From positions 1 through 53,590 of the forward strand of contig JARGFV010000002.1 in the NCBI GenBank assembly GCA_029210545.1: a stretch of 53,590 nucleotides of DNA. Reading direction: 5' to 3'. The translations under genes were made by a program, and so were the position numbers. Source of the stretch: a bacterium (GTDB lineage: Bacteria; BMS3Abin14). Below, in pieces: positions 1 through 53,590 of this stretch. Below the pieces are notes generated by a model. That model worked only from the letters and a program-made list of their open reading frames with translations, ran no database searches and was not told where the DNA came from. How positions within the stretch are numbered: the stretch's first letter is position 1; the number at the start of each line of letters is the position of its first letter.

Positions 1-75
1 TAAGGAAAGGGAAAACGACGCTTTTCCCTTTCCGTGGAGCGAAAAGTCCCGGATTGGACTTTTTGCGACTCTATC
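1..75 (+). repeat. Family A five-hairpin repeat (MITE-like), copy A1, right part only, cut by window start
   Basis: Near-identical to the 3' halves of the copies at 21573-21727 and 42888-43042 (GGAAAGGGAAAACGACGCTTTTCCCTTTCC...GGACTTTTTGCGACTCTATC). Confidence 0.9.
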
Positions 76-327
76 AAGAATGATCGAATAATTTCAATCT
101 CGACTGGACCGATCCGGACGGCCGATCGAGGGGCAACCTCGTCAGGAAGACGCTGGTAGACCCCGCAGGGGGGTCATCCAATATGCAGGCCCTTTACACC
201 TAACTTCCCCAGTGTCAGAGACCCTGGGGAAATTCAAAACCCAAAACCTGGAACTCCGGCCTTCGGCCGGCATGCAACTTCCACGCCATTTCTTTCTTTT
301 CACTCGAACGTGTGCTAGTCTTTCAGC

Positions 328-867
328 ATGCATTCCTGGTTTGCTGGCTGGATGAGAGGCGGCTTGTGCATCGGTTTTGCGCTGCTGGTTCCCGGGATGA
401 TGACCCTGTCCATTCCGGCTGCTACCGCCGCCGCCCCCGAAGTTGAGATGACCGGATTTACCATCCTTCAGGAGACCGACTCCGGCAGGTGGGAGATCGA
501 GTCCGCAAAGGCCCGGTATGATGGCGCCGGTGACGTCCTTCTGACAGGAGTTACGGCGACCCTGAAGAGCCCCCAGGGATCTGTCCTGGAGGTTGTCAGC
601 GACCGGGGCCGTTTCGAATCGGACCGGCTGCTTCTGCACCTGGAGGGCAACGTGGGGGTCACGAGCGCCCTGGGGGCGAGCTTCGAGGCGCCCCGTGTCC
701 GCTGGGACGGATCAGGTTCCGTTCTCGACGCCGACGGGGGAGTGAGGCTGACGAGGGGGCCGCTGCGGGTGACGGGCAGCTCCGTACGGTACGTGGTGAG
801 CACGGGTACGGCTTTCCTGGGCGGTGGAGTGAAGTCCGTGTGGAGCGAAGGGAGTCTCCGACATTGA
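328..867 (+). CDS. lptC: LPS export periplasmic protein LptC
   Basis: Single N-terminal hydrophobic anchor followed by a beta-rich domain (W.I.S..A.Y; LHLEGNV.V); first gene of lptC-lptA-lptB. Confidence 0.75.
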   Translation: MHSWFAGWMRGGLCIGFALLVPGMMTLSIPAATAAAPEVEMTGFTILQETDSGRWEIESAKARYDGAGDVLLTGVTATLKSPQGSVLEVVSDRGRFESDRLLLHLEGNVGVTSALGASFEAPRVRWDGSGSVLDADGGVRLTRGPLRVTGSSVRYVVSTGTAFLGGGVKSVWSEGSLRH

Positions 868-1331
868 GGTACCTTAAAGTTTCCCGGTTGTTCTCAGCGT
901 TGTTCCTTTTATTGTTCCTGACGATCCCTGCCTGGTCCGCGAACGGTGGTGTGGAGGTCGCCTCCGACAACCTTCGCCTCGAGGAACGCTCCGGAATCGT
1001 CAATTTCGAGGGGAATGTCCATGTCCGCCTTACCGATGCGGCTCTCACCTGCGATCTCCTCACGGTCAGGACTTCAAAGGATGACCCCTCCACTGTCAGG
1101 GCGGGGGAAGCGTCCGGAAACGTTGTCCTCCAGAGGGGTGGCGATCGTGTCGAAGCAGGGAAAGCGGCCTTCGATCTTGAAAAAGGGACGGTGGAACTGA
1201 CCGGCAGCCCTCGTCTGGTCAGGACCGGTTCGACCATTACCGCCGGGAGGATCACCTATTCCCTGGAGGACGGGACGGCCAGCTTCGAGGGGCCTGTGAA
1301 TGCGGTCTTTACATCCCCGGGGGACCGGTGA
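864..1331 (+). CDS. lptA: LPS transport periplasmic protein LptA (OstA-like)
   Basis: Signal-peptide-like N-terminus, FEGNVHV and VELTGSPRL OstA-type strands; TTG at 864 overlaps the lptC stop (ORF track start 840). Confidence 0.8.
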   Translation: MRYLKVSRLFSALFLLLFLTIPAWSANGGVEVASDNLRLEERSGIVNFEGNVHVRLTDAALTCDLLTVRTSKDDPSTVRAGEASGNVVLQRGGDRVEAGKAAFDLEKGTVELTGSPRLVRTGSTITAGRITYSLEDGTASFEGPVNAVFTSPGDR

Positions 1332-2056
1332 GGATGAGCACTCTCAGCGCGAGGAACCTGACGAAATCGTACCGCGGACGGACAGTGGTCAAGGATGTTT
1401 CGATCACTCTCTCCCCGGGGGAGGTCGTGGGACTTCTGGGCCCCAACGGAGCCGGGAAGACCACGACCTTTTACATGATATCGGGCCTTGTGCAGCCAAG
1501 CGGCGGTGCCGTTTACCTCGATGATACGGCTATCACATCCTGGCCCATTCACCGCCGGGCCAGGGCCGGGATCGGTTACCTTCCCCAGGAGGCCTCCATC
1601 TTCCGGGGGATGACGGTGGACGACAACCTTCTCGCCGTGATGGAAGCGGTCCGGGTGCCGGGACCCGACCGGGAAGGCCGCCTGGCTGAACTCAAGGAAT
1701 CCATGGGGCTGACCCACCTGTCCAGGACCCTTGGAGGCTCCCTGTCGGGCGGTGAGCGCCGCCGGGCGGAGATCGCCAGGGCTCTCGTTCCCGAACCGTC
1801 GTTCCTGCTCCTTGATGAGCCGTTTGCGGGGATCGACCCCATCACCGTGATGGAGCTTCAAAAGCTTATCGGCGCTCTCAGGGAAGATGGGTTGGGTATC
1901 CTGATAACGGACCACAACGTCCGGGAGACACTGGGCACCACGGACCGGGCGTATATCCTGGCTTCCGGGGTCATCCTCGAGGAGGGTCCCCCTGAACAGA
2001 TCATCGGAAGCGAGAAGGTAAGGAAGACGTATCTGGGGGAGGAGTTCAAGTTGTAA
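1328..2056 (+). CDS. lptB: LPS export ABC transporter ATP-binding protein LptB
   Basis: Walker A GPNGAGKTT, signature LSGGERRR, Walker B LLLDEPFAG, ITDHNVRETL, C-terminal YLGEEF. Confidence 0.95.
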   Translation: MRMSTLSARNLTKSYRGRTVVKDVSITLSPGEVVGLLGPNGAGKTTTFYMISGLVQPSGGAVYLDDTAITSWPIHRRARAGIGYLPQEASIFRGMTVDDNLLAVMEAVRVPGPDREGRLAELKESMGLTHLSRTLGGSLSGGERRRAEIARALVPEPSFLLLDEPFAGIDPITVMELQKLIGALREDGLGILITDHNVRETLGTTDRAYILASGVILEEGPPEQIIGSEKVRKTYLGEEFKL

Positions 2057-2060
2057 AAGC

Positions 2061-2138
2061 CGTGACTGGTAACTCGTGACTCGTGACTGGTTCAACTGGT
2101 TCAACCTCGAATCACGAATAACAAATCGCGAATTACGG
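2061..2138. repeat. Paired inverted heptamer arms (TCGTGAC-type / ATCACGA-type)
   Basis: CGTGACTGGTAACTCGTGACTCGTGACTGG just after the lptB stop; complementary CGAATCACGAATAACAAATCGCGAATTACGG before rpoN. Confidence 0.7.
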
Positions 2139-2167
2139 ATTTTTCAAACCGGACGGGAAGTGTGTGA

Positions 2168-3616
2168 GTGGACCTTAAGACTCAACTCCTGATGAAGCAG
2201 ACGCAGCAGCTGGTGATGACGCCCCAGCTGCAGCAGGCTATCCGTCTGCTCCAGCTGTCCCGGATGGAACTGGTTGAAATGGTTCAGCAGGAGATGCTGG
2301 AAAACCCTGTCCTCGATGAATATGCCCTCCCCGACAACGAGAACGAGGTCTCCATCGATCGCCCGGACGGTCCCGAAACACCTCCTGAGAACAGTTCGGA
2401 CAAGGAAAACGAGATAGATATCTCCTCCATTCCACAGGATGTCGCGGAATGGGAGTCGTACCTGGAGTCCAATCAGAGCCTGCCTTACCATGTGCGGGAA
2501 GAGCAGGAACGGCCCCCCATCGAGGCCATGATCACGCGCCCCGCCACTCTTCACGAGCACCTCCGCTGGCAGCTTCAGATGACCCGTCTGACCGAGCCTG
2601 AGGTCACCGCCGGGGAGGCCATCATAGGCCACCTGGACGACAACGGCTATCTGGTCAGCCCTATCGACGAGATCCTCGACCCCCTGGGCCCGGAAGTGGC
2701 TGAGGCGGGCGCGCGGGTCCTGTCGGTGATCCAGGAGTTCGACCCGGCGGGTGTTGGAGCGAAGGACCTGTCTGAGTGTCTCCTGATCCAGATCAGACAG
2801 GCAGGGTTGGAGGGGAGCCTCGTCGAAAAGATCATCCGTCAGCACCTCGACAACGTGGCCCGGGGTGATGTGGACAGGATCGTGCGTGAAACCGGTGAGC
2901 CCCGGTCGGACGTGCTGCAGGCTGTGGCGTTTCTCAAGGAACTCGAACCGAAACCCGGCCGGCCTTTCGGGGGCTCGGAATCGATCTACGTAACGCCGGA
3001 CGCCTACCTGTTCAAATTGGGCGGGGAGTGGACCATTACCCTCAACGATGACGGGATGCCGAAACTCCAGATCAACAGCTACTACAGGGAACTCATGAAA
3101 TTTGGAGCCAAGTTGAAGCCGGAGGAAAGGGAGTTCCTCCTCGAAAAGATCAGGTCCGCGTCGTGGCTTATCAAGAGTATCGACCAGAGGCAGCGGACCA
3201 TCTATCGTGTTACGAAGAGTATCCTGGAAAAGCAGCTGAATTTCTTCGAAAGAGGGATCCGGTATCTCAAGCCCATGGTGCTCAGGGATGTGGCCGATGA
3301 CATCGGTGTTCACGAATCAACGGTGAGCCGTGTCACGACCCAAAAATACCTCCACTGTCCCCAGGGTTTATTCGAGCTCAAGTTCTTCTTTAACCCGGGC
3401 ATCCAGACCCTCTCCGGGGAGATGCTCGCCTCCGAGAGTGTGCGGGCCAAGATCCGGGATGTCGTGTCCGTCGAGGACAACGGAAAACCTCTCAGCGACC
3501 AGGCCATCTCGGAGATGCTCAGGCTTGAAGGGATCGATATCGCACGCAGGACAGTGGCGAAATACAGGGAAGCAATGAATATCCTCCCGTCGTCCAGGAG
3601 GAAGAAACTGACGTGA
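2168..3616 (+). CDS. rpoN: RNA polymerase sigma-54 factor
   Basis: N-terminal Gln/Leu-rich MTPQLQQAIRLLQLS region, HESTVSRVT HTH, RpoN box ARRTVAKYRE. Confidence 0.97.
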   Translation: MDLKTQLLMKQTQQLVMTPQLQQAIRLLQLSRMELVEMVQQEMLENPVLDEYALPDNENEVSIDRPDGPETPPENSSDKENEIDISSIPQDVAEWESYLESNQSLPYHVREEQERPPIEAMITRPATLHEHLRWQLQMTRLTEPEVTAGEAIIGHLDDNGYLVSPIDEILDPLGPEVAEAGARVLSVIQEFDPAGVGAKDLSECLLIQIRQAGLEGSLVEKIIRQHLDNVARGDVDRIVRETGEPRSDVLQAVAFLKELEPKPGRPFGGSESIYVTPDAYLFKLGGEWTITLNDDGMPKLQINSYYRELMKFGAKLKPEEREFLLEKIRSASWLIKSIDQRQRTIYRVTKSILEKQLNFFERGIRYLKPMVLRDVADDIGVHESTVSRVTTQKYLHCPQGLFELKFFFNPGIQTLSGEMLASESVRAKIRDVVSVEDNGKPLSDQAISEMLRLEGIDIARRTVAKYREAMNILPSSRRKKLT

Positions 3617-3709
3617 TCACGCTCATCAGCTGCCTGCCATGGGGGCAGGGTTGACTTTGATTTTTTTCTGTGTTTACGTCCATTTATTTCGGAGGGAGGT
3701 TCGATAACA

Positions 3710-4255
3710 ATGCAGATCGAGGTATCCTTCAAGCAGATGGAACAAAGCGAACCGTTGAGGGAATACATCACCGATAAGCTCGAGAAGGTCCTCAAAACCC
3801 TCTCGGAACCGATCAGCGCGCAATCAGTACTTCAGGTGGAAAAATACAGGCATATCGCGAAGGTCACCATCCACGCCAACGGTATCATCATCAAGGGCAA
3901 GGAAGAGACGAACGATATGTACAGCTCCATCGACCTCGTCCTCGACAAGCTGGACCGCCAGGTCAGAAAGTACAAGGAGAAGATCAGCCGCCACGGCGAC
4001 AGGGAGGCTGTCAGGGAGTACCGGGCGAGCCATTCCGTTATTCCCGAAGAGGTTGTTGACGCGGGAACCGCCGAGGTCATCAAACACAAGGAGATCATTC
4101 TCAAACCCATGACCGTCGATGAGGCCATCATGCAGATGGAACTCATGAACAAGAGCTTCCTGCTTTTCAACAACTCCAGGACGGGATTGTTGAGCGTGAT
4201 CTACATCCGGGACGACGGTCATTTCGGCATAATCCAGCCACAGGCAGAAGGGTAG
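3710..4255 (+). CDS. hpf: Ribosome hibernation promoting factor (long HPF/RaiA)
   Basis: DMYSSIDLVLDKLDRQVRKYKEK and C-terminal KPMTVDEAIMQM...F..F.N domain; follows rpoN. Confidence 0.92.
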   Translation: MQIEVSFKQMEQSEPLREYITDKLEKVLKTLSEPISAQSVLQVEKYRHIAKVTIHANGIIIKGKEETNDMYSSIDLVLDKLDRQVRKYKEKISRHGDREAVREYRASHSVIPEEVVDAGTAEVIKHKEIILKPMTVDEAIMQMELMNKSFLLFNNSRTGLLSVIYIRDDGHFGIIQPQAEG

Positions 4256-4268
4256 AGTGGAATACCAT

Positions 4269-4730
4269 ATGAAGATAGTCGATTTTCTGACTTTCAGCGA
4301 TGTCATATCCGACCTGCGGGCCACCACGCGGGAAGGGGTCTTGCGGGAGATGGTCGATCACCTGAAGGAAGCCGGGAAGATAACAGACAGCAACAGGCTC
4401 GTGGAGATACTCCTCGATCGGGAGATGCTCGGAAACACCGGTATCGGTTATGGAGTTGCCATCCCCCACGGCCGTCTGGAGGGCCTCAAGGATATCCTCC
4501 TCGTTTTCGGAAAATCCGTCGACGGGATCGAGTTCGATGCCCACGACGGCCAACCGGTCAACCTGTTTTTCCTCCTTGTCGCACCCGAGGATTCGGCGGG
4601 CCTGCATTTGAAAGCCCTGGCAAGGATTTCGCGCATCGTCAAGAACCCTGAATGCCGCAAGGCCCTTCTGGAAAGCGGGGACAGCGAGTCCCTCTTCCAG
4701 GTTATCCAGGCTGAGGACGAGCGGCACTGA
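4269..4730 (+). CDS. ptsN: PTS IIA-like nitrogen regulatory protein (EIIA-Ntr)
   Basis: REMLGNTGIGYGVAIPHGR with phospho-His; HLKALARISR; rpoN operon position. Confidence 0.9.
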   Translation: MKIVDFLTFSDVISDLRATTREGVLREMVDHLKEAGKITDSNRLVEILLDREMLGNTGIGYGVAIPHGRLEGLKDILLVFGKSVDGIEFDAHDGQPVNLFFLLVAPEDSAGLHLKALARISRIVKNPECRKALLESGDSESLFQVIQAEDERH

Positions 4731-4746
4731 TAGAAAAAAGGGTCGG

Positions 4747-5718
4747 ATGATCAGTATCCCAGTCCGCTGTCTATACGAACATACCATCGAAGATCTCGAA
4801 CTCGAGATCCTCGCCGGTGGAAGGGGAATGGACCGGGCTATCCGGATTCCCCGGATCCAGAAGCCGGGGCTTGCCCTTGCCGGGTTCCTTGACCAACTCC
4901 ACCGTGACAGGGTTCAGATCCTGGGGCAGACAGAGCTTTCCTACCTCGAGACTCTCGAAGGAGGGATCGCCGACCGGCGCCTTGAGGACCTGTGCAGTGC
5001 AGGGGTTTCCTGCGTCATCATCGCAAAAAAACTCAAGGCGCCCGATTCCCTGATAAGGCTTTGCGATCAGCACGGCGTCCCCCTTTTCCGCAGCCCTGAA
5101 GTCACCTCTCTCCTCATCCGCAGGGTTACCACCTATCTTGAGGACATTCTCGCGCCCGAGACCTCTGTCCACGGTTGCCTCGTGGACGTCTACGGCGTGG
5201 GGATCCTTCTCATCGGAAAGAGCGGGATCGGCAAGAGCGAATGCGCCCTGGGACTTGTAGAGCGCGGTCACAGGCTGGTGGGTGACGATGTGGTCGTCAT
5301 CAGGAGGAAGGTTCCGGGGACCCTTTTCGGCAGCGCCGCCGATCTCATCAAGTATCACATGGAGATCCGCGGGCTTGGGATCATCAACATCAAGGACCTT
5401 TTCGGCGTCAGTTCCATCCGTCAGAACAAGAAGATCGAACTGGTGGTCGAACTGGTGGAATGGCTCCAGGATCTGAAAGTCGAGCGTCTCGGCCTGGACG
5501 AACACACCTACTCCATCCTTGATGTGAATATCCCGTACCTGATGATCCCTGTGCGGCCGGCACGGGATCTGACCCTGATCATCGAGGTCGCTGCCCGAAA
5601 CCTTCTGCTTAAACGCATGGGGTATAATGCCGCCAGGGAGTTCGACAACACTCTTTACCAGAGGATGTCTGACCGGTCCCGAACCCTTGACAAGCCTGAC
5701 CTGGAATCGGTCGAGTGA
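4747..5718 (+). CDS. hprK: HPr(Ser) kinase/phosphorylase
   Basis: Walker A GKSGIGKSE, LVGDDVV, MEIRGLGIINI, PVRPARDL. Confidence 0.95.
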   Translation: MISIPVRCLYEHTIEDLELEILAGGRGMDRAIRIPRIQKPGLALAGFLDQLHRDRVQILGQTELSYLETLEGGIADRRLEDLCSAGVSCVIIAKKLKAPDSLIRLCDQHGVPLFRSPEVTSLLIRRVTTYLEDILAPETSVHGCLVDVYGVGILLIGKSGIGKSECALGLVERGHRLVGDDVVVIRRKVPGTLFGSAADLIKYHMEIRGLGIINIKDLFGVSSIRQNKKIELVVELVEWLQDLKVERLGLDEHTYSILDVNIPYLMIPVRPARDLTLIIEVAARNLLLKRMGYNAAREFDNTLYQRMSDRSRTLDKPDLESVE

Positions 5719-6584
5719 ACAAAAAACGGTTTCTCATCATTTCCGGGTATTCCGGCTCGGGAAAAACCACCGTGCTTCGTACTCTCGAAGACATCGGGTA
5801 TTACACGGTGGACAACCTGCCGGTGGGTCTGCTGCCCTCCTTCGTCCACCTGGCGGGCACCGCGAACTTCTCCATCGGGCACGCTGCCATGGTCATGGAT
5901 ATCAGGGGGAAGGACTCGGTTGTCCGGTATCCCCAGGTGATCCGGTCCCTCAAGGACGCCGGATACGATATCTCGGTTGTTTTCCTCGAAGCGTCCATCG
6001 ACAGTTTGCAGAAACGTTTCAGCGAAACGAGGAGGGTCCATCCCCTGGACCCCTCCATGCCCCTGGGAGAGGCGCTGGAACAAGAGCGGGAGATACTCGA
6101 ACCCCTCAGACAACTGGCTGACGTTCATCTCGACACGACCGATTTCGGAATCCACGATCTTCGAAAACTTGTTCGCGACCGGTTCGGTACCTCCACAGAC
6201 AGGGAAAGGATGCTGCTCTCCTTCGTTTCCTTCGGGTACAAGAACGGGATTCCCAAGGAAGCGGACATGGTGATCGACGTCCGTTTCCTGGCTAACCCCT
6301 ATTTCGTGGAGAGGCTCAAGGATATGGATGGACGAGACCCTGAAGTGAGGGAATTCGTCGAAAGTGCCGAGGGAGCGGGTGAGTTCGTTGACCGTCTTCG
6401 CTCCTTTCTTGAATTTCTGCTGCCCCTTTACATCGCCGAGGGCAGGGGGTATCTCACCGTGGCTATCGGCTGCACGGGTGGGCGCCACCGGTCGGTGGCC
6501 ATCGTGGAAGGATTGTCAGGGTATTTCAGGGACCGGGGGCCGATCTGGGTCCAGGTCCGCCATCGCGATCTGCCGGAGGGTTGA
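5715..6584 (+). CDS. rapZ: RNase adapter RapZ (P-loop protein)
   Basis: GYSGSGKT, VDNLP, SFGYKNGIP, DVRFLANPYF, GCTGGRHRSV. Confidence 0.95.
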   Translation: MNKKRFLIISGYSGSGKTTVLRTLEDIGYYTVDNLPVGLLPSFVHLAGTANFSIGHAAMVMDIRGKDSVVRYPQVIRSLKDAGYDISVVFLEASIDSLQKRFSETRRVHPLDPSMPLGEALEQEREILEPLRQLADVHLDTTDFGIHDLRKLVRDRFGTSTDRERMLLSFVSFGYKNGIPKEADMVIDVRFLANPYFVERLKDMDGRDPEVREFVESAEGAGEFVDRLRSFLEFLLPLYIAEGRGYLTVAIGCTGGRHRSVAIVEGLSGYFRDRGPIWVQVRHRDLPEG

Positions 6585-6589
6585 GTGTT

Positions 6590-7000
6590 ATGGAGGAAGG
6601 TTTTGGCGTTGTCATCGTGACCCATGGAGACCTGGGAGACTCTCTTCTTGCCACCTGTCGCATGATCACCGGCGAAAGGCCGGGGATCTCCTCGGTGGCG
6701 GTACGTGCAGGGGATGAGGTCGAGGAGATCCAGACCCGGATCGCGGCTGCCATCGGGGAGGTGAGAGGGAACAAGGGCGTCATCCTTCTCGTGGACATGT
6801 TCGGAGGCACACCGTCCAACATCAGCCTTTCGTTCCTCGGTGAGAAGGATGTGGAGGTGGTGACGGGTGTCAACCTTCCCATGCTGACCAAGTTAAGGGG
6901 GCTTCCTCCCGAACTTACCCTGAGGGAGACAGCCGCCAGCCTCAGGGATTACGGGAGGGAACACATCAAGGTTGCCACGGAATATCTTGCCGGGGACTGA
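6590..7000 (+). CDS. PTS mannose-family IIA component
   Basis: VIVTHG phospho-His, DMFGGTPSN, GVNLPML; ATG 6590 has GGAGGG upstream (ORF track start 6581). Confidence 0.88.
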   Translation: MEEGFGVVIVTHGDLGDSLLATCRMITGERPGISSVAVRAGDEVEEIQTRIAAAIGEVRGNKGVILLVDMFGGTPSNISLSFLGEKDVEVVTGVNLPMLTKLRGLPPELTLRETAASLRDYGREHIKVATEYLAGD

Positions 7001-7002
7001 TC

Positions 7003-7491
7003 ATGCCCATTGTTCTTGCCAGGGTCGATGACCGTCTCCTGCACGGCCAGATCGTGGAGAGTTGGGCGCCTCACGTGCGCGCCGACGCCATCGTCGTCGT
7101 CAGCGACACGGTGTGCGTCGACAAGGGCCGCTGCAGGCTCATGGAACTCATCGCTCCGGAAAATATTGAACTTTGCGTGATACCGGCCAGCGGACTCGGG
7201 GAGGTCCTGACACGCTTCCCCCGTGCCAATATCCTCCTGCTCTTCGCCGACCTTGAGGGGATCCTTGAAGTTCTCGAAACGGGTGTCGCGCTGGACCACG
7301 TCAACGTCGGGAACCTCCATCATCTCAGAGGTGGAATTGAGGTTACCCCTTCTGTGTTTCTGAACCGTAAGGACCTGGGAGCGGTGCGGTGTCTGGCGGA
7401 CAGGGGGATCGCAGTCGAGGCAAGGGAAGTGCCGGACGGACGGTCTTTCGATATCGTGGATTATCTCAATGAGAATGGGGAGGGATGTTGA
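7003..7491 (+). CDS. PTS mannose/sorbose-family IIB component
   Basis: RVDDRLLHGQI phospho-His motif, VNVGNL. Confidence 0.9.
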   Translation: MPIVLARVDDRLLHGQIVESWAPHVRADAIVVVSDTVCVDKGRCRLMELIAPENIELCVIPASGLGEVLTRFPRANILLLFADLEGILEVLETGVALDHVNVGNLHHLRGGIEVTPSVFLNRKDLGAVRCLADRGIAVEAREVPDGRSFDIVDYLNENGEGC

Positions 7492-8186
7492 TGGGGATCG
7501 CGGGCAGCGTCGTACTTTCGGCTCTGCTGGCCGGCATCATCAGTATCGACCGCAGCGCTTTCGGCCAGTTCCAGATCTCGAGGCCGCTTGTGGCTGCGCC
7601 GATCATGGGTTTTGTTCTCGGGTGCCCCGCTGAAGGTGCCCTCATCGGTCTCGCCTACGAACTCCTGTTCCTCAGGTCCCTCCCTGTGGGCTCTTTCATC
7701 CCAGCCCACCCGCTGTTCCCATCCCTGGTGAGCGTTCTTCTCGTGGGGACCTACAGCGGTCCGGAATCCGGAACGGCTCTCATCGGACCTGCCATCCTCT
7801 TCGGTCTGCCCGCCACCGCTCTTGATCAGGCGGTCAACGTCCTGTGGCGCCGCAGTAACGAAGGGACCTTCTACCGGGCAGAGTCGTACGTCCGGTTGGG
7901 CAGGGAAAAACTTGCCGAGCGGGCCCATCTTTTCGCGCTGGCGCGGGCCGGTGTGTTTCACGCCGTCGCCTTCCTCCTGTCGGGCGGGATCATCGTGCCC
8001 CTCTTCGGGGCGGTCATGGGGGAGTTCAAGAACCTGGCCGGGCTGCTGGCGGTGGTGGCGGTGGTCCCTTTCCTGACAGGGCTTGCCGGACTTGCCGCCG
8101 ACAGGACGGATCGGCGGGGATGGCTGGGGTTCGCCTCGGGCCTGGCCGTGGGGATCGGTACCGGCGTCTGGAGGATGCTGGCATGA
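7485..8186 (+). CDS. PTS mannose-family IIC component
   Basis: Hydrophobic; D...FGQFQISRPLV motif; lies between IIB and IID. Confidence 0.82.
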   Translation: MLMGIAGSVVLSALLAGIISIDRSAFGQFQISRPLVAAPIMGFVLGCPAEGALIGLAYELLFLRSLPVGSFIPAHPLFPSLVSVLLVGTYSGPESGTALIGPAILFGLPATALDQAVNVLWRRSNEGTFYRAESYVRLGREKLAERAHLFALARAGVFHAVAFLLSGGIIVPLFGAVMGEFKNLAGLLAVVAVVPFLTGLAGLAADRTDRRGWLGFASGLAVGIGTGVWRMLA

Positions 8187-8911
8187 GCTTTTCGCGTCGC
8201 GACCGTCTGCGTCTCCTGTTTCGCTCCTTCGCCCTCCAGGGGTCGTGGAACTTCCCGCGGATGCAGGGACTGGGGTTTCTGTACGCCATCGCGCCCTGGC
8301 TGCGTAAGGCCGCGGGTAAGGACGCCAGGAGCGTTTTCAGACTTCATCTGGGGTATTTCAACACGAACCCCTACATGGCCACATATGTCCTGGGTGTGGT
8401 GGCCCGGCTGGAAGAAGAGGGGCGGGGTGAGGAGAGCGTCCAGATGCGCACCAACCTGATGGGCCCCCTGGGGGCCATTGGAGACGGGCTTTACTGGGCG
8501 AGTTTCAGACCACTGTGCCTGCTCTCGGCCCTGCTTATCGCCACTGTCCGGGTTGAGGCCGCCCCGGTGTTCTTTATTATCGCGTACAATGCCGTCCACA
8601 TCGCCGACCGCTGGTTCTACCTGAATTTCGGGTACGAAAAGGCTCACGAGGCCATCAAGGGGGCCCTCTCCCTCAAGGATCGATCCGTGGGCCGGGTCTC
8701 CCGGATACTCATCACACCCCTGGCAGGGTTCCTCCTTGGTTTTACCGTTTTTGCAACCGGGACCCCGGGCATAGCCCTGCTGGTCTTTGCCTCCGCCTTC
8801 ATCCTGTACCGCAGGAAGTGGAGAACGCCCGTGGTCCTGGCCGTGATACTCTTCCTTGCCATCGTCCTGGGTTTTTTCGGCGCCCGAACGTCGGTCCCAT
8901 GGTCCGTGTAG
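8183..8911 (+). CDS. PTS mannose-family IID component
   Basis: QGSWNFPRMQGLGF, YFNTNPY, MGPLGAIGDGLYW; ATG 8183 overlaps the IIC stop. Confidence 0.88.
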   Translation: MSFSRRDRLRLLFRSFALQGSWNFPRMQGLGFLYAIAPWLRKAAGKDARSVFRLHLGYFNTNPYMATYVLGVVARLEEEGRGEESVQMRTNLMGPLGAIGDGLYWASFRPLCLLSALLIATVRVEAAPVFFIIAYNAVHIADRWFYLNFGYEKAHEAIKGALSLKDRSVGRVSRILITPLAGFLLGFTVFATGTPGIALLVFASAFILYRRKWRTPVVLAVILFLAIVLGFFGARTSVPWSV

Positions 8912-9168
8912 ATGTCATCATATCCAACGAACTCGGCCTACACGCCCGGGCCGCGGCCAGGTTCGTTGAGGCGGCAGCCCGTTTCACATGCGAAGTGTGG
9001 CTCTCCAAGGACGGCCACAAGGTCAACGGCAAAAGTATCATGGGGATCCTGACCCTGGCAGCCGCCCGGGGCGAGAAGGTGACGATCGAGGTCGAGGGAG
9101 TAAACGAGACCATGGCCCTTGCTGAGCTCAAGGTCCTCATTGAGGGAGGGTTCGGGGAGAAAAGGTAA
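8899..9168 (+). CDS. ptsH: Phosphocarrier protein HPr
   Basis: NELGLHARAAA (His15) and NGKSIMGILTL (Ser46); ATG at 8899. Confidence 0.93.
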   Translation: MVRVDVIISNELGLHARAAARFVEAAARFTCEVWLSKDGHKVNGKSIMGILTLAAARGEKVTIEVEGVNETMALAELKVLIEGGFGEKR

Positions 9169-9171
9169 ACG

Positions 9172-9295
9172 GTTCACAGTTCACAGTTCACAGTTCACAG
9201 TTCACAGTTTATAATTCAAAGTTTATAGTTTACAGTTGACAGTGAACCGTGAGCCAAAAACTGTAAACCGATTACCGTAAACCGTAAACTTCAAC
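9172..9295. repeat. Paired inverted heptamer arms (GTTCACA x5 perfect plus degenerate in-register units / TGTAAAC-CGTAAAC)
   Basis: Five exact GTTCACA units at 9172-9206, then GTTTATA, ATTCAAA, GTTTATA, GTTTACA, GTTGACA; complementary arm ACTGTAAAC...CGTAAACCGTAAAC at ~9260-9295. Confidence 0.85.
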
Positions 9296-9377
9296 TCTTG
9301 CCCTGCAATGCTTGTTCTGATATTTAGGGAAGCTCCGCGACAATATCAATCCATTCCATGATTCAAAGGAGTATGAC

Positions 9378-11789
<2,412 letters not shown>

Positions 11790-11790
<1 letters not shown>

Positions 11791-11820
11791 CAAACAAGGC
11801 CCTCGATGGGCCTTGTTTGT
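11790..11820 (+). terminator. Perfect 13-bp hairpin directly after ahcY
   Basis: ACAAACAAGGCCC-TCGAT-GGGCCTTGTTTGT. Confidence 0.6.
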
Positions 11821-11851
11821 TGGTGCTAGGTACTAAGAGCTAAGGAAATAC

Positions 11852-11888
11852 AAGGGCCCGCGAAAGCGGGCCTTTTTATTTGTTTTTT
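11852..11888 (+). terminator. Rho-independent terminator for metK-ahcY
   Basis: GGCCCGC-GAAA-GCGGGCC followed by TTTTTATTTGTTTTTT. Confidence 0.8.
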
Positions 11889-12009
11889 GTTCAGCTTTTT
11901 CCAATCACCATTTTCAGGTCACTCGTTCCTGTGTTTTCCCCTGCGGCTCCCTGCGACGCAGCCGGGGATGGCTGGCCTGCGGCCCTCTGCGTTAGAGCTT
12001 TTGATCGTT

Positions 12010-12056
12010 GAGATTGCCGCGTCGCTCACGATCAACTCCCCGCTCCTCGCAATGAC
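12010..12056. repeat. REP-like palindromic unit (GAGATTGCC...CTCGCAATGAC type)
   Basis: GAGATTGCCGCGTCGCTC...GCTCCTCGCAATGAC; from memory this resembles a widespread REP-like repeat class; not verified by search. Confidence 0.45.
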
Positions 12057-12073
12057 AACCTGGGGTGTTTTCC

Positions 12074-12198
<125 letters not shown>

Positions 12199-12203
12199 TT
12201 CTA

Positions 12204-13295
12204 TTAATGCAGTCTAGGATGCCTCAACAGCGCCAGGGCCGCGAGTCCGAGGACCAGGAACAGTACCTGGGCGGACCATGCGGCCACGGGGGGGGAGATC
12301 ACCCCGGCGTGGCCGAGGGAGAGGGACAGGGAAAACAGGGTCCAGTAAACCAGGGCCAGCATGATGCTCAAGCCCGTTCCCAGTGGGACCCCGCCCCGGA
12401 CAGGTACCGCGAAACTTACCGGAAGGGCGATCACCGTAAAGATGAGGGAGATGACCGCGGCCGAAAGCTTCTGATAGAGGCTGACCTGGTAGGTGATGTG
12501 GGGCAGTCCGGCGGCCTTGAGGTTCTCGATGTAGTCAGCCAGTTGAGCCAGGCCCATCTCCTCAGGTCTCCGGCGGACCTGGTAAAACTCTTCGGGTGTG
12601 ATGTGCACCGGGATCCTCTGGTCGATGAGGGTCCGGGTGTCGGTGACATGACCGTTGATGAACCTTCTTGAAACCATTTTTTCCGCGATCCACGATCCGT
12701 TCTCCCAACGAGCCAGTTCCGAATCCATGCGAAGGTTCAACTGTCGCAGTCCATTCCCCTCGAACTGGAGGACCGTGGGCTCCACCAGGACCGTTCCCCT
12801 CTCCTGTACGGCGCTGATGTGGATGACGCGGTTCCCTTCCAGGAGCCAGATGCGCCGATCCCCCACGACCGAGGCGCCGGGGCCCTTCTTTTTGCTCACG
12901 ATATCCCGGCTGACGCGGTTAGCGCCCGGGGCCAGCGACTCTGTCAGATAGAAGGAGCCGATGCTCACACCGATAGCGGCCGCAAGGATGGGAGCGCTCA
13001 TCCGTATCCCACCGATCCCGGTGGCGAACATGGCTGTCATCTCACCCGTCCTTTTCAGTCCCGTCAGGGTGAGAAGCGTGGCCAGGAGGCATGCGATGGG
13101 GGACATCTCGTAAAGGATATTCGGGATCATCAGTGCGAAATGAAGAGCGATGGCAGCCGGGGCGATCCCACGCCGGATGTAATCCCAGACGGTGAAGGAC
13201 GCGTCAGATGCGAGGTACGCCGCCATGAGAACGACCAGGGCCGGGAAAAAAGTCAGGAGCCACCGCCTGATGATGTACCTGTTCAGGCGGCTCAT
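12204..13295 (-). CDS. lptG: LPS export ABC transporter permease LptG
   Basis: YjgP/YjgQ-type: MSRLNRYIIRR start, three N-terminal TMs, GEMTAMFATG, periplasmic beta domain, AAWSAQVLF; ATG at 13295 overlaps the lptF stop. Confidence 0.82.
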   Translation of the reverse strand: MSRLNRYIIRRWLLTFFPALVVLMAAYLASDASFTVWDYIRRGIAPAAIALHFALMIPNILYEMSPIACLLATLLTLTGLKRTGEMTAMFATGIGGIRMSAPILAAAIGVSIGSFYLTESLAPGANRVSRDIVSKKKGPGASVVGDRRIWLLEGNRVIHISAVQERGTVLVEPTVLQFEGNGLRQLNLRMDSELARWENGSWIAEKMVSRRFINGHVTDTRTLIDQRIPVHITPEEFYQVRRRPEEMGLAQLADYIENLKAAGLPHITYQVSLYQKLSAAVISLIFTVIALPVSFAVPVRGGVPLGTGLSIMLALVYWTLFSLSLSLGHAGVISPPVAAWSAQVLFLVLGLAALALLRHPRLH

Positions 13296-14446
13296 ATCTG
13301 TCCCCTCTGCCGGCAGTACCAGCCCGATGCGTGGGTGAACCAGTAGGGGAGGAACACCGCCCCGCCGGCCAGGATCAGGAAAATGTCCGGGAACCAGGCA
13401 CCGATGGACCCCGGTACCCAACCCTGGTAGGCCAGGGTCGAACCCACAGAAGACAGGAAAAAACTCAGGATGAAAAGGAGCAGGCTGACCGTGAACGCCG
13501 CGGCTTTCCCGCGTTTTCGCAGAGTCACGGCGGCCGGGAAGACCACGAAGGGATACAGAAGGATGGTGACCGGAAAGGCCAGGCGCCGATGTAGCTCGAT
13601 GGCGTACATGGCCTCCTTTTTACCACCCTTGCCGGGTTCCATTCCCGCAAGGCCGCTTCTGAGTTCCCTGTTTGAGGAGGCCATGAGGAGCTTCCGGGTT
13701 CTCAATTCCGGCTCGGCGGGATTGCCGGCGATCCTGGAGATCAGCTTCCGAAAGGAGCCTGAACGGTACTCTGCCTTTGCCGATCCGACGGGGTGGATCG
13801 TTCCGTCTGTGAGTTCCACGACGATGTCGCTGTCACCGGCGGCAGGGGACCGGACCTGACCGGTCCTGGCGAGGATCATCTCTCCGGACTCACCCTCCGC
13901 CAGGTCGCTTCGCACCATGACAAGCCCGTCGATCTGACCGGTCTCCCTGTCGAACCCTCCCACAAGCAGCAGTGTGCCCGGGATCCCGTTGTAGAACATC
14001 CCCGGTTTAAGATCGTTGACGAAGCTTTGTCTGGCGAGGTCCGAAAGCCGTTCGTTGTAGACCTGAAAACTGGCAGGCCCTGCGTGGGCGGTGACGAACC
14101 AGGCGATAAGAAATGTCAAGAGTGAGGCGCCCAGGAAAGGGGGCATCAACCGGACGGGAGAGACGCCGGTGGCCATGACGGCCACGATCTCACGGTCCTG
14201 CTTCATCTGTTCCAGGGTCCAGATCATGGCCATGAGAAAAGCCAGGGGGACGGTGTACGTCAGCAGGGGAGGGGACATGACCAGGAAAGTGATGACGAAA
14301 TCCTTCAGGCTTTTTGCGGTAGGGGCCAGCTGTTCGACCTGCCTTGAGGCCTGGTCCATGAGGAGAAGGACGGTGAATACGGCAAGAGCCGCCACGAAGG
14401 TGGAAGTGAACTTGCCGAGGATGTAGCGGTAAAGTCTAAGGGGCAA
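13292..14446 (-). CDS. lptF: LPS export ABC transporter permease LptF
   Basis: LYRYIL start, DREIVAVMATGVS, LKPGMF, ELHRRLAFP, GAWFPDI; upstream partner of lptG. Confidence 0.82.
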   Translation of the reverse strand: MPLRLYRYILGKFTSTFVAALAVFTVLLLMDQASRQVEQLAPTAKSLKDFVITFLVMSPPLLTYTVPLAFLMAMIWTLEQMKQDREIVAVMATGVSPVRLMPPFLGASLLTFLIAWFVTAHAGPASFQVYNERLSDLARQSFVNDLKPGMFYNGIPGTLLLVGGFDRETGQIDGLVMVRSDLAEGESGEMILARTGQVRSPAAGDSDIVVELTDGTIHPVGSAKAEYRSGSFRKLISRIAGNPAEPELRTRKLLMASSNRELRSGLAGMEPGKGGKKEAMYAIELHRRLAFPVTILLYPFVVFPAAVTLRKRGKAAAFTVSLLLFILSFFLSSVGSTLAYQGWVPGSIGAWFPDIFLILAGGAVFLPYWFTHASGWYCRQRGQI

Positions 14447-14553
14447 AATTACATCTCACATTTTGGCAGCGTATCGGAAAACCGTGATCACGCCGAAGGC
14501 GTGACCAGATAATGTTTGCCGGAAGATAATATTTTCCAACAAACGATGACCAG

Positions 14554-14603
14554 GAGCCTGTGGCCTGTTTGCCAGACAGGTAGGGATGTTCTCCGACAGG
14601 CTC
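14554..14603 (-). repeat. Family B mini-element, copy B1 (50 bp)
   Basis: Reverse complement reads GAGCCTGTCGGAGAAC...CACAGGCTC, the same ends as 53426-53474. Confidence 0.65.
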
Positions 14604-14680
14604 CTGATAAAATATCAAAATTCCGGGAAGAAAAAACAGTTAATGTGAACCTAACATATTTAAAGGGTTGTACCATCTTG

Positions 14681-14722
14681 ACAAAAAAATGCGGCGAGCG
14701 GCCGCTCGCCGCATTTTTTTGT
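14681..14722. other. Perfect 42-bp palindrome, no spacer
   Basis: ACAAAAAAATGCGGCGAGCGG|CCGCTCGCCGCATTTTTTTGT. Confidence 0.9.
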
Positions 14723-14807
14723 TACCTTTCAGGTACTTCGGTTGACTCAAAACGATGGGAATGGTAGTTTTGGTGCATGAGCTTTTCACAAGGGGGACGA
14801 TTGCAGC

Positions 14808-15251
14808 ATGGCTGACAGAGTGGTTATCGTAAGGGAGGGCGTGCACCTTCTCAGCCTTCCGTTCACTTCCATCGATGAAATTCTCGGAACCGAAAGGATC
14901 GTTTCTCTTGCGGACCTGCCTGAAGACGCTGCCCCGGAGGGTGCCGACGATCCCCATTGGGTTCATACCAGGGGGGAGTGGCTGCCCCTGGCCATGTTCC
15001 TGCCCGATTCCGTAGTGACGGACCGCTCCCAGATCGTTATTGTCCGCTGGGGTCAGACAGGGCGTGCCTACATCGTCGACCAGGTCCTGGGGATCGAGTC
15101 CCTGGGCAGGATGATCCAGTTCCCCGAGGCGGCGATTCCTTTCACGGATATTCCCTTCGCGGGTGTACGGCTGTGGAAGGGCCGCCCCGTATTGGAACTT
15201 GACCTTTCACGTCTGATTTCATTAGATTTAGGGGGCCGTCAGGATGGGTGA
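14808..15251 (+). CDS. CheW-like domain protein (divergent)
   Basis: LPFTSIDEIL, GEWLPLAM, AYIVDQVLGI, PVLELDLSRL resemble CheW strands. Confidence 0.65.
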   Translation: MADRVVIVREGVHLLSLPFTSIDEILGTERIVSLADLPEDAAPEGADDPHWVHTRGEWLPLAMFLPDSVVTDRSQIVIVRWGQTGRAYIVDQVLGIESLGRMIQFPEAAIPFTDIPFAGVRLWKGRPVLELDLSRLISLDLGGRQDG

Positions 15252-15663
15252 TACGAGGATGATCACCTTCGCCCTCGGGAGACATCGCTTTGCCATCCCC
15301 ATCGAGGATATCAGGGAGGTCATCAACATCGAATCAGTGGTACCGGTCCCTGGTGGAAGGAGGCCCCTGGAAGGGATCATTCCTTACCGGGATAACGCGG
15401 TCCTCCCGGTTTTTTCACTCCTCGATCTCCTGGGTCACGAACATGAAGAGAAGAGCAATCTGGTGGTCGTGACCGGCACCCGGGACACCCCTGTCGGTTT
15501 CAGGGTGAGACAGATGGGGGGCGTGATGGCCAGCGTGGCCGAGGACAAGATCGTGGCCTATGACGGGGCTCTTGGTGGCGGTGGGAAAGCTGTGTCCGGC
15601 GTCCTGATAAAGCCGGGAGGGGAACATATACTCCTCAGCATGAAACACGTGTTCGCATTCTGA
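15244..15663 (+). CDS. CheW-like domain protein
   Basis: MITFALGRHRFAIPIEDIREVI, VPVPG...LEGIIPYRDNAVLPVFSL. Confidence 0.78.
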   Translation: MGDTRMITFALGRHRFAIPIEDIREVINIESVVPVPGGRRPLEGIIPYRDNAVLPVFSLLDLLGHEHEEKSNLVVVTGTRDTPVGFRVRQMGGVMASVAEDKIVAYDGALGGGGKAVSGVLIKPGGEHILLSMKHVFAF

Positions 15664-15978
15664 ATCCAGGCGCTTTCAAGGGTCCGGGAACCTGATCGGG
15701 AACCCCTGGCAGGCTTATGGATATCGTTTACAGGAAGGTGTTATACCCCCGTGATGAAAAACTGGTGACATTCAGGCTGTTAAAACCCGAAACCATTGTC
15801 CGTATTGATTTTTTGGGTTTTTCTTCACCCGGCACCGCGGAGCTTGACGTGTCATGGCGATCCCGGGACGTCCGACAAACTTCACCGGCTGCGTGTCAAG
15901 GCTTGAGACACGCTTCTGGTGGCCGAACCGTTCACCCCCGACGGGTCGCGATTTCCGGCATGGGGGGGAGGGAAAAAG

Positions 15979-17445
15979 ATGAAAAGGATCCTTGTTGCTG
16001 ACGACAGTGTCACCATCCAGAAGGTGATCGCCCTTACCTTTGCCGATGAACCGTTCGAGGTCCAGTCTGTTGGAACAGGGGCGGAAGCCCTGGAGTTCAT
16101 GAAGAACTATACCCCTGACATTGTGCTGGCTGACGTGATCATGCCCCAGATGAACGGATATGAACTGTGCCGTGCCGTAAAACAGCAGGAAGAAACATCC
16201 CGGATTCCCGTACTGCTCCTCGCAGGCACTTTCGAGGCTTTCGACGAGGGGGAGGCCAGGTCTGTCGGCGCCGACGATTTCATCACGAAACCTTTTGAAT
16301 CCGGTGAACTCATCGAAAAGGTCAAGGGGCTCCTCGGGCAAGGCCCGGCACCGGCGGCAGCGCCTCCCCGGGCGGAAACACCGGCGGTTGCCGCTGTCCC
16401 GACGCCTGCTCCACCAGCTTCTCCGGCAGTTGAAGCGGCTCCGCCCCGACCAGCCGTGGTGCCGGCGGCCCATGCCGCCGCCGCGCCGCCTCAGAATGCC
16501 GGGGGGCCCGAGCCGGACATCTGGGATATCCTGAGCGATGCGGGTGACGAGATCAAACCGCCGACAGCTGGTCCGCCGGCGGGGGGCAGCGCCGCCGGTT
16601 TCCCCGGGTTCGGTCCCATTGAGGATACCGGCGTCGTGGACGTCGGTAGTTTTGACGTCGGGTTGGACAGGCCCGAGTCGGCCCCGCCGGTCTCCGTTCC
16701 GGCACCTCCCATCCCGGAAGCTGCTCCGGCCGCAGTTACCGGAACTGTCCAGCCGCCTGGCCAGGCACCCGCTCCCCAGGAGACTGTTCCCCAGGAGCCT
16801 GTTCCCGTAGTCGTGGAACCGCCGTCCATGACCGGAGTCGAGGAAACGTTGGAAAGGAGCCGTGTCGAGGACAGGGAAAAAGATTTCTTCGGGTTCAGGA
16901 ACGGCGCGGTGGAAGAGGTCTCCGGCGTGGATATCATGTCTGAAGCGATCGAAGAGGTCACCTTCGACATGGATGATGTCCCTGCAGCAGGCCCGGGAGC
17001 CTCGCCCGAAGCCTCCTTTGTCGTACCGGAACCGGCCTTCAACGAACCCCGGGCCGCAGGTGAGACCGAGGCACCCTCCACTCCGCCCGCACCGGCTCCG
17101 GGACCTCCGGAACCTGTTTCCATTGCCGCGGAGCCGTCATTCGAGCCCGCCCCTGAACCACCTTCGGTACCCGCTGCGGACCTGCGGGTGATGGACAGCC
17201 CTGAACCGGCTCCGGCGGCGGGACCCACGGTTCCCGTGATGCCCGAACCAGCGCCGGTTCCGTTACCTGAGCCCCCATTGGAGCTTGCGGCACCCGAGGC
17301 TGCCGAGGGAACCGGAGCTGTTGACGACGCCATGATCAGGAAGATCATTGAAGAGAAGGTCGAAAGGATCGCCTGGGAAGTTGTCCCCGAGATGGCCGAG
17401 GTGTTCATCAGGGAGGCCCTGGAGAAGATCAAGGGCGGATCCTGA
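15979..17445 (+). CDS. romR: RomR-like response regulator (REC, Pro/Glu-rich linker, RomR C-terminal helix)
   Basis: ILVADDSVTIQKVI...LADVIMP...LLAGTFEAFDE...KPFES and C-terminal IAWEVVPEMAEVFIREALEKI match the Myxococcus RomR pattern; directly upstream of valS. Confidence 0.85.
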   Translation: MKRILVADDSVTIQKVIALTFADEPFEVQSVGTGAEALEFMKNYTPDIVLADVIMPQMNGYELCRAVKQQEETSRIPVLLLAGTFEAFDEGEARSVGADDFITKPFESGELIEKVKGLLGQGPAPAAAPPRAETPAVAAVPTPAPPASPAVEAAPPRPAVVPAAHAAAAPPQNAGGPEPDIWDILSDAGDEIKPPTAGPPAGGSAAGFPGFGPIEDTGVVDVGSFDVGLDRPESAPPVSVPAPPIPEAAPAAVTGTVQPPGQAPAPQETVPQEPVPVVVEPPSMTGVEETLERSRVEDREKDFFGFRNGAVEEVSGVDIMSEAIEEVTFDMDDVPAAGPGASPEASFVVPEPAFNEPRAAGETEAPSTPPAPAPGPPEPVSIAAEPSFEPAPEPPSVPAADLRVMDSPEPAPAAGPTVPVMPEPAPVPLPEPPLELAAPEAAEGTGAVDDAMIRKIIEEKVERIAWEVVPEMAEVFIREALEKIKGGS

Positions 17446-17514
17446 TAATCCAAACTTCGCAGGTACATCGTAATGAAGGGTGAAAAAGATCGGCCCAGCG
17501 AAGTTTGAATTATC
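17444..17514. repeat. 17-bp inverted repeat (16/17 matched) overlapping the romR stop
   Basis: GATAATCCAAACTTCGC ... GCGAAGTTTGAATTATC. Confidence 0.6.
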
Positions 17515-17569
17515 ATTCTGGTTCAAAAAAGCGGGATAACAAAAAGTGCCTTCCGACAAATTTCCCTAT

Positions 17570-17597
17570 CAGCGTCACGAGGTTTTCCGACACACTG
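17570..17597 (-). repeat. Family B mini-element, copy B2 (28 bp)
   Basis: Reverse complement reads CAGTGTGTCGGAAAACCTCGTGACGCTG. Confidence 0.55.
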
Positions 17598-17657
17598 ATA
17601 GCAGATACCAGAGGGCTGACGGGGAACCGGAAGCCCTTTGTTGTTATGGAGTACCCC

Positions 17658-17772
17658 GTGATCAGTGAACAGTGATTGGTGGTTAGTAGTAATGTATCTT
17701 GCCCATTATGGATTATTTATTTCGAATCATCGATAAATAATACCAATCACAAATCACTAATCACGAATCACC
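17658..17772. repeat. Paired inverted heptamer arms (GTGATCA/GTGAACA/GTGATTG ... ATCACAA/ATCACTA/ATCACGA)
   Basis: The right arm ends just before the valS ribosome-binding region. Confidence 0.7.
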
Positions 17773-17787
17773 CAGCGAGGAACGCAA

Positions 17788-20439
17788 ATGACCAAAGAGA
17801 TGCCAAAGCACTTCGACCCCGCGTCATCCGAGACAAAATGGTACGCATTCTGGATGGAGAAGGGGTATTTTCATGCCGATGAGGGATCAGCGCGCCCGCC
17901 TTACAGCATCGTCATCCCTCCTCCCAACGTAACCGGTTCCCTGCACATGGGGCACGCCCTCAACAACACACTCCAGGACATCCTCGTCCGCTACCACCGG
18001 ATGAATGGGTGCGAGGCGCTCTGGATGCCCGGCACGGACCATGCCGGGATCGCCACCCAGAACGTTGTGGAAAAAGAGCTGGACTCCCGGGGAACCGACC
18101 GGCATGCCCTCGGCCGTGAGAAATTCGTGGACAGGGTGTGGGAGTGGCGGGAAAAGTACGGCGGGGTCATCCTCCAGCAGCTCCACAGGCTGGGGTCCTC
18201 CTGCGACTGGGAACGGGAGCGGTTCACCATGGACGAGGGGCTGTCCCGGGCGGTCAGGGAAGTGTTCGTCAGGCTCCATGACGAGGGGCTCATCTACCAG
18301 GGAGATTACATTATCAACTGGTGTCCCCGTTGCCACACCGCCCTGTCCGACCTCGAGGTCGAGCACCATGACCGGAAGGGGAAGATGTACCACCTGCGTT
18401 ATCCGTCCGTGGACGGGACGTCGGAGGTTGTGGTGGCGACTACGAGGCCGGAGACCATGCTGGGAGACACGGCCGTTGCGGTGAACCCGGCCGACGAACG
18501 GTACAAGGGGATGCTGGGCAAGAGCTTTCATCTGCCCATGACAAGGCGTGACATCCCCCTTATCGCGGACGACTACTGTGACATGGAGTTCGGGACCGGC
18601 GCCGTGAAGGTCACTCCGGCCCACGATTCCAACGATTTCGAGATCGGGGAACGTCACGACCTTCCCAATGTGTCCGTCATCTCCATGGAGGGCACCATGA
18701 CCCACGAGGCCGGGGAACGTTACGAGGGCATGGACCGTTACGAGTGCCGCAGGATTCTCATCGATGATCTCGATAAAGGCGGGTTTCTCGTCAAGGTGGA
18801 AGATTATGAGCACGCCGTCGGCCAGTGCTACCGGTGTCAGACCGTCATCGAACCGATCATCTCGAGGCAGTGGTTCGTTCGTACGAAGGAACTGGCCAAA
18901 CCGGCCATTGAAGCCGTCCAGGATGGGCGGATCAGGATTGTCCCCGCCAGTTGGGAGAAGACCTACTTCGAGTGGATGGTCAACATCCGTGACTGGTGCA
19001 TTTCGAGGCAGATCTGGTGGGGACACAGGATCCCTGTCTGGTATTGCGGAGACTGCGGAAAGGTTGTCGTCCAGGTGGAGGAGCCCACGGCGTGCCCGGA
19101 CTGTTCCAGCCCGGATCTGAGACAGGAAGAGGATGTCCTCGATACCTGGTTCTCTTCTGCCCTGTGGCCATTTTCCACTTTGGGTTGGCCCGACAGGACC
19201 CCTGCCCTGGAAAAGTTCTATCCAACAAGCTGCCTCGTGACCGGTTTCGACATCCTATTCTTCTGGGTGGCCCGGATGATCATGATGGGGATGAAGTTCA
19301 TGGGAGACGTGCCGTTCAGGGAGGTTTACATCCACGCCCTGGTTCGGGACGCCGAAGGTCAGAAGATGAGCAAATCCCGGGGTAACGTCATCGATCCCCT
19401 TGTGATCATCGACGAGTACGGCGCTGACGCCTTCAGGTTCACCCTTGCCGCTTTCGCTGCAATGGGCAGGGATATCAAGCTTGCCGAGGACAGGATCGAG
19501 GGGTACCGCAACTTCATCAACAAGATATGGAACGCTTCCAGGCTGGTGCTCTCCTACCTTGAGGGCGTTACCCCGGACCAGCTGGCCGACCCGGATCCGC
19601 CGACGGAAGAGCACAACCGGTGGATAAGGAGCAGGCTGGCTGTGGTCACGGACCAGATCCGCGGTGCTGTAGAAGACTACCGGTTCAACGACGTGGCCAA
19701 CACCCTGTACCAGTTCTTCTGGCACGAGTTCTGCGACTGGTACCTGGAACTGGCCAAACCCTCCCTGTACGGGGACCGGGGAGAGAGGGCACTCCTGGAG
19801 ACCAGGGTCACCGCAGGCATGGTCCTGGAAAACTTCCTGAGGCTGCTTCATCCCGTCATGCCCTTTGTCACGGAGGAGATCTGGCAGAAGCTTCCCGTCG
19901 AGGGCGAGAGCATCATGACCGCGTCTTTCCCCGAGGCGAGGAGCGGGGATGCGGATGCCGAGGCGGACGAGAATATGGCGGTAGTCATGGATTTCATCAC
20001 CGCTGTCAGGAATCTGAGGACCGAGTTGGGGATCCCTCCCGGCCGCATGGTCCGGGCCACCATCGTGTGCAGGGACCGCGGCATTGCCGGGATCCTGGAA
20101 GGTGCGGTCCCGGACATGACCCGGCTGGCCCGGCTCAGTGAGGTCCTGATCACCGAAGTGAGACCGGAACAGGACCCGGGGTCCGCAGCCGTGGTAAGGG
20201 GACAGGAAGTTCTCATCTCGGCCGAGGAAGAGATGGACAAGGATGCCGAGATCCAGAGGCTTACAAGGGAGTTGACAAAGGTGACCGGCGAACTTGCGAA
20301 GGTGGAGAAGAAGCTGGGCAACCCGCAGTTCGTCCAGAAAGCTCCCGAGGAAGTGGTGCTGAAAAACCGCGGTGTCCTGGAGGAGCTTCAAGCCCAGAAG
20401 GGCAAGCTGGAAGAGAACCTGGAGAGGCTCAATGATTAA
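17788..20439 (+). CDS. valS: Valine--tRNA ligase
   Basis: PPPNVTGSLHMGH (HIGH), TTRPET, GTGAVKVTPAHD, DWCISRQIWWGH, KMSKS, C-terminal coiled coil. Confidence 0.98.
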   Translation: MTKEMPKHFDPASSETKWYAFWMEKGYFHADEGSARPPYSIVIPPPNVTGSLHMGHALNNTLQDILVRYHRMNGCEALWMPGTDHAGIATQNVVEKELDSRGTDRHALGREKFVDRVWEWREKYGGVILQQLHRLGSSCDWERERFTMDEGLSRAVREVFVRLHDEGLIYQGDYIINWCPRCHTALSDLEVEHHDRKGKMYHLRYPSVDGTSEVVVATTRPETMLGDTAVAVNPADERYKGMLGKSFHLPMTRRDIPLIADDYCDMEFGTGAVKVTPAHDSNDFEIGERHDLPNVSVISMEGTMTHEAGERYEGMDRYECRRILIDDLDKGGFLVKVEDYEHAVGQCYRCQTVIEPIISRQWFVRTKELAKPAIEAVQDGRIRIVPASWEKTYFEWMVNIRDWCISRQIWWGHRIPVWYCGDCGKVVVQVEEPTACPDCSSPDLRQEEDVLDTWFSSALWPFSTLGWPDRTPALEKFYPTSCLVTGFDILFFWVARMIMMGMKFMGDVPFREVYIHALVRDAEGQKMSKSRGNVIDPLVIIDEYGADAFRFTLAAFAAMGRDIKLAEDRIEGYRNFINKIWNASRLVLSYLEGVTPDQLADPDPPTEEHNRWIRSRLAVVTDQIRGAVEDYRFNDVANTLYQFFWHEFCDWYLELAKPSLYGDRGERALLETRVTAGMVLENFLRLLHPVMPFVTEEIWQKLPVEGESIMTASFPEARSGDADAEADENMAVVMDFITAVRNLRTELGIPPGRMVRATIVCRDRGIAGILEGAVPDMTRLARLSEVLITEVRPEQDPGSAAVVRGQEVLISAEEEMDKDAEIQRLTRELTKVTGELAKVEKKLGNPQFVQKAPEEVVLKNRGVLEELQAQKGKLEENLERLND

Positions 20440-21343
20440 GTTTCCACTGAATGTTCACCGCCTCATCGACCTTGCCGTGGAGGAGGACCTGGGGACGGGG
20501 GATGTCACAGGGAAGGCGATCCTGGACGAGAACGCTCAGGGGGAAGCGGTCATCCTGGCCAGGCAGGAGCTGGTGCTGTGCGGCCTTGACGTGGCTCGGG
20601 AGGTATACAGGCGGATCGGTGCGGGCGTGGTCCTCACTTCCTCCATATCCGAGGGGCAGACGGTCGGGCAAGGTGCTGTATTGGCCGAACTGACCGGCCC
20701 CGTCACGGTCCTCCTGACAGGGGAGAGGATCGCCCTGAACTTCCTCCAGCGCCTTTGTGGTATCGCCACCCTCGCGGGCCGCTACGCCGCCGCCGCCGGG
20801 GGAAGGACGACGATCCTGGACAGCCGGAAAACGGTGCCCGGCTGGCGCTGGCTGGACAAGATGGCAGTGAGGGTGGGTGGGTGTACCAACCACCGCATGG
20901 GTCTTTTCGACGGTATCCTCATCAAGGACAACCACATCGCGGCCAGCGGCGGCATCCCGGAGGCGCTTGCCCGGGCGAGGGAAAGGGCCCCCGCGGGGAT
21001 GGAGATCGAGATCGAGGTCGAGGACCTGGACGGTGTCAGGGAAGCCATGGAAAACGGAGCTGACATCATCATGCTGGATAATTTCGATCCTCCAGACGTG
21101 GTCCGGGCGGTCCGGATCAACGCTGGCAAGGCGCGCCTGGAACTTTCAGGCGGGATAGACCTCACCAACCTCGGGGAGTACCTGGATGCTGCCGGGCTGG
21201 GTTCCGGCAGAGGCGTCGATTTTATCTCGATAGGTGCCCTGACACACTCGGCGCCGGCGGCCGATATCGCCATGGAGATAAGGTCCGGCAATCCGGCGGC
21301 CGAAAGACACGGAGACACGGGGACACGGGGACGCGGGGAATAA
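20432..21343 (+). CDS. nadC: Nicotinate-nucleotide pyrophosphorylase (quinolinate phosphoribosyltransferase)
   Basis: EDLGTGDVT, ERIALNFLQR, DSRKTVPG, NHRMGLFDGILIKDNHI, MLDNF, SGGI; ATG 20432 overlaps the valS end. Confidence 0.95.
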   Translation: MIKFPLNVHRLIDLAVEEDLGTGDVTGKAILDENAQGEAVILARQELVLCGLDVAREVYRRIGAGVVLTSSISEGQTVGQGAVLAELTGPVTVLLTGERIALNFLQRLCGIATLAGRYAAAAGGRTTILDSRKTVPGWRWLDKMAVRVGGCTNHRMGLFDGILIKDNHIAASGGIPEALARARERAPAGMEIEIEVEDLDGVREAMENGADIIMLDNFDPPDVVRAVRINAGKARLELSGGIDLTNLGEYLDAAGLGSGRGVDFISIGALTHSAPAADIAMEIRSGNPAAERHGDTGTRGRGE

Positions 21344-21400
21344 AGTGCGGGCGTATGTGAGCGTGGGAGCAGGGGAGAAGAGTCGAGGGGGCGACGGTGC
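21305..21400. repeat. Octamer tandem arms (GACACGGG-type, then GYGTGGGA-type)
   Basis: GACACGGA GACACGGG GACACGGG GACGCGGG forms the last codons of nadC; its reverse complement occurs at ~30059-30083. Confidence 0.7.
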
Positions 21401-21572
21401 TCCCTGGGCGTGTCACTGAGAGTCATAAAGTGAACAAGGCAGTTATAGCCGACCGGCGTCAGGTCTGGAATTTAACCACAGGGTACACCCTTCGACAGGC
21501 TCAGGACAGGCGGGGTGACACAGGGTAAGACTACAACCAGGGAAGGATTTGAAAAGAAACATGCGTAACATT

Positions 21573-21727
21573 GATGGACTCGCAAAAAGTCCATCAACGC
21601 ACCCCGCGCGGGGTGCCCAAATCAATGACCCGCCCCCTAAGTCATTGATTTGTAAGGAAAGGGAAAACGACGCTTTTCCCTTTCCGTGGAGCGAAAAGTC
21701 CCGGACTGGACTTTTTGCGACTCTTTC
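21573..21727 (+). mobile_element. Family A five-hairpin MITE-like element, copy A2 (155 bp)
   Basis: 20-bp imperfect TIRs (17/20 matched), five internal hairpins, AACATT on both flanks (21567-21572 and 21728-21733). Confidence 0.8.
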
Positions 21728-21859
21728 AACATTGATCTACCCTGTGAAACCCTGTGGTGTGACCTGAAAAAAGGTCACGCTGTGGTTGAATGGTTTATCA
21801 GAATTCGACTGTTCGACCGGCGTCAGGACATGTAAGGTCGCCTCGGGAGCCAAAAGGCC

Positions 21860-22585
21860 ATGATCCATCGCTTCGAGAGCCTGGGATCAACCAATGATCA
21901 ACTCGTACGGATGGCGGAGGAAGGGGCACCGGAGTACACGGCGGTTCTGGCCGAAAGACAGACCCGGGGAAAGGGACGGGCCGACAGGGGCTGGTGGTCT
22001 CCCCCGGGGAACCTGTACCTTTCGGTCCTCCTCCGGCCCGGGATCAACGCCAGGCGGCTTCCGAGGGTATCCATCCTGGCGTCCCTGGCCCTTTTCCGGG
22101 CGATCGACGACAGGACCGGAACCGTTTCCCTTAAATGGCCCAATGACCTGCTCCTTGACGGCAGGAAATTGGCGGGCATCCTGCCGGCTGGCAGGATCGA
22201 GGGAGACAAGGTGGCCTGGGTCGTGACCGGGTTCGGTGTGAACGTGGTCAAACCGGAACAGGGTGTGCCCGGGGAACTGGAAGACCGGGTCGCTTTTCTC
22301 GATGAGATCGTCGAGACATCCCTTGACGACCTGGTTCACAGGATCATCGGCGAGTTCAAGGGCCTGGCCGGGTCTTTCGAGGGCCCGGCGTGGCAGAGGG
22401 CCCGGGAAGAATGGTCGCGCAGCGCCGTTTTCGGTCCTCACTATACACTGAGGGACGGTAAGAGGCGGATCGTTGGAACGCCCGTGGGCCTTGCCCATGA
22501 CGGCGGGCTGGTCATGGAAACGGAGCAGGGAACGGTTACAGTTTATGCGGGGGAACTGGAAGAGAGTGCAGAGTGTAGAGTGTAG
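21860..22585 (+). CDS. birA: Biotin--acetyl-CoA-carboxylase ligase (no N-terminal HTH)
   Basis: STNDQL, QTRGKGR, GNLYLS, KWPND, KLAGIL, GFGVN. Confidence 0.9.
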   Translation: MIHRFESLGSTNDQLVRMAEEGAPEYTAVLAERQTRGKGRADRGWWSPPGNLYLSVLLRPGINARRLPRVSILASLALFRAIDDRTGTVSLKWPNDLLLDGRKLAGILPAGRIEGDKVAWVVTGFGVNVVKPEQGVPGELEDRVAFLDEIVETSLDDLVHRIIGEFKGLAGSFEGPAWQRAREEWSRSAVFGPHYTLRDGKRRIVGTPVGLAHDGGLVMETEQGTVTVYAGELEESAECRV

Positions 22586-22741
22586 AGTGCAGAGCAGAGT
22601 GTAGAGCAGAGTGTAGAGTGTAGAGCAGAGTGCAGAGTGTAGAGTGTAGAGTTCAGAGTGCAGAGTTTATATGCTGAGGTTGCTGAGTTATTACCAGAGA
22701 ATTACTTCCTCTGCACCCTGCACCCTGCACTTTACACTCTA
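22561..22741. repeat. Paired inverted heptamer arms (AGAGTGY run / CTCTGCA-CCCTGCA-CTTTACA-CTCTAAA)
   Basis: About 100 bp of AGAGTGT/AGAGTGC/AGAGC units starting inside the last birA codons; complementary arm at ~22709-22741 before the coaX RBS. Confidence 0.85.
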
Positions 22742-22758
22742 AAGCAGGAGTGTCCGTT

Positions 22759-23532
22759 ATGAAGGACTTGCTTTTATGTGTCGACGTCGGCAACACCCAG
22801 ACTGTCCTGGGCATCTTCAGGGGGAAGGAGATCACTTCCCGCTGGAGGATCAGGTCCGACAGGGACCGCACCGCCGACGAGTACGGCCACCTCATCCGTG
22901 ACCTGCTTCGGGGCGACGACATCGACGAGGCGGACCTTACCGGGATGTCGGTCAGTTCCGTTGTTCCGCCCGCCAGGCAGGCCCTCATGGAAATGGCGAA
23001 AACGACCTTTGGTATAGAACCCCTCATGGTGGGCCCGGGGATAAAGACAGGGATGCCGATCCTGTACGACAACCCACGGGAGGTCGGGGCGGACAGGATC
23101 GCCAACGCGGTCGCAGCCTACGAGCGTTTCGGAAGAGACCTTATCGTCATCGATTTCGGCACAGCCATCACCTTCGACGTCATCACCGCGGCCGGCCAGT
23201 ACCAGGGCGGGGTCATCTTCCCCGGAGTGCAGATCAGCCTTGACGCCCTTTTCCTGAAAGCGGCCAGGCTGCCCAGGGTCGAGCTGGAAAAGCCTGCCAG
23301 GGTGGTAGGACGGGACACAACAAGCAGCATCCAGTCCGGGATCGTCAACGGATATGCCGGACTCGTGGACAGCCTCGTGGGCAGGATCGCGGCGGAGTGC
23401 GGTACAAAGCCCCTCGTTGTGGCCACGGGCGGACTGTCCGGGATCATCGCTTCGGAAACAACCACCATCACCGAGATCCTCCCGGATCTCACACTGGAGG
23501 GTTTGAAGATCCTGTGGGAGAGGAACAGATAG
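22759..23532 (+). CDS. coaX: Type III pantothenate kinase
   Basis: DVGNT, SSVVP, GADRIAN, IDFGTAITFD, GGVIFPG, VVATGG. Confidence 0.95.
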   Translation: MKDLLLCVDVGNTQTVLGIFRGKEITSRWRIRSDRDRTADEYGHLIRDLLRGDDIDEADLTGMSVSSVVPPARQALMEMAKTTFGIEPLMVGPGIKTGMPILYDNPREVGADRIANAVAAYERFGRDLIVIDFGTAITFDVITAAGQYQGGVIFPGVQISLDALFLKAARLPRVELEKPARVVGRDTTSSIQSGIVNGYAGLVDSLVGRIAAECGTKPLVVATGGLSGIIASETTTITEILPDLTLEGLKILWERNR

Positions 23533-23769
23533 AAGGTAAAAGTGAAAAGGGGCAAGGGGAAAGGGGAAAGTGAAAAGGGAGGAGGGAGAGACCGTATGTG
23601 CGTAAAGCGTGTGGGCGTCAGATCTTTCGCACGTACGCACGTACGCTTCACTCACACACGGTTTTTCCCGGGATTTTCCCTTTCCACCCTGAAATCTTGA
23701 TTGATTCTATTTTTGAGATTTTGGGGATAAAAAAACCTTGTTGGCAACCGGCTTCGCAGGATGTGGGTG

Positions 23770-23928
23770 AGCGGTGGTCTTTATGGGCTTAATCAGGTCA
23801 TTCGCAAGGTCCTGACCCAGTCACCGCGAGATGATGGTCACGAGTCATACACAGTGGATATTGACGCGACAGCTATCGAGGCGGGCAAGAAGTTGGCGCG
23901 CATGACGTACAAGGGATTTCGCGGCTAC
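23770..23928 (+). pseudogene. IS1380-type DDE transposase fragment
   Basis: YTVDIDATAIEAGKKLARMTYKGFRGY resembles the IS1380 first-Asp region (D.D.T....K..A..TYKG..GY); similarity stops at a perfect palindrome. Confidence 0.65.
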
Positions 23929-23960
23929 ACACGGAATCCGGACGCGTCCGGATTCCGTGT
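23929..23960. other. Perfect 32-bp palindrome, no spacer
   Basis: ACACGGAATCCGGACG|CGTCCGGATTCCGTGT. Confidence 0.9.
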
Positions 23961-24213
23961 TCCTGAGCCTGCCTGCCGCAGGCAGGGGGGAACCATACCC
24001 GAAATCCGGCCCAAACCAATCTCGGATTTCGGGTTTCCACTTTCACCTTGTCCCTTTATTTTTCCGATGGTAACCTTGCTCTGTTTATTTGGTTGATCTT
24101 TCATATCTCATCTCACCCGGCGGGGATTCATACTGACACCGTGGCCGCCTTGGAAGGTGTCATGGGGTGACCCTTACCGAGGCTGTACCAGTCGCTACTT
24201 AAGGAGCCATTGT

Positions 24214-26298
24214 ATGAAGAAGATTGAGACCGACAACATCCGCAACATCGCCATCATCGCCCACGGCGGTGCGGGCAAGACTTCTCTTTGTGAAGCGGTC
24301 ATGTTCAACGCTGGAGCAGTCACCCGCCTCGGGAAGGTCGAGGAGGGCAACACCGTAATGGATTTTCTGCCGGAGGAGATCTCCCGGCAGATCAGCGCAA
24401 GCTCGGCCACGGCTACCGTGGAGTGGAAAGATCACCAGATCAACATCGTGGACACCCCCGGCTACCAGGATTTCATCGCCGACTCCCTTTACGCGATCAG
24501 GGTCTGTGGCGGCGTTGTCGGGGTTGTCAGCGCGGTCTCCGGAGTTGAAGTCAACACCGAAAGACTCTGGAAAGAGGCCCGCCGCAAGAAGCTTGCGGGT
24601 GCCATTTTCATCAACAAGATGGACAGGGAAAGAGCAGATTTTAACAGGGCGATCAAGGATGTGGAATCCAAGCTCAGGGCCAGGCCGGTCCTGTTGCAGC
24701 TGCCCATCGGCGCTGAGGCCGATTTCAAGGGGGTCGTGGATCTCATCTCCATGAAAGCGTGCCTTTACGAAATGGACGGGAGCGGGAAGTTCACCGAGCA
24801 CGATATCCCCGATGACCTTTCAGCCATGGCCGCCGAATACAGGGAAAAGCTGGTGGAGTTCGCTGCCGAGGGGGACGACACCCTGATGGAGAAGTACCTC
24901 GAGACCTTCGAACTCACCGACGAGGAGGTGTACCAGGGGTTGAGGGCGGGTGTCCTTGACGGGGACATCGTGCCCGTATTCTGCGGCTCCGCGACCCTCA
25001 ACATCGGCGTCCGCAAGCTCCTCGATGCCATGGTGGCGCTGATGCCCTCGCCTGTGGACGCAGGTGCTGTCCTCGGGGTCGACGGCAAGGGAGAGGAAGC
25101 CCGGAGGGAACCAAAAGAGAGCGAGCCTTTCGCCGCCTTCGTATACAAGACTCTGGCCGACCCTTACGCCGGCAAGCTCACATTGTTCAAGGTGGTTTCC
25201 GGAGCCCTGAAATCGGACAGCGGTTTTTTCAATACCACCCGTGACGCCAAGGAACGCTTCGGCAACCTGTTCCTGCTCCAGGGCAAGAAACAGATCAACG
25301 TTCCGGAGGTGGTGGCCGGTCAGTTGGCAGGTGTCGCCAAGCTGAAGGAGACCCGCACCGGTGACACCCTGTGCGCCGATGGAAAACCGTTCATCCTGCC
25401 GGGTGTGGACCTCCCCACTCCGGCTCTGTCCTATGCCATCAAGCCAAAGTCCAAGGGGGACGAGGAGAAGGTGAGCCAGTCACTGGCCAGGCTCCTGGAC
25501 GAGGATCCCTCCCTCCACGTTCAACGGGACGACGCCACCAGGGAAAACATTCTTTCCGGGATGGGTCAGCAGCACATCGAGGTCACCGTGGAACGCCTCA
25601 AGACCAAGTTCGGCGTTGAGGTGGAGATGGCCGTGCCCAAAGTCCCCTACAAGGAGACGATCAAGGGCAAGACCCAGCTTCAGAGCCGGTACAAGAAACA
25701 GACCGGCGGGCGGGGGCAGTTCGGGGACGTGTGGCTGGAGATCGAACCACAGCCCAGGGGCGGAGATTTCCAGTTCGTCGACAAGATCGTTGGCGGCGCC
25801 ATCCCCAGGAATTACATCCCTGCGGTGGAAAAGGGAATCCGGGAGGCCCTGGTAGAAGGCGTTCTGGCCGGGTATCCGGTCACCGATGTGAAAGTGACCC
25901 TCTACGATGGGTCCTATCACACGGTTGACTCATCGGAGATGGCGTTCAAGATCGCCGCGTCCATGGGTTTCAAAAAAGGGTTCCTGCAGTGTAAACCTGT
26001 TCTCCTCGAACCCATCGTCAACCTTGACATCACGGTCCCCGACGAATTCATGGGGGCTGTCATCGGAGATCTCAATTCGAGGAGGGGCAAGGTTCTGGGC
26101 ATGGACCCTCAGAGTGATGTCCAGATCGTCAAGGCCCAGGTCGCCATGGCGGAGATCCTGAGTTATGCCCCTGACCTGAGATCCATGACCGAAGGCAGGG
26201 CATCTTTTGCCGTCTCTTTCTCCCATTACGAGGAAGTGCCAGCGCACCTGGCCGAGAAGGTTATCGCGGAGTCTCAGAAAGGGAAGGAGAAGGAATAA
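24214..26298 (+). CDS. Elongation factor G paralogue (EF-G2-type)
   Basis: G1 AHGGAGKTS, G3 DTPGYQDF, G4 NKMD, KKQTGGRGQFG, DGSYHTVDSS, LLEPI; not in a str operon; ATG 24214 with AAGGAG. Confidence 0.9.
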   Translation: MKKIETDNIRNIAIIAHGGAGKTSLCEAVMFNAGAVTRLGKVEEGNTVMDFLPEEISRQISASSATATVEWKDHQINIVDTPGYQDFIADSLYAIRVCGGVVGVVSAVSGVEVNTERLWKEARRKKLAGAIFINKMDRERADFNRAIKDVESKLRARPVLLQLPIGAEADFKGVVDLISMKACLYEMDGSGKFTEHDIPDDLSAMAAEYREKLVEFAAEGDDTLMEKYLETFELTDEEVYQGLRAGVLDGDIVPVFCGSATLNIGVRKLLDAMVALMPSPVDAGAVLGVDGKGEEARREPKESEPFAAFVYKTLADPYAGKLTLFKVVSGALKSDSGFFNTTRDAKERFGNLFLLQGKKQINVPEVVAGQLAGVAKLKETRTGDTLCADGKPFILPGVDLPTPALSYAIKPKSKGDEEKVSQSLARLLDEDPSLHVQRDDATRENILSGMGQQHIEVTVERLKTKFGVEVEMAVPKVPYKETIKGKTQLQSRYKKQTGGRGQFGDVWLEIEPQPRGGDFQFVDKIVGGAIPRNYIPAVEKGIREALVEGVLAGYPVTDVKVTLYDGSYHTVDSSEMAFKIAASMGFKKGFLQCKPVLLEPIVNLDITVPDEFMGAVIGDLNSRRGKVLGMDPQSDVQIVKAQVAMAEILSYAPDLRSMTEGRASFAVSFSHYEEVPAHLAEKVIAESQKGKEKE

Positions 26299-26301
26299 AG
26301 T

Positions 26302-27570
26302 ATGGGCGACGATTTTGATCTTTTTCCAAAACGGGAAAACCTGGACCCATTTTCCTTTGGAACCCGGGAGAAAAAGAGCGAAGCCGAGCTGAAAGAGAAG
26401 GGGACCGAGGATCTGTTCGGGCAGGAAGATCAACCGCCCGCCCCGCCCCCCCTTCCTGATCTGCCTCTCGATCTGCCTGGCGCGGAGCCTGCGGCTGTTG
26501 GAGAGGGTCTGCCGTCTCTGGAGCCCACCATACCGGAACCCCCACCTCTGCCGCCACCGCCGCCCCCGCCATCCGGACCCGTTGCCTCTCCATCGGACTT
26601 CTCCAGCGACGGTCCCATCTCGGAGGAAAAAACCTTCGACGAACCCGTTTTCGACGACAGTAAGCCGACACCCGCTCCAGGGAAGAAATCAGGCAGGAAA
26701 ACGCCGTCCCCATTTGTTTTCGTGGGCGGCGCCCTCCTCATCATCATCGGGTTGCTCTTCGGTGCCTACACCTACCTCATGAAAGGCAGGGCGCCTGAAC
26801 CCCGTGCGGCCCTCCCACCGGTGAGCGTATCTGTACCCGTACCAAGTCCCGCACCGGTTCCAGCATCCGGACCCGAGACCCAAACGGAACCGGCCAAGCC
26901 TTCCCCTCCGGAAAGCGCTGTGAAGTCCGGGACTCCTCCATCTCCCACACCCGCTCCCGCACCGGTTCCGGAACCCGCGAAGCCTGAACCGCCAGAATCC
27001 GAACCGGTGAAACCTGAGCCGGGTACCCCTCCGGAACCGGCCAGGACAGCAGCGGCACAACCTTCGCCACCTCGGGTTCCCCAGCCCGGCGCAGCCGCGG
27101 TTTCTCCAGGTGACGTCCAGTATTCCATCCAGGTCGGGGCCTTCATCCTCCAGTCCAGCGTGCTGGAACTGGAAAATAAGCTCAGATCCCTCGGGCACGA
27201 GCCGTTCCGGAAGGAAGGGTCGACGACAGTCATGATGAACATGCTGACCGTGGGGCCGTTCGCTTCTGTGGCCGAGGCCCGGAGCGCCTTGTTCCGGCTT
27301 AAGGCCGCCGACGTCGATTCAAACGTCAGGCGCAGGGCCGATGGGGGGGCCATCGTCAACGCGGGAAGCTATCTACTGGAGGAGAACGCCGACAGCGTCA
27401 TGAAAAAGATCCGCTCGCTGGGATACCCGGTTCGGATGTCCAAAAACGAAGCCAGACTTCCCATGACCTTCGTCAGGGTGGGAAGGTACCCGGATATGGA
27501 GGAGGCTTCGGTGCTGAAGGATGAACTCAGGGGGAAGGGGTTCGACGCCATCGTCGTCAAACTCCAGTAG
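26302..27570 (+). CDS. SPOR-domain membrane protein
   Basis: Acidic Pro-rich N-terminus, one TM (FVFVGGALLIIIGLLFGAYTYLM), Pro-rich linker, C-terminal SPOR half-repeats (YSIQVGAF, LTVGPF, VNAGSY, VRVGRY). Confidence 0.78.
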   Translation: MGDDFDLFPKRENLDPFSFGTREKKSEAELKEKGTEDLFGQEDQPPAPPPLPDLPLDLPGAEPAAVGEGLPSLEPTIPEPPPLPPPPPPPSGPVASPSDFSSDGPISEEKTFDEPVFDDSKPTPAPGKKSGRKTPSPFVFVGGALLIIIGLLFGAYTYLMKGRAPEPRAALPPVSVSVPVPSPAPVPASGPETQTEPAKPSPPESAVKSGTPPSPTPAPAPVPEPAKPEPPESEPVKPEPGTPPEPARTAAAQPSPPRVPQPGAAAVSPGDVQYSIQVGAFILQSSVLELENKLRSLGHEPFRKEGSTTVMMNMLTVGPFASVAEARSALFRLKAADVDSNVRRRADGGAIVNAGSYLLEENADSVMKKIRSLGYPVRMSKNEARLPMTFVRVGRYPDMEEASVLKDELRGKGFDAIVVKLQ

Positions 27571-27742
27571 ACGGATGCCTTACATTTTTTCGGTCCTACC
27601 AGGAGCTTGGCGGATAGCCTCACGCAGGCTCCTGCTGTTTTGGTCACATGATGTTCTCTCGTTTCAGACACACAGGATTAAACGGCAGCGTGCGCAGGTT
27701 TCCCGATACGCTCCCGGTTGATCCTGTGTGGGAAGGTGATTC

Positions 27743-28495
27743 ATGTCCGGGGATTCCCAACCTGGTACCGGGATAGACGCACATCAGCTCAGCATCATCA
27801 TAAAGATGATGAGGGCCCAGGACCCGAAGACCAGGGACGTGGCTGTCCGTGCTCTCAAGGATGTGGATCCGGAGAAGATTACTGCTCTCCTGAGCGATCC
27901 TGAGCTCACTTCCGAAGCTGCTGCCTACTTTGCACGGCATGCCGGCGAACGACGGGACTGGATCGAGGCTCTTCTTGCCAACCCGTCATTGTCCGATGAA
28001 GACAGCGCTCTTCTGACATCTGCAGGGGCCTCCACTCCGGAGAAGAAGGTTTCGGCCCCAGGGGATGAGGCAGAGGAACACCTCAGTGTCGGCCAGCGGA
28101 TCGCCCGGATGAACGTGGGACAGAAGATCAAGGCTGCCATGCAGGGGGACAAGGAAGTACGCACCATCCTCATCAAGGACACCAACCGGGAAGTCTACAA
28201 GGCGGTCCTCAATAACCCCGGCCTGAAGGAGGCCGAGGTCGAGATGATGGCGAAGAATACCGGGACGAGCACCGAGATCCTCAGGGCAATTGCCGCCAAC
28301 CGGGAGTGGGTCGCCAACCGTAATATCATGCACGCCCTTGTCATGAACCCGAAGACACCGGTGAACCTGAGTATCAGGTTCCTGTCACGCCTGGGCCGGA
28401 AGGAGATCGAATTCATCGCCAAGAGCAGATCCATGCCCCAGGCCCTTCGAAACAACGCCAAAAGAATCGTGTCCGCCAAATCCAAGGGGAAATAA
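27743..28495 (+). CDS. Conserved hypothetical alpha-helical repeat protein
   Basis: 250 aa, GGAAGGTGA RBS, repeated (A/V)LxNP helical units; 3 nt from the MglA-like gene. Confidence 0.65.
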   Translation: MSGDSQPGTGIDAHQLSIIIKMMRAQDPKTRDVAVRALKDVDPEKITALLSDPELTSEAAAYFARHAGERRDWIEALLANPSLSDEDSALLTSAGASTPEKKVSAPGDEAEEHLSVGQRIARMNVGQKIKAAMQGDKEVRTILIKDTNREVYKAVLNNPGLKEAEVEMMAKNTGTSTEILRAIAANREWVANRNIMHALVMNPKTPVNLSIRFLSRLGRKEIEFIAKSRSMPQALRNNAKRIVSAKSKGK

Positions 28496-28498
28496 CCG

Positions 28499-29848
28499 AT
28501 GCCTGTGTTCAATTACGCCAAGAAGGAAGTGAACGTAAAGGTGGTCTACTATGGGCCCGGGCTGTCCGGCAAGACCACCAACCTTCAGCAGATCCACGAA
28601 GGGATCAAGCCGGAGTTCAAGGGCAAGCTCGTTTCCCTGGCGACCCAGACCGACCGGACCCTCTTCTTCGATTTCATGCCCCTGGAGTTGGGCTCCCTGG
28701 GCGGCTACAAGGTTCGGCTGCACATTTACACCGTGCCCGGGCAGGTTCATTACAACGCGACACGCAAACTGGTCCTCAAGGGCGTTGACGGGGTCGTTTT
28801 CATCGCCGACTCCCAGCGAGCCATGAGCGATGCCAACGTGGAAAGTTTCCTCAACCTGGAAAAAAACCTCCAGTCCTACGGGAAAGCCCTTGTGGACCTC
28901 CCCCACCTCATTCAGGCCAACAAGAGGGACCTGGATGATATTGCCTCTATGGACGAGATCGGGGCTCTTCTCAACCGCTATGGTGCTCCCCTGACCGAAG
29001 CGGTGGCTTCCGAGGGAAAGGGGGCCCTCGAGACCCTCACGGAGATCGTCCGCATGGTGATGAGAGGGCTGAGGGATCAGTTCAGACGTCAAATTAATGA
29101 AAGGGAAGATGAAGCCTCAGTCACAGACGCAGTCTCAGCTCCAGAACCCCCACCTGCGCCTGCTCCGGTGGCCGAACCGATGGTAGTCTCAGACACAGTC
29201 TCAGACCCGGTGCCGGAACCACCCCGCCCTGATCCCAGTCGAGGGGAACCGGAAACTGCTGTCACTGATAGGGCGCAGCCCATTCGAGTGAATATCCCTG
29301 TTGAGGGGATCGGGACGCTGGAGCTTTCCATTATGGTCACCGCGAAGATAGTGGAAGAGGACAGGAGTCTCGAAGTGCAGGTTGAAAGCGCTGCCATCGA
29401 GGGCGCGGAGCCTGAAATAGACACAGACACGGACACAGACACAGTGCTGGAACCGGTATTCACTTCCGGCGAGGCTGTAGTGGACAAACCAGAGCCGGAA
29501 CCTGAGACCGAGACCGTGACTGAGACTGAGACTCCCCCCCCGCTGGGGGAAGAGAGTGCTGAACCCCTCGGGGCTCCCCTGGATGGCCAGGAAATGGATC
29601 CTGAGGTCGAACCACTGGATGTTCCGGAAGCGCCCCTGCCGGAAGTGTTCCTCGACGACGAGAAGATCCTCACCGACGATGATGCCGCGCCTGCAGATAC
29701 AATAGCCACGGACTCGACGGAACACCCGCTTGACCGGTACGACCCCACGGCCAAACCCATCGCTCTCTTTGCAGAGAGCGGGGACGAACCGGCCCCGCAG
29801 GAGCCGGCTCCGAAGAAGAAGGGGTTTTTCGGAAGGTTCAAAAAATAG
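28499..29848 (+). CDS. MglA-family small GTPase with ~250-aa acidic C-terminal extension
   Basis: KVVYYGPGLSGKTTNL, TDRTLFFDF, YTVPGQVHY, LKGVDGVVFIADSQ, NKRDL; ends in KKKGFFGRFKK. Confidence 0.88.
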   Translation: MPVFNYAKKEVNVKVVYYGPGLSGKTTNLQQIHEGIKPEFKGKLVSLATQTDRTLFFDFMPLELGSLGGYKVRLHIYTVPGQVHYNATRKLVLKGVDGVVFIADSQRAMSDANVESFLNLEKNLQSYGKALVDLPHLIQANKRDLDDIASMDEIGALLNRYGAPLTEAVASEGKGALETLTEIVRMVMRGLRDQFRRQINEREDEASVTDAVSAPEPPPAPAPVAEPMVVSDTVSDPVPEPPRPDPSRGEPETAVTDRAQPIRVNIPVEGIGTLELSIMVTAKIVEEDRSLEVQVESAAIEGAEPEIDTDTDTDTVLEPVFTSGEAVVDKPEPEPETETVTETETPPPLGEESAEPLGAPLDGQEMDPEVEPLDVPEAPLPEVFLDDEKILTDDDAAPADTIATDSTEHPLDRYDPTAKPIALFAESGDEPAPQEPAPKKKGFFGRFKK

Positions 29849-29863
29849 TAGAAAGTCGCAGAC

Positions 29864-29930
29864 CCTGAGCTTGTCGAAGGGTGGAAAGGGGAAAGGGGAA
29901 AGTTAAAAGGGGAAAGTGGAAGGTGGAAAA
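29864..29930. repeat. REP-like CCTGAGCTTGTCGAAGG plus purine heptamer arm (GGGGAAA/GTGGAAA)
   Basis: CCTGAGCTTGTCGAAGG is the near reverse complement of CCTTCGACAGGCTCAGG at ~21489-21505. Confidence 0.6.
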
Positions 29931-29939
29931 GAAATCATG

Positions 29940-29964
29940 GGCGGCCTGCGGGCCGCCTTTTTTT
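29940..29964 (+). terminator. Rho-independent terminator after the MglA-like gene
   Basis: GGCGGCC-TGCG-GGCCGCC followed by seven T. Confidence 0.8.
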
Positions 29965-30144
29965 ATTATTTGAGCAAAGCGCAAAGGGAGAAGCAAAGAA
30001 TTGATGTTGGATTCCGGCTCAGGGCTATGCCGTGTCCGGAATGACGGATAAAAACACTCCGCGTCCCCGTGTCCCCGCGTCGAAAGGTTTTCCTCCTCCC
30101 TCCTCCCTGCTTTCCCTTGGCCCCCATCTTGCTCTTCCCCGTGA

Positions 30145-32595
30145 ATGAACTCAAGAATCCATAAAAGTCTCAAGATCCCCCTTCTCCCTCCTGCCTGTAT
30201 TCCTGCCCTGATCCTTGCCGTCAGCCTTGCCGTGGGCTGCCTGGCGGGGCGTCCGGATACCGGACTACCTTTTCACGTCGCCCTGCCTGCCGGTTCCGGA
30301 GCGGTGCTCGCGGCACTGCTGTGTCCCAACCCGATCACTGTGGCGGCGGCAGGCCTACTTGCCGGCAGCATTGTGGAAGGTGCCAGGCACTCCAGGGAGG
30401 AGACGTGCATGGGCCTGTTTATCCCGGAGACGACTCTCCGGGGTGTGGTCACCAGAACCAGGCCCGGGACCCACGGGTCGGTGCAGGTCACTCTCGATGT
30501 GAGCGAACTCCTTACCACGGAAAAGATCCCGGTGTGCTTCCCGGCGACCTTTTCCATGCCTGCATCAATGGCTGCCGGCAGCGTTACCGACGGATTACCG
30601 GAGTCGGGGAACACTGTGACCGTTCGTTCCGCTCTGGGGATGGGTGTTAACTCCCTTATGAGTGGACAGGGAGGCGCTGCGCACTGGAAGGGGGAAAGTG
30701 ATCAAGGGGGGGTCGTCGCCGCCGCAAGAAGGCGTCTCGCAGGGGCGATAGACCAGAGCGAAAGCCCTATGGCCGGCCTTCTCGCCTCCATGGCCCTGGG
30801 TGAGCGCTGGCGGGTTCACAGCCAGGTCCGGGATCTTCTCAGGCGCAGCGGAACGTACCACCTCCTGGCGGTCTCCGGGGTGCACATCGCCGCGGCCATC
30901 CTGTTCCCCTCCCTTGTTCTTCGTATGTGCTGCGCCATGTTCGGAGTATCGATGGTTGGCTGGAGCAGGATGGCACTGCTTGTCGTGTCGGCGGGCGCAG
31001 CCCTTTTCTACCTGTCCTTTACCGGTTCGAGCCCCTCGGCCATCCGTGCCTTTCTTTTTCTCCTCCTGTTTCATCTGGCAGCCGCGTCCGGCCGCCAAAG
31101 GCTCCCATTAGCTCTCCTGGCCTGGTGCGCTGTTCTCATCATCGCTTTTTCCCCGGCCAGTCAGCCCGACCTGGCCCTCGTCATGTCGGTGCTGGCCGTG
31201 ACCGGAATCCTGGCGGCATCACAGGCAAAAGGCGGACGTTGTGAAAAAGGGCATTGGCGCGCTGGGGCGGGTGAGCATGGACGTGGAGCAGGCCCGGGAC
31301 CATGGGCAGGAAAAGCGTGGCGTCAGGCATGGGGTGTTGTACTGGGTGCTGCCATATTCACCATGCCCGTGGTGGCCTGGTGCGCCTCCGGGATCTCCCT
31401 GGTGGGTCCGGTCGCCAACTTCCTCCTGTCGATCCCCTTCGGTCTCATCCTGATCCCATGGGCTGTCATGCTTGATATCCTCGCCCTCTGCCCGTGGGTG
31501 GATCTGGAGAGGATGGTCCGTTCCTGGGAGACCGCGGCCGGGTTTGTCATGGCCGCTGCGGATCTCATCACGAGTTTCCCACTTTCCTTCATACCCCTGT
31601 CGTGGACAGGCCGGGCAGCGGCGACCTTGTCGGCAGTCGGTGCGGCGTGGATCTGGGGACGGGCAGGATGGGGAATCCGCCGGGGGGCGCTCCTCTTCCT
31701 CACAATTGGGTGTATTTCAGGAACGATACATTACGTGGACGAGATGGTGAGAGGGCGTGACCTGACCGTCTTCTTCCCTTCCCTCGGCCAGGCGGACGGG
31801 TCTGTCCTCCGGGTAAAAGGGCAGACCGTCCTCATCGACTGCGGGCCGCCGGGTTCGCCGGGCCGGCCGGCACCCATGGCAGGAGCGCTGGAAAAGCTGG
31901 GCATCAGGCGCGTGGATGCTCTTTTCATCTCGCACCCCCATCCCGACCATGGGGGAGGCCTGGGGGAGATCGCGGCCCGGTGGCCCATAGACCGTGTATT
32001 CCTGGCGGGCGACCACCGAAACCTGGGGGACTGGGAAACGGTGCTGGAAGCGGTTCCGGTAAACACCCCTGTCCGCCTTCTCCTGGCCGGGGACAAGGTC
32101 TGCCTGGGCGAGCTTGAGTTCAGAACACTGGGCCCGAGGGATGGGGCCGCCCTTTCGGCCGATCCCAACGGCGGGTCCATGATCCTGCTGGTCACCGGCG
32201 ACCGATTCAGGGGGCTGTTCACCGGGGATGCTCCGTGGAGCCTGGTAGCTGGAGCTTTACCGGGGGTAGGGGAGCTTGACCTTTTCAAGGTGCCTCATCA
32301 CGGGAGCGCCACCGGGTTTGCCGGGTCCGGGATGGAGGAGGTCATCGAATCGATGAGAGTCTCCGGGAACACAACGGATAGCACATGGGGCGGCCGCACA
32401 CGGTTCCTTTGCCCCTCACGAACTCCGGGACAGGGGACACTGCCCTCCAGGAAAGTGGTCAAATGGTTCGCCTCCCGGGGCATCCAGTTCATTTATCCGG
32501 AATATCCTGGAATTACCCTGCGGTATCTCAAGGATCGCCCAACGAAGTTCTCACGGCCGCACTTTGGCTGCCGCCTTCCCCTTATGACTCCGTAA
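30145..32595 (+). CDS. comEC: ComEC/Rec2 DNA uptake channel with metallo-beta-lactamase domain
   Basis: HLLAVSGVHI, PSAIRA, multiple TMs, GQADG, IDCG, SHPHPDHGGG, LFTGD, KVPHHGS. Start uncertain. Confidence 0.85.
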   Translation: MNSRIHKSLKIPLLPPACIPALILAVSLAVGCLAGRPDTGLPFHVALPAGSGAVLAALLCPNPITVAAAGLLAGSIVEGARHSREETCMGLFIPETTLRGVVTRTRPGTHGSVQVTLDVSELLTTEKIPVCFPATFSMPASMAAGSVTDGLPESGNTVTVRSALGMGVNSLMSGQGGAAHWKGESDQGGVVAAARRRLAGAIDQSESPMAGLLASMALGERWRVHSQVRDLLRRSGTYHLLAVSGVHIAAAILFPSLVLRMCCAMFGVSMVGWSRMALLVVSAGAALFYLSFTGSSPSAIRAFLFLLLFHLAAASGRQRLPLALLAWCAVLIIAFSPASQPDLALVMSVLAVTGILAASQAKGGRCEKGHWRAGAGEHGRGAGPGPWAGKAWRQAWGVVLGAAIFTMPVVAWCASGISLVGPVANFLLSIPFGLILIPWAVMLDILALCPWVDLERMVRSWETAAGFVMAAADLITSFPLSFIPLSWTGRAAATLSAVGAAWIWGRAGWGIRRGALLFLTIGCISGTIHYVDEMVRGRDLTVFFPSLGQADGSVLRVKGQTVLIDCGPPGSPGRPAPMAGALEKLGIRRVDALFISHPHPDHGGGLGEIAARWPIDRVFLAGDHRNLGDWETVLEAVPVNTPVRLLLAGDKVCLGELEFRTLGPRDGAALSADPNGGSMILLVTGDRFRGLFTGDAPWSLVAGALPGVGELDLFKVPHHGSATGFAGSGMEEVIESMRVSGNTTDSTWGGRTRFLCPSRTPGQGTLPSRKVVKWFASRGIQFIYPEYPGITLRYLKDRPTKFSRPHFGCRLPLMTP

Positions 32596-32604
32596 TATGT
32601 TCTC

Positions 32605-33018
32605 GGGCGGCGCGCCCAAATCAATGAATAGCCGCGCCTGGGAATGGCGCCCGGATCGATGATCGACCATCTACCGCGCCTGGGAATGGCGCCCGGATCG
32701 ATGATCGACCATCTACCGCGCCTGGGAATGGCGCCCGGATCAGTGACTGAAATACAGGTCACTGATCCGTGAGGGAACCGAAAACCACGCTTTTCGGTTT
32801 CCGTTGAGCCAAAGTCCTACTCGGACTTTGGCGATTTACAGTAGTCACCGTGAGGGAACCGAAAACCACGCTTTTCGGTTTCCGTTGAGCCAAAGTCCTA
32901 CCCGGACTTTGGCGATTTACAGTAGTCACCGTGAGGAAAGGGAAAACGACGCTTTTCCCTTCCCCCAGGACATTAATGAGCCAGGAAAAGTTCCGCCTGG
33001 ACTTTTTGCGACTCTATC
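32605..33018 (+). repeat. Family A copy A3, expanded by internal tandem duplications (42 bp x2.6; 81 bp x2)
   Basis: 42-bp unit starts at 32632, 32674 and 32716; 81-bp unit starts at 32767 and 32848; canonical A right end at 32929-33018; left TIR absent. Confidence 0.85.
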
Positions 33019-33040
33019 AAAATTGTGTTGTGTTTTCCCT

Positions 33041-33069
33041 CCAGACACCAGACACTAGACTCCAGACGC
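33041..33069. repeat. Heptamer tandem (CCAGACA CCAGACA CTAGACT CCAGACG)
   Basis: Read directly from the sequence. Confidence 0.7.
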
Positions 33070-33090
33070 TTTGTCTAATCCCTGCTCCTG

Positions 33091-33119
33091 TTGACAAGGG
33101 TCACTTGTTCTGATACTAA
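33091..33119 (+). promoter_or_regulatory. Possible sigma-70 promoter for the GGDEF gene
   Basis: TTGACA at 33091-33096 with TG-A-TACTAA at 17-nt spacing; weak -10 match. Confidence 0.35.
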
Positions 33120-33168
33120 AAACTGTTATTTTCTATATCTTTAGGCATTTTTCATCCGGGGAGATCCA

Positions 33169-34614
33169 ATGGCCAGATACAAGATTCTGGTCGTCGACGA
33201 CGACCAGTTTTCCCGCACATTCTGCCGACAGATCCTGGAAGAGGGCGATGACCTTTCTGTGGTCGAGGCTAACCAGGTCGATGAGGCGCTTCGGATCATT
33301 GCCGAAGGCGGCATCGATCTCGTCATTTCCGACCTCGTCATGCCTGAAAAGACCGGGCTCGACCTGGTTGAGATACTCCGTCTCGAGGCGCCCAGCCTCA
33401 AGGTGATCCTGATCACAGGGCACGGTACGGTTGAAAGCGCCGTCAAGGCCATGAAGCTGGGTGCCATTGATTATATCCGGAAGCCTCTTAACCCGGCGGA
33501 ATTCATGATCGTTGTCCGCAGGGCCCTTGAGCAGATCCGTCTTTCCGAAGAGAACCAGGCGCTCAAGAGCAGCCTCAAGCTTTACGATGTGAGCAGCCGG
33601 ATATCACGGACCATCGAGATCGAGGAACTCTACCAGACGATCTTCGATCTCATGATCCAGGAAACGGGAGCGACCAGAGGTTTCCTTTACGTGGTGGACC
33701 AGGAGCAGGGCGATTCCAACATCATCCTGTCCGAGGGGTTCGATGCTGACGACAACGAGGACCTTGACCGGAAGCTGTTCGAAGAGTACCAGATGGAACT
33801 CACCGATATCACGACCCCGTTTGTCCCCGGCAGCCCTCCGCTGGTCAAGATAAATTGCCGTTCCGTCTCGGATAGCATCCAGTCGGTCATGTTCGTTCCC
33901 CTCAGGAACAAGTCCGACATGGTAGGGATGGTGGTATTTTTTGACACCGAGCGGCTGGCGGTTTTCGGTGATGAGGAGATGAGGGTAGCGACTTTTCTCT
34001 GTGAACAGGCTAACGCCGCCCTGGAAAATGCCCTGCTTTACTCCCAGGCCAAGATCCTCACCATCACCGACGACCTCACCAACGTCTACAACTACCGTTA
34101 CCTCAACAATATCCTTGACCGGGAACTGGTGCGGGCTCAGCGGCTGAACTCATCCATGTCCGTCCTGTTCCTGGATCTCGATTCGTTCAAAAAGGTCAAC
34201 GATCACCACGGGCACCTTCTGGGCAGCAAGATCCTCATCGAGCTGGCCGGCCTGCTCAAGGGAGCCGTCCGAAAGGTGGACGCCGTGGCCCGGTATGGTG
34301 GCGACGAATACATTGTCGTCCTTACTGATACCAACTCCAAAGGCGCCATGATCGTGGCCGAGAGGATCCGGCAGATGGTGGAGGAGCACACCTTCACCGT
34401 GAGCGAGGGGTATCCCGTGAAGCTCACAATTTCCATCGGTGTAGCCTCCTATCCCGAACACGGGGTCAGCAAGGTGGAGCTGCTGCACCTTGCCGATGAA
34501 GCCATGTACCGCGGCAAGTACGGAAGGAAGAACATCGTTTACGTGGCGACGCCGGACGAAAAGACCCTGACTGGTCCGATCAGCCCGCCCGAGTCCATCC
34601 CAGATAGTCAATAA
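33169..34614 (+). CDS. REC-GAF-GGDEF dinucleotide cyclase with Hypr signature (GacA-like, putative 3',3'-cGAMP synthase)
   Basis: REC (VVDDD, ISDLVMP, RKP), GAF-like middle, DLDSFKKVNDHHGHLLGS (Ser353 where diguanylate cyclases have Asp), I-site RKVD, RYGGDEY; between comEC and hisS. Confidence 0.85.
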   Translation: MARYKILVVDDDQFSRTFCRQILEEGDDLSVVEANQVDEALRIIAEGGIDLVISDLVMPEKTGLDLVEILRLEAPSLKVILITGHGTVESAVKAMKLGAIDYIRKPLNPAEFMIVVRRALEQIRLSEENQALKSSLKLYDVSSRISRTIEIEELYQTIFDLMIQETGATRGFLYVVDQEQGDSNIILSEGFDADDNEDLDRKLFEEYQMELTDITTPFVPGSPPLVKINCRSVSDSIQSVMFVPLRNKSDMVGMVVFFDTERLAVFGDEEMRVATFLCEQANAALENALLYSQAKILTITDDLTNVYNYRYLNNILDRELVRAQRLNSSMSVLFLDLDSFKKVNDHHGHLLGSKILIELAGLLKGAVRKVDAVARYGGDEYIVVLTDTNSKGAMIVAERIRQMVEEHTFTVSEGYPVKLTISIGVASYPEHGVSKVELLHLADEAMYRGKYGRKNIVYVATPDEKTLTGPISPPESIPDSQ

Positions 34615-34626
34615 AGGATCACCACC

Positions 34627-35901
34627 ATGAGCTTGCTGATAAGGGGTATCCGGGGGTTCAGGGATATCCCCGCTGAGGAAGCTTTTCGGCATCGCTACGC
34701 AGAGGACCGGACCAGGGAGCATTTCGCCCTTTACGGTTACAGGGAGGTCCGCCTCCCCCTGGTAGAATCCACCGAACTGTTCGCCAGAGGTATCGGTGAG
34801 GCCACCGATATCGTCGAAAAGGAGATGTACACCTTCGAGGATCGGAACGGAGCCAGCCTGACCCTCCGCCCCGAGGGGACCGCTTCGGCCGTGCGAGCCT
34901 ATCTCGAGGGTGGGTGGAAGTCCCAGGGCAGAATCGCCAAGATCTTTTACACAGGGCCCATGTTCCGTTACGAACGTCCCCAGAAGGGCCGGTACAGGCA
35001 GTTCTACCAGGTCGGCCTCGAAGCTGTCGGGGGGGCCGGTCCCATGGTGGACGCCGAGGTCATCGACCTCCTTCACCGGCTTTTCGTGCGGCTCAAAGTG
35101 GACAATGTCAAGATCCTGGTCAACTCCCTTGGCTGTTCCGAATGCCGTCCGGCGTTCAGGGAAAAACTGCTCGCCTTCATCCAGGGAAAGACGGAAGAGC
35201 TTTGCGCCAACTGTGTCCGAAGGACGGGTTCCAACCCTCTCAGGGTGCTGGACTGCAAGGTCCCGTCGTGTCGTGAGGCCCTGACGGGGGCACCGGTGAT
35301 CCTCGACGACCTGTGCGCTGAGTGCGACGATCATTTCAAACGCGTACTCGAGGCGCTGACCGGCCTGGACGTGCCCCACGAGGTGGACCCGGGGATCGTC
35401 AGGGGCCTCGATTACTACAACCGGACAGCTTTCGAGGCCGTGTGTACAGGCCTCGGGGCCCAGAACGCCGTGGCTGCAGGCGGTCGTTACGACGGGCTGG
35501 CCCGGGAGATCGGCGGAGACGTGCCGGGCATCGGTTTTGCCATCGGTCTGGAGAGGCTGACCCTGGTCATGGACTGGGAGGGCCTGGAAGAGGCCGGTCC
35601 CGATTTTTTCGTCGCCTCGGCCACGACAGCCGCAAGGGTCCCGGCCATGGCCCTGGCCGACACTTTGCGAGAGCAGGGGTTCGCGGTCCAGACTGACCTG
35701 GAGGACCGAAGCCTGAAGGCCCAGTTCAGAAGTGCCCACCGCATGGGCGCGGCCCGGGTCCTCATCCTCGGTGACGACGAGTTGGCTGAGGGGTCCGTGC
35801 AGGTCAAGGATTTTGCCACAGGTGAACAGGTAAAGGTGGTACAAGAAAAGTTCGTTGAAGGTCTAAAGGGGCCGCCGCGCCTCTCCGGCAGCATAAAGTA
35901 G
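34627..35901 (+). CDS. hisS: Histidine--tRNA ligase
   Basis: RGFRD, LRPEGTA, FRYERPQKGRYRQFYQ, RGLDYY, AGGRYDGL, GFAIGLERL. Confidence 0.97.
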   Translation: MSLLIRGIRGFRDIPAEEAFRHRYAEDRTREHFALYGYREVRLPLVESTELFARGIGEATDIVEKEMYTFEDRNGASLTLRPEGTASAVRAYLEGGWKSQGRIAKIFYTGPMFRYERPQKGRYRQFYQVGLEAVGGAGPMVDAEVIDLLHRLFVRLKVDNVKILVNSLGCSECRPAFREKLLAFIQGKTEELCANCVRRTGSNPLRVLDCKVPSCREALTGAPVILDDLCAECDDHFKRVLEALTGLDVPHEVDPGIVRGLDYYNRTAFEAVCTGLGAQNAVAAGGRYDGLAREIGGDVPGIGFAIGLERLTLVMDWEGLEEAGPDFFVASATTAARVPAMALADTLREQGFAVQTDLEDRSLKAQFRSAHRMGAARVLILGDDELAEGSVQVKDFATGEQVKVVQEKFVEGLKGPPRLSGSIK

Positions 35902-36015
35902 CGTGAAAATCTCATCCCCGGAATCGCACGGTTTTTCATGTCTTGGCGGTTCCGGGGTTTCCGGCAGCATGGCTTGCTCTCTCCAGGCACTGCCGGAAAG
36001 GGAAGGAGAACGGCG

Positions 36016-37674
36016 ATGATCACATCGGGAAGTCTGAAGAGCATGGATCTGCTCAAGATCCTGAAGAATGCCGTAGCCAAGTCCTTTACCGGGACCATCA
36101 CCCTCAAGGGCAAGACCGGGCTGGCCTCCATCACCCTCAAGGGAGGCGAGGTCGTCTTTATCAGGGAACCGCGGATCAGGAGCAGGCTGGGGCGGTACCT
36201 TGTCAGCCGGAACATCATCACTGAAAAGGAGCTCCAAGGCGCCTTGAACGCGCAGAAAAAGAAAGGGGGCACTTTCCTCGGGGAAGTCCTCATCGAGCAG
36301 GGCGTTATCGACAAGGAGTCGCTGGACCAGGCTATGAAAAACGTGGCCGAAGAGTCTCTGGTGCACCTTTTCACCTGGGAGGAGGGCCTGTTCCGGGTGG
36401 AGGAGGAGGATGTCCCGGGCGACTCCATAGGGGACATCGATTACGAGGCCCTTGCCGGATCGGCCAGGCAGCTGGCTTCCGCCGTGGTGGACGACTGGGC
36501 CATCGACGAGATGATGCCCAAGGAAACCCGGATAAAGGATGACATCCGGGAGGAGATCTTCACGGCCGTCCGCCGCGTCAGCCAGAAACTCCGGGAGCTC
36601 AAGCCCGACGAGGTTGTTCTTCTCGTCGAGGACGAGATGCTCATGCGCGAGATGTTCCGGGACAAGCTCACTACCTTCGGGTTCGAGGTGGACGCGGTGG
36701 AATCTCCCCACAAGGCTCTCGAATTGCTGTCACAGTACGAGGAGGACGGCAAGATACCCATCGTCATCACCGATCTCATTATGCCCACCTTGAGCGGGAA
36801 GGGGATCTTCGGGGGACTCGAGCTTCTCGAGGAGATCCAGAAGACACACGGGCACATCCCGGTCATCGTCAACACGGCCTACCCGGACCCCTCGATCCGC
36901 AGACGGGCCCTCTTTCTGGGAGCCACCTACTATATCAACAAGCCGGAACGCAAGGATATCGCCCCTGACCAGCTGGAAAACCAGCTCAACCTTTTCATCG
37001 AGGAGGTCGCCCTCTGTATCCAGAACGTGATCCAGCGCCACGAGGTCTACTTCGAACGCGATCATCAGAACATCCTGAGAGAGGAACTCCTTTCCCAGCT
37101 CATCCAGTCCCGTGAGGAGCTGCAGAAGGTGGGAGAGGTCGTCCAGAGGGACTCGGGGGACATCAAGTTCCTGTCGGAGACGAGCGCAAAGATGGTGCGG
37201 GACAAGAGCCTGGGTAAAATGGCGGAGGTCATTGTGAACTTCGCTGCTGCCGAGATGGACCGTTGCGCGATCCTGCTCGTCCGCAAGGACGACGTCACAG
37301 GGTTCTACGGCTCAGACCGGCGCCCGAGGGGGGAGGGGTTCGGCGGGGCGATCAAGGGGCTGGCCATGAGCGTGTCCGATTCCCCCCTGCTCAGGCAGGC
37401 CGTGGAAGGGAAGAAGGTTGTCACCATGGAAAACCCCGGCGATCAGCTGGGAGCTGTCCTGAAGGGTGTCCTGGGTGACCCGCCCCCCCATCACACGGTG
37501 GTTCTTCCCATCATGGTGCAGAACATGGCCGTTGCCCTGCTCTATGGTGACGTGGTCCCCGGCGGGCCGCCGCCCAGGGAGATCGAGTCCCTCGAGATCC
37601 TGATGAACCTGGCCTCCCTTTCCCTCGAGATCCAGCAGCAGCAGGTCATGATCAAGAGGTTGAAAGGGAGTTAG
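36016..37674 (+). CDS. DUF4388 / MshEN-like / REC / GAF-like signalling protein
   Basis: DUF4388-type ITSGSLKSMDLLKIL...FTGTITL; RLGRYLVSRNIITEKELQGALNAQ and FLGEVLIEQGVI; REC (LVEDE, TDLIMP, NKP); GAF-like VLPIMVQNMAVALLYGD. ATG 36016 with AAGGAG. Confidence 0.72.
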   Translation: MITSGSLKSMDLLKILKNAVAKSFTGTITLKGKTGLASITLKGGEVVFIREPRIRSRLGRYLVSRNIITEKELQGALNAQKKKGGTFLGEVLIEQGVIDKESLDQAMKNVAEESLVHLFTWEEGLFRVEEEDVPGDSIGDIDYEALAGSARQLASAVVDDWAIDEMMPKETRIKDDIREEIFTAVRRVSQKLRELKPDEVVLLVEDEMLMREMFRDKLTTFGFEVDAVESPHKALELLSQYEEDGKIPIVITDLIMPTLSGKGIFGGLELLEEIQKTHGHIPVIVNTAYPDPSIRRRALFLGATYYINKPERKDIAPDQLENQLNLFIEEVALCIQNVIQRHEVYFERDHQNILREELLSQLIQSREELQKVGEVVQRDSGDIKFLSETSAKMVRDKSLGKMAEVIVNFAAAEMDRCAILLVRKDDVTGFYGSDRRPRGEGFGGAIKGLAMSVSDSPLLRQAVEGKKVVTMENPGDQLGAVLKGVLGDPPPHHTVVLPIMVQNMAVALLYGDVVPGGPPPREIESLEILMNLASLSLEIQQQQVMIKRLKGS

Positions 37675-37730
37675 TTAACAGTGAAACGTGTATGGCTTAT
37701 TCCCAATCACGAATCACGAGTCACGGCTAA
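37671..37730. repeat. Heptamer arms (GTTAGTTAACAGTGAAACGTG / AATCACG AATCACG AGTCACG)
   Basis: Starts at the stop codon and ends before the aspS RBS. Confidence 0.6.
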
Positions 37731-37745
37731 TTAAGGAGAACCACC

Positions 37746-39548
37746 TTGGAAAAGAGATCAAGCAAACTGGACCTGCTCGGAGACTGGCAACGCACTCATC
37801 ACTGCAGTCAACTCACCGAGGCAGACGTCGGTGAGAAGGTTCTCCTCATGGGCTGGATCCTGAGGCGCCGTGACCATGGAGGTCTCATCTTCGTCGATCT
37901 CAGGGACAGGTGGGGGATCACCCAGGTCGTGTTCAACCCGGAGAACGAACCGGTTTCCCACAAAAAGGCCGAGGCCCTCCGGTCCGAATGGGTCATCGCT
38001 GTCAGGGGAAAGGTGATCGCGCGTCCCGAAGGGATGCAGAACCCGGATCTCACCACGGGCGCAATCGAAGTCATGGCCAGTGAACTGAGGATCCTCAACA
38101 CCAGCGCGACCCCTCCTTTTGCCATTGATGAACGGGAAGGTACCGATATCGCCGAAAACCTCCGGCTCACGTACCGCTACCTGGACCTCCGGAGGGAGAG
38201 CCTGAAGAAGAACATGGTCTTAAGGTCCCTGGTGAGCAAGCGGGTCCGGGATTTCTTCTACAACGAAGAGTTCCTGGAGATCGAAACGCCGTTTCTGACC
38301 AAAAGCACCCCGGAGGGGGCCCGTGACTACCTTGTTCCCAGCCGCATCCAGCACGGGCACATGTATGCCCTTCCCCAGTCCCCCCAACTGTTCAAGCAGC
38401 TGCTCATGGTGTCCGGCTATGACCGCTACTTCCAGATCGTCCACTGTTTCAGGGACGAGGACCTCAGGGCAGACCGCCAGCCGGAGTTCACCCAGATAGA
38501 CGTGGAGATGTCGTTTATCACCGAAGACGTCCTGTTCGACGTTATGGAACGAATGATCACCGACCTGTTCAGCTTTGCCCTGGACACCCGGATCCAGTCG
38601 TCTTTCCCAAGGTTGTCCTATTCGGAGGCCCTGGACCGGTTCGGTCTGGACCGGCCCGACACCCGGTTCGCCATGGAACTCGTTGACCTGAGCGGACCGC
38701 TGAGCCGGACAGAGGCCAGACTTTTTTCAGAGACGGTGGCCGGCGGCGGGATCGTCAAGGCCATCAACGTTAAAGAAGGTGCGCGGCTGTCACGGAAAGA
38801 GCTGGACGAACTTGCCGATCACGTTGCCATTTACGGCGCAAAGGGTCTTGCGTGGTTCAAGAACAACCCCGACGGCTGGCAGTCGCCCCTGGCCAAGTTC
38901 ATCGGTGAGGATGTCCGCGGCCAGATCGCGCAGGCCGCCGGGTTTGAAACCGGCGATCTGCTCCTGGTCGTTGCCGGTGACTCCGCCATGGTCAACGAGT
39001 CCCTCGGACAGCTCAGGCTCCATGTTGCCCAGAAACTGGACCTCATCCCCGCGGGGCGGTTCGACTTCCTCTGGGTGGTTGATTTCCCCCTTTTCGAATA
39101 CGATGCCAGGGACGGACGCTACTATTCCATGCACCACCCCTTCACCTCCCCGGTGGAGGACGATATCCCCCTGCTTGGGACCGATCCCGGGAAGGTGAGG
39201 GCACGGGCCTACGACATGGTCCTCAACGGTTCGGAGATCGGCGGCGGAAGCATCAGGATCCACCGTCAGGATATCCAGAGCGCCGTCTTCCAGCTTCTCA
39301 ACATCGGTCCCGAGGAGGCAAGGGAGAAGTTCGGATTTCTCCTCGACGCCCTCCAGTATGGCGCCCCGCCCCACGGCGGCATCGCCTTCGGACTGGACAG
39401 GATCATGATGCTCCTTACTGGCGCAACCTCCATCAGGGACGTGATCCCCTTCCCCAAAACCCAGAAGGCAACCTGCCTGCTCACCGGCGCGCCGAGCGCG
39501 GTGGACCCCGCACAGCTGGCGGAGCTGGGGTTGCGGCTGAAGAAATAG
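37746..39548 (+). CDS. aspS: Aspartate--tRNA ligase, probably non-discriminating (Asp/Asn)
   Basis: [15 protein letters not shown] (His) and RPEG (Gly) are typical of non-discriminating AspRS; [44 protein letters not shown] start after AAGGAG. Confidence 0.95.
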
Positions 39549-39754
39549 CTGTTTCCTCAGTCGAGTATCCAGTCCCTGATATCCAGTGCCTGGGAAAACA
39601 GGGCGAAGTTTCATGGAGCTGAGAACGAAGAAATACTGCTTCGCGCTTCGTCCTTTGCCCTTGTGCTGGTAGTCGAACCAGACACTGCTCCGGAATCGCC
39701 TGAAAAAGGCGATCTCCTCACACAAAACCCTTGACAGCTGAAGATCAGGTATAT

Positions 39755-39782
39755 ATAGGTATACTGTATACAGTATACCTAT
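39755..39782. promoter_or_regulatory. Perfect 28-bp palindrome (operator-like) downstream of TTGACA
   Basis: ATAGGTATACTGTA|TACAGTATACCTAT; TTGACA at 39731-39736. Confidence 0.6.
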
Positions 39783-39865
39783 GGTGACTGTTAAATCCAG
39801 TGTCAGGCCTCTGCCGACCTGGATCGGCGATCCCCCCTCCGCCGGTTCAGACGGAAGGCCGGTTC

Positions 39866-39907
39866 GAAGGGGGCGCGGCATCTATGCCGCACCCCCTTCT
39901 TTTTTTC
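39866..39907 (+). terminator. Rho-independent terminator in the aspS-mdh spacer
   Basis: GAAGGGGG-C-GCGGCA-TCTA-TGCCGC-A-CCCCCTTC followed by eight T. Confidence 0.75.
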
Positions 39908-40132
39908 CAATTTTACCTGTTATGGGCTGATTTGTTGATTTTAGCCGGTCAATTGTTTATGAATGACTTTTGCCGGGAGGGTTCCAGGAAGATCGATGGA
40001 CTCATCGGCAGGAAGGTCGTCACTTTCGGTTTCCCTTGCTTTATGAGGGCCGAGGTTGTCAAAAGGGATCAAGTGCTCCGAGTCTGGTCAGTCCGCTGTT
40101 GACCACGTGGAGTCAGGGAGTACACAGTATAT

Positions 40133-41187
<1,055 letters not shown>

Positions 41188-41216
41188 TGAGAGACAGCGT
41201 TTCGGTTCACTAGTTC

Positions 41217-41264
41217 AGGGAGGCAGATCGCTGGCTGGTTCAGTGGCTGCCTCCCTCTCTTTTT
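41217..41264 (+). terminator. Hairpin plus U-tract after mdh
   Basis: AGGGAGGCAG...CTGCCTCCCT followed by CTCTTTTT; long loop. Confidence 0.5.
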
Positions 41265-41348
41265 CCCGATGCCCGTTCCACTATTCGGACCAGCCGGTCC
41301 GCTGCTTAAGGACAGGTGGAAGCGGGTAATACACCGGAGGGGGAGATA

Positions 41349-42188
41349 ATGAGAGAAATTTCAGTTGGCCAGATCACGGGCGCGGTCAAGGATCTCTCCA
41401 TGAGTGCCGCTTATCACCTGGGCGACGACGTGGTCAAGGCCCTGGAAAAAGGTCTCGAGAACGAGACCTCGCCCACTGGGAAAGATGTCCTCAATCAGCT
41501 CCTGGAAAACGCCCGGATCGCCGACGAGGGAAAGTTCCCCATGTGCCAGGACACTGGTTTCGCCGTTGTATTTGTGGAACTGGGCCAGGACGTCCACGTC
41601 GCTGGAGGAGACCTTAACGAGGCCATCCACGAAGGTGTGCGTCAGGGCTACCAGGAAGCGTACCTTCGCAAGAGCGTCTGCCACCCCTTCACACGGAAGA
41701 ACACCGGGGACAATACCCCCGCCATCATCCACGTGAAGATCGTTCCGGGCGACAGGATCAAACTCACCCTCGCCGGCAAGGGCGGCGGCAGTGAGAACAT
41801 GAGCCGCGTCATGATGCTCAAACCCTCTGACGGGAAGCAGGGAATCATCGATTACGTGGTCCAGAGGGTCAAGGAATCCGGTCCCAACCCCTGTCCGCCC
41901 ATCATCGTGGGTGTGGGCATCGGGGGGACCTTTGAAAAAGCGGCCATGCTTGCCAAGGAGTCCCTTTTACGGCACCTGGGAGAACCCAACCCCGATCCCG
42001 AACTCGCTGAGATGGAACAGACCATTCTAGAGCTTGTCAACAAGCTGGGTGTGGGTCCGGCGGGCCTGGGCGGACGGACCACTTCGCTGGCTGTTCACGT
42101 GGAGATGCATCCGTGCCACATCGCCAGCCTGCCCGTCGCCGTCAACATCAACTGCCATGCCCATCGGCACAAGGAATTAATTATTTAG
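41349..42188 (+). CDS. Fe-S hydro-lyase (fumarate hydratase class I / tartrate dehydratase) alpha subunit
   Basis: PMCQDTG, YLRKS, NTGDNTP, KGGGSEN, CPP.IVGVGIGG, NINCHAHR; next to mdh, so fumarase is likely. Confidence 0.9.
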   Translation: MREISVGQITGAVKDLSMSAAYHLGDDVVKALEKGLENETSPTGKDVLNQLLENARIADEGKFPMCQDTGFAVVFVELGQDVHVAGGDLNEAIHEGVRQGYQEAYLRKSVCHPFTRKNTGDNTPAIIHVKIVPGDRIKLTLAGKGGGSENMSRVMMLKPSDGKQGIIDYVVQRVKESGPNPCPPIIVGVGIGGTFEKAAMLAKESLLRHLGEPNPDPELAEMEQTILELVNKLGVGPAGLGGRTTSLAVHVEMHPCHIASLPVAVNINCHAHRHKELII

Positions 42189-42324
42189 GAACCCGCTAAA
42201 CAGATGTGCGGTTTCCTAAATAATTAATCTGAAAGGGAGTCAGGGTCCTGGATAAAGGGGAATATTAGTCTTGATTTCAGACATCGTTTCCGGATTCTGC
42301 GAAACGATGTTCAGGAGAAATAAA

Positions 42325-42882
42325 ATGTCTGATCCAATCGTACTTACCCCTCCGCTCACCGACGAGGACGTGGCCGGCCTGAGGGCGGGAGACCGGGTGC
42401 TCATCACAGGGTCGATTCTCACCGGCCGGGACGCGGCCCACAAGAGGCTGGTGGACCTGCTCGACAAAGGGGAAGAACTCCCTGTGGATGTCAAGGGACA
42501 GATCATCTATTTCGTTGGCCCGTCCCCGACGAGACCGGGTGAGGCCATCGGCTCTGCAGGACCGACTACGAGCTACCGCATGGACGCCTATTCACCCATC
42601 CTCATCGAGATGGGGCTGAAAGGGATGATCGGCAAGGGGACCCGCTCACGGGAGGTCAGGGACGCCATGTCGGAGCACAAGGCCGTCTACTTCGCTGCCG
42701 TTGGCGGCGCCGCGGCTCTCATCTCCAGACGCATCGAGTCCTGCGAGATCCTCGCCTACGAGGACCTCGGGCCCGAGGCGATCCGGAGGCTGGAGGTAAA
42801 GGATTTTCCGGTCATCGTCGTCAACGACACGGTGGGAAACGATCTGTATGAGCAGGGCGTCGAGGAATACAAGATAGCCTGA
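42325..42882 (+). CDS. Fe-S hydro-lyase (fumarate hydratase) beta subunit
   Basis: TGRDAAHKRL, GPTTSYRM, MIGKG, GGAAAL, DFPVIV; ATG 42325 after AGGAGA. Confidence 0.9.
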   Translation: MSDPIVLTPPLTDEDVAGLRAGDRVLITGSILTGRDAAHKRLVDLLDKGEELPVDVKGQIIYFVGPSPTRPGEAIGSAGPTTSYRMDAYSPILIEMGLKGMIGKGTRSREVRDAMSEHKAVYFAAVGGAAALISRRIESCEILAYEDLGPEAIRRLEVKDFPVIVVNDTVGNDLYEQGVEEYKIA

Positions 42883-42887
42883 AAATT

Positions 42888-43042
42888 GATGGACTCGCAA
42901 AAAGTCCATCAATGCGCCCCGCGCGGGGCGCCCAAATCAATGACTCACTCCGTAAGTCATTGATTTGTAAGGAAAGGGAAAACGACGCTTTTCCCTTTCC
43001 GTGGAGCGAAAAGTCCCGGATTGGACTTTTTGCGACCCTGTC
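42888..43042 (+). mobile_element. Family A five-hairpin MITE-like element, copy A4 (155 bp)
   Basis: Full copy; flanks AAAATT / AAAGGT; ends 14 nt before mqnD. Confidence 0.8.
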
Positions 43043-43056
43043 AAAGGTGGATCTGA

Positions 43057-43893
43057 ATGGAAATATCTGAGCAATATTCCGAAACCCGCCGGCTATTGAC
43101 CCTGGGGTTTTCACCCTGCCCTAACGACACTTTTATTTTCCATGGAATCGCCAGTGGAAAGCTGACGATGCCGGGGTATGAATTTACCTCCGAGTTGCAC
43201 GATGTTGAGACCCTCAACCAGATGGCAGCAGAGGGCACTCTTGATATAACAAAGCTGTCCTTTCACGCCTGGCTCAGGGTCAAACCCAGGTACCGGATGC
43301 TGGCGAGCGGCGGCGCCCTGGGCTATGGATGCGGGCCTGTCGTCATGGCCCGCAGCCAATTGACAAGAGTCGATATCGCGCACTGCAGGGTCGTGCTCCC
43401 TGGTGATTGGACGACAGCCCACCTTCTTTTTCGCCTCTGGGCTCCCGAAGCGGAAGACCGATATTTCCTTCCCTACGATCACATCTTCAGGGCCGTGGCG
43501 TCAGGAGAGGCGGATTGTGGGGTGATCATCCATGAAAACCGGTTCACTTTTGAACAGGCCGGTTTTCACGCCATCGTCGATCTCGGGGCCTGGTGGGAAA
43601 GGGAGACCAACCTGCCGATCCCTCTGGGGTGCATTGCCGCCCGGCGTTCTCTTTCAGCCGAGACCACCTGCGCCATTGAAGATTTAATCCGCCGGAGCAT
43701 CCGGATGGCGATAGACGATCCGGAGAGCGTATTCCCCTACGTCCGTCAACACGCCCAGGAAATGGATGATCCCGTAATCGCGCGGCACATCCGGACCTTC
43801 GTAAATGACCTCAGCCTGGACCTTGGAGAGAATGGACACGCTGCGGTTGCCGCCCTCGAAAAAAAAGCCCTCATGGCTGGAGTGTTGGGATGA
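43057..43893 (+). CDS. mqnD: 1,4-dihydroxy-6-naphthoate synthase
   Basis: LGFSPCPNDTFIF, DVETLN, GYGCGP, IIHENRF, PIPLG, HIRTFVN. Confidence 0.92.
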   Translation: MEISEQYSETRRLLTLGFSPCPNDTFIFHGIASGKLTMPGYEFTSELHDVETLNQMAAEGTLDITKLSFHAWLRVKPRYRMLASGGALGYGCGPVVMARSQLTRVDIAHCRVVLPGDWTTAHLLFRLWAPEAEDRYFLPYDHIFRAVASGEADCGVIIHENRFTFEQAGFHAIVDLGAWWERETNLPIPLGCIAARRSLSAETTCAIEDLIRRSIRMAIDDPESVFPYVRQHAQEMDDPVIARHIRTFVNDLSLDLGENGHAAVAALEKKALMAGVLG

Positions 43894-44525
43894 TCGGGCT
43901 GGTTTATGCAACCAGGGCGGAAGCAGACCCGTTCCTGAAAATGGCCAAAGCCCGCGCAGTGCAGGGCAAACCGTTTGAACTGTTCGAGATCATCGTGCAG
44001 GGGATTAGCGAAACAATGGTTGTCGTCAGCGGGATGGGAAAAGTGCCGGCGGCTCTGGCGACCCAGATGCTGATCCGTGACAACCCCCTGAAACTTGTCG
44101 TCAACGCCGGTATCTGCGGCTCTCTTACGGATCGCCCGGGCGTGAAACCCGGCGCCGTGTTTCGAGTGGACTCAGTCTCCGGGGGAGAGTCCGTCCATGG
44201 AATACCTGAGGTATCCGCGGAGTGCTGTACCGGAATGTTCGTAGAACTCGAAGGGACCACGTTGGTGACCTTTGACCGGCCGGTATTTGACAGTCAGGAG
44301 CGCCTTGCCCTGTCCAGACGGGGGGAACTGGTCGACATGGAAGGCTATTCCGTGGCTCATGTTGCCGGGATGAACGGTGTTTCCTGCGCCATAATCAAAG
44401 GTGTGACCGACCTCGCCGGGGAAGGCGACCGCCGTATGCTGCGCCTCAATCTTGCACCCGTCGCGGAAAAAGTTGCCGGCCTTGTGTGGCACGAAATCGT
44501 TCGATTGATGGAGGTTCGACGTTGA
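43890..44525 (+). CDS. mqnB: Futalosine/aminofutalosine nucleosidase (MqnB/MTAN-like, PNP_UDP family)
   Basis: ATRAE, GMGKV, NAGICG, DMEG, IKGVTD; position in the mqn cluster. Confidence 0.7.
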   Translation: MIGLVYATRAEADPFLKMAKARAVQGKPFELFEIIVQGISETMVVVSGMGKVPAALATQMLIRDNPLKLVVNAGICGSLTDRPGVKPGAVFRVDSVSGGESVHGIPEVSAECCTGMFVELEGTTLVTFDRPVFDSQERLALSRRGELVDMEGYSVAHVAGMNGVSCAIIKGVTDLAGEGDRRMLRLNLAPVAEKVAGLVWHEIVRLMEVRR

Positions 44526-45352
44526 CAGGTAGCATCCTCAATTTCATCAAGATCTTTCACACGGCCTTCAGTCTGCCTACAGTATTTGCCGGAGCCTGGC
44601 TGGGAAACACCGGCCGTTTCCCGTCATTATGGATCCTGTTGCTGGTCATTGCGGCGGCAACAGGCGCCCGCACCTTCGGATTCTCCTTCAATCGTATTTT
44701 CGATCGACACATCGATGCGCAAAACCCCAGGACCGCCTCGAGGGAACTGCCCCGCGGCGCCCTGTCGGTACAGGCGGCTCTTGCTGTGACAACGGCCGGT
44801 CTGGTCATGTATCTTGCCTCCTGCGCCGCCCTGGGAGGCTGGTGCCTGGTCTTGGCACCGATCCCGTTGGTCCCTCTTCTGTTCTACTCGCTGCTCAAGC
44901 GGTTCACTCCACTTTGTCACTTCGGTATCGGGCTTTGTCTGGCCCTCGCCCCCCTGGGAGCGTTCGTGGCGACGGCCGGCCACATCCGTTTTTCCCTACC
45001 CGTCATCCTGTTCGCGGTCTATGTGTTTTTCTGGATGAGCGGAGCCGACATTCTCTACGCCATTCTTGACATTGAGAGCGATCGTCAGAACGGCATACAT
45101 AGCCTGCCCGCATTCTACGGAAGAGCAGCGGCAATGCGGATGGCGGCCTGCTGCCACATTACAGCCACAGCTCTGATCGCAGGCGTTCTATTCGTAATCG
45201 GCGGAGGCGTCGGGTCTTTCATCGCTCTGGGCCTGTCAACGCTTTTCCTGGGAGCGGCGCATGTCACGGTGATCCCGGTGGAGCTGCGGTTTTTCCCCAT
45301 CTCAACAATGGCGGGAGTGGCGGCGGCCTTTGTCCCCATCCTTGGCAGTTGA
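44522..45352 (+). CDS. UbiA-family prenyltransferase (MqnP-like)
   Basis: NRIFDRHIDAQNPRT, YSLLKR, DILYAILDIESD; TTG 44522 overlaps the upstream stop. Confidence 0.88.
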   Translation: MTGSILNFIKIFHTAFSLPTVFAGAWLGNTGRFPSLWILLLVIAAATGARTFGFSFNRIFDRHIDAQNPRTASRELPRGALSVQAALAVTTAGLVMYLASCAALGGWCLVLAPIPLVPLLFYSLLKRFTPLCHFGIGLCLALAPLGAFVATAGHIRFSLPVILFAVYVFFWMSGADILYAILDIESDRQNGIHSLPAFYGRAAAMRMAACCHITATALIAGVLFVIGGGVGSFIALGLSTLFLGAAHVTVIPVELRFFPISTMAGVAAAFVPILGS

Positions 45353-45398
45353 TGGACTTATAAGGTGTATTAAATCCACCAGGTAAGGAAGCAGCATC

Positions 45399-45971
45399 AT
45401 GACGGAGAATAAACATCTGGTTCTCGCAGTAACGGGCGCGTCCGGCGCTTACGCGGCCGAACAATTGATCGCCGCATCGCCCTGGCCGGTGGCCCTCGTC
45501 GTAAGCCGGTGGGGGAAAACGGTGTTCGCTGAAGAGCGTGGAGACCTTGAACGACTGTTTTCCGGGGCCGACAGTATTCACGATAACGATGATCTCAGAT
45601 CGCCCCTTGCTTCCGGGTCGGTGGCGACCCGTGGGATGGTCGTTCTCCCCTGTTCGACCCATACGCTGGGAAGTATTGCGGCTGGCCTGGGGAACACCCT
45701 GATTCCACGTGCGGCCCATTGTCACCTGAAAGAGCGGCGGACCCTGGTCCTCTGCCTGAGGGAATCGCCGCTGACCCTCATCGACCTGGATAACGCGAAC
45801 AAAGTGGCGACGGCCGGGGGGATCATCATGCCCCTTTCCCCGCCATTTTTCATGTTCAGCGGCCGGCTCCCGGAAGAGATTTCACTCACCGACATCATGG
45901 ACTCGTTTGTGGATCGGGTGCTGTCGGTATTCGGTCATGAACCAGGGCGGAATTGGGAGGATGTGCGATGA
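45399..45971 (+). CDS. ubiX: Flavin prenyltransferase UbiX
   Basis: AVTGASG, SPLASGS, PCS, RAAH..LKERR, RESP. Confidence 0.88.
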   Translation: MTENKHLVLAVTGASGAYAAEQLIAASPWPVALVVSRWGKTVFAEERGDLERLFSGADSIHDNDDLRSPLASGSVATRGMVVLPCSTHTLGSIAAGLGNTLIPRAAHCHLKERRTLVLCLRESPLTLIDLDNANKVATAGGIIMPLSPPFFMFSGRLPEEISLTDIMDSFVDRVLSVFGHEPGRNWEDVR

Positions 45972-47743
45972 TCTTTCCGGACCTGCGATCCTTCATTCAG
46001 CACCTTGAAGCACAAGGGGAACTGGTTCGCATCAGAGCCGAGGTCGATCCCGACCAAGAGATCAACATCATTCAGCATCGGGTCATGGCACATAACGGTC
46101 CTGCGCTTCTGTTCGAGAATGTCATCGGGTCCCCGTACCAGATCGTTTCCAATCTGTTCGGGACAAAAGACCGGGTCGAACGGGTGTTCGGTGGTCACCC
46201 GTCCGAAGTGGGTGAGACAGTCGTACGCCTTGCCGCAGGGATGATGCCGCCGCAAATCGAGACGATCTGGAAAGAGAGGCGCCGCATCCGGCGTCTGCTC
46301 AACGCCAGACTTCGCAACGTTTTTAAAGGTCCGGTAATGGCAACTGTTTCCGAGCCGGCCGACCTGGAATGTCTGCCGGTCTTGAAGTGCTGGCCGGAGG
46401 ACGGTGGGCATTTCTTCACGCTTCCACTGGTTCATACGGTCGACCCCGTGACCGGTTGCGGCAACACCGGCATCTACCGTCTTCAGCGATACGGCCCCGG
46501 CTCAACGGGAATGCATTGGCAGATCGAAAAGGGCGGAGGATTTCATTTTCAAAAAGCCCGGGAACTCGGCCAGCCGCTTCCGGTCAGCGTTTTTCTCGGT
46601 GGCCCGCCCGCCCTGACCATTGCCGCTGTGACCCCGCTTCCAGAGGGGATGGACGAAAGGATACTGGCCGCCTTGCTTTTGGGAAAACCGCTTGACGTCA
46701 TCAAGCGAACGAAAACAGGGCACCTGATTCCGGCACAGGCGGAGTTCGTGCTGGAGGGAACGGTAACGGACGGAGACTTGCGGCGGGAAGGTCCTTTCGG
46801 GGATCATTTCGGTCATTACTCCCACAGCGCCGATTTCCCGGTCTACCGGGTCCACCGGGTGCTGGCCCGCAAAAACGCGATTTATCCCGCCACTGTGGTG
46901 GGGAAACCGGTCCAGGAGGACTTTCACATCGGGGTCGCGCTTCAGGAAATGGCCATGCCTCTTCTGAAGCTGACCAGGCCCGCTGTAACAGCGATCTGGG
47001 CCTATCCGGAAACCGGTTTTCACCCCCTCGCCGTCATGGCAGTGAAGCAGAGATATCCGAGGGAAGCCCTGAAACATACTCTCGGAATGCTGGGTGAAGG
47101 CCAGGTCTCCCTGACCAAGATCATGATCACCGTCGACAGCGATGTGGACGTGAAGGATTTCGAGGCGGTGAGCCGAGCGCTCTGGCAGCATCTCGACACG
47201 GGAGACGGCTTGCACCTGCTTTCGCCCACGGCCCAGGACACCCTCGATTTCACCGGTCCGGCCATGAACTCCGGTTCCCGGCTTATTCTGATCGCCTGTC
47301 GGGGAAGCGGACGGCCGGTCCCAGGAGAGACACCGCCGCCGCCGCCGGAAGCCGACATGGTTGATCCCGGGATCCAGGGATTGAGGAAATGGGGTCCGGC
47401 GTTTCTCATGGTCCAACTGAAATCCGGCGGTGTGGACATCGACCGGGTCCGCCGATCGCTGGCGGCCCACCCGTCCACCAGCCAATACATGTTCCGCGTT
47501 CTTCTATCGCCGGATATCCCTCTGGACGACCCCACCATGACCCTCTGGGGTTGGTTCACGCGGTTCGATCCCCTGCTTGACATCCATCCTGCCGGACGCC
47601 GCCTGGATGGCAACCGTTTGATCCTCAACCTCCCGCTCGACATCGATGCGCGGTGGAAAGACGGCTACCCCAAACCGGTTCAATTCGATCCCGGGGTGGA
47701 GAAGAATGTGGATAAACGGTGGAAGAGCTTCGGGCTGGATTGA
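45968..47743 (+). CDS. ubiD: UbiD-family (prFMN) decarboxylase, long form
   Basis: DLRSFI, WPEDGG, GIYRLQ, MHWQ, EGPFGDHFG.Y, GKPVQED; ATG 45968. Confidence 0.9.
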   Translation: MIFPDLRSFIQHLEAQGELVRIRAEVDPDQEINIIQHRVMAHNGPALLFENVIGSPYQIVSNLFGTKDRVERVFGGHPSEVGETVVRLAAGMMPPQIETIWKERRRIRRLLNARLRNVFKGPVMATVSEPADLECLPVLKCWPEDGGHFFTLPLVHTVDPVTGCGNTGIYRLQRYGPGSTGMHWQIEKGGGFHFQKARELGQPLPVSVFLGGPPALTIAAVTPLPEGMDERILAALLLGKPLDVIKRTKTGHLIPAQAEFVLEGTVTDGDLRREGPFGDHFGHYSHSADFPVYRVHRVLARKNAIYPATVVGKPVQEDFHIGVALQEMAMPLLKLTRPAVTAIWAYPETGFHPLAVMAVKQRYPREALKHTLGMLGEGQVSLTKIMITVDSDVDVKDFEAVSRALWQHLDTGDGLHLLSPTAQDTLDFTGPAMNSGSRLILIACRGSGRPVPGETPPPPPEADMVDPGIQGLRKWGPAFLMVQLKSGGVDIDRVRRSLAAHPSTSQYMFRVLLSPDIPLDDPTMTLWGWFTRFDPLLDIHPAGRRLDGNRLILNLPLDIDARWKDGYPKPVQFDPGVEKNVDKRWKSFGLD

Positions 47744-47745
47744 AA

Positions 47746-48891
47746 ATGAAGACGATCATGAACGCCGCGTTTTCAACATCCATTGAAAAGGGCGCCGCCG
47801 GGCAGCGGTTGACCCGTGCAGAGGCCTTTGCCCTGATCGGGGCTGTCACACCCGACACGCTTCACCTTCTGGGGGAGGCCGCTCTGGAAAACCGGACACG
47901 GCGTTGGGGCAATGACGCGACCTATATCTTCAACATCCAGATAAACCCGGCGAACATCTGCACCACGGGATGCGCCTTCTGCAATTACGCTGCCCGTCCC
48001 GAAGAAGCGCACGCCTACATCCTCAGTGAAGAGGAGATCATCGAGAAAGTGGGAAAACTGGCCCCCACCGAGGTACACATCGTGGGCGGCTTGAACAGTG
48101 TGTGGCCCTATGAGCGCAACCTCGGCCTGGTCCGTGAACTGCGCAGGAGATTTCCTGTTCTTCATATCAAGGCGTTCACCGCAGTTGAAATTGCTTTTTT
48201 TGCCCGGACTGCGGCAAAGAGCGAGAGGAGGGTCATTGAAGAACTTATTGAAGCCGGCATAGACGCCATGCCCGGCGGCGGCGCGGAAATTTTTTCCGGG
48301 CGCCTCCGTGAAAAATACTGGAAGAACAAGATCAGGCCGTCCGAATGGATCCATATCCACCAACTGGCCCATTCAATGGGAGTGTCGACCAATGCGACCA
48401 TGCTGTTCGGCTTCGGGGAAACCTGGACTGAAAGGGTGGAGCACCTGCTGACGCTCAGGGATGCCCAGGACACTTCAGATGGTTTTAGCTGTTTCATTCC
48501 CCTGGCGTTTCAGCCCGGTGAAGGTCGGTTTATCGAGCAGGGTCCGACCCCGCTCGACACCTTGTCCGTGCTTGCGGTGTCAAGGTTGGTACTGGACAAT
48601 ATCTCCCATCTTAAATCCTACTGGCCTATGATCGGACTCGAAACTGCAGCCGCCGGTCTTAGCTGGGGCGCCGATGACCTGGACGGAACCATCGGCGAGG
48701 AAAAAATAGCCCACATGGCAGGGGCAAAAACACCTTTTGGACTGGCGCGTGACCGGATGGTGGAAACAATTTCAACCGCAGGGTTCCGCCCACGGGAACG
48801 GGACGGCCGTTTCACGCCGATGAACGCCCCTTCCCCATCGACCGGTGTCCTGCCGGGTGACGTTACAGCATCGGACCAGGAGCCTGCCTGA
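47746..48891 (+). CDS. mqnE: Aminodeoxyfutalosine synthase (radical SAM, CofH-like)
   Basis: NICTTGCAFC (CxxxCxxC), HIKAFTAVEI, MPGGGAEIF, FIPLAFQP, HLKSYW, DDLDGTI.EEKI.H.AGA. Confidence 0.85.
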   Translation: MKTIMNAAFSTSIEKGAAGQRLTRAEAFALIGAVTPDTLHLLGEAALENRTRRWGNDATYIFNIQINPANICTTGCAFCNYAARPEEAHAYILSEEEIIEKVGKLAPTEVHIVGGLNSVWPYERNLGLVRELRRRFPVLHIKAFTAVEIAFFARTAAKSERRVIEELIEAGIDAMPGGGAEIFSGRLREKYWKNKIRPSEWIHIHQLAHSMGVSTNATMLFGFGETWTERVEHLLTLRDAQDTSDGFSCFIPLAFQPGEGRFIEQGPTPLDTLSVLAVSRLVLDNISHLKSYWPMIGLETAAAGLSWGADDLDGTIGEEKIAHMAGAKTPFGLARDRMVETISTAGFRPRERDGRFTPMNAPSPSTGVLPGDVTASDQEPA

Positions 48892-48940
48892 TAACCCCAC
48901 AAAGACTCCTGGCAATGGTCAAGTGACGCGAGGTTCAACG

Positions 48941-49789
48941 ATGACTCATCCTGTCGCAATTATCCCCTACACGAACATGGCGCCTCTACAGGTTTTCGGT
49001 CCTCCGCAGGGGTGCCGGTTCGTGCCGATGGTTCCCCGGGAGAGCATAACCGCCCTTCTGGAGAAACGTGTGATCGCCGCGGCTGTACCGGTGGGTGGGC
49101 TGCCGGCTCTCGACTCCGCCGTCGACCTGCTGGGGCCTTTCGGTATCGCCGCACGGGAACGGTCCATGAGCGTCCTGCTGTTTTCGAAGCGGCCGTTTGC
49201 CGATATCCCACCCGACGCCCGATTCCGATTGACCTCTGAATCCGCCTCCAGCGTCCGGCTCCTCTACCTTCTCCACGGATATCGAAACGGGTTTAAAAAA
49301 AAACCCACTTCGGCCGGTAACGGACGTAGTGCGGACGGAGAGCTTCTTATCGGCGATGCCGCCCTGCTCATGAGGAAATCGCATCGGGAAAACAGGTCAC
49401 ACGAATACCCTTTTGTGACGGACCTGGCGGAGGAATGGTTTGCCATGCACAGCCTGCCTTTCGTCTTCGCCAGATGGGTGATACGCAAAGATGCTCCTGG
49501 CACCGCCCGCAGGGCACTCGAAAACTGGCTTGATGAGTTCAGAGTCAATGAGTTCGACCTGATCCATCGTGCGGCGCCGCCGGCTGCCAGAAGCCTCGGC
49601 TTGCCCCTGCAGGAGGTGCTGGACTATTTCCGAACTGTCCGCCGGGTCCTCGACCAGGATGATCTTGCCGGGCAGGAACGTTTTTTAACCGATCTTGAGC
49701 TATTGAAAGAGTCGCAAAAAGCCCAGGCGGGACTTTTTGCTCAACGGAAAGCGAAAAGTGTCATTTTCGCTTTCCTCACAGATCATTGA
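48941..49789 (+). CDS. mqnA: Chorismate dehydratase
   Basis: IPYTNMAPL, SMSVLLFS, SASS, LLIGDAAL, DLAEEW, LPFVFARW; the last 27 aa come from repeat copy A5. Confidence 0.88.
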   Translation: MTHPVAIIPYTNMAPLQVFGPPQGCRFVPMVPRESITALLEKRVIAAAVPVGGLPALDSAVDLLGPFGIAARERSMSVLLFSKRPFADIPPDARFRLTSESASSVRLLYLLHGYRNGFKKKPTSAGNGRSADGELLIGDAALLMRKSHRENRSHEYPFVTDLAEEWFAMHSLPFVFARWVIRKDAPGTARRALENWLDEFRVNEFDLIHRAAPPAARSLGLPLQEVLDYFRTVRRVLDQDDLAGQERFLTDLELLKESQKAQAGLFAQRKAKSVIFAFLTDH

Positions 49790-49857
49790 CTTCTATTGCC
49801 GGTCATTGATCTGGGCGCCCCACCTGGGGCGTGTTGATGACTTTTTGCGAGGTCACC
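49705..49857 (-). mobile_element. Family A element, diverged copy A5 (153 bp, reverse orientation)
   Basis: Reverse complement keeps the TIRs and the four internal hairpins with stem-preserving substitutions. Confidence 0.78.
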
Positions 49858-49908
49858 AACTATTATATGTGGGAGTAACAGCCCCTCGGAAGCCGCATCC
49901 CTCCCTGG

Positions 49909-49937
49909 GTGTCTGTCGGAGAACCTGACACAGACTC
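49909..49937 (+). repeat. Family B mini-element, copy B3 (29 bp)
   Basis: GTGTCTGTCGGAGAACCTGACACAGACTC, flanked by CTGG on both sides. Confidence 0.65.
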
Positions 49938-49960
49938 CTGGTGAAAAGGGAACAGTCATT

Positions 49961-51070
49961 GTGGAGGACGATCCATTGAAAAAGTCGCGCACGGGGGAAA
50001 GAATAGCTGCCCGACGCATGGGCGAACGGTTCGAGCGCGGTGATGCGCTGGAGCTGCTCAGGGAAATGCCCATGGGGCGCCTGATGGCTATGGCTCACGG
50101 TGCGCGTCTCGATCGCTACCCGGAGCCCGCTGTGACCTTCGTAATAGATACCAATCCGAACTACACGAACATCTGCGTCACCCGGTGCCTTTTCTGCGCC
50201 TTCTGCCGCCCGGGAAACGACGCGGATGCCTACACCCTTTCCCCGAAGCAGCTGGGCGAAAGGGTTAAGGCCGCTCACGACATCGGGGCGACAACCGTGC
50301 TGCTGCAGGGGGGGCACAACCCGGCTATCGGGCTGGGGGAATGGACAGCATACATCCGGGAGATCCGGAAAGCCTGTCCGGACATCCACATTCATCCTTT
50401 CAGCCCTGCCGAATACGTCTTCATGGCAGCTAAGGAGAAGATCAGCTACGAAGAGGCACTGCGGTCCGTATACCTCGAAGGAGTGGACACCATCCCTGGC
50501 GGAGGCGCCGAAATCCTGACCGAACGGGTACGACAGGCAATCGCGCCGGACAAGGCAACGACGAACGAATGGCTGGAGCTTAGTGAGACCGCACACCGGA
50601 TAGGGTTTAGAACTACCGCGACCATGATGTTCGGTCACATTGAAACAGATATGGACATTGTAGACCATCTTCTGTCGCTTCGGGCGGTGCAGGATCGTAC
50701 TGGAGGGTTTACCAGCTTTATTCCCTGGTCGTTCAAACCGGGCTGTTCACACCTCAGCCGGAAGGTTCCGTCCCCGGTACACCCGGCAAAGTATGTGCGA
50801 ATAATTGCTCTGGCACGCCTGGTGCTCGACAACTTCCCTCACATTCAATCTTCCTGGTTCAGCGAGAGCGTTCAGGCAGGGCAGCTGGGGCTGCTTGCCG
50901 GGGCAGACGATTTCGGAGGGGTGCTGATAGAAGAAAATGTGCTCAAGACAACCGGATACCGGAATACTTCCACGGTCGAAGAGGTTAAAAACATCATCCG
51001 AAGAGCGGGGTTCACACCGGCACAGAGAAACGGCTATTATCAGACCATTTGCGTCCAGAAGCCTGTGTGA
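49961..51070 (+). CDS. mqnC: Cyclic dehypoxanthinyl futalosine synthase (radical SAM)
   Basis: NPNYTNICVTRCLFC, LLQGGHNP, IPGGGAEIL, ATMMFGH, FIPWSF, HIQSSW, EENV. Start could be ATG 50018. Confidence 0.9.
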   Translation: MEDDPLKKSRTGERIAARRMGERFERGDALELLREMPMGRLMAMAHGARLDRYPEPAVTFVIDTNPNYTNICVTRCLFCAFCRPGNDADAYTLSPKQLGERVKAAHDIGATTVLLQGGHNPAIGLGEWTAYIREIRKACPDIHIHPFSPAEYVFMAAKEKISYEEALRSVYLEGVDTIPGGGAEILTERVRQAIAPDKATTNEWLELSETAHRIGFRTTATMMFGHIETDMDIVDHLLSLRAVQDRTGGFTSFIPWSFKPGCSHLSRKVPSPVHPAKYVRIIALARLVLDNFPHIQSSWFSESVQAGQLGLLAGADDFGGVLIEENVLKTTGYRNTSTVEEVKNIIRRAGFTPAQRNGYYQTICVQKPV

Positions 51071-51087
51071 GGTTCTCCGACCCGATA
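51059..51087 (-). repeat. Family B mini-element, copy B4 (overlaps the mqnC stop)
   Basis: AGCCTGTGTGAGGTTCTCCGAC is a 20/22 inverted match to 49915-49936. Confidence 0.6.
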
Positions 51088-51310
51088 CCCGCGATTGTAT
51101 TTATCGACCTCCGGTCGGCGGGCAAGAGATGCCGCTTTTTCGATCCGGGTCCAGAAAATGTGTCCGGGCAACGTCAGGAACCGGCAACCCGCACTTCTTG
51201 TATTCTTCTGCCGGCGACGCCGGAACCCCGGCCGGAGGGGCCCAATCGGCGGATTTCGGGGTGACACTGCCCTCTGGCAAGCGTCCCGATTATCTGGTAT
51301 TTAAGGAAAC

Positions 51311-52927
51311 ATGGAAACCGACGTTCTTATCATTGGATCGGGGGTGGCCGGTTTCATGACCGCCCTCAAGGTGGCAAGATTCGCAGACGTGACTCTTGTC
51401 ACCAAGCGATCGGCCGATGACACCTCCACCTCCAAGGCCCAGGGCGGTATCGCCACCGTCATGGACGACGCGGACCGGTTCGAATACCACATCCGGGACA
51501 CCCTCACCGCGGGAGCCGACCTCTGCCACGAGGACGTGGTGGAAACGATCATCAAGAACGGCCCGAGGGCCCTGAGGGAACTCATCGACCTGGGCGCTCA
51601 TTTCGACCTGTCTGCCAAAGGTACACTTGACCTTGGACGGGAGGGCGGACACAGCCATCGGCGCATCGTCCACGCGAAGGACATGACCGGGCGCGAGATC
51701 CAGCGGGTCATCCATGCCGCAGCCGACCGCAACGAACGGATCCGGGTCCTCGAAAACCACATGGCTCTGAACCTCGTGACCCTGGGCACCCTGGCCAACC
51801 GCCTGCCCGACGACCCGGCCACCGACCGGTGCCTGGGATGCTACATCCACAACGCGGTCACCGGTGAGATCTTTCCTCTCCTTGCAAGAACTGTTGTCCT
51901 GGCAACCGGCGGCGCCGGGAAAGCATACCTTTATACAAGCAACCCCGACGTCGTCTCCGGAGCGGGGATTTCCCTGGCCTATCGCATCGGGGCCGACATC
52001 GCCAACATGGAGTTCGTCCAGTTCCATCCCACCTGCCTTTATCACCCGGCGGCCAAATCGTTCCTCATCAGCGAAGCGGTCCGGGGCGAGGGGGCCGTGC
52101 TCAGGACCCTCGACGGAAACGCCTTCATGGGAGCCTATCACGAGATGAAGGACCTCGCACCAAGGGACATCGTGGCGAGGGCCATCGACAGCGAACTGAA
52201 AAAACGGGGCGACGACCACGCCCTGCTGGACATCACCCACAAGCCGGCCCGTGAGATCATCGACCGGTTTCCCAACATCTACCAGCAATGCCTCGAATAC
52301 GGATTCGACATGACGAAAGAACCCCTCCCCGTGGTCCCGGCGGCCCATTACCTTTGCGGAGGGGTCCGGACCGACCTGGACGGGAAAACCGCGGTCCCAG
52401 GGCTTTACGCCTGCGGGGAAACGGCGTGCACGGGACTTCACGGCGCCAACCGCCTGGCCAGCAACTCCCTTCTCGAAGCCCTCGTCATGGCCGACAGGAT
52501 CGCCTGCTCCATGGAGGCCGAATGGGATTCCCTCGCTCACCCCACGGCCTTGGACATTCCTGCCTGGGACCCGGGTGATGCCGTGGACTCCGACGAGAAC
52601 GTTGTCATCTCCCACAACTGGGACGAGATCAGGCGCACCATGTGGAACTACGTGGGGATCGTTCGTACCGACCGGCGCCTTGAAAGGGCCCTTCACCGCA
52701 TCGAGCTGTTGAAGCGGGAGGTGGAGGAGTACTACTGGAACTTCCGCATCACCAGGGATCTCATCGAACTGAGGAACCTTGTCTACGTCGCGCTCCTCAC
52801 GGTGCGCTGCGCCATGGCCCGCAAGGAGAGCCGCGGCCTCCACTACACCCTGGACTACCCGGAAAGGGACGAGGCGTACCGGAAGGACACGGTGATCAAC
52901 CGAAGGCAGTATATTAAAAGGCCGTGA
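51311..52927 (+). CDS. nadB: L-aspartate oxidase
   Basis: IIGSGVAG, AQGGIA, REGGHS, LATGGAG, MEFVQFHPT, LISEAVRGEG, PAAHYLCGG, GLHGANRLASNSLLE. Confidence 0.96.
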   Translation: METDVLIIGSGVAGFMTALKVARFADVTLVTKRSADDTSTSKAQGGIATVMDDADRFEYHIRDTLTAGADLCHEDVVETIIKNGPRALRELIDLGAHFDLSAKGTLDLGREGGHSHRRIVHAKDMTGREIQRVIHAAADRNERIRVLENHMALNLVTLGTLANRLPDDPATDRCLGCYIHNAVTGEIFPLLARTVVLATGGAGKAYLYTSNPDVVSGAGISLAYRIGADIANMEFVQFHPTCLYHPAAKSFLISEAVRGEGAVLRTLDGNAFMGAYHEMKDLAPRDIVARAIDSELKKRGDDHALLDITHKPAREIIDRFPNIYQQCLEYGFDMTKEPLPVVPAAHYLCGGVRTDLDGKTAVPGLYACGETACTGLHGANRLASNSLLEALVMADRIACSMEAEWDSLAHPTALDIPAWDPGDAVDSDENVVISHNWDEIRRTMWNYVGIVRTDRRLERALHRIELLKREVEEYYWNFRITRDLIELRNLVYVALLTVRCAMARKESRGLHYTLDYPERDEAYRKDTVINRRQYIKRP

Positions 52928-53103
52928 CTCGTGACTCGTGATTAGTACTTAGGGAACCCCCCGGCTTTGCCGGGGGTACATGGCTGACTCGCAACCCGTA
53001 ATCCGATAAGGTCTTTGTGAATTGCGATTAAATGGTTTTTGCAAACAGAACCAGGAATTTCCGCGATTTTTTCTAATTACGAATCACAAATTACGAATCA
53101 CGG
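52924..53103. repeat. Paired heptamer arms (GTGACTC... / ATTACGA ATCACAA ATTACGA ATCACGG) enclosing a GC-rich hairpin
   Basis: The left arm overlaps the nadB stop; CCCCCGGC-TTT-GCCGGGGG at 52958-52976. Confidence 0.7.
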
Positions 53104-53143
53104 CATCCATTTTTACTTGAAATCCGAAACAAGGATAAAAAAA

Positions 53144-53425
53144 ATGGAAAGTCCTCCTCCCGACCAGCGGATCCTCAACCTTCGAAACGCCATCGACACC
53201 GTGGACAGCCGCATTATCGAGCTTCTGCAGGAACGGGCCTCCCTCGCCCAGGAGATCGGCCAGGTGAAAAAGAAGATCGGCATGGCCATCCTGGATCCGG
53301 GCCGGGAGGGGAAGGTGAAAAAGAAGCTCGCCGCCGGCGCCCAGGGCCCCATGGACACCGAACAGCTGGTGAGGATCTACGAGGTCATCATGGCGGAAAG
53401 CCGGCGGTTGCAGGAGGAGGACTAG
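53144..53425 (+). CDS. Monofunctional chorismate mutase (AroQ/type II)
   Basis: LRNAIDTVDSRIIELLQERASLAQEIGQVK, DPGRE; ATG 53144. Confidence 0.85.
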   Translation: MESPPPDQRILNLRNAIDTVDSRIIELLQERASLAQEIGQVKKKIGMAILDPGREGKVKKKLAAGAQGPMDTEQLVRIYEVIMAESRRLQEED

Positions 53426-53474
53426 CAGCGTGTCGGAGAACCTCCCTTTTTCTTAGCAGGGAGGGCACAGGCTC
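53426..53474 (+). repeat. Family B mini-element, copy B5 (49 bp)
   Basis: CAGCGTGTCGGAGAACC...CACAGGCTC, flanked by CTAG at 53422-53425 and 53475-53478. Confidence 0.7.
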
Positions 53475-53534
53475 CTAGCCCGCATTATTCATGATGCAAA
53501 TGAGATGTCAGCCAACTGTGTGGCAATTAAAGAT

Positions 53535-53590
53535 GATGGACTCGCAAAAAGTCCATCAACGCGCCCCGCGCGGGGCGCCCAAATCAATGA
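53535..53590 (+). repeat. Family A copy A6, left part only, cut by window end
   Basis: GATGGACTCGCAAAAAGTCCATCAACGCGCCCCGCGCGGGGCGCCCAAATCAATGA. Confidence 0.9.

Follow-up and report, generated by a model that had tools for sequence, protein, structure and literature searches.

Tandem heptamer and octamer arrays in bacterial intergenic spacers as likely arms of a hairpin element related to four-helix-bundle gene cassettes

Short tandem arrays occupy many intergenic spacers of the window (the whole stretch of DNA analysed here, 53,590 nt), and they are likely to be the terminal arms of a class of hairpin elements whose loop elsewhere carries a four-helix-bundle gene. In the proposed plan, about four tandem units of 7 or 8 nt would be followed by a loop and the reverse-complement array; the gene in the loop would be TIGR02436/PF05635, the '23S rRNA intervening-sequence protein', related to Avd, and the window copies would be gene-less, short-looped versions. 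Hundreds of unexplained repeats would thereby be linked to one little-understood element. The IVS-like element proposed in an earlier sequence-only reading is supported by resident cassettes, by orthologous junctions and by common repeat words.

Arrays and inverted arms in the window

Tandem Repeats Finder returned 21 rows of period 7 or 8 in the 53.6-kb window, compared to about 3 expected at the shuffled-genome rate, and recovered the 7/8-mer runs in all 12 spacers for which they had been described from sequence (Table 1). The runs had been described as usually forming paired inverted arms, and when each spacer was aligned locally to its own reverse complement this stood for 7 of the 12 spacers, in which array-built pairs were clear, but not for the arrays at 12076-12198, 21306-21339 and 33041-33067, which had no inverted partner in their own spacer; the pairs 29883/30092 and 37680/37705 were weak. 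Arrays 22563 and 21306 extend into birA and nadC, respectively, at their 3' ends, and most spacers fold more stably than their shuffled versions (z of -3 to -7). The arm reported to abut the stop of minus-strand lptG is the CTGCCTA array, ending at 12198 with the ORF ending at 12204, and the repeat words of this ahcY/lptG spacer recur at many other loci. The A-B-B'-A' nesting reported at 23533-24060 is also real, as 23546-23569 pairs with both 23664-23690 and 24034-24057 around the hairpin 23584-23669. Between the two A' arms, 23679-24010 is a separate dispersed repeat. In the MglA-like/comEC spacer, pairing is of the purine/pyrimidine kind and weak, and the only alignment to reach score 20 was a terminator-like hairpin at 29940-29957.

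Table 1. Tandem arrays and inverted arms of the window (scores from alignment of each spacer to its own reverse complement)
Spacer or element	Feature	Positions	Repeat unit or remark
Window, first half	Tandem Repeats Finder array starts	2061, 9172/9258, 12076/12134/12162, 17745, 21306, 22563/22711	
Window, second half	Tandem Repeats Finder array starts	23546/23628, 29883/30059/30092, 33041, 37705, 40168, 52923/53075	
lptB/rpoN (2061..2137)	arm 1	2061-2105	CGTGACT x4 + ACTGGTTCA x2 (Tandem Repeats Finder)
lptB/rpoN	arm 2	2100-2137	AATCACG-like
lptB/rpoN	imperfect hairpin	2051-2147	score 24
HPr/metK (9172..9289)	arm 1		GTTCACA x10; begins 4 nt past HPr stop
HPr/metK	arm 2		GTGAACC.../AAACCGT x4.6
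HPr/metK	hairpin	9164-9276	score 43; spacer fold z = -3.1
ahcY/lptG, convergent	three unpaired arrays	12076..12198	TTGGATT x6.9, TTTGAGA x3.3, CTGCCTA x5.3
response regulator/valS	arm 1	17658-17698	GTGATYA-like, degenerate; loop 33 nt; pair score 29
response regulator/valS	arm 2	17732-17771	AATCACA x3.9; ends 16 nt before valS ATG
nadC	8-mer array	21306..21339	GACACGGG x4.2, within last nadC codons; spacer also contains MITE at 21567-21734
birA/coaX	arm 1	22563-22666	AGAGTGY x15.7; provides birA stop codon
birA/coaX	arm 2	22709-22740	CTGCACC/CTTTACACTCT; ends ~9 nt before coaX start
birA/coaX	aligned pair	22634-22665 / 22709-22740	loop 43 nt; pair score 39; fold z = -3.6
coaX/fusA nested (23539..23690)	A	23539-23579	GGGGAAA arrays
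coaX/fusA nested	B-B' hairpin	23584-23669	ACGTGCGT/CGCACGTA
coaX/fusA nested	A'	23664-23690	TTTCCC-rich
coaX/fusA	second A' arm	24034..24057	pyrimidine-rich TTTCCACTTTCACCTTGTCCCTTT; complements 23546-23569 across a distance of 464 nt; score 33
MglA-like/comEC (29883..30118)	left	29883-29929	GGAAAGG x6.7
MglA-like/comEC	right	30059-30081; 30092-30118	CCGCGTCC x2.9; CCTCCTC
beside expanded MITE	unpaired array	33041..33067	CCAGACA x3.9
aspS upstream	array	37705..37725	AATCACG x3, directly before aspS RBS; spacer 71 nt; left partner AACAGTGAAACGTG, weak
aspS/mdh	hairpin	40119..40195	3' arm GTGAACC x2.9 at 40168-40187; score 28
post-nadB (52921..53104)	arm 1	52921-52952	CGTGACT x2.7; overlaps nadB stop
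post-nadB	arm 2	53073-53104	AATTACGAATCACA x1.9; loop 120 nt with small GC hairpin; pair score 34

Arrays and pairing across the genome

Across the 2.72-Mb genome there are 897 arrays of period 7, 363 of period 8 and 196 of period 14, compared to 76, 91 and 18 in a third-order Markov shuffle. The period-7/8 arrays together number ~1,260, against ~167 in shuffled sequence, and use 447 different canonical units; arm length is ~29-30 nt, and array counts fall steeply above 4.5 units. Called genes, which make up 78% of the genome, hold ~21% of the array bases, ~80% being intergenic, and ~40% of the spacers contain at least one array. As the window had suggested, the arms lie near gene ends, with peaks at 0-25 nt from stop codon to array and at 10-30 nt from array to start codon.

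An inverted partner in its own spacer (score >= 20) was detectable for only about a quarter of the arrays, 193 of 792, compared to 40 when arrays were paired with other spacers and 66 for direct partners, making inverted partners five times commoner than in controls. The pairs have a median loop of 42 nt and a median span of 62% of the spacer, the arm lengths of the two partners are not correlated, and in more than 90% of gene-less pairs the loop is unique. For the armed elements, neither target-site duplications nor signs of recent movement were seen. The polarity noted in the window is real, with G outnumbering C in the first arm of 62 pairs and C outnumbering G in that of 22, but it is strand-symmetric: whichever strand is read, the 5' arm is G-rich, independent of gene direction, and polarity is a property of the palindrome. 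Array frequency is the same whether the flanking genes are convergent (78 of 169 spacers), divergent (67 of 171) or co-directional (379 of 937). In sense-strand stems, G:U pairs are not in excess of A:C mismatches (94 vs 123), so that the stems give no direct sign of RNA-level selection, which together with the equal frequencies makes a dedicated role in joining stop codon and following RBS unlikely.

Cassettes with four-helix-bundle genes

The window contains no four-helix-bundle gene, as had been stated, and the same genome has nine TIGR02436 genes elsewhere, at least seven of them adjoined by tandem-repeat arrays whose word differs at each copy. Six cassettes (C46, C208, C158, C190, C198 and C78) have inverted 6-8-mer arms on both sides, and at C48, where one side is readable, that side bears an array. 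XCC0516, a pentamer (PDB 2gsc), is matched by the protein at E = 1.4e-16. Similar arms had been said to flank such genes in other anaerobes, and the layout indeed recurs in relatives and in other phyla, including two genomes of unrelated phyla (G019 and G025) with few other arrays. All nine 8-mer-armed cassettes, from five independent loci, fall in one protein clade (support 100/96), a grouping equalled in 0 of 500 label shuffles, indicating that arm period tracks the protein clade.

The nine genes stand against ~1,300 arrays, and across family genomes array density follows gene copy number only weakly (rho 0.55, p = 0.08, small samples). A six-frame HMM search for additional four-helix-bundle genes yielded at most two faint remnants, indicating that recent loss of a gene does not account for most gene-less pairs, and this assembly contains no resident cassette for the largest 8-mer word family (~70 arrays).

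Orthologous junctions and common repeat words

Comparison of orthologous junctions, also proposed beforehand, gave a series from empty sites by way of arms lacking a gene to arms that enclose one. At the junction upstream of dusB, genera g4, g6, g7 and g8 have an empty site, g2 has a gene-less hairpin, and g1 and g5 have a cassette in which those same 8-mer arms flank the gene. Similarly, at C4:7461-7650 two arms of GACACGGG, the word family of the nadC array, form a pair with no gene between them, and at the orthologous junction in G007 a four-helix-bundle gene lies between the same arms. In array-free genera, birA and coaX lie next to each other, as do lptB and rpoN, the latter two with a 4-nt overlap in g6, whereas in armed genera these spacers measure 110-250 nt with lineage-specific words, those at lptB/rpoN being different in g5 and g8; the armed element therefore makes up most of the spacer. 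The junction upstream of aspS has a clear GTGAATC/GTTCACT pair in the relative G004 and none in other genera.

Gene-less arrays also match the cassette arm words of relatives exactly, in 102 cases for 7-mers against 23.6 expected and in 56 for 8-mers against 2.6 expected. The coaX/fusA hairpin (23576-23663) is 93% identical, loop included, to C61:1601-1687, a copy that adjoins a four-helix-bundle gene, and the repeat word of this element is also present in the arms of the C198 cassette. Gene-less arms and gene-bearing cassettes thus have repeat words in common and are orthologous at some junctions. A few gene-less hairpins have loop-inclusive paralogs: C219:6989-7059 (7 hits), C187/C8, C228/C133 and the 23576-23663/C61 pair. 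The genome also has a true MITE, in hundreds of copies at 85-98% identity.

Proposed origin and alternatives

The elements are insertions at junctions where the flanking genes once overlapped or had only a few bases between them, and the arms lie against stop codons and RBSs because the element fills most of the spacer; the apparent stop-to-RBS stem is better read as what results when an element enters a very short spacer. Whichever strand is transcribed, the arms would pair in the RNA as a ~30-bp stem with the insert looped out. By analogy with homologous rRNA intervening-sequence stems, RNase III, the gene for which is present (C10:6222-6866), probably cuts this stem, and such cutting would limit the harm of the insert to the host operon. 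The words are probably binding-site arrays for the cognate four-helix-bundle pentamer, which would explain the co-variation of protein and word. We infer that gene-less copies may arise by loop loss and rarely by copying.

That the arrays are instead a mutational by-product is unlikely. Lineage-specific slippage of 7-8 nt with intramolecular template switching (quasi-palindrome correction) would let paired arrays grow in any tolerant DNA, where four-helix-bundle genes merely land or survive, and this would fit the hundreds of different words (447 canonical units), the unique loops, the lack of G:U excess, the equal frequency in all three spacer orientations and an array density above background in every genome of the family. 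Against it, arrays are limited to about four units and lack an open-ended slippage distribution, within-pair arm lengths are uncorrelated, contrary to arm-to-arm copying, period and word change together with the protein clade, words are common with other genomes' cassette arms at 4 to 21 times controls, and the same architecture surrounds the gene family in array-poor unrelated phyla such as G019 and G025.

There is little likelihood that the arrays are host regulatory signals, for translational coupling of a stop to a nearby RBS or for processing or stabilisation of operon mRNA. Equal array frequency irrespective of spacer orientation, strand-symmetric polarity and stems without G:U excess all count against such a role, as do array-free sister genera, which manage with overlapping genes at these housekeeping junctions, and the turnover of words between close lineages, despite arms that abut stop codons and end just short of RBSs, the stability of most spacer folds over shuffled ones, and complementarity at locus L102 that reaches the coaX RBS and start region. 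Binding sites for a nucleoid or global regulator such as IHF or HU are very improbable, since 447 words could not be read by one or few host proteins, close relatives use different words at the same junction, and the link to four-helix-bundle genes points to element-encoded partners; the idea comes from Geobacter metallireducens, where it was proposed for paired tandem-repeat sites, one consensus of which is the CTCCGTGT 8-mer (PMC2700814). Inverted termini, a location between genes and the few loop-inclusive paralogs recall MITE-like non-autonomous transposons with a transposase encoded elsewhere, but this origin is equally hard to credit, as the arrays have no terminal sequence in common, target-site duplications were not seen, more than 90% of loops are unique and the true MITE of the genome, with its hundreds of copies at 85-98% identity, behaves quite differently.

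Relation to known repeat systems

The hairpin-element reading has close parallels in ORF-bearing 23S intervening sequences (Leptospira; the S23p IVS of Coxiella burnetii), which likewise combine an inverted-repeat stem of ~28 bp with tandem heptamers and carry a loop gene of the same four-helix-bundle family as the cassettes. In C. burnetii the gene lies inside a 28-bp stem that is cut by RNase III, heptamer copy number differs among strains, and the ORF is dispensable and decaying (PMC4990558). Unlike these, which sit in rRNA helices, the elements here lie between protein-coding genes, number hundreds per genome with many words and lack an ORF in the window copies; cutting by RNase III is known for the 23S stem and predicted for the stems here.

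Paired 'global regulator binding sites' of three classes, known alongside heptanucleotide elements in G. metallireducens (24, 21 and 8 pairs of inverted sites of 3-5 tandem 7-9-mers; Aklujkar et al. 2009, PMC2700814), are similar in lying on opposite strands, at variable distance and mostly between genes, and the consensus of class 2, TCTCCGTS[Y], is identical to the CTCCGTGT family of 8-mers in this genome. They amount to tens of pairs with few words, compared to ~1,300 arrays and hundreds of words, and were interpreted as IHF/HU-type sites with no tie to four-helix-bundle genes. Cyanobacterial STRR repeats and the TAACTGA repeats of Beggiatoaceae (PMC4679880) are also abundant intergenic tandem heptamers near gene ends or starts, but consist of one or few words, mostly as direct repeats, rather than many words in inverted pairs. 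The lineage differs as well, being an uncultured delta-proteobacteria-like family with 'Proteobacteria bacterium SZUA-204' as the one named relative.

The cassette proteins have the same fold family as Avd, the four-helix-bundle pentamer that is the accessory protein of DGRs. Avd binds nucleic acid jointly with a partner enzyme, whereas the genes here are solitary within hairpin arms, and this genome, unlike DGR systems, has no reverse transcriptase and no template/variable repeats of the DGR kind. A 23S rRNA was not found in this assembly; the enlarged 23S of a relative contains a LAGLIDADG intron instead of an intervening sequence.

Tandem arrays in the window and across the genome

Tandem Repeats Finder, run on the window, detected 7- and 8-mer arrays at all of the coordinates named in the sequence-only reading, and the units, read in the raw sequence, were as described there (CGTGACT, GTTCACA, TTGGATY, TTTGAGA, CTGCCTA, AATCACR, GACACGGG, AGAGTGY, GGGGAAA, CGCACGTA, and CCAGACA). 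All of these copies lie between protein-coding genes and are flanked by housekeeping genes (lptB|rpoN, HPr|metK, ahcY, lptG, valS, nadC, birA|coaX|fusA-like, comEC, aspS, mdh, and nadB). That the arrays serve as paired inverted arms, as had also been claimed, held in part: when each spacer was aligned to its own reverse complement, seven yielded clear inverted pairs made of arrays, the nested A-B-B'-A' structure among them; three sites were unpaired and two weakly paired. Most window spacers were more stably folded than dinucleotide shuffles (z between -3 and -7), with terminators and a MITE contributing in some.

In the whole 2.72-Mb assembly (241 contigs, 58.5% G+C), 897 period-7, 363 period-8, and 196 period-14 arrays were counted, compared to 76, 91, and 18, respectively, after a third-order Markov shuffle. 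Only ~21% of the array bases fall inside called genes, though the gene calls, which come from a simple codon-usage caller and thus have approximate start codons, cover 78% of the genome; arrays of period 6, 9, and 12, in contrast, are mostly coding. The 1,260 arrays comprise 447 canonical units, and ~40% of spacers longer than 20 nt contain an array, at a frequency that is alike in co-directional (379/937), convergent (78/169), and divergent (67/171) spacers. An inverted partner in the same spacer was found for 193 of 792 arrays, compared to 40 in other-spacer controls and 66 for direct partners. Array starts 0-25 nt past stop codons and array ends 10-30 nt before starts are far commoner than spacer length predicts. 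Pairs enclose loops with a median of 42 nt (10th-90th percentile, 19-467 nt) and cover a median of 62% of their spacer. The arrays are short and capped, with a median of 3.7 units and a sharp fall in counts above 4.5 units; the median arm is 29-30 nt long. Concerted growth of both arms was rejected, as arm lengths within a pair are uncorrelated (rho = -0.02).

Coordinates of the features discussed in the text (window positions unless a contig or locus is named; C, contig of this assembly except where G004, another genome, is indicated; L, comparison locus)
Feature	Position	Description
MITE	21567-21734	~160 bp, several hairpins
Nested A-B-B'-A' structure	23539-23690	
Window hairpin	23576-23663	
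Dispersed repeat	23679-24010	333 nt; 94% identical to C9:3372-3703; partial matches on at least six other contigs
ORF overlapped by dispersed repeat	23761-24096	111 aa
Palindromes in dispersed repeat	23929-23960; 23968-23986	perfect
Promoter-like motif	24046-24090	ctttgaccttgacgc..ttttccac.ggatgatactt, upstream of EF-G-like gene
MglA-like gene	28499-29848	
Hexamer array AGACAC	29419-29444	x4.3
Hexamer array CTGAGA	29502-29533	x5.3
MITE, expanded form	32674-33024	with 42-bp and 81-bp tandem modules
Palindrome, aspS|mdh spacer	39755-39782	perfect, 28 nt, ataggtatactgtatacagtatacctat
Gene-less pair	C4:7461-7650	GACACGGG arms
Junction with one arm	C11:8129-8395	
Empty junction	C182:12574-12588	14 nt
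Cassette	C208:41520-42065	
Paralogous ~440-aa genes	C198:24-1391; C41:2141-3433	conserved ends ...GTIPEDA..DDRRKW; C41 copy truncated
Cassette of L252 (G004)	6522-6764	
23S rRNA gene of L266 (G004)	C126:954-4743	~860 nt longer than the Rfam model
ORF in 23S rRNA gene of L266 (G004)	3202-3726	174 aa, LAGLIDADG-type motif

Cassettes with a four-helix-bundle gene

The window itself lacks a four-helix-bundle gene, as the earlier reader had said; a whole-genome profile search found nine TIGR02436 genes in this genome and many more in relatives, and a six-frame HMM search places all nine on other contigs. The link between such arms and small genes of this type, noted by that reader for other anaerobes, was found in this genome as well, where at least seven of the nine genes have adjoining arrays. 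Six of them, on contigs C46, C208, C158, C190, C198, and C78, are bracketed by inverted 6-8-mer arrays, the word (repeat unit) varying from one cassette copy to the next. The geometry of these cassettes is that of the gene-less pairs of the window, and on C208 the upstream stop codon is 2 nt from the end of one arm, and 10 nt separate the other arm from the downstream start. The same layout is seen in other genera and in unrelated phyla, and the cassette protein matches the pentameric four-helix bundle XCC0516 (PDB 2gsc). Gene-less pairs share the architecture that defines the cassettes, namely reverse-complementary 7/8-mer arrays bracketing a loop at a gene junction, and we file the window copies as gene-less derivatives or relatives of the cassettes, not as full cassettes. 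Only nine genes stand against ~1,300 arrays. Throughout the family, arrays are denser than background (15-120 per 100 kb compared to ~6 in shuffled sequence, in samples of 16-80 kb), and the relation of density to gene copy number over 11 family genomes is weak in these small samples (rho 0.55, p = 0.08); unrelated genomes rich in four-helix-bundle genes have few other arrays.

A four-helix-bundle cassette comes directly after each of two paralogous genes of ~440 aa, on C198 and C41, so that either the duplication took the cassette along or insertion was repeated at one site. At a cassette locus of the relative G004 (L252), the two flanks match the ends of separate contigs, C102 and C105, in this assembly; some contig breaks in this MAG may therefore be due to armed cassettes.

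Orthologous junctions in relatives

Comparison of orthologous junctions in relatives, which the earlier reading had proposed, found empty, gene-less armed, and gene-bearing states. Genera that lack arrays have birA and coaX side by side or overlapping; elsewhere a spacer of 130-250 nt is bounded by inverted arms, with words that differ by lineage (AGAGTGY/CTCTACA in this genome and the relative G010, GTCCAAC/GTTGGAC, ATTCAAA/TTTGAAT, and CCAAAGN/CTTTGG). At lptB|rpoN, the genes overlap by 4 nt in one genus (g6); elsewhere, unarmed spacers measure 38-98 nt and armed ones 110-200 nt, with words that differ even among species of one genus. The junction upstream of dusB occurs in three states: in four genera it is empty, in G001 there is a gene-less purine/pyrimidine hairpin, and in this genome and three genomes of genus g5 a four-helix-bundle cassette, bounded by the same 8-mer arms, lies in antisense orientation.

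The comparison was also made in reverse, starting from the cassettes of relatives and inspecting the matching junctions in this genome. The pair on C4 is gene-less, and the corresponding junction of the relative G007 has a gene between arms of the same word. The C11 junction keeps one arm together with a faint C-terminal gene remnant (E = 3.7, at the expected site), the C182 junction is empty where the relative has a cassette, and three further junctions have arrays with different words. Together, the junctions show that the arms belong to a class of insertion at originally tight junctions, existing both with and without the four-helix-bundle gene. A near-identical relative that could provide strain-level variants was not found in single scans of genome contigs and metagenome contigs.

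At one birA|coaX locus (L102, metagenome contig PVMK01181063.1), pairing runs past the ATTCAAA/TTTGAAT arrays into caccaccttttt / aaaaaggtggtg, which include the coaX RBS and start region; judged from the sequence, the stem would sequester the coaX RBS in that lineage.

Shared words and protein clades

For arrays at a distance of over 450 nt from every resident cassette, words were checked against those of cassette arms in other genomes, using letter-shuffled units as the control. Exact matches numbered 102 for 7-mers, compared to 23.6 for shuffled units, and 56 for 8-mers, compared to 2.6; with up to one mismatch, 173 of 344 8-mers matched, compared to 38. By this test, and by the orthologous arms of C4 and G007, window-type arrays draw on the word repertoire of gene-bearing cassettes. 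The window hairpin at 23576 has a 93% identical copy, loop included, beside a four-helix-bundle gene on C61, and its word also arms the C198 cassette. No cassette in this assembly is armed with words of the largest 8-mer family.

Among 36 four-helix-bundle proteins placed in a maximum-likelihood tree, the nine with 8-mer arms, which stem from five independent loci, all group in a single clade (support 100/96), and none of 500 label shuffles did as well. The sister group has ACGTGCGT-type arms, indicating that the period of the arms, and to some extent their word, follows the lineage of the protein. Period and word of the insertion class thus co-vary with protein clade.

Polarity of the pairs

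The consistent polarity claimed by the sequence-only reading is real, as G exceeds C in the first arm of 62 pairs and C exceeds G in that of 22, but it is not tied to gene direction: whether spacers are co-directional, convergent, or divergent, left arrays are G-rich and right arrays C-rich, and polarity following gene direction was rejected. Spacers without arrays lack this left-right pattern, while cassette arms in other genomes have the same bias. Since an inverted repeat is identical on both strands, the polarity of a pair is uninformative on gene direction; it belongs to the element itself. Sense-strand stems had no excess of G:U over A:C mismatches (94 vs 123), which gives no support to selection on the sense RNA, though this comparison is not decisive, as cassettes sit in both orientations relative to host genes.

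Comparison with known systems and alternative explanations

The closest experimentally studied relatives of the armed elements are the ORF-bearing intervening sequences (IVSs) of 23S rRNA. The window pairs resemble these in a terminal stem of 20-30 bp, partly of tandem heptamers (seven pairs), comparable to that of the Coxiella IVS; they differ in lying between protein-coding genes, whereas the IVS sits in a 23S rRNA helix (25 or 45), and in lacking the loop ORF (PF05635/TIGR02436). An IVS in the family's own 23S rRNA was rejected, as the assembly has no 23S rRNA match and the enlarged 23S rRNA gene of G004 contains a LAGLIDADG ORF and no heptamers; the insert there looks like a group I intron. 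For the gene-less pairs, the closest published description is that of the G. metallireducens 'global regulator binding sites', which are paired inverted sets of 3-5 tandem 7-9-mers, intergenic and with variable spacing, and one class of which shares its 8-mer with a family of this genome (PMC2700814). The binding of an IHF/HU-like protein to those sites is a hypothesis of that paper (PMC2700814). Our literature search found no published link of the four-helix-bundle gene family to heptamer arms outside rRNA.

Copies of a MITE have terminal inverted repeats that are conserved across the family, are flanked by target-site duplications, and are near-identical in large numbers. A loop-spanning non-self match was found for 8 of 99 pair elements, 447 different words are in use, and loops are unique in >90% of gene-less pairs, so that both a MITE class and a MITE-like burst were rejected; neither target-site duplications nor recent copies were seen. 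Gene-less pairs as fresh pseudogenes of cassettes were rejected because gene remnants are almost absent: the six-frame HMM search returned the nine known genes and only two hits at E > 2, one of which sits at a junction carrying a cassette in relatives. Because the genome has no reverse transcriptase (no RVT_1 match anywhere), the cassette genes are not the Avd of a diversity-generating retroelement, and such an origin, or a telomerase-like one, was rejected. Cyanobacterial STRRs are a few fixed heptamers of heterocystous cyanobacteria and were rejected given the different words, hundreds of them, and the non-cyanobacterial lineage here; like the TAACTGA repeats of Beggiatoaceae (PMC4679880), they are alike only as intergenic heptamers.

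The earlier reading had proposed a stem joining a stop codon to the next RBS. Arms probably lie against these sites mainly because the element entered a very short spacer, of which it now makes up most; a dedicated role in translational coupling is disfavored by arrays being equally frequent in convergent and divergent spacers. For the insertions, we infer that the arms pair into a ~30-bp stem, looping out the insert in transcripts of either direction. By analogy with the homologous Coxiella IVS, whose stem is cleaved by RNase III (PMC4990558), this stem is a probable RNase III substrate, and the genome has an RNase III gene (rnc). The words would probably be binding arrays for the cognate four-helix-bundle pentamer. 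A tentative extension, which we consider rather unlikely, is that the four-helix-bundle 'IVS proteins' are sequence-specific readers of 7/8-nt word arrays, each clade with its own period and word, in a genome-wide system that includes the gene-less pairs. If so, the few resident proteins would work in trans on armed junctions, in DNA or RNA form, and might shield the arms from RNase III, guide that enzyme to them, or copy them; housekeeping operons would owe much of their intergenic architecture to the element, and rRNA IVSs would have the same explanation, as would the surplus of heptamers in Geobacter, cyanobacteria, and other bacteria.

Three puzzles have so far been described apart, namely the excess of tandem heptamers in bacteria, the PF05635 family of unknown function, and the origin of rRNA IVSs. 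This genome, an extreme case with arrays in ~40% of spacers and nine genes, connects them, given that the gene-less repeats share words, architecture, and junctions with cassette arms and that arm period follows protein clade. What is new here is the gene-less majority, the common word repertoire, the link of arm period to protein clade, the empty-to-filled junction series, and the strand-symmetric polarity. The results suggest that much of the intergenic DNA between essential genes is, in some lineages, one class of element, which bears on genome annotation, operon prediction, and metagenome assembly.

Other repeats and motifs

The hexamer arrays in the coding tail of the MglA-like gene are in-frame and distinct from the intergenic 7/8-mers. 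Tandem Repeats Finder also called 'GTATACA x2.9' (39759) in the aspS|mdh spacer; this was rejected as a heptamer arm, being a perfect palindrome that is kept there in all family genera, a conservation that makes it probably a transcription-factor operator. The MITE has hundreds of BLAST hits genome-wide at 85-98% identity, with further copies inside the C78 cassette and beside the G004 cassette of L257. The promoter-like motif is conserved upstream of the EF-G-like gene family-wide (in the regions downstream of coaX in L006, L009, L011, L013, and L014), and in this genome ~500 nt of armed inserts lie between it and the coaX stop codon.

Follow-up and report, generated by a model that had tools for sequence, protein, structure and literature searches.

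A five-hairpin MITE family of an uncultured candidate phylum, with covarying stems and apparent selection in the copies that transpose

The 155-bp element at positions 21573-21727 of the window (the whole 53,590-nt stretch of DNA analyzed) is a non-autonomous MITE with genuinely covarying hairpin stems, and its hairpins seem to be selected in the lineage of copies that keeps transposing, not as resident regulatory RNAs. We think it rather probable that this MITE is moved in trans by an IS1182-like DDE transposase and that the hairpins are selected in propagating copies, for mobility or for establishment. Read directly, the sequence of this copy (A2) has terminal inverted repeats of about 20 bp and five perfect hairpins; no conserved open reading frame was found in the 155 bp, the interior being entirely hairpins. 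The inverted repeats of the family are TTGATGGACTCGCAAAAAGTCC and GGACTTTTTGCGACTCTTTCAA, and the element ends of about 20-22 bp, TTGATGGACTCGCAAAAAGTCC and GGACTTTTTGCGACYCTRTCAA, are conserved across 183 copies from 14 genomes.

Repeat search, profile search and alignment recovered all six copies that a preliminary description of this DNA had located in the window, and no seventh copy was found in the 53,590 nt by nhmmer, repeat search or alignment. The exact AACATT duplication that it had reported around A2 is present, as is every arm variant that it had quoted. The neighbors of A2 are nadC (20372-21343) on one side and a biotin/lipoate ligase gene (21860-22585) on the other. In the composite copy A3, a 42-nt H2'/H3' module occurs three times (32632-32757) and an 81-nt H4'-H5' module twice (32767-32928), and these are followed in the 3' portion by H4, H5 and the right end, all canonical. 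In this copy, hairpin modules behave as duplicable units. Copy A4 follows the stop of the fumarase beta-subunit gene by 5 nt and precedes the start of an MqnA-like gene by 14 nt, occupying nearly the entire spacer (42883-43056), and a ribosome-binding-like AAGGTGG lies within or beside its right flank duplication. The divergent copy A5 carries the arm variants CAGATC/GATCTG and GGAAAGCGAAAA/TTTTCGCTTTCC. The open frame of an MqnA-like paralogue (48845-49789) enters this minus-strand copy by about 85 nt, and its Pfam match stops at residue 282 of 314; the last ~28 codons and the stop codon of the gene seem to be supplied by A5.

Table 1. Copies of the element in the window, and the repeats and hairpins of copy A2
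Feature	Position	Strand	Basis or remark
Copy A1, 3' part (H4, H5, right end), cut by contig start	1..75	+	model positions 83-158
Left target-site duplication copy AACATT	21567..21572	.	same as 21728-21733
Copy A2, canonical 155-bp MITE	21573..21727	+	end-to-end family-model match, nhmmer E = 2e-54
Left terminal inverted repeat GATGGACTCGCAAAAAGTCC	21573..21592	+	inverted match of 21708-21727
Hairpin H1, 8-bp stem, left end folded back on itself	21573..21595	+	DNA fold
Hairpin H2, 7-bp G+C stem	21599..21616	+	DNA fold
Hairpin H3, 12-bp stem, hypervariable 11-nt loop	21618..21652	+	DNA fold
Hairpin H4, 12-bp stem and covarying triloop-closing pair	21656..21685	+	DNA fold
Hairpin H5, 11-bp stem using inner part of right inverted repeat	21691..21718	+	DNA fold
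Right terminal inverted repeat GGACTTTTTGCGACTCTTTC	21708..21727	+	inverted match of 21573-21592
Right target-site duplication copy AACATT	21728..21733	.	same as 21567-21572
Copy A3, composite long variant	32605..33018	+	without left end; adjoins comEC stop codon
Copy A4, full	42888..43042	+	alignment and profile match
Copy A5, divergent full copy	49705..49857	-	alignment and profile match
Copy A6, 5' part (H1, H2, start of H3), cut by contig end	53535..53590	+	model positions 2-58

The host genome (G000), a MAG of 2.72 Mb in 241 contigs, contains about 270 end motifs of each polarity and 72-78 full-length copies, and the family makes up about 1.5% of this 2.7-Mb genome. Identical 6-nt flanks, with the consensus AANNTT, were found at 35 of 72 full copies, compared with 2.0 expected from shuffled pairing. 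Flanks departing from TT at positions 5-6 (AAAGAA, AACAAT, AAAGGT) were still duplicated on both sides, so the target duplication is 6 bp and a 2-bp duplication is ruled out. Reconstructed empty sites showed a wider preference, (T)(G/C)AANNTTGA; they had no symmetry beyond AANNTT, and a hairpin or palindromic target as for IS1272 was therefore rejected. Head-to-tail neighboring copies are frequent in G000 because the junction of a resident copy resembles the target.

Empty sites, which the preliminary description had suggested comparing, were found among the relatives. A copy lies upstream of fumA in G005, and its congener G011 has plain sequence there. Of the two sites in the window, that downstream of nadC is occupied only in G000 among the genomes with nadC (14/16), and that downstream of fumB, taken by A4, is occupied only in G000 and empty in all 15 relatives (fumB being present in 16/16 genomes). 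Conservation of the MqnA-like gene across the relatives was not found, nor was an orthologous pair of resident copies at the nadC, fumB and MqnA-like loci in relatives. Upstream of fumA in G012 (L153, 480-640) there is a degenerate copy without a left end, in which H3 has undergone a double change from C-G to A-U (CGGATAAATGAC/GTCATTTATCCG), and a G006 contig (L156, 1-30) breaks at the same place; this insertion may be common to the genus of G012 and G006. The element is non-coding and shorter than about 500 bp, and has inverted ends, a fixed-length duplication, dispersed copies and insertion polymorphism, as expected of a bacterial MITE. Its first characterization as MITE-like is fully borne out by the inverted repeats, the duplication, the hundreds of copies, the empty site and the partner insertion sequence described below.

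Contig ends are touched by 134 of the 447 blastn matches in G000, so the element is the main cause of the fragmentation of this assembly into 241 contigs, more than half of which are broken by the family. The contig studied here starts and ends inside copies (1-75 and 53535-53590). The element explains the fragmentation of MAGs of the host phylum and provides a ready lineage marker. About 20 solo hairpins of 22-23 bp identical to H1 (GATGGACTCGCAAAAAGTCCATC) also occur in G000 (for example C26:261-283, C224:4067-4089 and C44:17703-17724), and exact 6-nt flank duplications were seen at three of them; these hairpins are either minimal mobile units or products of in-situ deletion between two ATCAA repeats. 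A second repeat family in G000 has the same terminal motif, TTGATAACCTCGCAAAAAGTCTCTTCGAGCCATTTTGCGAGG, with a different end foldback and about 13 matches (for example C230:39106, C204:4434 and C208:15376).

Of 185,579 species genomes, eight contained the exact right-end 22-mer, all of them uncultured MAGs labeled "Proteobacteria bacterium" or "bacterium" (SZUA-204, SZUA-178, ZodW_Metabat.265, PFL40, bin582 and others). The host candidate phylum has 16 species representatives in GTDB r232, belonging to one class, one family and nine genera, and the element occurs in 15 of these 16 species with 78-95% identity; a complete 2.8-Mb genome of the phylum (G001) has zero copies. The element was absent from all of 25 unrelated genomes and had no match in plasmid and phage collections. 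We regard this MITE family as highly successful, with a range limited to a single candidate phylum that is small and uncultured. Copies in G004, which belongs to another genus (L124, L125), are 93-95% identical to those of G000, whereas the proteins of the two genomes are 62% (NadC) and 84% (fumarase beta subunit) identical. Given the divergence of NadC, the element has probably spread horizontally within the phylum in recent times.

No transposase was found between matching ends at a spacing of 0.3-6 kb in G000, where the five candidates all enclose ordinary genes. A search for DUF772 across the host family identified a partner in G000, at contig C111:15754-17427 (1.67 kb), with the ends TTGACGGCATCGCAAAAAGTATC and TTGATGGACCCGCAATTAGTCAC. 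The 505-531 aa protein has DUF772 (34.6 bits) and DDE_Tnp_1 (23.5 bits) domains, both above Pfam cut-offs, and its C-terminus looks degenerate. Its best NCBIfam match, transpos_IS1182, reached 116.5 bits, below the cut-off of 270, which is not enough to place the partner firmly in IS1182, and it is called IS1182-like here. A partial copy of an IS1182-like element, ending in TGACGGACTCGCAAAAAGTATC, is present in G011 (another genus), and the left end of the MITE shares the 15-mer GGACTCGCAAAAAGT with the end of that element. The MITE end and the IS1182-like end in G000 are identical at 17 of 22 bases; overall, 17-19 of the 22 terminal bases of the MITE, including this 15-mer, are identical to insertion-sequence ends. 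The preliminary description had also proposed looking for a transposase bounded by the same inverted repeats; the C111 element and the partial G011 copy have matching ends. In all, a single complete partner insertion sequence had ends that match, and no DUF772 transposase was found in the high-copy genomes G005, G012 and G013, whose MAGs are fragmented or incomplete. Judging from sequence, the C111 element is the likely source of the transposase for the MITE.

When folded as single-stranded DNA, A2 formed exactly the five separate hairpins that had been described (-46.3 kcal/mol, z = -8.3). As RNA its two ends paired with each other and enclosed H2-H4 (-76.9 kcal/mol, z = -8.9), and the minus strand of the element folded equally well. 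Pairing of the two ends was rejected as the selected helix, as it is weaker than the local H1 and H5 (for H5, 89.1% compared with 81.9% of cells paired).

The copy set consisted of 183 distinct full copies from 14 genomes and nine genera, and covariation was analyzed in a MAFFT alignment of 87 non-redundant copies from 14 genomes. In these 87 copies, 94.6% of the cells formed a standard pair, compared with 89.9% in shuffles; both-sided changes were seen at 20 of 47 pairs, compared with 11.2 +/- 1.8 in shuffles, and 206 cells were changed on both sides, compared with 64 in the control. The covariation score was 0.178, compared with 0.092 in shuffles and 0.02-0.06 with slid partners, and none of 500 shuffles equaled any observed pairing or covariation value. 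RNAalifold, unaided, predicted H2-H5, with 14 of 32 pairs changed on both sides. By parsimony, stems had 5.05 changes per column and unpaired columns 16.95, that is, 3.4-fold fewer in stems. The covariation is real, and it provides unusually clean evidence of selection on MITE secondary structure. The earlier claim that the fold is maintained agrees with the significant covariation and the 3-fold deficit of propagated stem variation, and the claim that loops vary freely agrees with the 17.0 changes per unpaired column.

The changes are seen in every hairpin. H1 falls into two subfamilies that differ by a matched one-base deletion in each arm (GATGGACT/AGTCCATC versus GATGACT/AGTCATC). At the third pair of H2, 73 sequences have G-C, 8 have A-U and 3 have G·U. 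In H3, 97.7% of the cells are paired, 8 of 12 pairs are changed on both sides, and pairs switch between A-U (54) and G-C (32). The seventh pair of H4 is C-G in 27, G-C in 27, U·G in 19 and U-A in 7, and the pair that closes its triloop beside a bulged C is U-A in 45, C-G in 39 and other in 3. The second pair of H5 is C-G in 70 and U-A in 17, with zero exceptions. No stretch of the element varies more than the H3 loop (21630-21640 and equivalents), and this is so even where copies of a single genome are otherwise 94-99% identical; the loop variants are shared and not private, so source copies differ mainly in that loop.

Such a pattern could arise without maintenance if a few ancient subfamilies, recombination or module swapping, and horizontal spread had inflated the covariation of hairpins that were simply inherited. 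The copies are indeed not independent, and in many of the both-sided changes one event has been multiplied by bursts. In H3, the change from AA/TT to GG/CC recurs as a block on several branches, suggesting recombination, modules are visibly shuffled and duplicated, and the close copies shared with G004, another genus, point the same way. However, at least 14 of 42 pair positions have at least two Watson-Crick types, each in at least two copies, and one pair runs through the series G-C, C-G and U-A with the U·G intermediate present. Moreover, the stem deficit of shared variants and the better pair-keeping of shared than of private variants, both given below, are independent of event counting. 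We consider an artefact of lineage very improbable.

To locate the constraint, we divided variants into private ones, found in one copy of a genome and taken as a proxy for post-insertion change, and shared ones, found in several copies and taken as a proxy for pre-insertion change. Among 426 G000 matches, private variants per 1000 cells numbered 1.61 in stems and 1.36 in unpaired positions (p = 0.65), and shared variants 71 and 199.5, respectively (odds ratio 0.31); with about 270 nearly identical repeats, assembly of the MAG from short reads may have introduced variants into these counts or masked others. The pattern was the same for full copies in three genomes. Minority pair states kept the pair in 53 of 68 shared cases and in 73 of 152 private cases (p = 3e-5), and private one-sided changes resembled raw mutation (35 G·T, 28 A·C, 44 other). 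No constraint on resident copies was detected, private variants being as frequent in stems as in loops. As private variants are even and shared variants are depleted in stems, decay in resident copies is even, and descendants come only from copies whose stems are intact. Hence the constraint is not where the preliminary description had placed it: selection on the hairpins seems to operate in the line of copies that goes on transposing, and is located there and not in the host. The private-versus-shared split is a simple and reusable test of "selfish" versus "domesticated" structure in repeat families.

The preliminary description had cautioned that template switching in quasi-palindromes, which copies one arm onto the other, can produce apparent covariation in the absence of structural selection. 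Each of the five hairpins is a near-perfect palindrome with a short loop, the kind of sequence on which this known mutational process acts; double changes are frequent (65 Watson-Crick to Watson-Crick events by parsimony), and the deletion in H1 is matched in both arms. Unbiased arm correction, however, predicts a neutral rate in stems, and the observed rate is about 0.3 of that in loops. It also predicts a fast loss of one-sided mismatches, whereas private ones are as dense in stems as elsewhere and wobble states are retained in many copies, across as many as 8 genomes. Furthermore, the covarying pair 98-102 closes a triloop by a bulged C and is not in the palindromic register. The persistence of private mismatches together with the slowed stems argues against continuous palindrome correction. 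We therefore judge template switching improbable as an explanation without selection, and, given the undepleted private mismatches, the slow stems and pair 98-102, unlikely as the main cause of the covariation about which the caution had been raised.

The element had also been interpreted as a mobile structured ncRNA or regulatory cassette. A host-domesticated RNA of this type would be transcribed with its neighbors or from its own promoter, a reading that we find unlikely; it is equally unlikely that the hairpins act in situ as RNA stabilizers, processing sites, terminators or insulators kept by host selection. As RNA the element folds very stably (z = -8.9), it tolerates G·U-type states, copies lie between co-directional housekeeping genes (one of them 5 nt after a stop and 14 nt before a start), and there are precedents in bcr1, ERIC and Correia elements, which are transcribed and structured (PMC3184786). 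On the other hand, orientation relative to flanking genes is unbiased, with 12 co-directional and 12 anti-directional copies, counted over full copies in tandem contexts with crude gene calls and many copies unscored. No promoter-like or terminator-like site was found in or around A2, and insertion sites are not conserved between species. Rfam, a search of which had been proposed, gave nothing at gathering score in the whole window, the best sub-threshold hit being a miRNA model at E = 0.1. Private variants are not depleted in the stems of resident copies, and this even decay argues against a host-level function of resident copies. With no Rfam match, promoter or terminator signal, orientation bias or resident constraint, the ncRNA or cassette interpretation is unsupported, and on present evidence the element is not a host regulatory RNA.

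We further compared the one-sided states on the two strands. In canonical copies, the propagated states on the plus strand were G·T in 21 cases and A·C in 4, and those with at least 5 copies were 11 and 1, respectively; parsimony gave 91 changes from Watson-Crick to G·T and 49 to A·C. A mutational origin of the G·T excess was unsupported, the transition spectrum of unpaired columns predicting about 1:1. When all 426 partial and modular G000 matches were aligned, the asymmetry was gone (G·T 17, A·C 17); in this set most A·C calls are misaligned variant modules, and one is real (columns 121-148, 28 copies). A requirement that one strand fold, as single-stranded DNA or RNA, is therefore suggested only, and not robustly. 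The orientation of copies relative to local GC skew or to the gene-strand majority was about 57%/43% (p = 0.02-0.6 depending on settings); a strict IS200/IS605-like strand rule was rejected, and the replication-linked orientation bias is weak, at about 57%.

Under the reading that we prefer, an IS1182-like insertion sequence with the same ends would supply the DDE transposase that moves the MITE in trans. Insertion targets AT-rich intergenic DNA, at sites resembling (T)(G/C)AANNTTGA that are cut with a stagger of 6 bp. By the statistics above, natural selection maintains the five hairpins, with compensatory and G·U-type changes preserving the pairing; it falls on the copies that give rise to new copies, while residents decay evenly over stems and loops. 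We infer that the folded interior is needed for the mobility or establishment of so short an element, possibly with one of its strands acting while single-stranded. The length of a 155-bp duplex is close to one persistence length, so its ends are hard to bring together; the folded interior might make the DNA flexible enough for the ends to meet. Alternatively, it may recruit a hairpin-binding IS1182-type transposase, since the IS1182-family elements IS1272 and TnSha1 recognize DNA hairpins (PMC4923244). The persistence-length limit and this hairpin recognition together make a role of the hairpins in mobility plausible. The modular long variants, with their three 42-nt and two 81-nt units (32632-32928), fit units that are individually useful to the element.

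A more specific and more doubtful version is that the IS1182-type transposase binds or needs hairpins extruded on one strand, stem integrity there deciding which copies mobilize. No DDE transposase is known to require internal hairpins. If true, hairpin-dependent mobilization on one strand would explain why constraint is found only in the propagating lineage, why G·T but not A·C is tolerated on the plus strand, why hairpin units are duplicated as modules, and why the family persists through the whole candidate phylum; it would amount to structure-dependent parasitism of a MITE on a DDE transposase. Hairpins serving as transposase-recognition or synapsis modules would likewise link the taste of IS1182 for hairpin targets to the build of its parasites. 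The private-versus-shared analysis and the possible strand dependence are the aspects worth following.

The bcr1 repeat of the Bacillus cereus group was reportedly described by Klevan et al. in 2007 and Kristoffersen et al. in 2011. It is the nearest of the MITE-like repeats with stable folds and compensatory changes that have already been described (PMC3184786). Like the present element, it is about 155 bp long, non-coding, dispersed and not conserved in position; it is flanked by short direct repeats and folds into several hairpins whose base pairs show compensatory changes (PMC3184786). The likeness lies in size, fold and compensatory changes (PMC3184786). The two differ in host phylum and apparently in sequence, and the flanks of bcr1 are 5 bp, in contrast to the 6-bp AANNTT found here. 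Moreover, transcription of bcr1 is established and no partner transposase has been identified for it, whereas a partner insertion sequence is identified for the present element.

MITEs of the IS1182 family are similar in that the ends of the element match those of an insertion sequence encoding a transposase with DUF772 and DDE domains, for which IS1182 is the best profile, and in the known interaction of the IS1182 family with DNA hairpins or palindromes (PMC4923244). However, IS1272 inserts into hairpins without target duplication (PMC4923244), whereas this element duplicates 6 bp at non-hairpin AANNTT sites. It also differs from the family in that the hairpins are inside the element and the partner transposase is below the curated IS1182 cut-off.

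ERIC, BOX and RUP are repeats of enterobacteria and pneumococci, and Correia elements, those of Neisseria, have a TA target duplication and 26-bp ends; with its 6-bp AANNTT duplication and different ends, the present element is not a Correia element. All four are MITE-like repeats, 100-200 bp long and abundant between genes, whose ends are inverted and whose predicted folds are stable (PMC3184786), as is the case for the family studied here, and BOX is also modular, with tandem sub-units as in the long variants. They differ from it in their ends and target duplications and have no sequence similarity to it, and their effects on promoters, RNase III and IHF had no detected counterpart. REP/BIME and REPIN sequences (RAYT, IS200/IS605-like) resemble the element in their short palindromic modules in mosaic arrays, and their substrate, a one-strand DNA hairpin, would suit the hint of strand asymmetry; the element does not fit this group, as REPs have neither inverted ends across the unit nor target duplication, whereas the present element has inverted ends, a 6-bp duplication and a DDE-type partner. 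Taken together, both the family and the lineage are new and a partner is identified, whereas the kind of element is not new.

Follow-up and report, generated by a model that had tools for sequence, protein, structure and literature searches.

The model for a Ras-like polarity switch in bacteria is MglA, which is described as soluble, made up of a single domain and recruited to the cell poles by partners. The locus described here raises the question of how an MglA would find its place in the cell when its GTPase core continues into a long acidic tail and its gene has no mglB beside it. Such a gene, named here mglA-L, lies in the window, that is, the whole stretch of DNA analysed (53,590 nucleotides). 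A first-pass annotation had described it as a self-anchoring GTPase whose tail ends in a MinD-like membrane-targeting peptide. The gene and its conserved core are laid out as follows:

28499-29848, + strand: mglA-L, a long-tailed MglA paralogue of 449 aa, from ATG to the stop codon TAG at 29846-29848
28499-29083, + strand: MglA GTPase core, aa 1-195 (phmmer against the PDB; AF2 pLDDT about 85-95; Foldseek)
Motifs within the core: P-loop, 28553-28576; Arg finger R53, 28655-28657; TVPGQ, 28730-28744; NKRD, 28919-28930

The open reading frame has the coordinates and length first given for it, and the intact MglA core read there, including the Arg of DRTLFFDF and the Gln of PGQ, is borne out by matches to solved structures and by invariant motifs. 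In a phmmer search of the PDB, residues 2-192 match the MglA of T. thermophilus (3t12, E 5.5e-63) and that of M. xanthus (6h17, E 4.5e-62); identity to solved MglA structures is ~60%, and the AF2 model of the core matches them with TM values of 0.85-0.91 (Foldseek). The P-loop GPGLSGKT (aa 19-26) and NKRD (aa 141-144) are invariant across 30 homologues, as are R53 (DRTLFFDF) and T78 and Q82 (TVPGQ). With its P-loop, intrinsic Arg finger R53, Q82 and NKxD motif, the GTPase core is catalytically complete by sequence. A Ras-like fold, the P-loop GxxxxGK[ST], [NT]KxD, R53, Q82 and a Thr at the position of Ras Asp57 (TxxGQ) are the features of MglA group 1, and mglA-L has them all; it departs from the group in two traits, the coupling to an MglB gene and the single domain of about 195 aa. 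The lack of an adjacent mglB, also remarked at first reading, holds, Roadblock/LC7 matches being confined to contigs C215 and C220. Contig C215 of the same genome carries a canonical mglB-mglA pair, whose MglA is 57% identical to mglA-L; mglA-L is the second MglA of its genome, a paralogy that the first-pass annotation had missed. Since there is no CAAX box and no Cys, either in the composition of the tail or in a reading of the whole protein, lipidation of the CAAX, prenyl or palmitoyl type is discounted.

The acidic tail and its terminal peptide

The remainder of the protein comprises the following elements:

29084-29272, + strand: continuation of the final core helix as far as aa 208, then a first Pro/Glu-rich disordered segment (AF2; column conservation 0.29)
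29273-29353, + strand: conserved β-hairpin island, aa 259-285 (AQPIRVNIPVEGIGTLELSIMVTAKIV; AF2 and column conservation)
29419-29444, + strand: hexamer DNA repeat AGACAC, 4.3 copies, encoding DTDTDTDT (Tandem Repeats Finder)
29502-29533, + strand: hexamer DNA repeat CTGAGA, 5.3 copies, encoding ETETVTETET (Tandem Repeats Finder)
29528-29593, + strand: linear motif aa 344-365 (..PPLGE..EPLGAPLDGQE), conservation 0.49, unique in the genome
29735-29770, + strand: linear motif aa 413-424 (YDP[TS]..P[IL][DE][LF]), conservation 0.54
29810-29845, + strand: terminal peptide PKKKGFFGRFKK, aa 438-449, proposed peripheral membrane anchor (conservation, recurrence, and MinD/FtsY-like composition and moment)

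The AF2 model ends the core with a helix (H174-208), after which pLDDT is about 50 or below (blocks 48-54), and the rest of the tail lies mostly below 50. First described as about 250 residues rich in Pro, Glu, Asp and Thr, the tail is found to comprise 254 aa (P 15.4%, E 15.0%, D 9.8%, A 9.8%, V 8.7%, T 8.3%) with a net charge of -50 before the last 11 residues. Both hexamer repeats reported in it, DTDTDT and ETETVTETET, are detected at the DNA level, and the short β-rich island is recovered as a predicted hairpin (strands E262-268 and E272-278, pLDDT about 80). In this island G272 is invariant and E275 nearly so, and conservation reaches 0.52 as against 0.25 in the flanking disorder. Run against the tails of other long MglAs, the hairpin profile gives weak matches only, to alternating β-strand segments (E ≥ 0.004), and homology of the hairpin across MglA lineages is unsupported. 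Of the YDP[TS] motif, Y414 and P416 are present in at least 90% of sequences. The disorder surrounding the islands has a mean column conservation of 0.23-0.29, the tail being barely alignable. A genome-wide search finds EPLGxPLDG only in MglA-L and DDFDLF only in the SPOR protein described below; as each is unique, a shared-motif network around the tail motifs was rejected.

The C-terminal KKKGFFGRFKK is, as first reported, the end of the protein: these last 11 residues carry a net charge of +6 and three Phe. The terminal 12 residues show a conservation of 0.64, the top value within the tail. Given the tail composition, the chance of at least six K/R in 11 residues is 8.6e-6 and that of at least three Phe is 2.9e-4, and mglA-L is the sole ORF of at least 80 aa in the 2.72-Mb genome with such a C-terminal motif. 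The search for homologues sharing the architecture, which the first-pass annotation had proposed, finds the motif in 12 of the 13 orthologues of this small uncultured phylum, spanning 9 genera (sampling: 16 species-level genomes, one family), despite their diverging tails. The exception in the phylum, G006, has a different end, possibly through a frameshift. Among the top metagenomic homologues, 44 of 47 carry the motif by regular expression, and two of the other three (P0046 and P0047) end in a basic/hydrophobic variant. Absence of the motif from other long-tailed homologues had been named at the outset as evidence against an anchor. It is kept in the orthologues and in a second clade, but because several further long-tailed clades of MglA lack it, the motif is lineage-specific and not general to long MglA tails.

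The picture of an amphipathic helix, by contrast, is not established: AF2 leaves the terminal peptide unstructured (pLDDT about 56, no helix), two Gly lie within it, and its moment does not exceed that of shuffles. The helical-wheel comparison places its hydrophobic moment (0.43) close to those of the E. coli MinD peptide (0.41) and the N-terminal FtsY peptide (0.42), but in 29% of cases shuffling its own residues gives an equal or higher value; since the E. coli MinD peptide, matched or exceeded by 31% of its own shuffles, fares no better, the helical wheel does not discriminate. The peptide has only three hydrophobic residues and a Wimley-White interfacial sum of +2.4 kcal/mol, on account of which its binding would depend on anionic lipids. 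What it shares with the membrane-targeting peptides of the MinD/FtsA/FtsY type, a functional class and not a homology family, is a terminal position, a basic cluster, several large hydrophobic or aromatic residues, and conservation despite divergent flanks.

A near-MinD peptide also closes the long MglAs of the Zixibacteria/Ignavibacteria type, 118 of 120 of which end in KKRGFFKRLFGIK, KKKGFFLFRWLFGKK or similar. This clade (support 99) is sister to the canonical MglB-linked MglAs, and the clade of mglA-L (support 99) groups with long MglAs linked to the partner gene described below. On the tree the basic-terminus trait needs two changes, and a single forced clade is disfavoured (AU p = 0.014). 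Because the Zixibacteria/Ignavibacteria clade is phylogenetically separate and mglB-linked, the basic terminal peptide is placed by the phylogeny as having arisen at least twice on MglA. Zixibacteria-type MglAs with near-neutral tails (net -15 to +5) retain the peptide. Members of the clade, such as L055 and L019, are annotated only as 'GTPase' or 'hypothetical'; downstream of these long MglAs lies an ORF of ~570 aa that is PilB-like by eye only.

The upstream α-solenoid gene and its operon

Upstream of mglA-L, the cluster contains:

24157-26298, + strand: EF-G paralogue (NF009381 subfamily), which opens the conserved cluster (gene order shared with other phyla)
26302-27570, + strand: SPOR-domain protein, 422 aa, probably bitopic (Pfam SPOR, E 1e-17)
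27743-28495, + strand: partner gene, encoding an unannotated 250-aa protein modelled as a two-lobed α-solenoid with a basic C-lobe (+16) (AF2 pLDDT 83.7; no Pfam or NCBIfam match)
28484-28490, + strand: Shine-Dalgarno-like AAGGGGA within the end of the partner gene, 8 nt ahead of the ATG of mglA-L (sequence read directly)

The stop codon of the partner gene, TAA, lies 3 nt before the ATG of mglA-L, and mglA-L is predicted to be translationally coupled to it. Its product matches nothing in Pfam or NCBIfam above cut-off (best LRV_2, E 0.051, and HEAT_2, E 0.18), and Foldseek returns only weak best matches, designed ARM-repeat proteins with TM values of 0.25 or lower. The modelled stack of short helices nevertheless assigns it to the α-solenoid fold class. 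Its N-lobe is acidic (-6) and its conserved lobe ranges from +8 to +16; the family comprises 4,453 clusters at 50% identity and has no Pfam model.

In 11 of the 11 phylum genomes that have both genes on one contig, no more than 15 nt separate the end of the partner gene from the mglA-L that follows. Genes found in front of long MglAs elsewhere are homologous to it (hhalign, probability 99.7-99.8%; hmmsearch, E 1e-40 to 1e-66), and in several phyla the partner gene stands in the place of MglB upstream of long MglAs, an adjacent mglB being absent from all partner-linked loci checked. A diverse sample of MglAs was gathered by a profile scan of genome contigs with the clade alignment, the matches listed being MglAs ~60% identical from other phyla, with no close member of the clade among them. 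The canonical 194-aa MglAs, ~50 among the matches listed, almost all have mglB directly upstream and none has the partner. A few offsets of mglB at canonical loci are ORF-call artefacts, and one locus (L069) shows no mglB. The conserved upstream partner in place of mglB had escaped the first-pass annotation.

Several phyla keep the order EF-G paralogue, partner and MglA-L, the stop codon of one gene overlapping the start codon of the next, and operons of partner and long MglA include an EF-G paralogue and, in many cases, a SPOR protein. At the present locus the EF-G paralogue stops 3 nt before the SPOR gene. The SPOR protein has a hydrophobic stretch at about aa 148-170 (by eye), and its N-terminal peptide MGDDFDLFPKRENLDPFSF, which would be cytoplasmic if the protein is bitopic, is nearly invariant, the N-terminus being kept at 7 of 7 loci. 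Signalling genes of the GGDEF and PATAN types also lie in the neighbourhood. A true MinD is absent from the genome (best match 57.6 bits against a cut-off of 212.9).

A proposed membrane tether and the alternatives

We consider it probable, if well short of assured, that mglA-L is a self-anchoring MglA switch, that is, a second, specialised GTP switch with its own peripheral membrane tether. Of the self-anchoring GTPase first put forward, the comparative predictions stand, the terminal motif being conserved while the tail diverges and recurring independently, but the amphipathic helix is not established. In the terminal 11-12 residues a hydrophobic GFFGRF core lies between Lys/Arg clusters, and by analogy with the MinD C-terminal and FtsY N-terminal peptides (KKGF[FL]..[RL]F) this peptide would bind anionic phospholipids by electrostatics and Phe/Leu insertion. 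A single weak anchor would probably bind reversibly, with avidity or a partner needed to hold it. The 240-aa acidic linker, which the membrane would repel, may act as a spacer, and its three other conserved elements (the β-hairpin, PLGE..EPLGxPLDGQE and YDP[TS]) may serve for docking; the -50 tail could also tie up the +6 peptide or keep the protein off the membrane by repulsion. Gene order suggests that the switch works with the coupled basic α-solenoid, as effector or regulator, and, at this locus, not with MglB. The SPOR protein of the same operon probably also works with MglA-L, in which case the module would sit on the cytoplasmic side of the membrane, at septa or poles. Its cellular output may be guessed to be polarity, division-site or pilus control.

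The same observations may be read differently. It is possible, though in our judgement unlikely, that the terminal peptide, instead of anchoring the protein in lipid, serves for protein docking or autoinhibition, directed either at its own tail (-50 against +6) or at an acidic surface of another protein, whether the partner N-lobe with its charge of -6 or a divisome or pilus component. FtsZ, a GTPase with a disordered linker and a conserved C-terminal peptide at the linker end, offers a parallel architecture; the model without a helix and an amphipathic order no better than that of shuffles are consistent with such a role, and the ARM-repeat proteins that are the partner's weak best matches (TM 0.25 or lower) bind extended Lys/Arg peptides. 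However, the partner occurs beside long MglAs without the basic end (L013-L015, L018, L025, L097 and L099), and the Zixibacteria/Ignavibacteria clade has the basic end but no partner, the two loci checked there (L019 and L055) being mglB-linked. Because partner and peptide are thus doubly dissociated across lineages, binding the partner is not a sufficient account of the peptide; taking into account also that the partner's conserved lobe is strongly basic, the partner as receptor of the peptide was rejected as the main reading. The retention of the peptide by near-neutral Zixibacteria-type tails likewise argues that an acidic tail is not the required ligand, and the recurrent KKxGF[FL]..[RL]FG is closer to the validated lipid-binding peptides of MinD and FtsY than to known protein-docking motifs.

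Much less probable is a role in translation, in which the basic peptide would bind nucleic acid or ribosomes. The overlapping genes of EF-G paralogue, partner and MglA-L, in the same order in several phyla, and the strongly basic character of both the partner C-lobe and the terminal peptide would accord with it. However, no RNA-binding domain was detected, a -50 tail would repel nucleic acid, the neighbourhood holds the SPOR protein (peptidoglycan-binding, and taken as bitopic from its hydrophobic stretch) and GGDEF and PATAN genes, and known MglA biology is that of polarity and motility. The last alternative, non-functional drift through repeat expansion after a lost stop codon with a terminal peptide by chance, could draw on the slippage-type hexamer repeats and the poor conservation of most of the tail, but it is effectively refuted by the conservation of four islands across 9 genera and about 45 homologues; the chance probability of the terminus (8.6e-6) and the independent recurrence of a like terminus in another clade also speak against it.

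The self-anchoring switch can be extended to a joint reading of the locus, which we regard as doubtful. Lipid-free intrinsic anchors would have been gained at least twice in prokaryotic Ras-like GTPases, as the bacterial equivalent of what eukaryotes achieve with the hypervariable region. In this phylum, which lacks MinD, a cell-pole or division-site module that has gone unrecognised would be organised around the anchored paralogue. The invariant cytoplasmic peptide of a septal SPOR protein (DDFDLFP..LDPF.F) would recruit the basic α-solenoid partner, as would the acidic-aromatic YDPT..DLF motif in the tail of MglA-L, and the membrane-tethered GTPase would read out or set positional identity, with coupling to the EF-G paralogue and to signalling through PATAN and GGDEF.

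Neither a membrane-anchored MglA nor the solenoid partner family was found to be described in the literature searched, in which subscription journals are thinly covered. The data suggest that bacteria, like eukaryotes, may repeatedly have equipped small GTPases with their own membrane tethers. If this is true, such a tether is borne by thousands of MglA homologues from the environment, which belong to at least two lineages of independent origin, and the way in which a small GTPase is localised would vary and evolve among bacteria as it does among eukaryotes. An entire MglA subfamily would use an α-solenoid family in place of the Roadblock GAP MglB, and two large sets of proteins, now 'hypothetical' or mis-named (JGI labels them 'signal recognition particle receptor subunit beta'), would gain names and hypotheses.

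Comparison with known systems

The group 1 MglAs of M. xanthus and T. thermophilus (6h17, 5ymx and 3t12) share with mglA-L a core of ~60% identity, the same fold and the same catalytic motifs. In contrast to these proteins of about 195 aa, mglA-L has 449 aa, with an acidic tail, four islands and a basic/aromatic terminus, and an α-solenoid partner adjoins it instead of mglB. The Zixibacteria/Ignavibacteria long MglAs (L055 and L019) likewise combine an MglA core with a long, often acidic tail and a basic-hydrophobic C-terminus; unlike mglA-L, they adjoin mglB and have no partner gene, no hairpin and no YDPT motif. SofG, the second MglA-family GTPase of M. xanthus, resembles mglA-L as a paralogous MglA-family switch beside a canonical MglA, a likeness drawn by description and not by sequence comparison. 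SofG is said to coexist with canonical MglA, to bear terminal extensions without a dedicated mglB, and to work with bactofilins; to our knowledge it has neither an acidic linker nor a membrane-type terminal peptide. It belongs to group 1 and acts in the positioning of pilus ATPases (Wuichet and Sogaard-Andersen 2015, PMC4316618).

The C-terminal membrane-targeting sequence of MinD was described by Szeto et al. 2003, as cited in PMC6158289, and transplantable lipid-binding peptides are established for MinD, FtsA, MreB and FtsY (PMC6158289, PMC4602035). The MinD peptide is like the terminus of mglA-L in its extreme C-terminal position, its KKGF[FL]..[RL]F type and its similar charge and moment. 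Unlike mglA-L, MinD is a ParA-type ATPase with a non-homologous body, in which the peptide directly follows the folded domain and membrane binding is switched by ATP-driven dimerisation, whereas mglA-L has an acidic linker of 240 aa and no known dimerisation signal. E. coli FtsY presents the mirror order of mglA-L, a basic/aromatic lipid-binding peptide (N-terminal sequence presumably KKRGFFSWLGF) followed by a long acidic flexible region, the A domain, and then the GTPase; it differs in being a SIMIBI-class SRP GTPase, not Ras-like, with the orientation reversed. The organism's own FtsY, a short form without an A domain, was uninformative as an in-genome example of KKxGFF.

In K-Ras4B and the lipid-free Rit, Rem and Rad, the Ras fold is followed by a flexible C-terminal stretch with a polybasic cluster at its end that binds membranes. 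These eukaryotic polybasic-tail GTPases are like mglA-L in combining a Ras-fold switch with a flexible C-terminal region and a basic end; mglA-L differs from them in having no Cys or CAAX, a linker that is ten times longer and acidic, and an independent origin within MglA.

The GTPase core and its relatives

The gene mglA-L (28499-29848, + strand) encodes a long-tailed MglA paralogue of 449 residues, MglA-L, just as the first-pass annotation had delimited it. Residues 2-192 match the solved MglA structures of T. thermophilus (3t12, E value of 5.5e-63) and M. xanthus (6h17, E value of 4.5e-62) with ~60% identity, and the core of an AlphaFold2 model built from an input alignment of 30 homologues (pLDDT ~85-95) superposes on MglA structures with TM scores of 0.85-0.91. 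The intact MglA core claimed by that annotation is borne out: GPGLSGKT, DRTLFFDF (arginine finger R53), TVPGQ (T78 and Q82) and NKRD are all found and are invariant in the alignment. By its core, MglA-L is a genuine group-1 MglA; the protein taken whole lacks two of the family's usual attributes, single-domain size and coupling to mglB, the gene of the Roadblock/LC7 regulator.

As had been noted, no mglB adjoins mglA-L; a gene for an alpha-solenoid protein, here called the partner, lies upstream instead. A canonical mglB-mglA pair is located on contig C215 of the same genome (2.72 Mb, 97% complete), and its MglA shares 57% identity with the MglA-L core. MglA-L is a paralogue of canonical MglA. 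Across 16 species-level genomes of the phylum (one family, 9 genera), the long copy is present in 13 and the canonical copy in 15, the genomes without one or the other being assemblies 71-91% complete. A phylogeny of the GTPase cores joins the canonical copy of the phylum to M. xanthus MglA and places the long copy in a separate clade (support 99). Two stand-alone CheW-like genes followed by a RomR-like REC protein gene (REC, Pro/Ala-rich linker, C-terminal helix) lie 11 kb upstream, at 14808-17445; no curated family supports the identity as RomR, and these genes would fit a Myxococcus-type polarity module serving canonical MglA.

Long-tailed MglAs are common and fall into several classes.

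Classes of MglA, drawn from 80 diverse loci plus top database matches
(a) canonical, ~194 aa: mglB upstream, essentially always; no basic terminus
(b) long, Thermodesulfobacteriota, Myxococcota, Zymogenaceae and unclassified MAGs: partner upstream; no basic terminus
(c) long, Acidobacteriota and Nitrospirota: neither mglB nor partner upstream; no basic terminus
(d) the window's phylum: partner upstream; basic terminus
(e) Zixibacteria/Ignavibacteria type: mglB upstream; basic terminus

The long MglAs of Acidobacteriota (500-670 aa; L016, L027, L037, L041, L067, L070, L083, L098), with neither mglB nor partner nearby, end in a beta-rich module (..RRFKLSLRLRLDPVD); at L098, the next gene encodes a HEAT_2 protein.

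The partner family and its gene cluster

Gene order around mglA-L is identical in all phylum members checked.

Gene cluster containing mglA-L
Gene 1, 24157-26298: EF-G paralogue (NF009381 subfamily, 964 bits)
Gene 2, starting at 26302: SPOR protein
Gene 3, 27743-28495 (+): partner, 250 aa
Gene 4, 28499-29848 (+): MglA-L
Gene 5: ComEC
Gene 6: REC-GAF-GGDEF
Gene 7: HisS
Gene 8: PATAN-REC-GAF

In other phyla the recurrent order is EF-G paralogue, optional SPOR-like protein, partner, long MglA and GAF-GGDEF, with stop and start codons often overlapping. The EF-G paralogue heads the partner/long-MglA cluster in several phyla (L013, L014, L015, L018, L099), which pairs a translational-type with a polarity-type GTPase. 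The putative cytoplasmic N terminus of the SPOR protein (residues 1-20, 26302-26360; MGDDFDLFPKRENLDPFSF) shows almost no variation across all 7 loci, with the consensus M(G/P)DDFDLFP.R..LDPF.F, unique in the genome, and the remainder of the putative cytoplasmic region is divergent. This N terminus resembles a docking peptide, and its position can be compared with that of the N-terminal peptide of FtsN.

The partner gene ends 3 nt before mglA-L and contains in its 3' end a Shine-Dalgarno-like AAGGGGA placed for mglA-L. In all 11 phylum genomes with both genes on one contig, and in six metagenomic contigs, no more than 15 nt separate its end from the downstream mglA-L. In class (b), the gene immediately upstream of the long MglA encodes a partner homologue (hhalign probability 99.7-99.8%; hmmsearch E values of 1e-40 to 1e-66). 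The partner has no match in Pfam or NCBIfam; its model (pLDDT 83.7) shows two lobes of short stacked helices, for which a structure search returned generic ARM/HEAT-like likeness only (TM ≤0.25). At 50% identity the family numbers 4,453 clusters (E ≤1e-3), or 1,143 (E ≤1e-30), and the partner founds a large uncharacterised family without a Pfam model. The alpha-solenoid domain, basic and Asn-rich, is in most of the matches listed (P0253-P0402) located at the C terminus or close to it; in P0283 (930 aa) it is fused to four PATAN (DUF4388) domains. PATAN has been linked to MglA/MglB neighbourhoods (PMC4316618), and the conserved neighbourhood of the window includes the PATAN-REC-GAF gene. A distant paralogue of the partner C-lobe (C175:16246-17148, - strand; ~300-aa ORF, E values of 1e-5 to 1e-13) occurs at one locus in most phylum genomes, adjoining neither mglA gene.

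The conserved C-lobe is strongly basic in every lineage (net +8 to +16) and may bind the acidic MglA-L tail. Bd2492 of Bdellovibrio is an alpha-solenoid (TPR) MglA effector. SgmX, another alpha-solenoid (TPR) protein, is a known MglA effector (PMC7519303), and Bdellovibrio MglA is treated in PMC3983030. Since such effectors are known, we infer by analogy that the partner would be an effector or regulator peculiar to the long MglA subfamily.

The acidic tail and recurrence of its terminal peptide

The tail comprises 254 residues rich in Pro, Glu, Asp, Ala, Val and Thr and devoid of Cys, with a net charge of -50 ahead of the final 11 residues and +6 within them. Both hexamer repeats described earlier are real at the DNA level (29419-29444 and 29502-29533), and the reported beta-rich island corresponds to a confident AlphaFold2 hairpin (residues 262-278, pLDDT ~80), outside which disorder is predicted throughout. 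An alignment of 30 long homologues (overall identity 41-69%) reveals four islands conserved amid disorder that otherwise cannot be aligned; judged from this alignment, the tail is structured by selection.

Conservation in the tail (mean fraction of sequences with the majority residue)
Beta-hairpin island: 0.52
PLGE..EPLGAPLDGQE island: 0.49
YDP[TS]..P[IL][DE][LF] island: 0.54
Terminal island, [KR]KKG[LF][LF]G[RL]FKKK: 0.64
Disordered segments separating islands: 0.23-0.29

The terminal motif (KKKGFFGRFKK in MglA-L) is found by regular expression in 44 of the 47 top metagenomic homologues, and in 12 of 13 phylum orthologues. The exception, in the single-contig genome G006 (L101, G006:C1:1360835 onward), continues into an ORF of 640 aa whose C terminus is unrelated; YDP and KKKG motifs are absent from every forward frame of the locus and NCBI annotates the product as 'partial', an aberrant end that could be a frameshift, pseudogene or assembly error. 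Given the tail composition, the chance probability of such a terminus is 8.6e-6, and no other genome ORF of at least 80 aa has this kind of C terminus.

Sought in other long-tailed MglAs, the MinD-like end is found in classes (d) and (e) but missing from (b) and (c), a mixed but favourable outcome for the first-pass annotation. Class (e) was unexpected: among homologues of the Zixibacteria protein, 118 of the best 120 end in KKRGFFKRLFGIK, KKKGFFLFRWLFGKK or KKKKFFLFRWFSRDND, peptides nearly identical to the KKGFLKRLFGG of E. coli MinD. The tree places class (e) (support 99) as the sister group of canonical MglAs and class (d) with class (b), and the basic terminus requires two changes; forcing (d) and (e) into a single clade, a grouping defined only after the tree was seen, lowers the log-likelihood by 19.8 units (AU p = 0.014). 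The independent appearance of one kind of terminus on one kind of protein in these two classes provides the strongest computational evidence found for a general, partner-independent function of the peptide.

Class (e) proteins (P0133-P0252; L055:6001-7326, L019:6001-7428) are 330-510 aa long, almost all with the MinD-like end, which a conserved P.MA.S[LM][RK] motif precedes. Their genes are flanked by mglB and a ~570-aa ORF, PilB-like by eye, and their public names are 'GTPase', 'hypothetical' and 'SRP receptor subunit beta'.

The terminal peptide as a candidate membrane anchor

The MglA-L terminus is more likely than not a membrane anchor. The genome (G000, 97% complete) contains no true MinD, the best TIGR01968 match scoring 57.6 bits against a cut-off of 212.9. 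On a helical wheel of the proposed MinD-like amphipathic helix, F443, F444 and F447 fall inside a 100-degree arc and the moment, 0.43, matches the 0.41 of MinD, but shuffling the residues yields a moment at least as high in 29% of cases, and in 31% for MinD's own peptide. AlphaFold2 predicts no helix in the peptide, and two Gly lie inside the motif; the amphipathic helix is a proposal, and a short hydrophobic core with polybasic clusters on its flanks describes the peptide better. With only three hydrophobic residues and a Wimley-White interfacial sum of +2.4 kcal/mol, membrane binding would require anionic lipid, and a monomer would bind only weakly, so that avidity or a co-receptor is likely. 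The -50 linker could also mask the peptide.

Full-text literature searches, which covered few subscription-journal papers, turned up no description of MglAs like these or of the partner proteins. MinD, FtsA, MreB and FtsY carry established, transplantable lipid-binding peptides of the same type (PMC6158289). In FtsY a lipid-binding helix is joined to a flexible, acidic A domain and a GTPase (PMC4602035), an arrangement of which the MglA-L architecture is the mirror image. MglA-L may work in the manner of two known kinds of system, peripheral membrane proteins with MinD/FtsY-type peptides and those eukaryotic small GTPases whose polybasic tails are lipid-free.

Follow-up and report, generated by a model that had tools for sequence, protein, structure and literature searches.

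GacA of Geobacter (GSU1658 in G. sulfurreducens, Gmet_1914 in G. metallireducens; PDB 5VS9/6D9M) is the founding Hypr GMP-AMP cyclase. Myxococcus xanthus also has a Hypr cGAMP system, with MxGacA (MXAN_4463), MxGacB (MXAN_2643) and the phosphodiesterase PmxA (MXAN_2061), and no cGAMP riboswitches are known from it. Passages of PMC9140294 describe a further Hypr enzyme, Bd0367 of Bdellovibrio bacteriovorus, as a REC-GGDEF protein that is the in vivo source of cGAMP and is linked to surface motility, and they name no effector or receptor; the S214D mutant of this enzyme loses cGAMP synthesis in vivo (PMC9140294).

In GacA, Ser348 makes the Watson-Crick-face contact and Asn339 the sugar-face contact, and Hypr enzymes whose cross-dimer residue is Tyr, Ser, Ala or Gln produce predominantly cGAMP; in 94% of diguanylate cyclases this residue is Arg (PMC6456294). 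GGDE[F/Y] is the only form of the active-site motif in natural Ser/Thr-type GGDEFs, and its central Asp is a "Goldilocks" requirement, Ser combined with GGEEF being inactive (PMC6456294).

Here we describe a gacA-like gene in a 53,590-nucleotide stretch of bacterial DNA (the window; contig JARGFV010000002.1 of assembly GCA_029210545.1). Its product and all the relatives of that product are labeled "diguanylate cyclase" in the databases. An earlier note on the window had instead proposed a Hypr-type cGAMP synthase. In our view the encoded protein is likely to be either an ortholog of Geobacter GacA or a very close homolog of it, that is, a Hypr GGDEF GMP-AMP cyclase. It belongs to an already known kind of enzyme and adds no new chemistry or mechanism. 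Our reading draws on sequence, alignment, phylogeny, synteny and gene inventory, from which we infer the product, its activation, the specificity of the eraser and the receptor.

The gene, its domains and its neighbors

The open reading frame begins with ATG, closely preceded by a GGGGAGA Shine-Dalgarno sequence, and runs uninterrupted for 481 codons (Table 1). Pfam bears out the phosphorylatable REC and the GAF-like domain that the note had read from the letters: the REC domain has Asp11/Asp12, the phospho-acceptor Asp55 (codon 33331-33333), Thr83 and Lys105, of which the last three are invariant among 115 homologs and the first pair nearly so. An AlphaFold2 model of the protein (mean pLDDT 88.3) has three domains linked by long helices, and the GAF domain is folded in it (pLDDT about 86-94). 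A fold search with the full-length model returned the expected REC-GGDEF and REC-GAF proteins only. PleD, WspR and DgcR were its top full-length structural matches; they share with the window protein the common fold, phosphorylation-driven dimerisation, the I-site and GGDEF chemistry but differ in having a selectivity Asp, a cross-dimer Arg, often GGEEF, and c-di-GMP as the only product. The NCBIfam PleD model scored 198.6 bits on the protein against a cut-off of 474.

Table 1. Features of the gacA-like locus (positions in the window).
Feature	Position	Strand	Details
comEC (816 aa), upstream neighbor	30145..32595	+	PF03772 Competence + PF00753 Lactamase_B
Hairpin repeat array	32632..32970	.	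Three 42-nt units followed by 2-3 units of 81 nt; fills the comEC-gacA spacer
Possible promoter	33091..33119	+	Perfect -35 TTGACA, 17-nt spacer, weak -10 TACTAA; 50 nt 5' of ATG
gacA-like gene, 481-aa REC-GAF-GGDEF Hypr-type cyclase (likely)	33169..34614	+	ORF, Pfam, PDB match, AlphaFold2 model
REC domain, residues 6-115	33184..33513	+	PF00072, E 4e-27 (Pfam)
GAF domain, residues 150-286	33616..34026	+	PF13185 (GAF_2) 1.7e-8, PF13492 2.1e-7, PF01590 2.2e-6
GGDEF catalytic domain, residues 299-455	34063..34533	+	PF00990, E 6.4e-43 (Pfam)
Tyr309, codon TAC	34093..34095	+	Cross-dimer residue = GmGacA Tyr304 (alignment)
NDHHGHLLGS, residues 344-353	34198..34227	+	Asn344 = GacA Asn339; Ser353 = GacA Ser348
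RKVD, RxxD allosteric I-site, residues 368-371	34270..34281	+	Five residues 5' of GGDEY
GGDEY active-site motif, residues 377-381	34297..34311	+	Asp379 = Mg2+ ligand; Glu380 = general base
hisS	34627..35901	+	PF13393/PF03129; starts 12 nt past the gacA stop
PATAN(DUF4388)-MshEN-like-REC-GAF protein, 552 aa	36016..37674	+	Pfam; from Met27 of P0148
aspS	37746..39548	+	Closes the conserved comEC-gacA-hisS-X-aspS block, with mdh next to it

The comEC-gacA-hisS order, which the note had given for GacA, was verified for a Geobacteraceae ortholog in one genome, that of Geomonas ferrireducens. The same order is found in a complete sister genome of the window's host and in all 11 sister genomes examined. 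In GTDB the host phylum holds 16 species in a single uncultured family with 2-3 Mb genomes, and the gacA-like gene is present in every one of these species genomes. Across sister genomes its product is 66-81% identical, like those of hisS and aspS, whereas ComEC is only 30-39% identical; the gene is thus universal in the phylum and conserved on a par with aminoacyl-tRNA synthetases.

The TTGACA/TACTAA element is a possible promoter of the gacA-like gene. A consensus scan for promoters and terminators passed it over because of the weak -10, and the matches of that scan were no more numerous than in shuffled sequence. The hairpin repeat array lies outside the enzyme gene, just 5' of this possible promoter. 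No terminator-like site was found on the + strand of the gap before hisS by the consensus scan, and the two genes are probably co-transcribed.

GacA and the window protein have in common the REC domain, a middle GAF-like region, the GGDEF domain and the position of the gene. They differ in several respects. The middle domain is a clear GAF (1.7e-8) in the window protein, whereas the precomputed Pfam lists of most Geobacteraceae orthologs contain none; the window gene is separated from hisS by 12 nt, with a lineage-specific MshEN-like regulator beyond; and the host belongs to a separate phylum, with no A20 (GEMM-Ib) riboswitch among those read from it. Bd0367, on the other hand, has no GAF domain and falls in another clade, and the link to motility is one drawn for that enzyme.

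Hallmarks of the active site and closest relatives

The residue and the motifs that the note had named were all found. Ser353, claimed to occupy the site of the guanine-selecting Asp, is encoded by AGC at 34225-34227, exact to the base. HMMER pairs it with Ser348 of GmGacA, which is Ser347 when numbered as in G. sulfurreducens and lies in "vndthghlvgsqvl" of 6D9M, as the reading in the note required, and with Asp344 of PleD, in "indtfghdigdevl". The GGDEY active site has both Asp379 and Glu380, and the I-site is intact, with Arg368 and Asp371 invariant among the 115 homologs. These homologs, the closest cluster representatives, keep the Ser353 equivalent in 114 cases, always with GGDE[Y/F], a motif present in all 115; GGDEY is itself the majority form among Geobacteraceae GacA orthologs. 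At the cross-dimer position "NYRYL" aligns with "NYRYL" of GacA and "NRRYM" of PleD, and the homologs have Tyr in 95 of 115 cases and Arg in none. The sugar-face Asn344 (GmGacA Asn339) is invariant, as are the catalytic residues G377, G378, D379, E380, D336/D338 and K450.

The selectivity Ser, the cross-dimer Tyr, the Asn339 equivalent, GGDE[F/Y], the Glu base and RxxD are all common to GacA and the window protein. Membership in the GacA type is therefore well supported, since every known Hypr sequence hallmark is present. Within the same genome, seven of the eight other catalytically plausible GGDEF domains have Asp at the selectivity site. With the Ser kept in nearly all relatives and Asp in these paralogs, it is not a chance substitution.

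The best PDB match of the protein is 6D9M, the Hypr GGDEF domain of GmGacA (E 6.7e-53), with 56.5% identity between the two GGDEF domains over 161 columns; full-length identity with Geobacteraceae GacA is only about 40%. A phylogeny with GacA, which the note had proposed as a check, gave a concordant picture. In a maximum-likelihood tree of GGDEF domains the host-phylum proteins form a clade (SH-aLRT 97), whose sister group (93) is made up of Geobacteraceae GacA proteins, the crystallised 6D9M among them, and own-genome paralogs and canonical cyclases all fall outside both clades. The tree is a quick search with SH-aLRT values of 85-97 as support and no bootstrap, and its outgroups were drawn from 80 unrelated cyclases matched by generic GGDEF peptide patterns.

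A second Ser-type enzyme of the genome is a GAF-GGDEF protein (C226:9960-10958) with the architecture of GacB. Val replaces the sugar-face Asn in it and RxxD is missing, and its gene is accessory, occurring in 3 of the 16 phylum genomes.

Removal and read-out of the predicted product

Replacement of Rxx(K/R) by Rxx(Q/N) at the position of PmGH R314/K317 is the signature of cGAMP-specific HD-GYP phosphodiesterases (bioRxiv 10.1101/600031), a rule derived from few tested enzymes and reported in a preprint. One of about 12 HD-GYP proteins in the host genome (G000:C3:4213-5943) has RLYQ where PmGH (4MCW) has RPYK, and the other 10 motifs read are Rxx(K/R). This protein has the domain order dCache_1-HAMP-HD_5 (Pfam), a PmxA-like dCache-HAMP-HD-GYP architecture, and a PmxA-like HD-GYP with invariant RLYQK is present in 15 of the 16 phylum genomes. 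It probably removes cGAMP and is our candidate eraser. As such an RxxQ protein is kept in nearly all of the phylum, it lends independent support to the proposal of the note that the lineage uses cGAMP signaling. The host resembles M. xanthus, as described rather than by sequence comparison, in pairing a Hypr writer with an RxxQ-bearing Cache-HAMP-HD-GYP eraser, and likewise in the lack of known cGAMP riboswitches. About 14 PilZ domains are encoded in the same genome.

The note had seen no GEMM-I riboswitch in the window and had suggested a protein as the possible receptor. Scanned with Rfam at gathering thresholds, the window gave no match, and the genome-wide search that the note had called for gave none with the Rfam model either. 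In the same genome (241 contigs, 97.5% complete) the best hit of a lineage-specific nhmmer profile for GEMM-I had an E of 1.5, and a motif search found none. Six of the 12 sister genomes searched contain one to three GEMM-I riboswitches each, one of them 5' of a gene for a six-haem OmcS-like cytochrome. At one sister riboswitch locus both flanking genes are also found in the host genome and the riboswitch sequence is absent. By tblastn the host has no homologs of the OmcS-like, FG-GAP and regulator genes that are riboswitch-regulated in sister genomes, and the only such gene it has, for a solute-binding protein, is without a riboswitch. The cGAMP riboswitch regulon of Geobacter includes omcS, which is also listed, as OmcST, in PMC6456294.

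Position 20 separates the two riboswitch types: A20 is the mark of the cGAMP type, GEMM-Ib, as opposed to G20, and the affinity of G20 Vc2 for cGAMP is about a million-fold below that for c-di-GMP (PMC6140456). Each of the 10 riboswitches read from sister genomes has G20 and so belongs to the c-di-GMP type, whereas Geomonas, the positive control, has A20 in 9 of the 12 read. Matches to RF03167 (c-di-GMP-I-GGC) in the sister genomes had been considered as a variant class, and were set aside as ordinary GEMM-I since the diagnostic position is A and not G. As the host genome lacks GEMM-I and the sister ones read are all G20, these searches indicate that the GEMM-Ib read-out of Geobacter is not used in this lineage. 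The receptor is therefore most likely a protein, in line with the suggestion of the note.

One candidate lies one gene downstream of the gacA-like gene, in the conserved gene cluster. Residues 79-135 of the 36016-37674 product match the MshE N-terminal domain 5HTL (3.5e-4) and PilF 6f8l (5.4e-6), and its homologs are likewise 552 aa long and nearly all belong to the host lineage. MshEN is a cyclic-di-GMP receptor domain, reportedly described by Wang and colleagues in 2016, in which a 24-residue motif, RLGxxLxxxG(h)(h)xxxxLxxxLxxQ, occurs twice in tandem, a short spacer separating the copies. Motif 1 of the candidate is invariant in 12 genomes and fits this consensus except that Gly10 is Asn; in motif 2 neither the Arg nor the Gln is kept in any of the 12 genomes read. 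With one motif canonical save for the Gly-to-Asn change and the other without Arg and Gln, an asymmetric ligand (A + G) would suit the protein better than the symmetric c-di-GMP. It is conceivable, though in our view doubtful, that the Hypr-cGAMP pathway of the phylum is wired wholly via proteins, with this PATAN-MshEN-like-REC-GAF protein reading cGAMP. If so, GGDEF-made cGAMP would have its first protein receptor, plausibly one that connects through its PATAN/REC part to the machinery of pili or polarity.

Alternatives and a proposed mechanism

An enzyme with the Hypr serine could nevertheless be mainly a diguanylate cyclase in vivo, the Ser being of little consequence and the activity skewed to c-di-GMP. 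All three dinucleotides are within reach of Hypr GGDEFs, and two of those tested, Cabther_A1065 and Ddes1475, made mostly c-di-GMP (PMC6456294). The host genome also has a rich c-di-GMP network in its PilZ domains and many HD-GYPs, and sister genomes carry GEMM-I riboswitches of the c-di-GMP type. However, both skewed enzymes have the cross-dimer Arg that no relative of the window protein shares; seven cyclases of the Asp type are encoded in the genome already; Ser and Tyr are fixed across the phylum at housekeeping-level conservation; and the predicted cGAMP-specific HD-GYP co-occurs in nearly every genome. This makes a c-di-GMP enzyme unlikely. It is extremely unlikely that the GGDEF domain is catalytically dead and that its role in a response regulator is to bind cyclic dinucleotides or to act as a scaffold, even though the I-site is intact, many GGDEF proteins are degenerate receptors and the motif ends in Tyr instead of Phe. 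GGDE[F/Y] is accepted as the active form and is the exclusive one in natural Ser/Thr-type enzymes (PMC6456294), most Geobacteraceae GacA orthologs have GGDEY as well, all catalytic residues are intact and invariant, and the genuinely degenerate paralogs of the same genome look very different in sequence.

A GacA-type enzyme could also have its product read by riboswitches as in Geobacter, these having been missed in a fragmented assembly of 241 contigs, or the G20 rule failing in this lineage; the GEMM-I elements in half of the sister genomes searched, one preceding an OmcS-like cytochrome gene, would fit. Against this, the assembly is nearly complete, three search methods gave no match, flanking genes were kept and the riboswitch gone at one comparable locus, and the G20 of every sister element read, set beside the A20 of most Geomonas ones, disfavors cGAMP (PMC6140456). 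We regard such riboswitches as very unlikely.

For the GacA-type cyclase that we favor, the following mechanism can be proposed. By analogy with characterised relatives, phosphorylation of Asp55 in REC would shift the geometry of the homodimer, with the GAF domain possibly acting as a second input. Each GGDEF half-site would bind one purine NTP, its sugar face read by Asn344; Asp379 of GGDEY would set Mg2+ at a distance that fits the short Ser side chain, and Glu380 of the partner subunit would deprotonate the 3'-OH. Tyr309 would cross the dimer in place of a guanine-favoring Arg and bias the pairing to an ATP with a GTP, from which we predict 3',3'-cGAMP as the main product, accompanied by some c-di-GMP. 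In vitro, Hypr enzymes show promiscuity, and their product ratio in vivo hangs on ATP/GTP pools and activation state. The RKVD I-site may allow feedback, or cross-inhibition by c-di-GMP from the seven Asp-type cyclases. cGAMP would then be cleared by the RLYQ HD-GYP and read by a protein rather than by GEMM-Ib.

The database label "diguanylate cyclase" for this protein and its relatives thus probably names the wrong product. As the host combines a GacA-type writer and a PmxA-type eraser with no cGAMP riboswitches, a small genome and about 14 PilZ domains, it may offer a compact place to hunt for a protein receptor. A corrected annotation would add a whole uncultured phylum to the few lineages with GGDEF-made cGAMP.

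A GacA-like protein and its selectivity residue

The gacA-like gene, preceded directly 5' of its ATG by a GGGGAGA ribosome-binding site, encodes P0001. The earlier note had read this product as a Hypr-type GGDEF enzyme (one with Ser for the guanine-selecting Asp) and a probable 3',3'-cGAMP synthase. Translation returned NDHHGHLLGS, Ser353 and its codon as that note had described them, and the GGDEY active site and RxxD I-site were likewise confirmed. Pfam recovered the receiver and GAF-like domains named in that note, and the receiver residues Asp11/Asp12, Asp55, Thr83, and Lys105 are all present, each fully or almost fully conserved in 115 homologs. An AlphaFold2 model from the alignment of these homologs is confident (mean pLDDT 88.3), with two long helices connecting three globular domains.

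Coordinates of the features discussed (G000, the host genome; C, contig; nucleotide positions without a contig are those of the window)
Feature	Position	Strand	Basis or remark
gacA-like ORF, P0001 (481 aa)	33169-34614	+	open reading frame, translation
P0001 receiver domain	residues 6-115		Pfam
P0001 GAF domain	residues 150-286		Pfam
P0001 GGDEF domain	residues 299-455		Pfam
P0001 NDHHGHLLGS	residues 344-353		Ser353 = codon AGC, 34225-34227
P0001 RKVD	residues 368-371		at I-site spacing
P0001 GGDEY	residues 377-381
PATAN(DUF4388)-REC-GAF protein, MshEN-like, P0148	36016-37674	+	Pfam, structure-sequence matches
Predicted cGAMP phosphodiesterase, RLYQ HD-GYP	G000:C3:4213-5943	+	outside window
Second Ser-type GGDEF, GAF-GGDEF (333 aa)	G000:C226:9960-10958	-	outside window

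Among all solved structures, the best match of P0001 was 6D9M (E 6.7e-53), a T4-lysozyme fusion of the Hypr GGDEF domain of G. metallireducens GacA (GmGacA); the two GGDEF domains are 56.5% identical. Ser353 pairs with Ser in this alignment ("vndhhghllgskil" in P0001, "vndthghlvgsqvl" in 6D9M) and with Asp344 in alignments to PleD ("indtfghdigdevl"), which places it at the guanine-selecting site, as had been proposed.

In the GacA structure, Ser348 contacts the base on its Watson-Crick face and Asn339 on its sugar face, Asp374 of GGDEF binds Mg2+, Glu375 is the general base acting across the dimer, and Tyr304 stands where 94% of diguanylate cyclases have Arg (PMC6456294). GGDE(F/Y) is the only form of the motif in natural Ser/Thr enzymes, Ser combined with GGEEF being inactive; in Hypr enzymes, a cross-dimer Arg goes with more c-di-GMP, and Tyr, Ser, Ala, or Gln with mostly cGAMP (PMC6456294). 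All of these determinants are found in P0001, at a constant offset of five residues from GmGacA numbering (Asn344, Ser353, Asp379, Glu380, and Tyr309). Of the 115 best cluster representatives, 114 have Ser at the selectivity site, all have GGDE(Y/F) and the I-site Arg and Asp, and 95 have a cross-dimer Tyr; none has Arg there. Eight other GGDEF domains in the host genome are catalytically plausible; seven have Asp at the selectivity site, mostly with GGEEF and often with a cross-dimer Arg. Judged from these alignments, Ser353 is more than chance.

Relatives and gene order

Homologs of P0001 fell into two tiers, one of 54-86% identity from uncultured "bacterium" MAGs and one of ~40% identity that includes "GGDEF response regulators" of Geobacter and Geomonas. 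The earlier note had proposed a phylogeny with GacA. In a maximum likelihood tree of the GGDEF domain (branch support by SH-aLRT), the tier of P0001 was monophyletic (97) and its sister was a clade of Geobacteraceae proteins with the crystallised GmGacA (93). The next branch held further Ser-type enzymes from Acidobacteriota and Myxococcota (85), and outside these Ser-type clades were the host's own paralogs, PleD, and 24 assorted cyclases.

The Geomonas ferrireducens ortholog sits between comEC and hisS, like the window gene; the order given in the earlier note for GacA therefore holds in this Geobacteraceae genome. The host genome (2.72 Mb, 241 contigs, 97.5% complete) belongs to a GTDB phylum with a single family, nine genera, and 16 species, and all 16 species have a gacA ortholog. 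The order comEC-gacA-hisS-X-aspS(-mdh) was kept in all 11 sister genomes examined, where identity was 66-81% for gacA, 68-76% for hisS, 72-79% for aspS, and only 30-39% for comEC. At the sequence level, conservation of gacA equals that of hisS and aspS and is far above that of comEC. A scan of the 12-nt gap between gacA and hisS found no terminator-like site. The comEC-gacA spacer is filled with tandem hairpin repeats (32632-32970; three units of 42 nt, then two to three of 81 nt), after which a perfect TTGACA occurs at 33091-33096.

Motifs, alignment, tree, and synteny support the reading of P0001 as a Hypr-type GGDEF enzyme and probable 3',3'-cGAMP synthase, and cGAMP is likely to be a major product.

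Riboswitches and a candidate protein receptor

A search of the window bore out the earlier observation that it contains no GEMM-I riboswitch. Genome-wide, as the earlier note had suggested searching, none was found in the host with the Rfam model, a lineage-specific nhmmer profile (best E 1.5), or a motif search. The method works, since the positive control, Geomonas, gave 15 matches and six of the 12 sister genomes searched were positive, with 1-3 riboswitches each. Where sister genome G004 has a 107-nt GEMM-I (L021) upstream of a solute-binding-protein gene, the corresponding host locus (G000:C184:509-2350) keeps both flanking genes, the solute-binding-protein gene being 91% identical and syntenic, as is the end of the upstream gene; the riboswitch sequence is absent and ~480 nt of unrelated sequence is found at that place. 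In cGAMP riboswitches, A replaces G20 (PMC6140456). In one alignment frame, A20 was present in 9 of 12 Geomonas riboswitches and G20 in all 10 from sister genomes. Given the lack of GEMM-I in the host genome and G20 in all 10 sister-genome riboswitches read, the Geobacter riboswitch read-out is absent from the host phylum, and a protein receptor, raised as a possibility in the earlier note, is reasonable.

In a sister genus, the G20 riboswitch L013 (G007:C3:12822-12912, minus strand) lies 30 nt upstream of a gene for a 391-aa secreted six-haem cytochrome that presumably resembles Geobacter OmcS; tblastn found no homolog of this cytochrome in the host genome. Seven sister-genome riboswitches (L013-L021) passed the gathering threshold of RF03167 (c-di-GMP-I-GGC) by a narrow margin. 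Their assignment to this variant was rejected, as diagnostic position 47 is A rather than G, and the matches come from general resemblance and not from the variant binding site. The complete sister genome G001 carries GEMM-I twice, as identical, oppositely oriented copies 418 kb from each other (L017, G001:C1:1316692-1316771; L019, 1734636-1734715); the sequence downstream of them is partly masked (N).

The P0148 gene is invariably flanked by hisS and aspS, a single gene away from gacA, and its product is nearly confined to the host lineage. Its most likely start is 36016, given the uniform 552-aa length of all homologs. Residues 79-135 match the c-di-GMP-binding N-terminal domain of MshE (5HTL, 3.5e-4) and PilF (6f8l, 5.4e-6), and a tandem MshEN-like motif spans residues ~81-136. 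In its first 24-residue motif, RLGRYLVSRNIITEKELQGALNAQ, every defining position is invariant in 12 genomes except for a fixed Gly-to-Asn change, while the Arg and Gln of motif 2 are lost in all 12. P0148 is a candidate receptor within the gacA gene cluster.

A candidate eraser and the predicted cGAMP system of the phylum

The host genome encodes ~12 HD-GYP proteins, one EAL domain, and ~14 PilZ domains. According to a preprint by the Hammond and Nan groups (10.1101/600031), HD-GYPs specific for cGAMP, such as PmxA (Cache-TM-HAMP-HD-GYP), have Rxx(Q/N) as opposed to the Rxx(K/R) of c-di-GMP enzymes. Exactly one of the ~12 host proteins has RLYQ, and the ten other readable motifs are Rxx(K/R). 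Its Gln aligns opposite Lys317 of PmGH. The protein occurs in 15 of the 16 phylum genomes with RLYQK invariant, and the sole genome without it is 71% complete. With its RxxQ signature and dCache-HAMP-HD-GYP order it is of the PmxA type, a candidate cGAMP-specific phosphodiesterase.

The second Ser-type GGDEF protein shares its GAF-GGDEF architecture with Myxococcus GacB. It has the selectivity Ser, GGDEY, and Ser at the cross-dimer site, with Val for the sugar-face Asn and no RxxD, and its gene is present in only 3 of the 16 genomes. Directly downstream, an ORF of 755 aa encodes an HD-GYP domain.

Hypr GGDEFs are known from earlier work, as are GacA orthologs outside Geobacter, RxxQ phosphodiesterases, and, in Myxococcus and Bdellovibrio, Hypr systems without riboswitches. 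P0001 is therefore a further Hypr member, in a phylum that is new and very small. What would be modestly new is a phylum-wide pairing of a GacA-type writer with a PmxA-type eraser, without cGAMP riboswitches and beside a conserved MshEN-like protein.

Follow-up and report, generated by a model that had tools for sequence, protein, structure and literature searches.

The gene at positions 36,016–37,674 of the window, the whole 53,590-nt stretch analyzed here (contig JARGFV010000002.1 of assembly GCA_029210545.1, lineage BMS3Abin14), encodes a PATAN-REC-GAF protein of 552 amino acids. As judged from its sequence, it belongs to the PatA-type (PATAN-REC) response regulators and is extended at its C-terminus by a probable GAF domain; signaling proteins of this type are known, and it is not a new kind. 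A four-helix insert in its PATAN domain is the known alpha-clip of such domains and is homologous to MshEN_N, by which MshE/PilB ATPases bind c-di-GMP. This insert probably binds a cyclic dinucleotide, for which c-di-GMP is the most likely candidate.

The gene and the features described below were all located on the + strand. Translation of 36,016–37,674 is stop-free, and the sequence has a Shine-Dalgarno motif, AGGAG (36,004–36,008), 7 nt 5′ of the ATG at 36,016. A longer open reading frame from an ATG at 35,938 was rejected in favor of this start because all full-length homologues begin at the Met of 36,016 and because of the position of AGGAG. Pfam DUF4388 (PF14332) matched the PATAN domain with 70 bits (cut-off 25) in two stretches on either side of the insert. 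The N-terminal part (residues 1–56; 36,016–36,183), for which Pfam places DUF4388 at residues 4–81, consists of a strand, a helix, and three strands in an AF2 model of the N-terminus, and the C-terminal part (36,346–36,420), covered by the second DUF4388 stretch, of the end of helix 4, the conserved Trp121, and a strand at 125–130. The receiver (REC; residues 198–315; 36,607–36,960; Pfam, 62.8 bits) has a catalytic set (E205, D206, D253, T287, and K309) that is invariant in the homologue alignment, with the phospho-acceptor Asp253 at 36,772–36,774 and a conserved Gly-rich insertion at residues 258–267 in the beta3-alpha3 loop. It is followed by a long helical linker (residues 316–396; 36,961–37,203), placed by a full-length AF2 model of low confidence in that region, and by a C-terminal GAF-fold domain (residues 397–552; 37,204–37,671). 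The GAF_2 profile scored 27.5 bits, slightly below its cut-off of 28.6, and Foldseek matched the domain to GAF structures (3eea with a TMt of 0.75, also 5w10 and 3ci6), in agreement with the DUF4388-REC-GAF architecture stated in the earlier note, with GAF as the probable assignment of the last domain. The protein lacks any enzymatic or DNA-binding output. A fold search with the full-length model returned GAF and REC matches only; this model was poor (pLDDT 68, pTM 0.34; below 50 in the REC C-terminus and linker), and the separate N-terminal model was therefore made.

The resemblance of the insert to MshEN is far above chance. NCBIfam NF053729 (c-di-GMP_motif, MshE-related) matched the protein with 49.3 bits (E 3e-13, cut-off 38), aligning residues 57–108 with model positions 1–51 of 53. 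In a six-frame scan of the genome this gene scored 54 bits, and the protein was the third best of five matches. A paralogue on another contig of the genome has a canonical PATAN alpha-clip. The Pfam MshEN model PF05157 gave no match to the protein at E ≤ 1. A phmmer search of the PDB retrieved the N-termini of PilF, MshE, and PilB with E values from 1e-9 to 4e-5. In the N-terminal AF2 model (pLDDT 90, pTM 0.82), the insert forms a compact four-helix bundle (helices at 58–64, 70–83, 88–94, and 100–118), for which the top PDB match found by Foldseek was 5HTL, MshE with c-di-GMP (53 columns, 0.9 Å rmsd, 40% identity), followed by PilF GSPII-B structures, also with c-di-GMP. Helix 1 is predicted to be broken in the model, as it is in ligand-bound MshE. 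No solved structure in the PDB matched the PATAN beta part of the N-terminal model in the Foldseek search.

The insert is built from two tandem MshEN-type motifs, which lie where the earlier note had placed them and deviate as it had described. Motif I (residues 57–80; 36,184–36,255), RLGRYLVSRNIITEKELQGALNAQ, is canonical except for Asn66, which replaces the turn Gly at position 10. Motif II (residues 87–110; 36,274–36,345), FLGEVLIEQGVIDKESLDQAMKNV, is derived, with Phe87 for Arg and Val110 for Gln; it keeps L88, G89, and L103 and has Gly96 at the turn position. Two further deviations were found, Met107 for Leu in motif II and a basic spacer between the motifs, KKKGGT (residues 81–86; 36,256–36,273), of six residues versus five in MshEN. 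The Leu cluster (motif positions 2, 17, and 21) comprises L58, L73, L77, L88, L103, and M107, the last being a conservative replacement. Neither motif fits the relaxed pattern of Wang et al.: motif I departs from it at position 10 and motif II at positions 1 and 24.

Conservation of these residues was high. The RLG glycines G59 and G89 are invariant in 84/84 family members, and R57, L58, G59, L73, L77, and Q80 of motif I in 77–78 of the 78 orthologues. Residues of half-site I (R57, L73, L77, L88, and Q80) are conserved in 75–78/78, and the basic lead-in R53-x-K/R55-S-R57 together with K81–K83 in all 78. In motif II, V110 is present in 78/78 orthologues, and residue 87 is Phe in 65 and Tyr in six of the 78, with an aromatic residue (Phe/Tyr/His) in 72. 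On this alignment, the predicted half-site I is canonical and invariant, and the derived form of half-site II is fixed across this small phylum.

When 140 diverse PATAN inserts were compared, their consensus proved to be the MshEN motif itself. Of 3960 representative matches (E ≤ 1e-3), the best 150 were considered, and the 140 domains used were those that span residues 3–136 whole and have the same insert length. The alpha-clip insertion is very widespread, and PATAN proteins had already been entered as MshEN_N (Wang et al. 2016). The alpha-clip has been proposed to contact the pilus motor (Han et al.), and PATAN-REC proteins of Synechocystis bind PilB1 and PilC. The present genome carries a pilB-pilT-pilC-pilS-pilR cluster.

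What the altered residues do can be read from characterized MshEN proteins. There, the RLG Gly and the residue after it read guanine O6/N7 through their backbone amides, and it is a backbone amide, not any side chain altered here, that keeps adenine out; the Arg stacks on the base, the Gln binds ribose/phosphate, and the position-10 Gly makes the helix turn. Bdellovibrio Bd2402, which binds c-di-GMP at 0.04–0.4 µM, has a motif I that starts with FLG and ends in Lys for Gln and a motif II with Asn at position 10; Aeromonas CheA, whose motif I opens with Met (non-Arg), binds at 2.6 µM. In PilF, Ile at Leu-cluster positions costs only 2.4-fold. Asn66 was considered as a mark of changed specificity and rejected, as the turn residue lies off the ligand and Asn also occurs in Bd2402 and at a turn position of Geobacter PilB (5zfr, 5tsg), in which the spacer length is similar. 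The suggestion that the listed substitutions shift ligand specificity thus found no support: the altered residues do not read the base, Bd2402 offers precedents for them, and the insert is a standard PATAN alpha-clip. The receptor candidacy itself is credible, given the profile score above cut-off, both base-reading Gly residues, and the conserved basic lead-in.

The caveat that the motif could be non-binding is a live possibility, although we judge it unlikely that the alpha-clip binds no nucleotide and instead acts structurally or in protein interaction, for example as a PilB N-terminus mimic contacting pilus-base proteins, the protein then being controlled by phosphorylation and GAF alone. 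A parallel is GSPII-A of PilF, a non-binder with Ser for the motif II Arg and a residue other than Gln at both motif ends (Neissner et al. 2025). Binding was regained only with Arg at motif II position 1, Gln at both ends, and neighboring contacts removed; the intact domain with the full consensus restored still did not bind. Binding has also been lost in XpsE and other MshEN homologues, the published relaxed pattern is failed by both motifs here, the invariant Val110 and Met107 could be mere packing residues, and the proposal of Han et al. supplies a role in motor contact. Against this, at least one RLG glycine is missing in XpsE, D. geothermalis PilB_3 (a variant that lost binding and lacks the Gly), and similar non-binders, whereas this protein keeps both; Bd2402 binds tightly despite comparable deviations; and NF053729 scores above its curated cut-off. 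Both glycines, all of half-site I, and the basic patch are invariant, and a purely structural bundle would need no such patch.

The genomic neighborhood bears on the identity of the ligand. As the earlier note had stated, a Hypr-type cyclase gene lies one gene away: a REC-GAF-GGDEF enzyme (33,169–34,614; Pfam) is separated from the PATAN gene by hisS alone (34,627–35,901; an open reading frame with the tRNA-synt_His Pfam domain in syntenic loci), and aspS (37,746–39,548; open reading frame and syntenic loci) forms the downstream end of the conserved block. Under the published Hypr rule, Ser replaces the guanine-specifying Asp and the signature is GGDEF, not GGEEF (PMC6456294). The enzyme has this Ser in GHLLGS, GGDEY, and an RKVD I-site, and is predicted to be a Hypr GGDEF of the GacA type that makes cGAMP; FKKVNDHHGHLLGS and GGDEY were found in the window and in 13/13 distinct syntenic loci. 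In each of the 13 distinct orthologous loci whose upstream DNA reaches far enough, a Ser-type GGDEF gene lies two genes upstream of the PATAN gene, and the order Ser-type GGDEF–hisS–PATAN gene–aspS is kept in every locus examined. The gaps are 12 nt between the cyclase gene and hisS and 114 nt between hisS and the PATAN gene, the genes overlap in one locus (L004), and no + strand terminator was found between the cyclase gene and aspS. The PATAN gene and the Ser-type GGDEF gene are probably co-transcribed. Because gene order is kept over the whole block, housekeeping genes included, within a single family-level lineage, the adjacency is weak evidence for functional coupling. The genome encodes about eight Asp-type GGDEFs and one Ser-type, which makes c-di-GMP and cGAMP both plausible ligands. 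A partly altered module in a probable operon with an enzyme predicted to make cGAMP, the rarer messenger, is a reasonable candidate receptor.

Hypr GGDEF enzymes make 3′,3′-cGAMP in Geobacter, Myxococcus, and Bdellovibrio. To our knowledge, the known effectors for Hypr-made cGAMP are riboswitches only, and the literature searched yielded no protein receptor for it. No GEMM-I riboswitch was found in the genome, so that a protein effector would be needed. These points favor a receptor that prefers 3′,3′-cGAMP, or takes cGAMP and c-di-GMP equally, as the effector of the adjacent enzyme, with guanine held by the canonical half-site I and adenine by the derived half-site II (Phe87/Met107/Val110). 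The site is indeed asymmetric, its derived half is fixed across the phylum, it is encoded in the conserved block with the Ser + GGDE[FY] enzyme, and MshEN itself binds cGAMP weakly. Co-occurrence with Hypr enzymes, suggested as a check in the earlier note, was borne out and extends to a second phylum, where eight genomes have full-length orthologues of both proteins, four only the PATAN family, 21 only the cyclase, and 118 neither (odds ratio 11, p 2e-4, ignoring kinship between genomes); the orthologue criterion undercounts other Ser-type GGDEFs in genomes without the PATAN family. We nevertheless consider this reading improbable. The adenine-excluding amide is a backbone feature, VcMshEN has a 660-fold weaker affinity for cGAMP than for c-di-GMP, and Bd2402, with comparable substitutions, is a c-di-GMP binder. 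In the second phylum, where relatives co-occur with Hypr enzymes, position 1 of their motif II is Arg, His, or Pro, and the terminal Gln is retained in the closer ones. Two family members are encoded in one genome (G141), in which none of the GGDEFs examined is Ser-type. Hypr enzymes make c-di-GMP too, and the ordinary cyclases of the genome number about eight. The broader idea that the PATAN(alpha-clip)-REC-GAF family is the missing protein receptor for Hypr 3′,3′-cGAMP, linking it to the control of type IV pili or polarity in bacteria without a cGAMP riboswitch, seems to us quite improbable.

We therefore lean, with somewhat better than even confidence, toward a PATAN-REC-GAF regulator with a cyclic-dinucleotide-binding alpha-clip whose ligand is most likely c-di-GMP. 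Under this c-di-GMP reading, the alpha-clip would bind one cyclic dinucleotide, perhaps with reduced affinity since half-site II lacks the Arg and the Gln. The binding input would be joined with Asp253 phosphorylation in REC and possibly with a GAF ligand or dimer contact. Given the probable co-transcription, the protein may read the product of the Ser-type GGDEF enzyme locally. Phosphorylation would follow from the intact receiver, and output partners are suggested by analogy with other PATAN proteins. Counting against the c-di-GMP reading are the missing motif II Arg and one Gln, as in the non-binding GSPII-A, and the embedding of the alpha-clip in another domain. At stake is whether PATAN proteins that regulate pilus motility and cell polarity sense second messengers directly, as receptors. 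A protein cGAMP receptor, if true, would fill the effector gap in a genome with no detected riboswitch; if the ligand is c-di-GMP only, or there is none, the protein would be nothing out of the ordinary within a catalogued family.

Like Thermus thermophilus PilF GSPII-A, the PATAN-REC-GAF protein has a near-canonical motif I and a motif II without the position-1 Arg and terminal Gln; unlike GSPII-A, it retains the motif I Gln as well as both Gly residues, and helix 1 is broken in its model. In GSPII-A, Ala takes the place of the motif II Gly and His that of the motif I Gln, there is an additional, N-capped helical turn, and the domain contacts its C-terminal subdomain tightly. Myxococcus xanthus MXAN_3211 and MXAN_1145 contain PATAN-embedded MshEN_N units, which Wang et al. 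(2016) list in their supplementary alignment, and motif II of MXAN_3211 likewise begins with Phe-Leu-Gly; the two differ in downstream architecture and are not orthologues of the PATAN-REC-GAF protein.

As in the PatA-type PATAN-REC proteins (Anabaena PatA; Synechocystis PixG, PixE, LsiR, and Slr1594; Makarova et al. 2006; Han et al. 2021/2022), an N-terminal PATAN domain precedes REC, the alpha-clip occupies the same position, the phospho-acceptor site is intact, and DNA-binding or enzymatic output is absent. It differs from them in its extra helical linker of about 80 residues, its C-terminal GAF, the Gly-rich insertion in the REC beta3-alpha3 loop, its occurrence in a small uncultured phylum, and its genetic context, which is a Ser-type GGDEF gene plus two genes for aminoacyl-tRNA synthetases instead of a chemotaxis-like system. 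With MshEN_N of V. cholerae MshE, a 53-residue c-di-GMP module (5HTL; Wang et al. 2016), it shares a four-helix bundle made of tandem 24-residue helix-turn-helix motifs and, within it, the Leu clusters, the two RLG glycines, and the motif I Arg and Gln, as well as a basic lead-in resembling the Lys5/Arg7/Lys8/Arg9 patch of MshE. Unlike in MshE, motif II has Phe/Met/Val for Arg/Leu/Gln, the spacer has one residue more, and the module sits inside PATAN, not N-terminal to an ATPase, with no MshEN_C (T2SSE_N1) subdomain. Bd2402 (REC-MshEN_N-UNK) is similar in combining the module with a receiver and in its Phe-Leu-Gly and Asn-at-turn variants.

The PATAN-REC-GAF gene lies at 36016–37674 on the + strand and encodes 552 residues. 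AGGAG is located 7 nt upstream of its ATG, and the Met at 36016 is the start in all full-length homologues. The two peptides singled out in the earlier note were placed correctly and correspond to residues 57–80 (motif I) and 87–110 (motif II). The degenerate tandem MshEN-like motif claimed for them is real and not a chance resemblance: NF053729, the NCBIfam model “cyclic di-GMP-binding domain, MshE-related”, matched residues 57–108 with 49.3 bits (curated cut-off 38), and phmmer against PDB sequences matched Thermus PilF, V. cholerae MshE and Geobacter PilB, each at its N-terminus. Relative to the published motif, RLGxx(L/V/I)(L/V/I)xxG(L/V/I)(L/V/I)xxxxLxxxLxxQ, motif I deviates only in its turn Gly, replaced by Asn66, and in motif II Phe87 stands in for Arg, Met107 for Leu and Val110 for Gln. 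Between the two motifs lie 6 spacer residues instead of the usual 5.

The DUF4388-REC-GAF architecture was also borne out, with 70 bits for DUF4388/PATAN and 62.8 bits for REC; GAF_2 scored 27.5 bits, just under the Pfam cut-off of 28.6, and the C-terminal domain has a GAF fold by its match to 3eea (TMt 0.75). The REC residues E205/D206, D253, T287 and K309 are all invariant among homologues. A Gly-rich REC insertion of about six residues (36787–36816, residues 258–267, TLSGKGIFGG) sits in the beta3-alpha3 loop, directly following phospho-acceptor Asp253, and its P257, T258, G261, G263, G266 and G267 are invariant, including in 36%-identical homologues. A long helix, modelled with low confidence, connects REC to the C-terminal domain, and the protein is without enzymatic or DNA-binding output.

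An AlphaFold2 model of residues 1–155 (pLDDT 90, pTM 0.82) predicted a beta-rich domain broken by four helices at 58–64, 70–83, 88–94 and 100–118. The top PDB match in Foldseek was 5HTL, MshE with c-di-GMP (53 columns, rmsd 0.9 Å, 40% identity), followed by PilF GSPII-B structures bound to c-di-GMP; the beta part of the model had no PDB match in Foldseek. PATAN domains carry this MshEN-like helical insert as their “alpha-clip”, an insertion that Makarova et al. 2006 described. Searching residues 1–140 against 1.84 billion representative proteins gave 3960 hits (E ≤ 1e-3), and a consensus was drawn from the 140 domains covering the entire PATAN plus insert among the best 150 of these. Its first half reads R-L-G-x-x-L-V-x-x-G-x-I-x4-L-x2-A-L-x2-Q and, after a spacer, its second half R-L-G-E-I-L-V-E-x-G-x-I-x4-L-x3-L-x2-Q/K, which is the MshEN motif itself. 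In Wang et al. 2016, two PATAN proteins, MXAN_3211 and MXAN_1145, also appear in the list of M. xanthus MshEN_N units. The combination of PATAN and MshEN_N is therefore already known and widespread; the feature in the earlier note is real and was described correctly, and its kind is already catalogued. Among 141 aligned PATAN insert sequences, the Asn66 state occurred in 10, Val110 in 4 and Phe87 in fewer than 6, and the protein is, on its motif residues, a diverged member of the alpha-clip class.

Across 78 orthologues (at least 57% identity), half-site I was practically invariant (R57, L73, L77, L88 and Q80, plus the G59/R60 backbone), as was the basic lead-in of R53, K/R55 and R57, then K81–K83. 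Half-site II was fixed in its derived form, with V110 in 78/78, M107 in 75/78 and, at position 87, Phe in 65, Tyr in 6, Ile in 3, Pro in 3 and His in 1. Six distant homologues (36–41% identity) carry the canonical position-10 Gly and end motif II in Gln, with His or Pro at residue 87.

The gene order is comEC, REC-GAF-GGDEF, hisS, PATAN-REC-GAF, aspS. As the earlier note had it, a predicted Hypr cyclase (33169–34614, + strand) is one gene away, with only hisS between; its signatures are GHLLGS (Ser at the Asp344-equivalent position), GGDEY and RKVD, and Ser with GGDEY fits the Ser + GGDEF rule for Hypr enzymes (PMC6456294). No terminator-like site was found on the + strand from the cyclase to aspS. 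The order and cyclase signature were identical in 13/13 distinct orthologous loci whose upstream DNA was long enough, namely L002 (identical to L012) and L004–L015. The phylum comprises only 16 species genomes of one family, and a single orthologue was found in 14 of the 16, including all 10 of those at least 90% complete. The adjacency is perfect, yet it is essentially one evolutionary observation. The block 33169–39548 interleaves two signalling genes with two aminoacyl-tRNA synthetase genes, an arrangement conserved phylum-wide; in locus L004 (3409–9533) overlaps of 8 and 4 nt between its genes suggest that signalling and housekeeping genes are translationally coupled.

Co-occurrence with Hypr enzymes, a check proposed in the earlier note, held up. 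In a second phylum, three genomes with 36–41% identical homologues each encode a full-length cyclase orthologue (39% identical, Ser + GGDE[FY]) that is not adjacent to the homologue. Among 151 genomes of that phylum, 8 had both families, 4 only the PATAN-REC-GAF family, 21 only the cyclase and 118 neither (odds ratio 11.2, p 2e-4, uncorrected for phylogeny). Of the four genomes with only the PATAN-REC-GAF family, three carry another Ser-type GGDEF; the fourth, G141, had no Ser-type among the GGDEFs examined. Because motif II of second-phylum members begins with Arg, His or Pro, the Phe/Val state is not what tracks Hypr enzymes. Three cyclase orthologues there (L077–L079; G116:C101:4095-5492, G149:C10:657-2051, G081:C66:26094-27488) contain a single in-frame TAA and may be split genes or pseudogenes. 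Across L071–L100, the base-specifying position of the cyclase family is mostly Ser, also Thr, Gly or Asn, always with GGDE[FY] and never GGEEF, giving a natural set of variants with which to study how GGDEFs choose their substrate.

The window's own genome, G000, encodes about eight Asp-type GGDEFs and one Ser-type, six PATAN proteins, and five NF053729 matches above threshold, PilB and a second PATAN protein among them. The latter (C200:3936-5315, − strand) has a near-canonical alpha-clip (RVGDILVKSGLI...Q / KLGVILTEKNYL...Q), with a transmembrane segment at its C-terminus, and would make a good canonical comparator for binding. A GAF-like C-terminal domain seems to recur in two paralogous architectures. 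A 625-aa PATAN protein (C122:9277-11151, +) has a degenerate alpha-clip lacking RLG, a REC-like middle and a C-terminus resembling the GAF region (BLAST E 1.5e-7). The other, an MshEN protein of 372 aa whose motifs are canonical (C28:4349-5464, −), looks GAF-like by eye in its C-terminal region, which gave no BLAST hit to the GAF region and no GAF Pfam match. Another MshEN-motif match (C202:14140-14295, −) lies in a 595-aa frame broken by one TGA and one TAG, which may be a decayed secretion/pilus ATPase gene or an assembly error. At C174:2933-10466, pilB-pilT-pilC precede a histidine kinase and an NtrC-type regulator, whose position and sequence resemble those of PilS and PilR. The MshEN motif of PilB is canonical. 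Given this cluster, the organism very probably makes type IVa pili.

We lean towards a PATAN-REC regulator of the PatA type that has gained a GAF domain and whose alpha-clip would bind a cyclic dinucleotide, likeliest c-di-GMP. This input would be integrated with REC phosphorylation, and output may run through PATAN contacts with a pilus motor or polarity module, by analogy with Synechocystis, where PATAN-REC proteins bind PilB1 and PilC. A receptor preferring cGAMP or taking both ligands is improbable. The earlier note took the substitutions as a possible sign of such shifted specificity. In the MshE complex, guanine O6/N7 is read through the backbone amides of two residues, the RLG Gly and the one after it; the motif Arg stacks on the base, Gln contacts ribose and phosphate, and the position-10 Gly serves only the helix turn; mutating Arg9, Asp12 or Gln32 of MshE shifted the affinity by less than a factor of five, and G11L and G40I abolished binding. 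The altered residues are thus not those that tell G from A, and the substitutions themselves lend cGAMP no support. What keeps that reading alive is that Hypr enzymes are linked to the family in a conserved way and co-occur with it, and that the genome lacks GEMM-I, the riboswitch class to which the known cGAMP sensors belong: GEMM-I/c-di-GMP-I (RF01051) had no match in all of G000 at E ≤ 1.

The alpha-clip might also bind nothing and act as a structural or protein-interaction element, which we consider possible though doubtful. Thermus PilF GSPII-A is a non-binder, and regained binding only once motif II again started with Arg, both motifs ended in Gln, and an additional turn of helix had been removed along with subdomain contacts. 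Precedents also point the other way, so binding by the PATAN-REC-GAF protein is probable but not assured. Geobacter PilB shares its Asn at position 10 and longer spacer. Aeromonas CheA has Met instead of Arg at motif I position 1, and binds at 2.6 µM. The non-binder in this series, D. geothermalis PilB_3, is one that has lost a Gly. Bdellovibrio Bd2402 binds c-di-GMP at 0.04–0.4 µM with similar changes, its motif I starting Phe-Leu-Gly and ending in Lys and its motif II having Asn at position 10.
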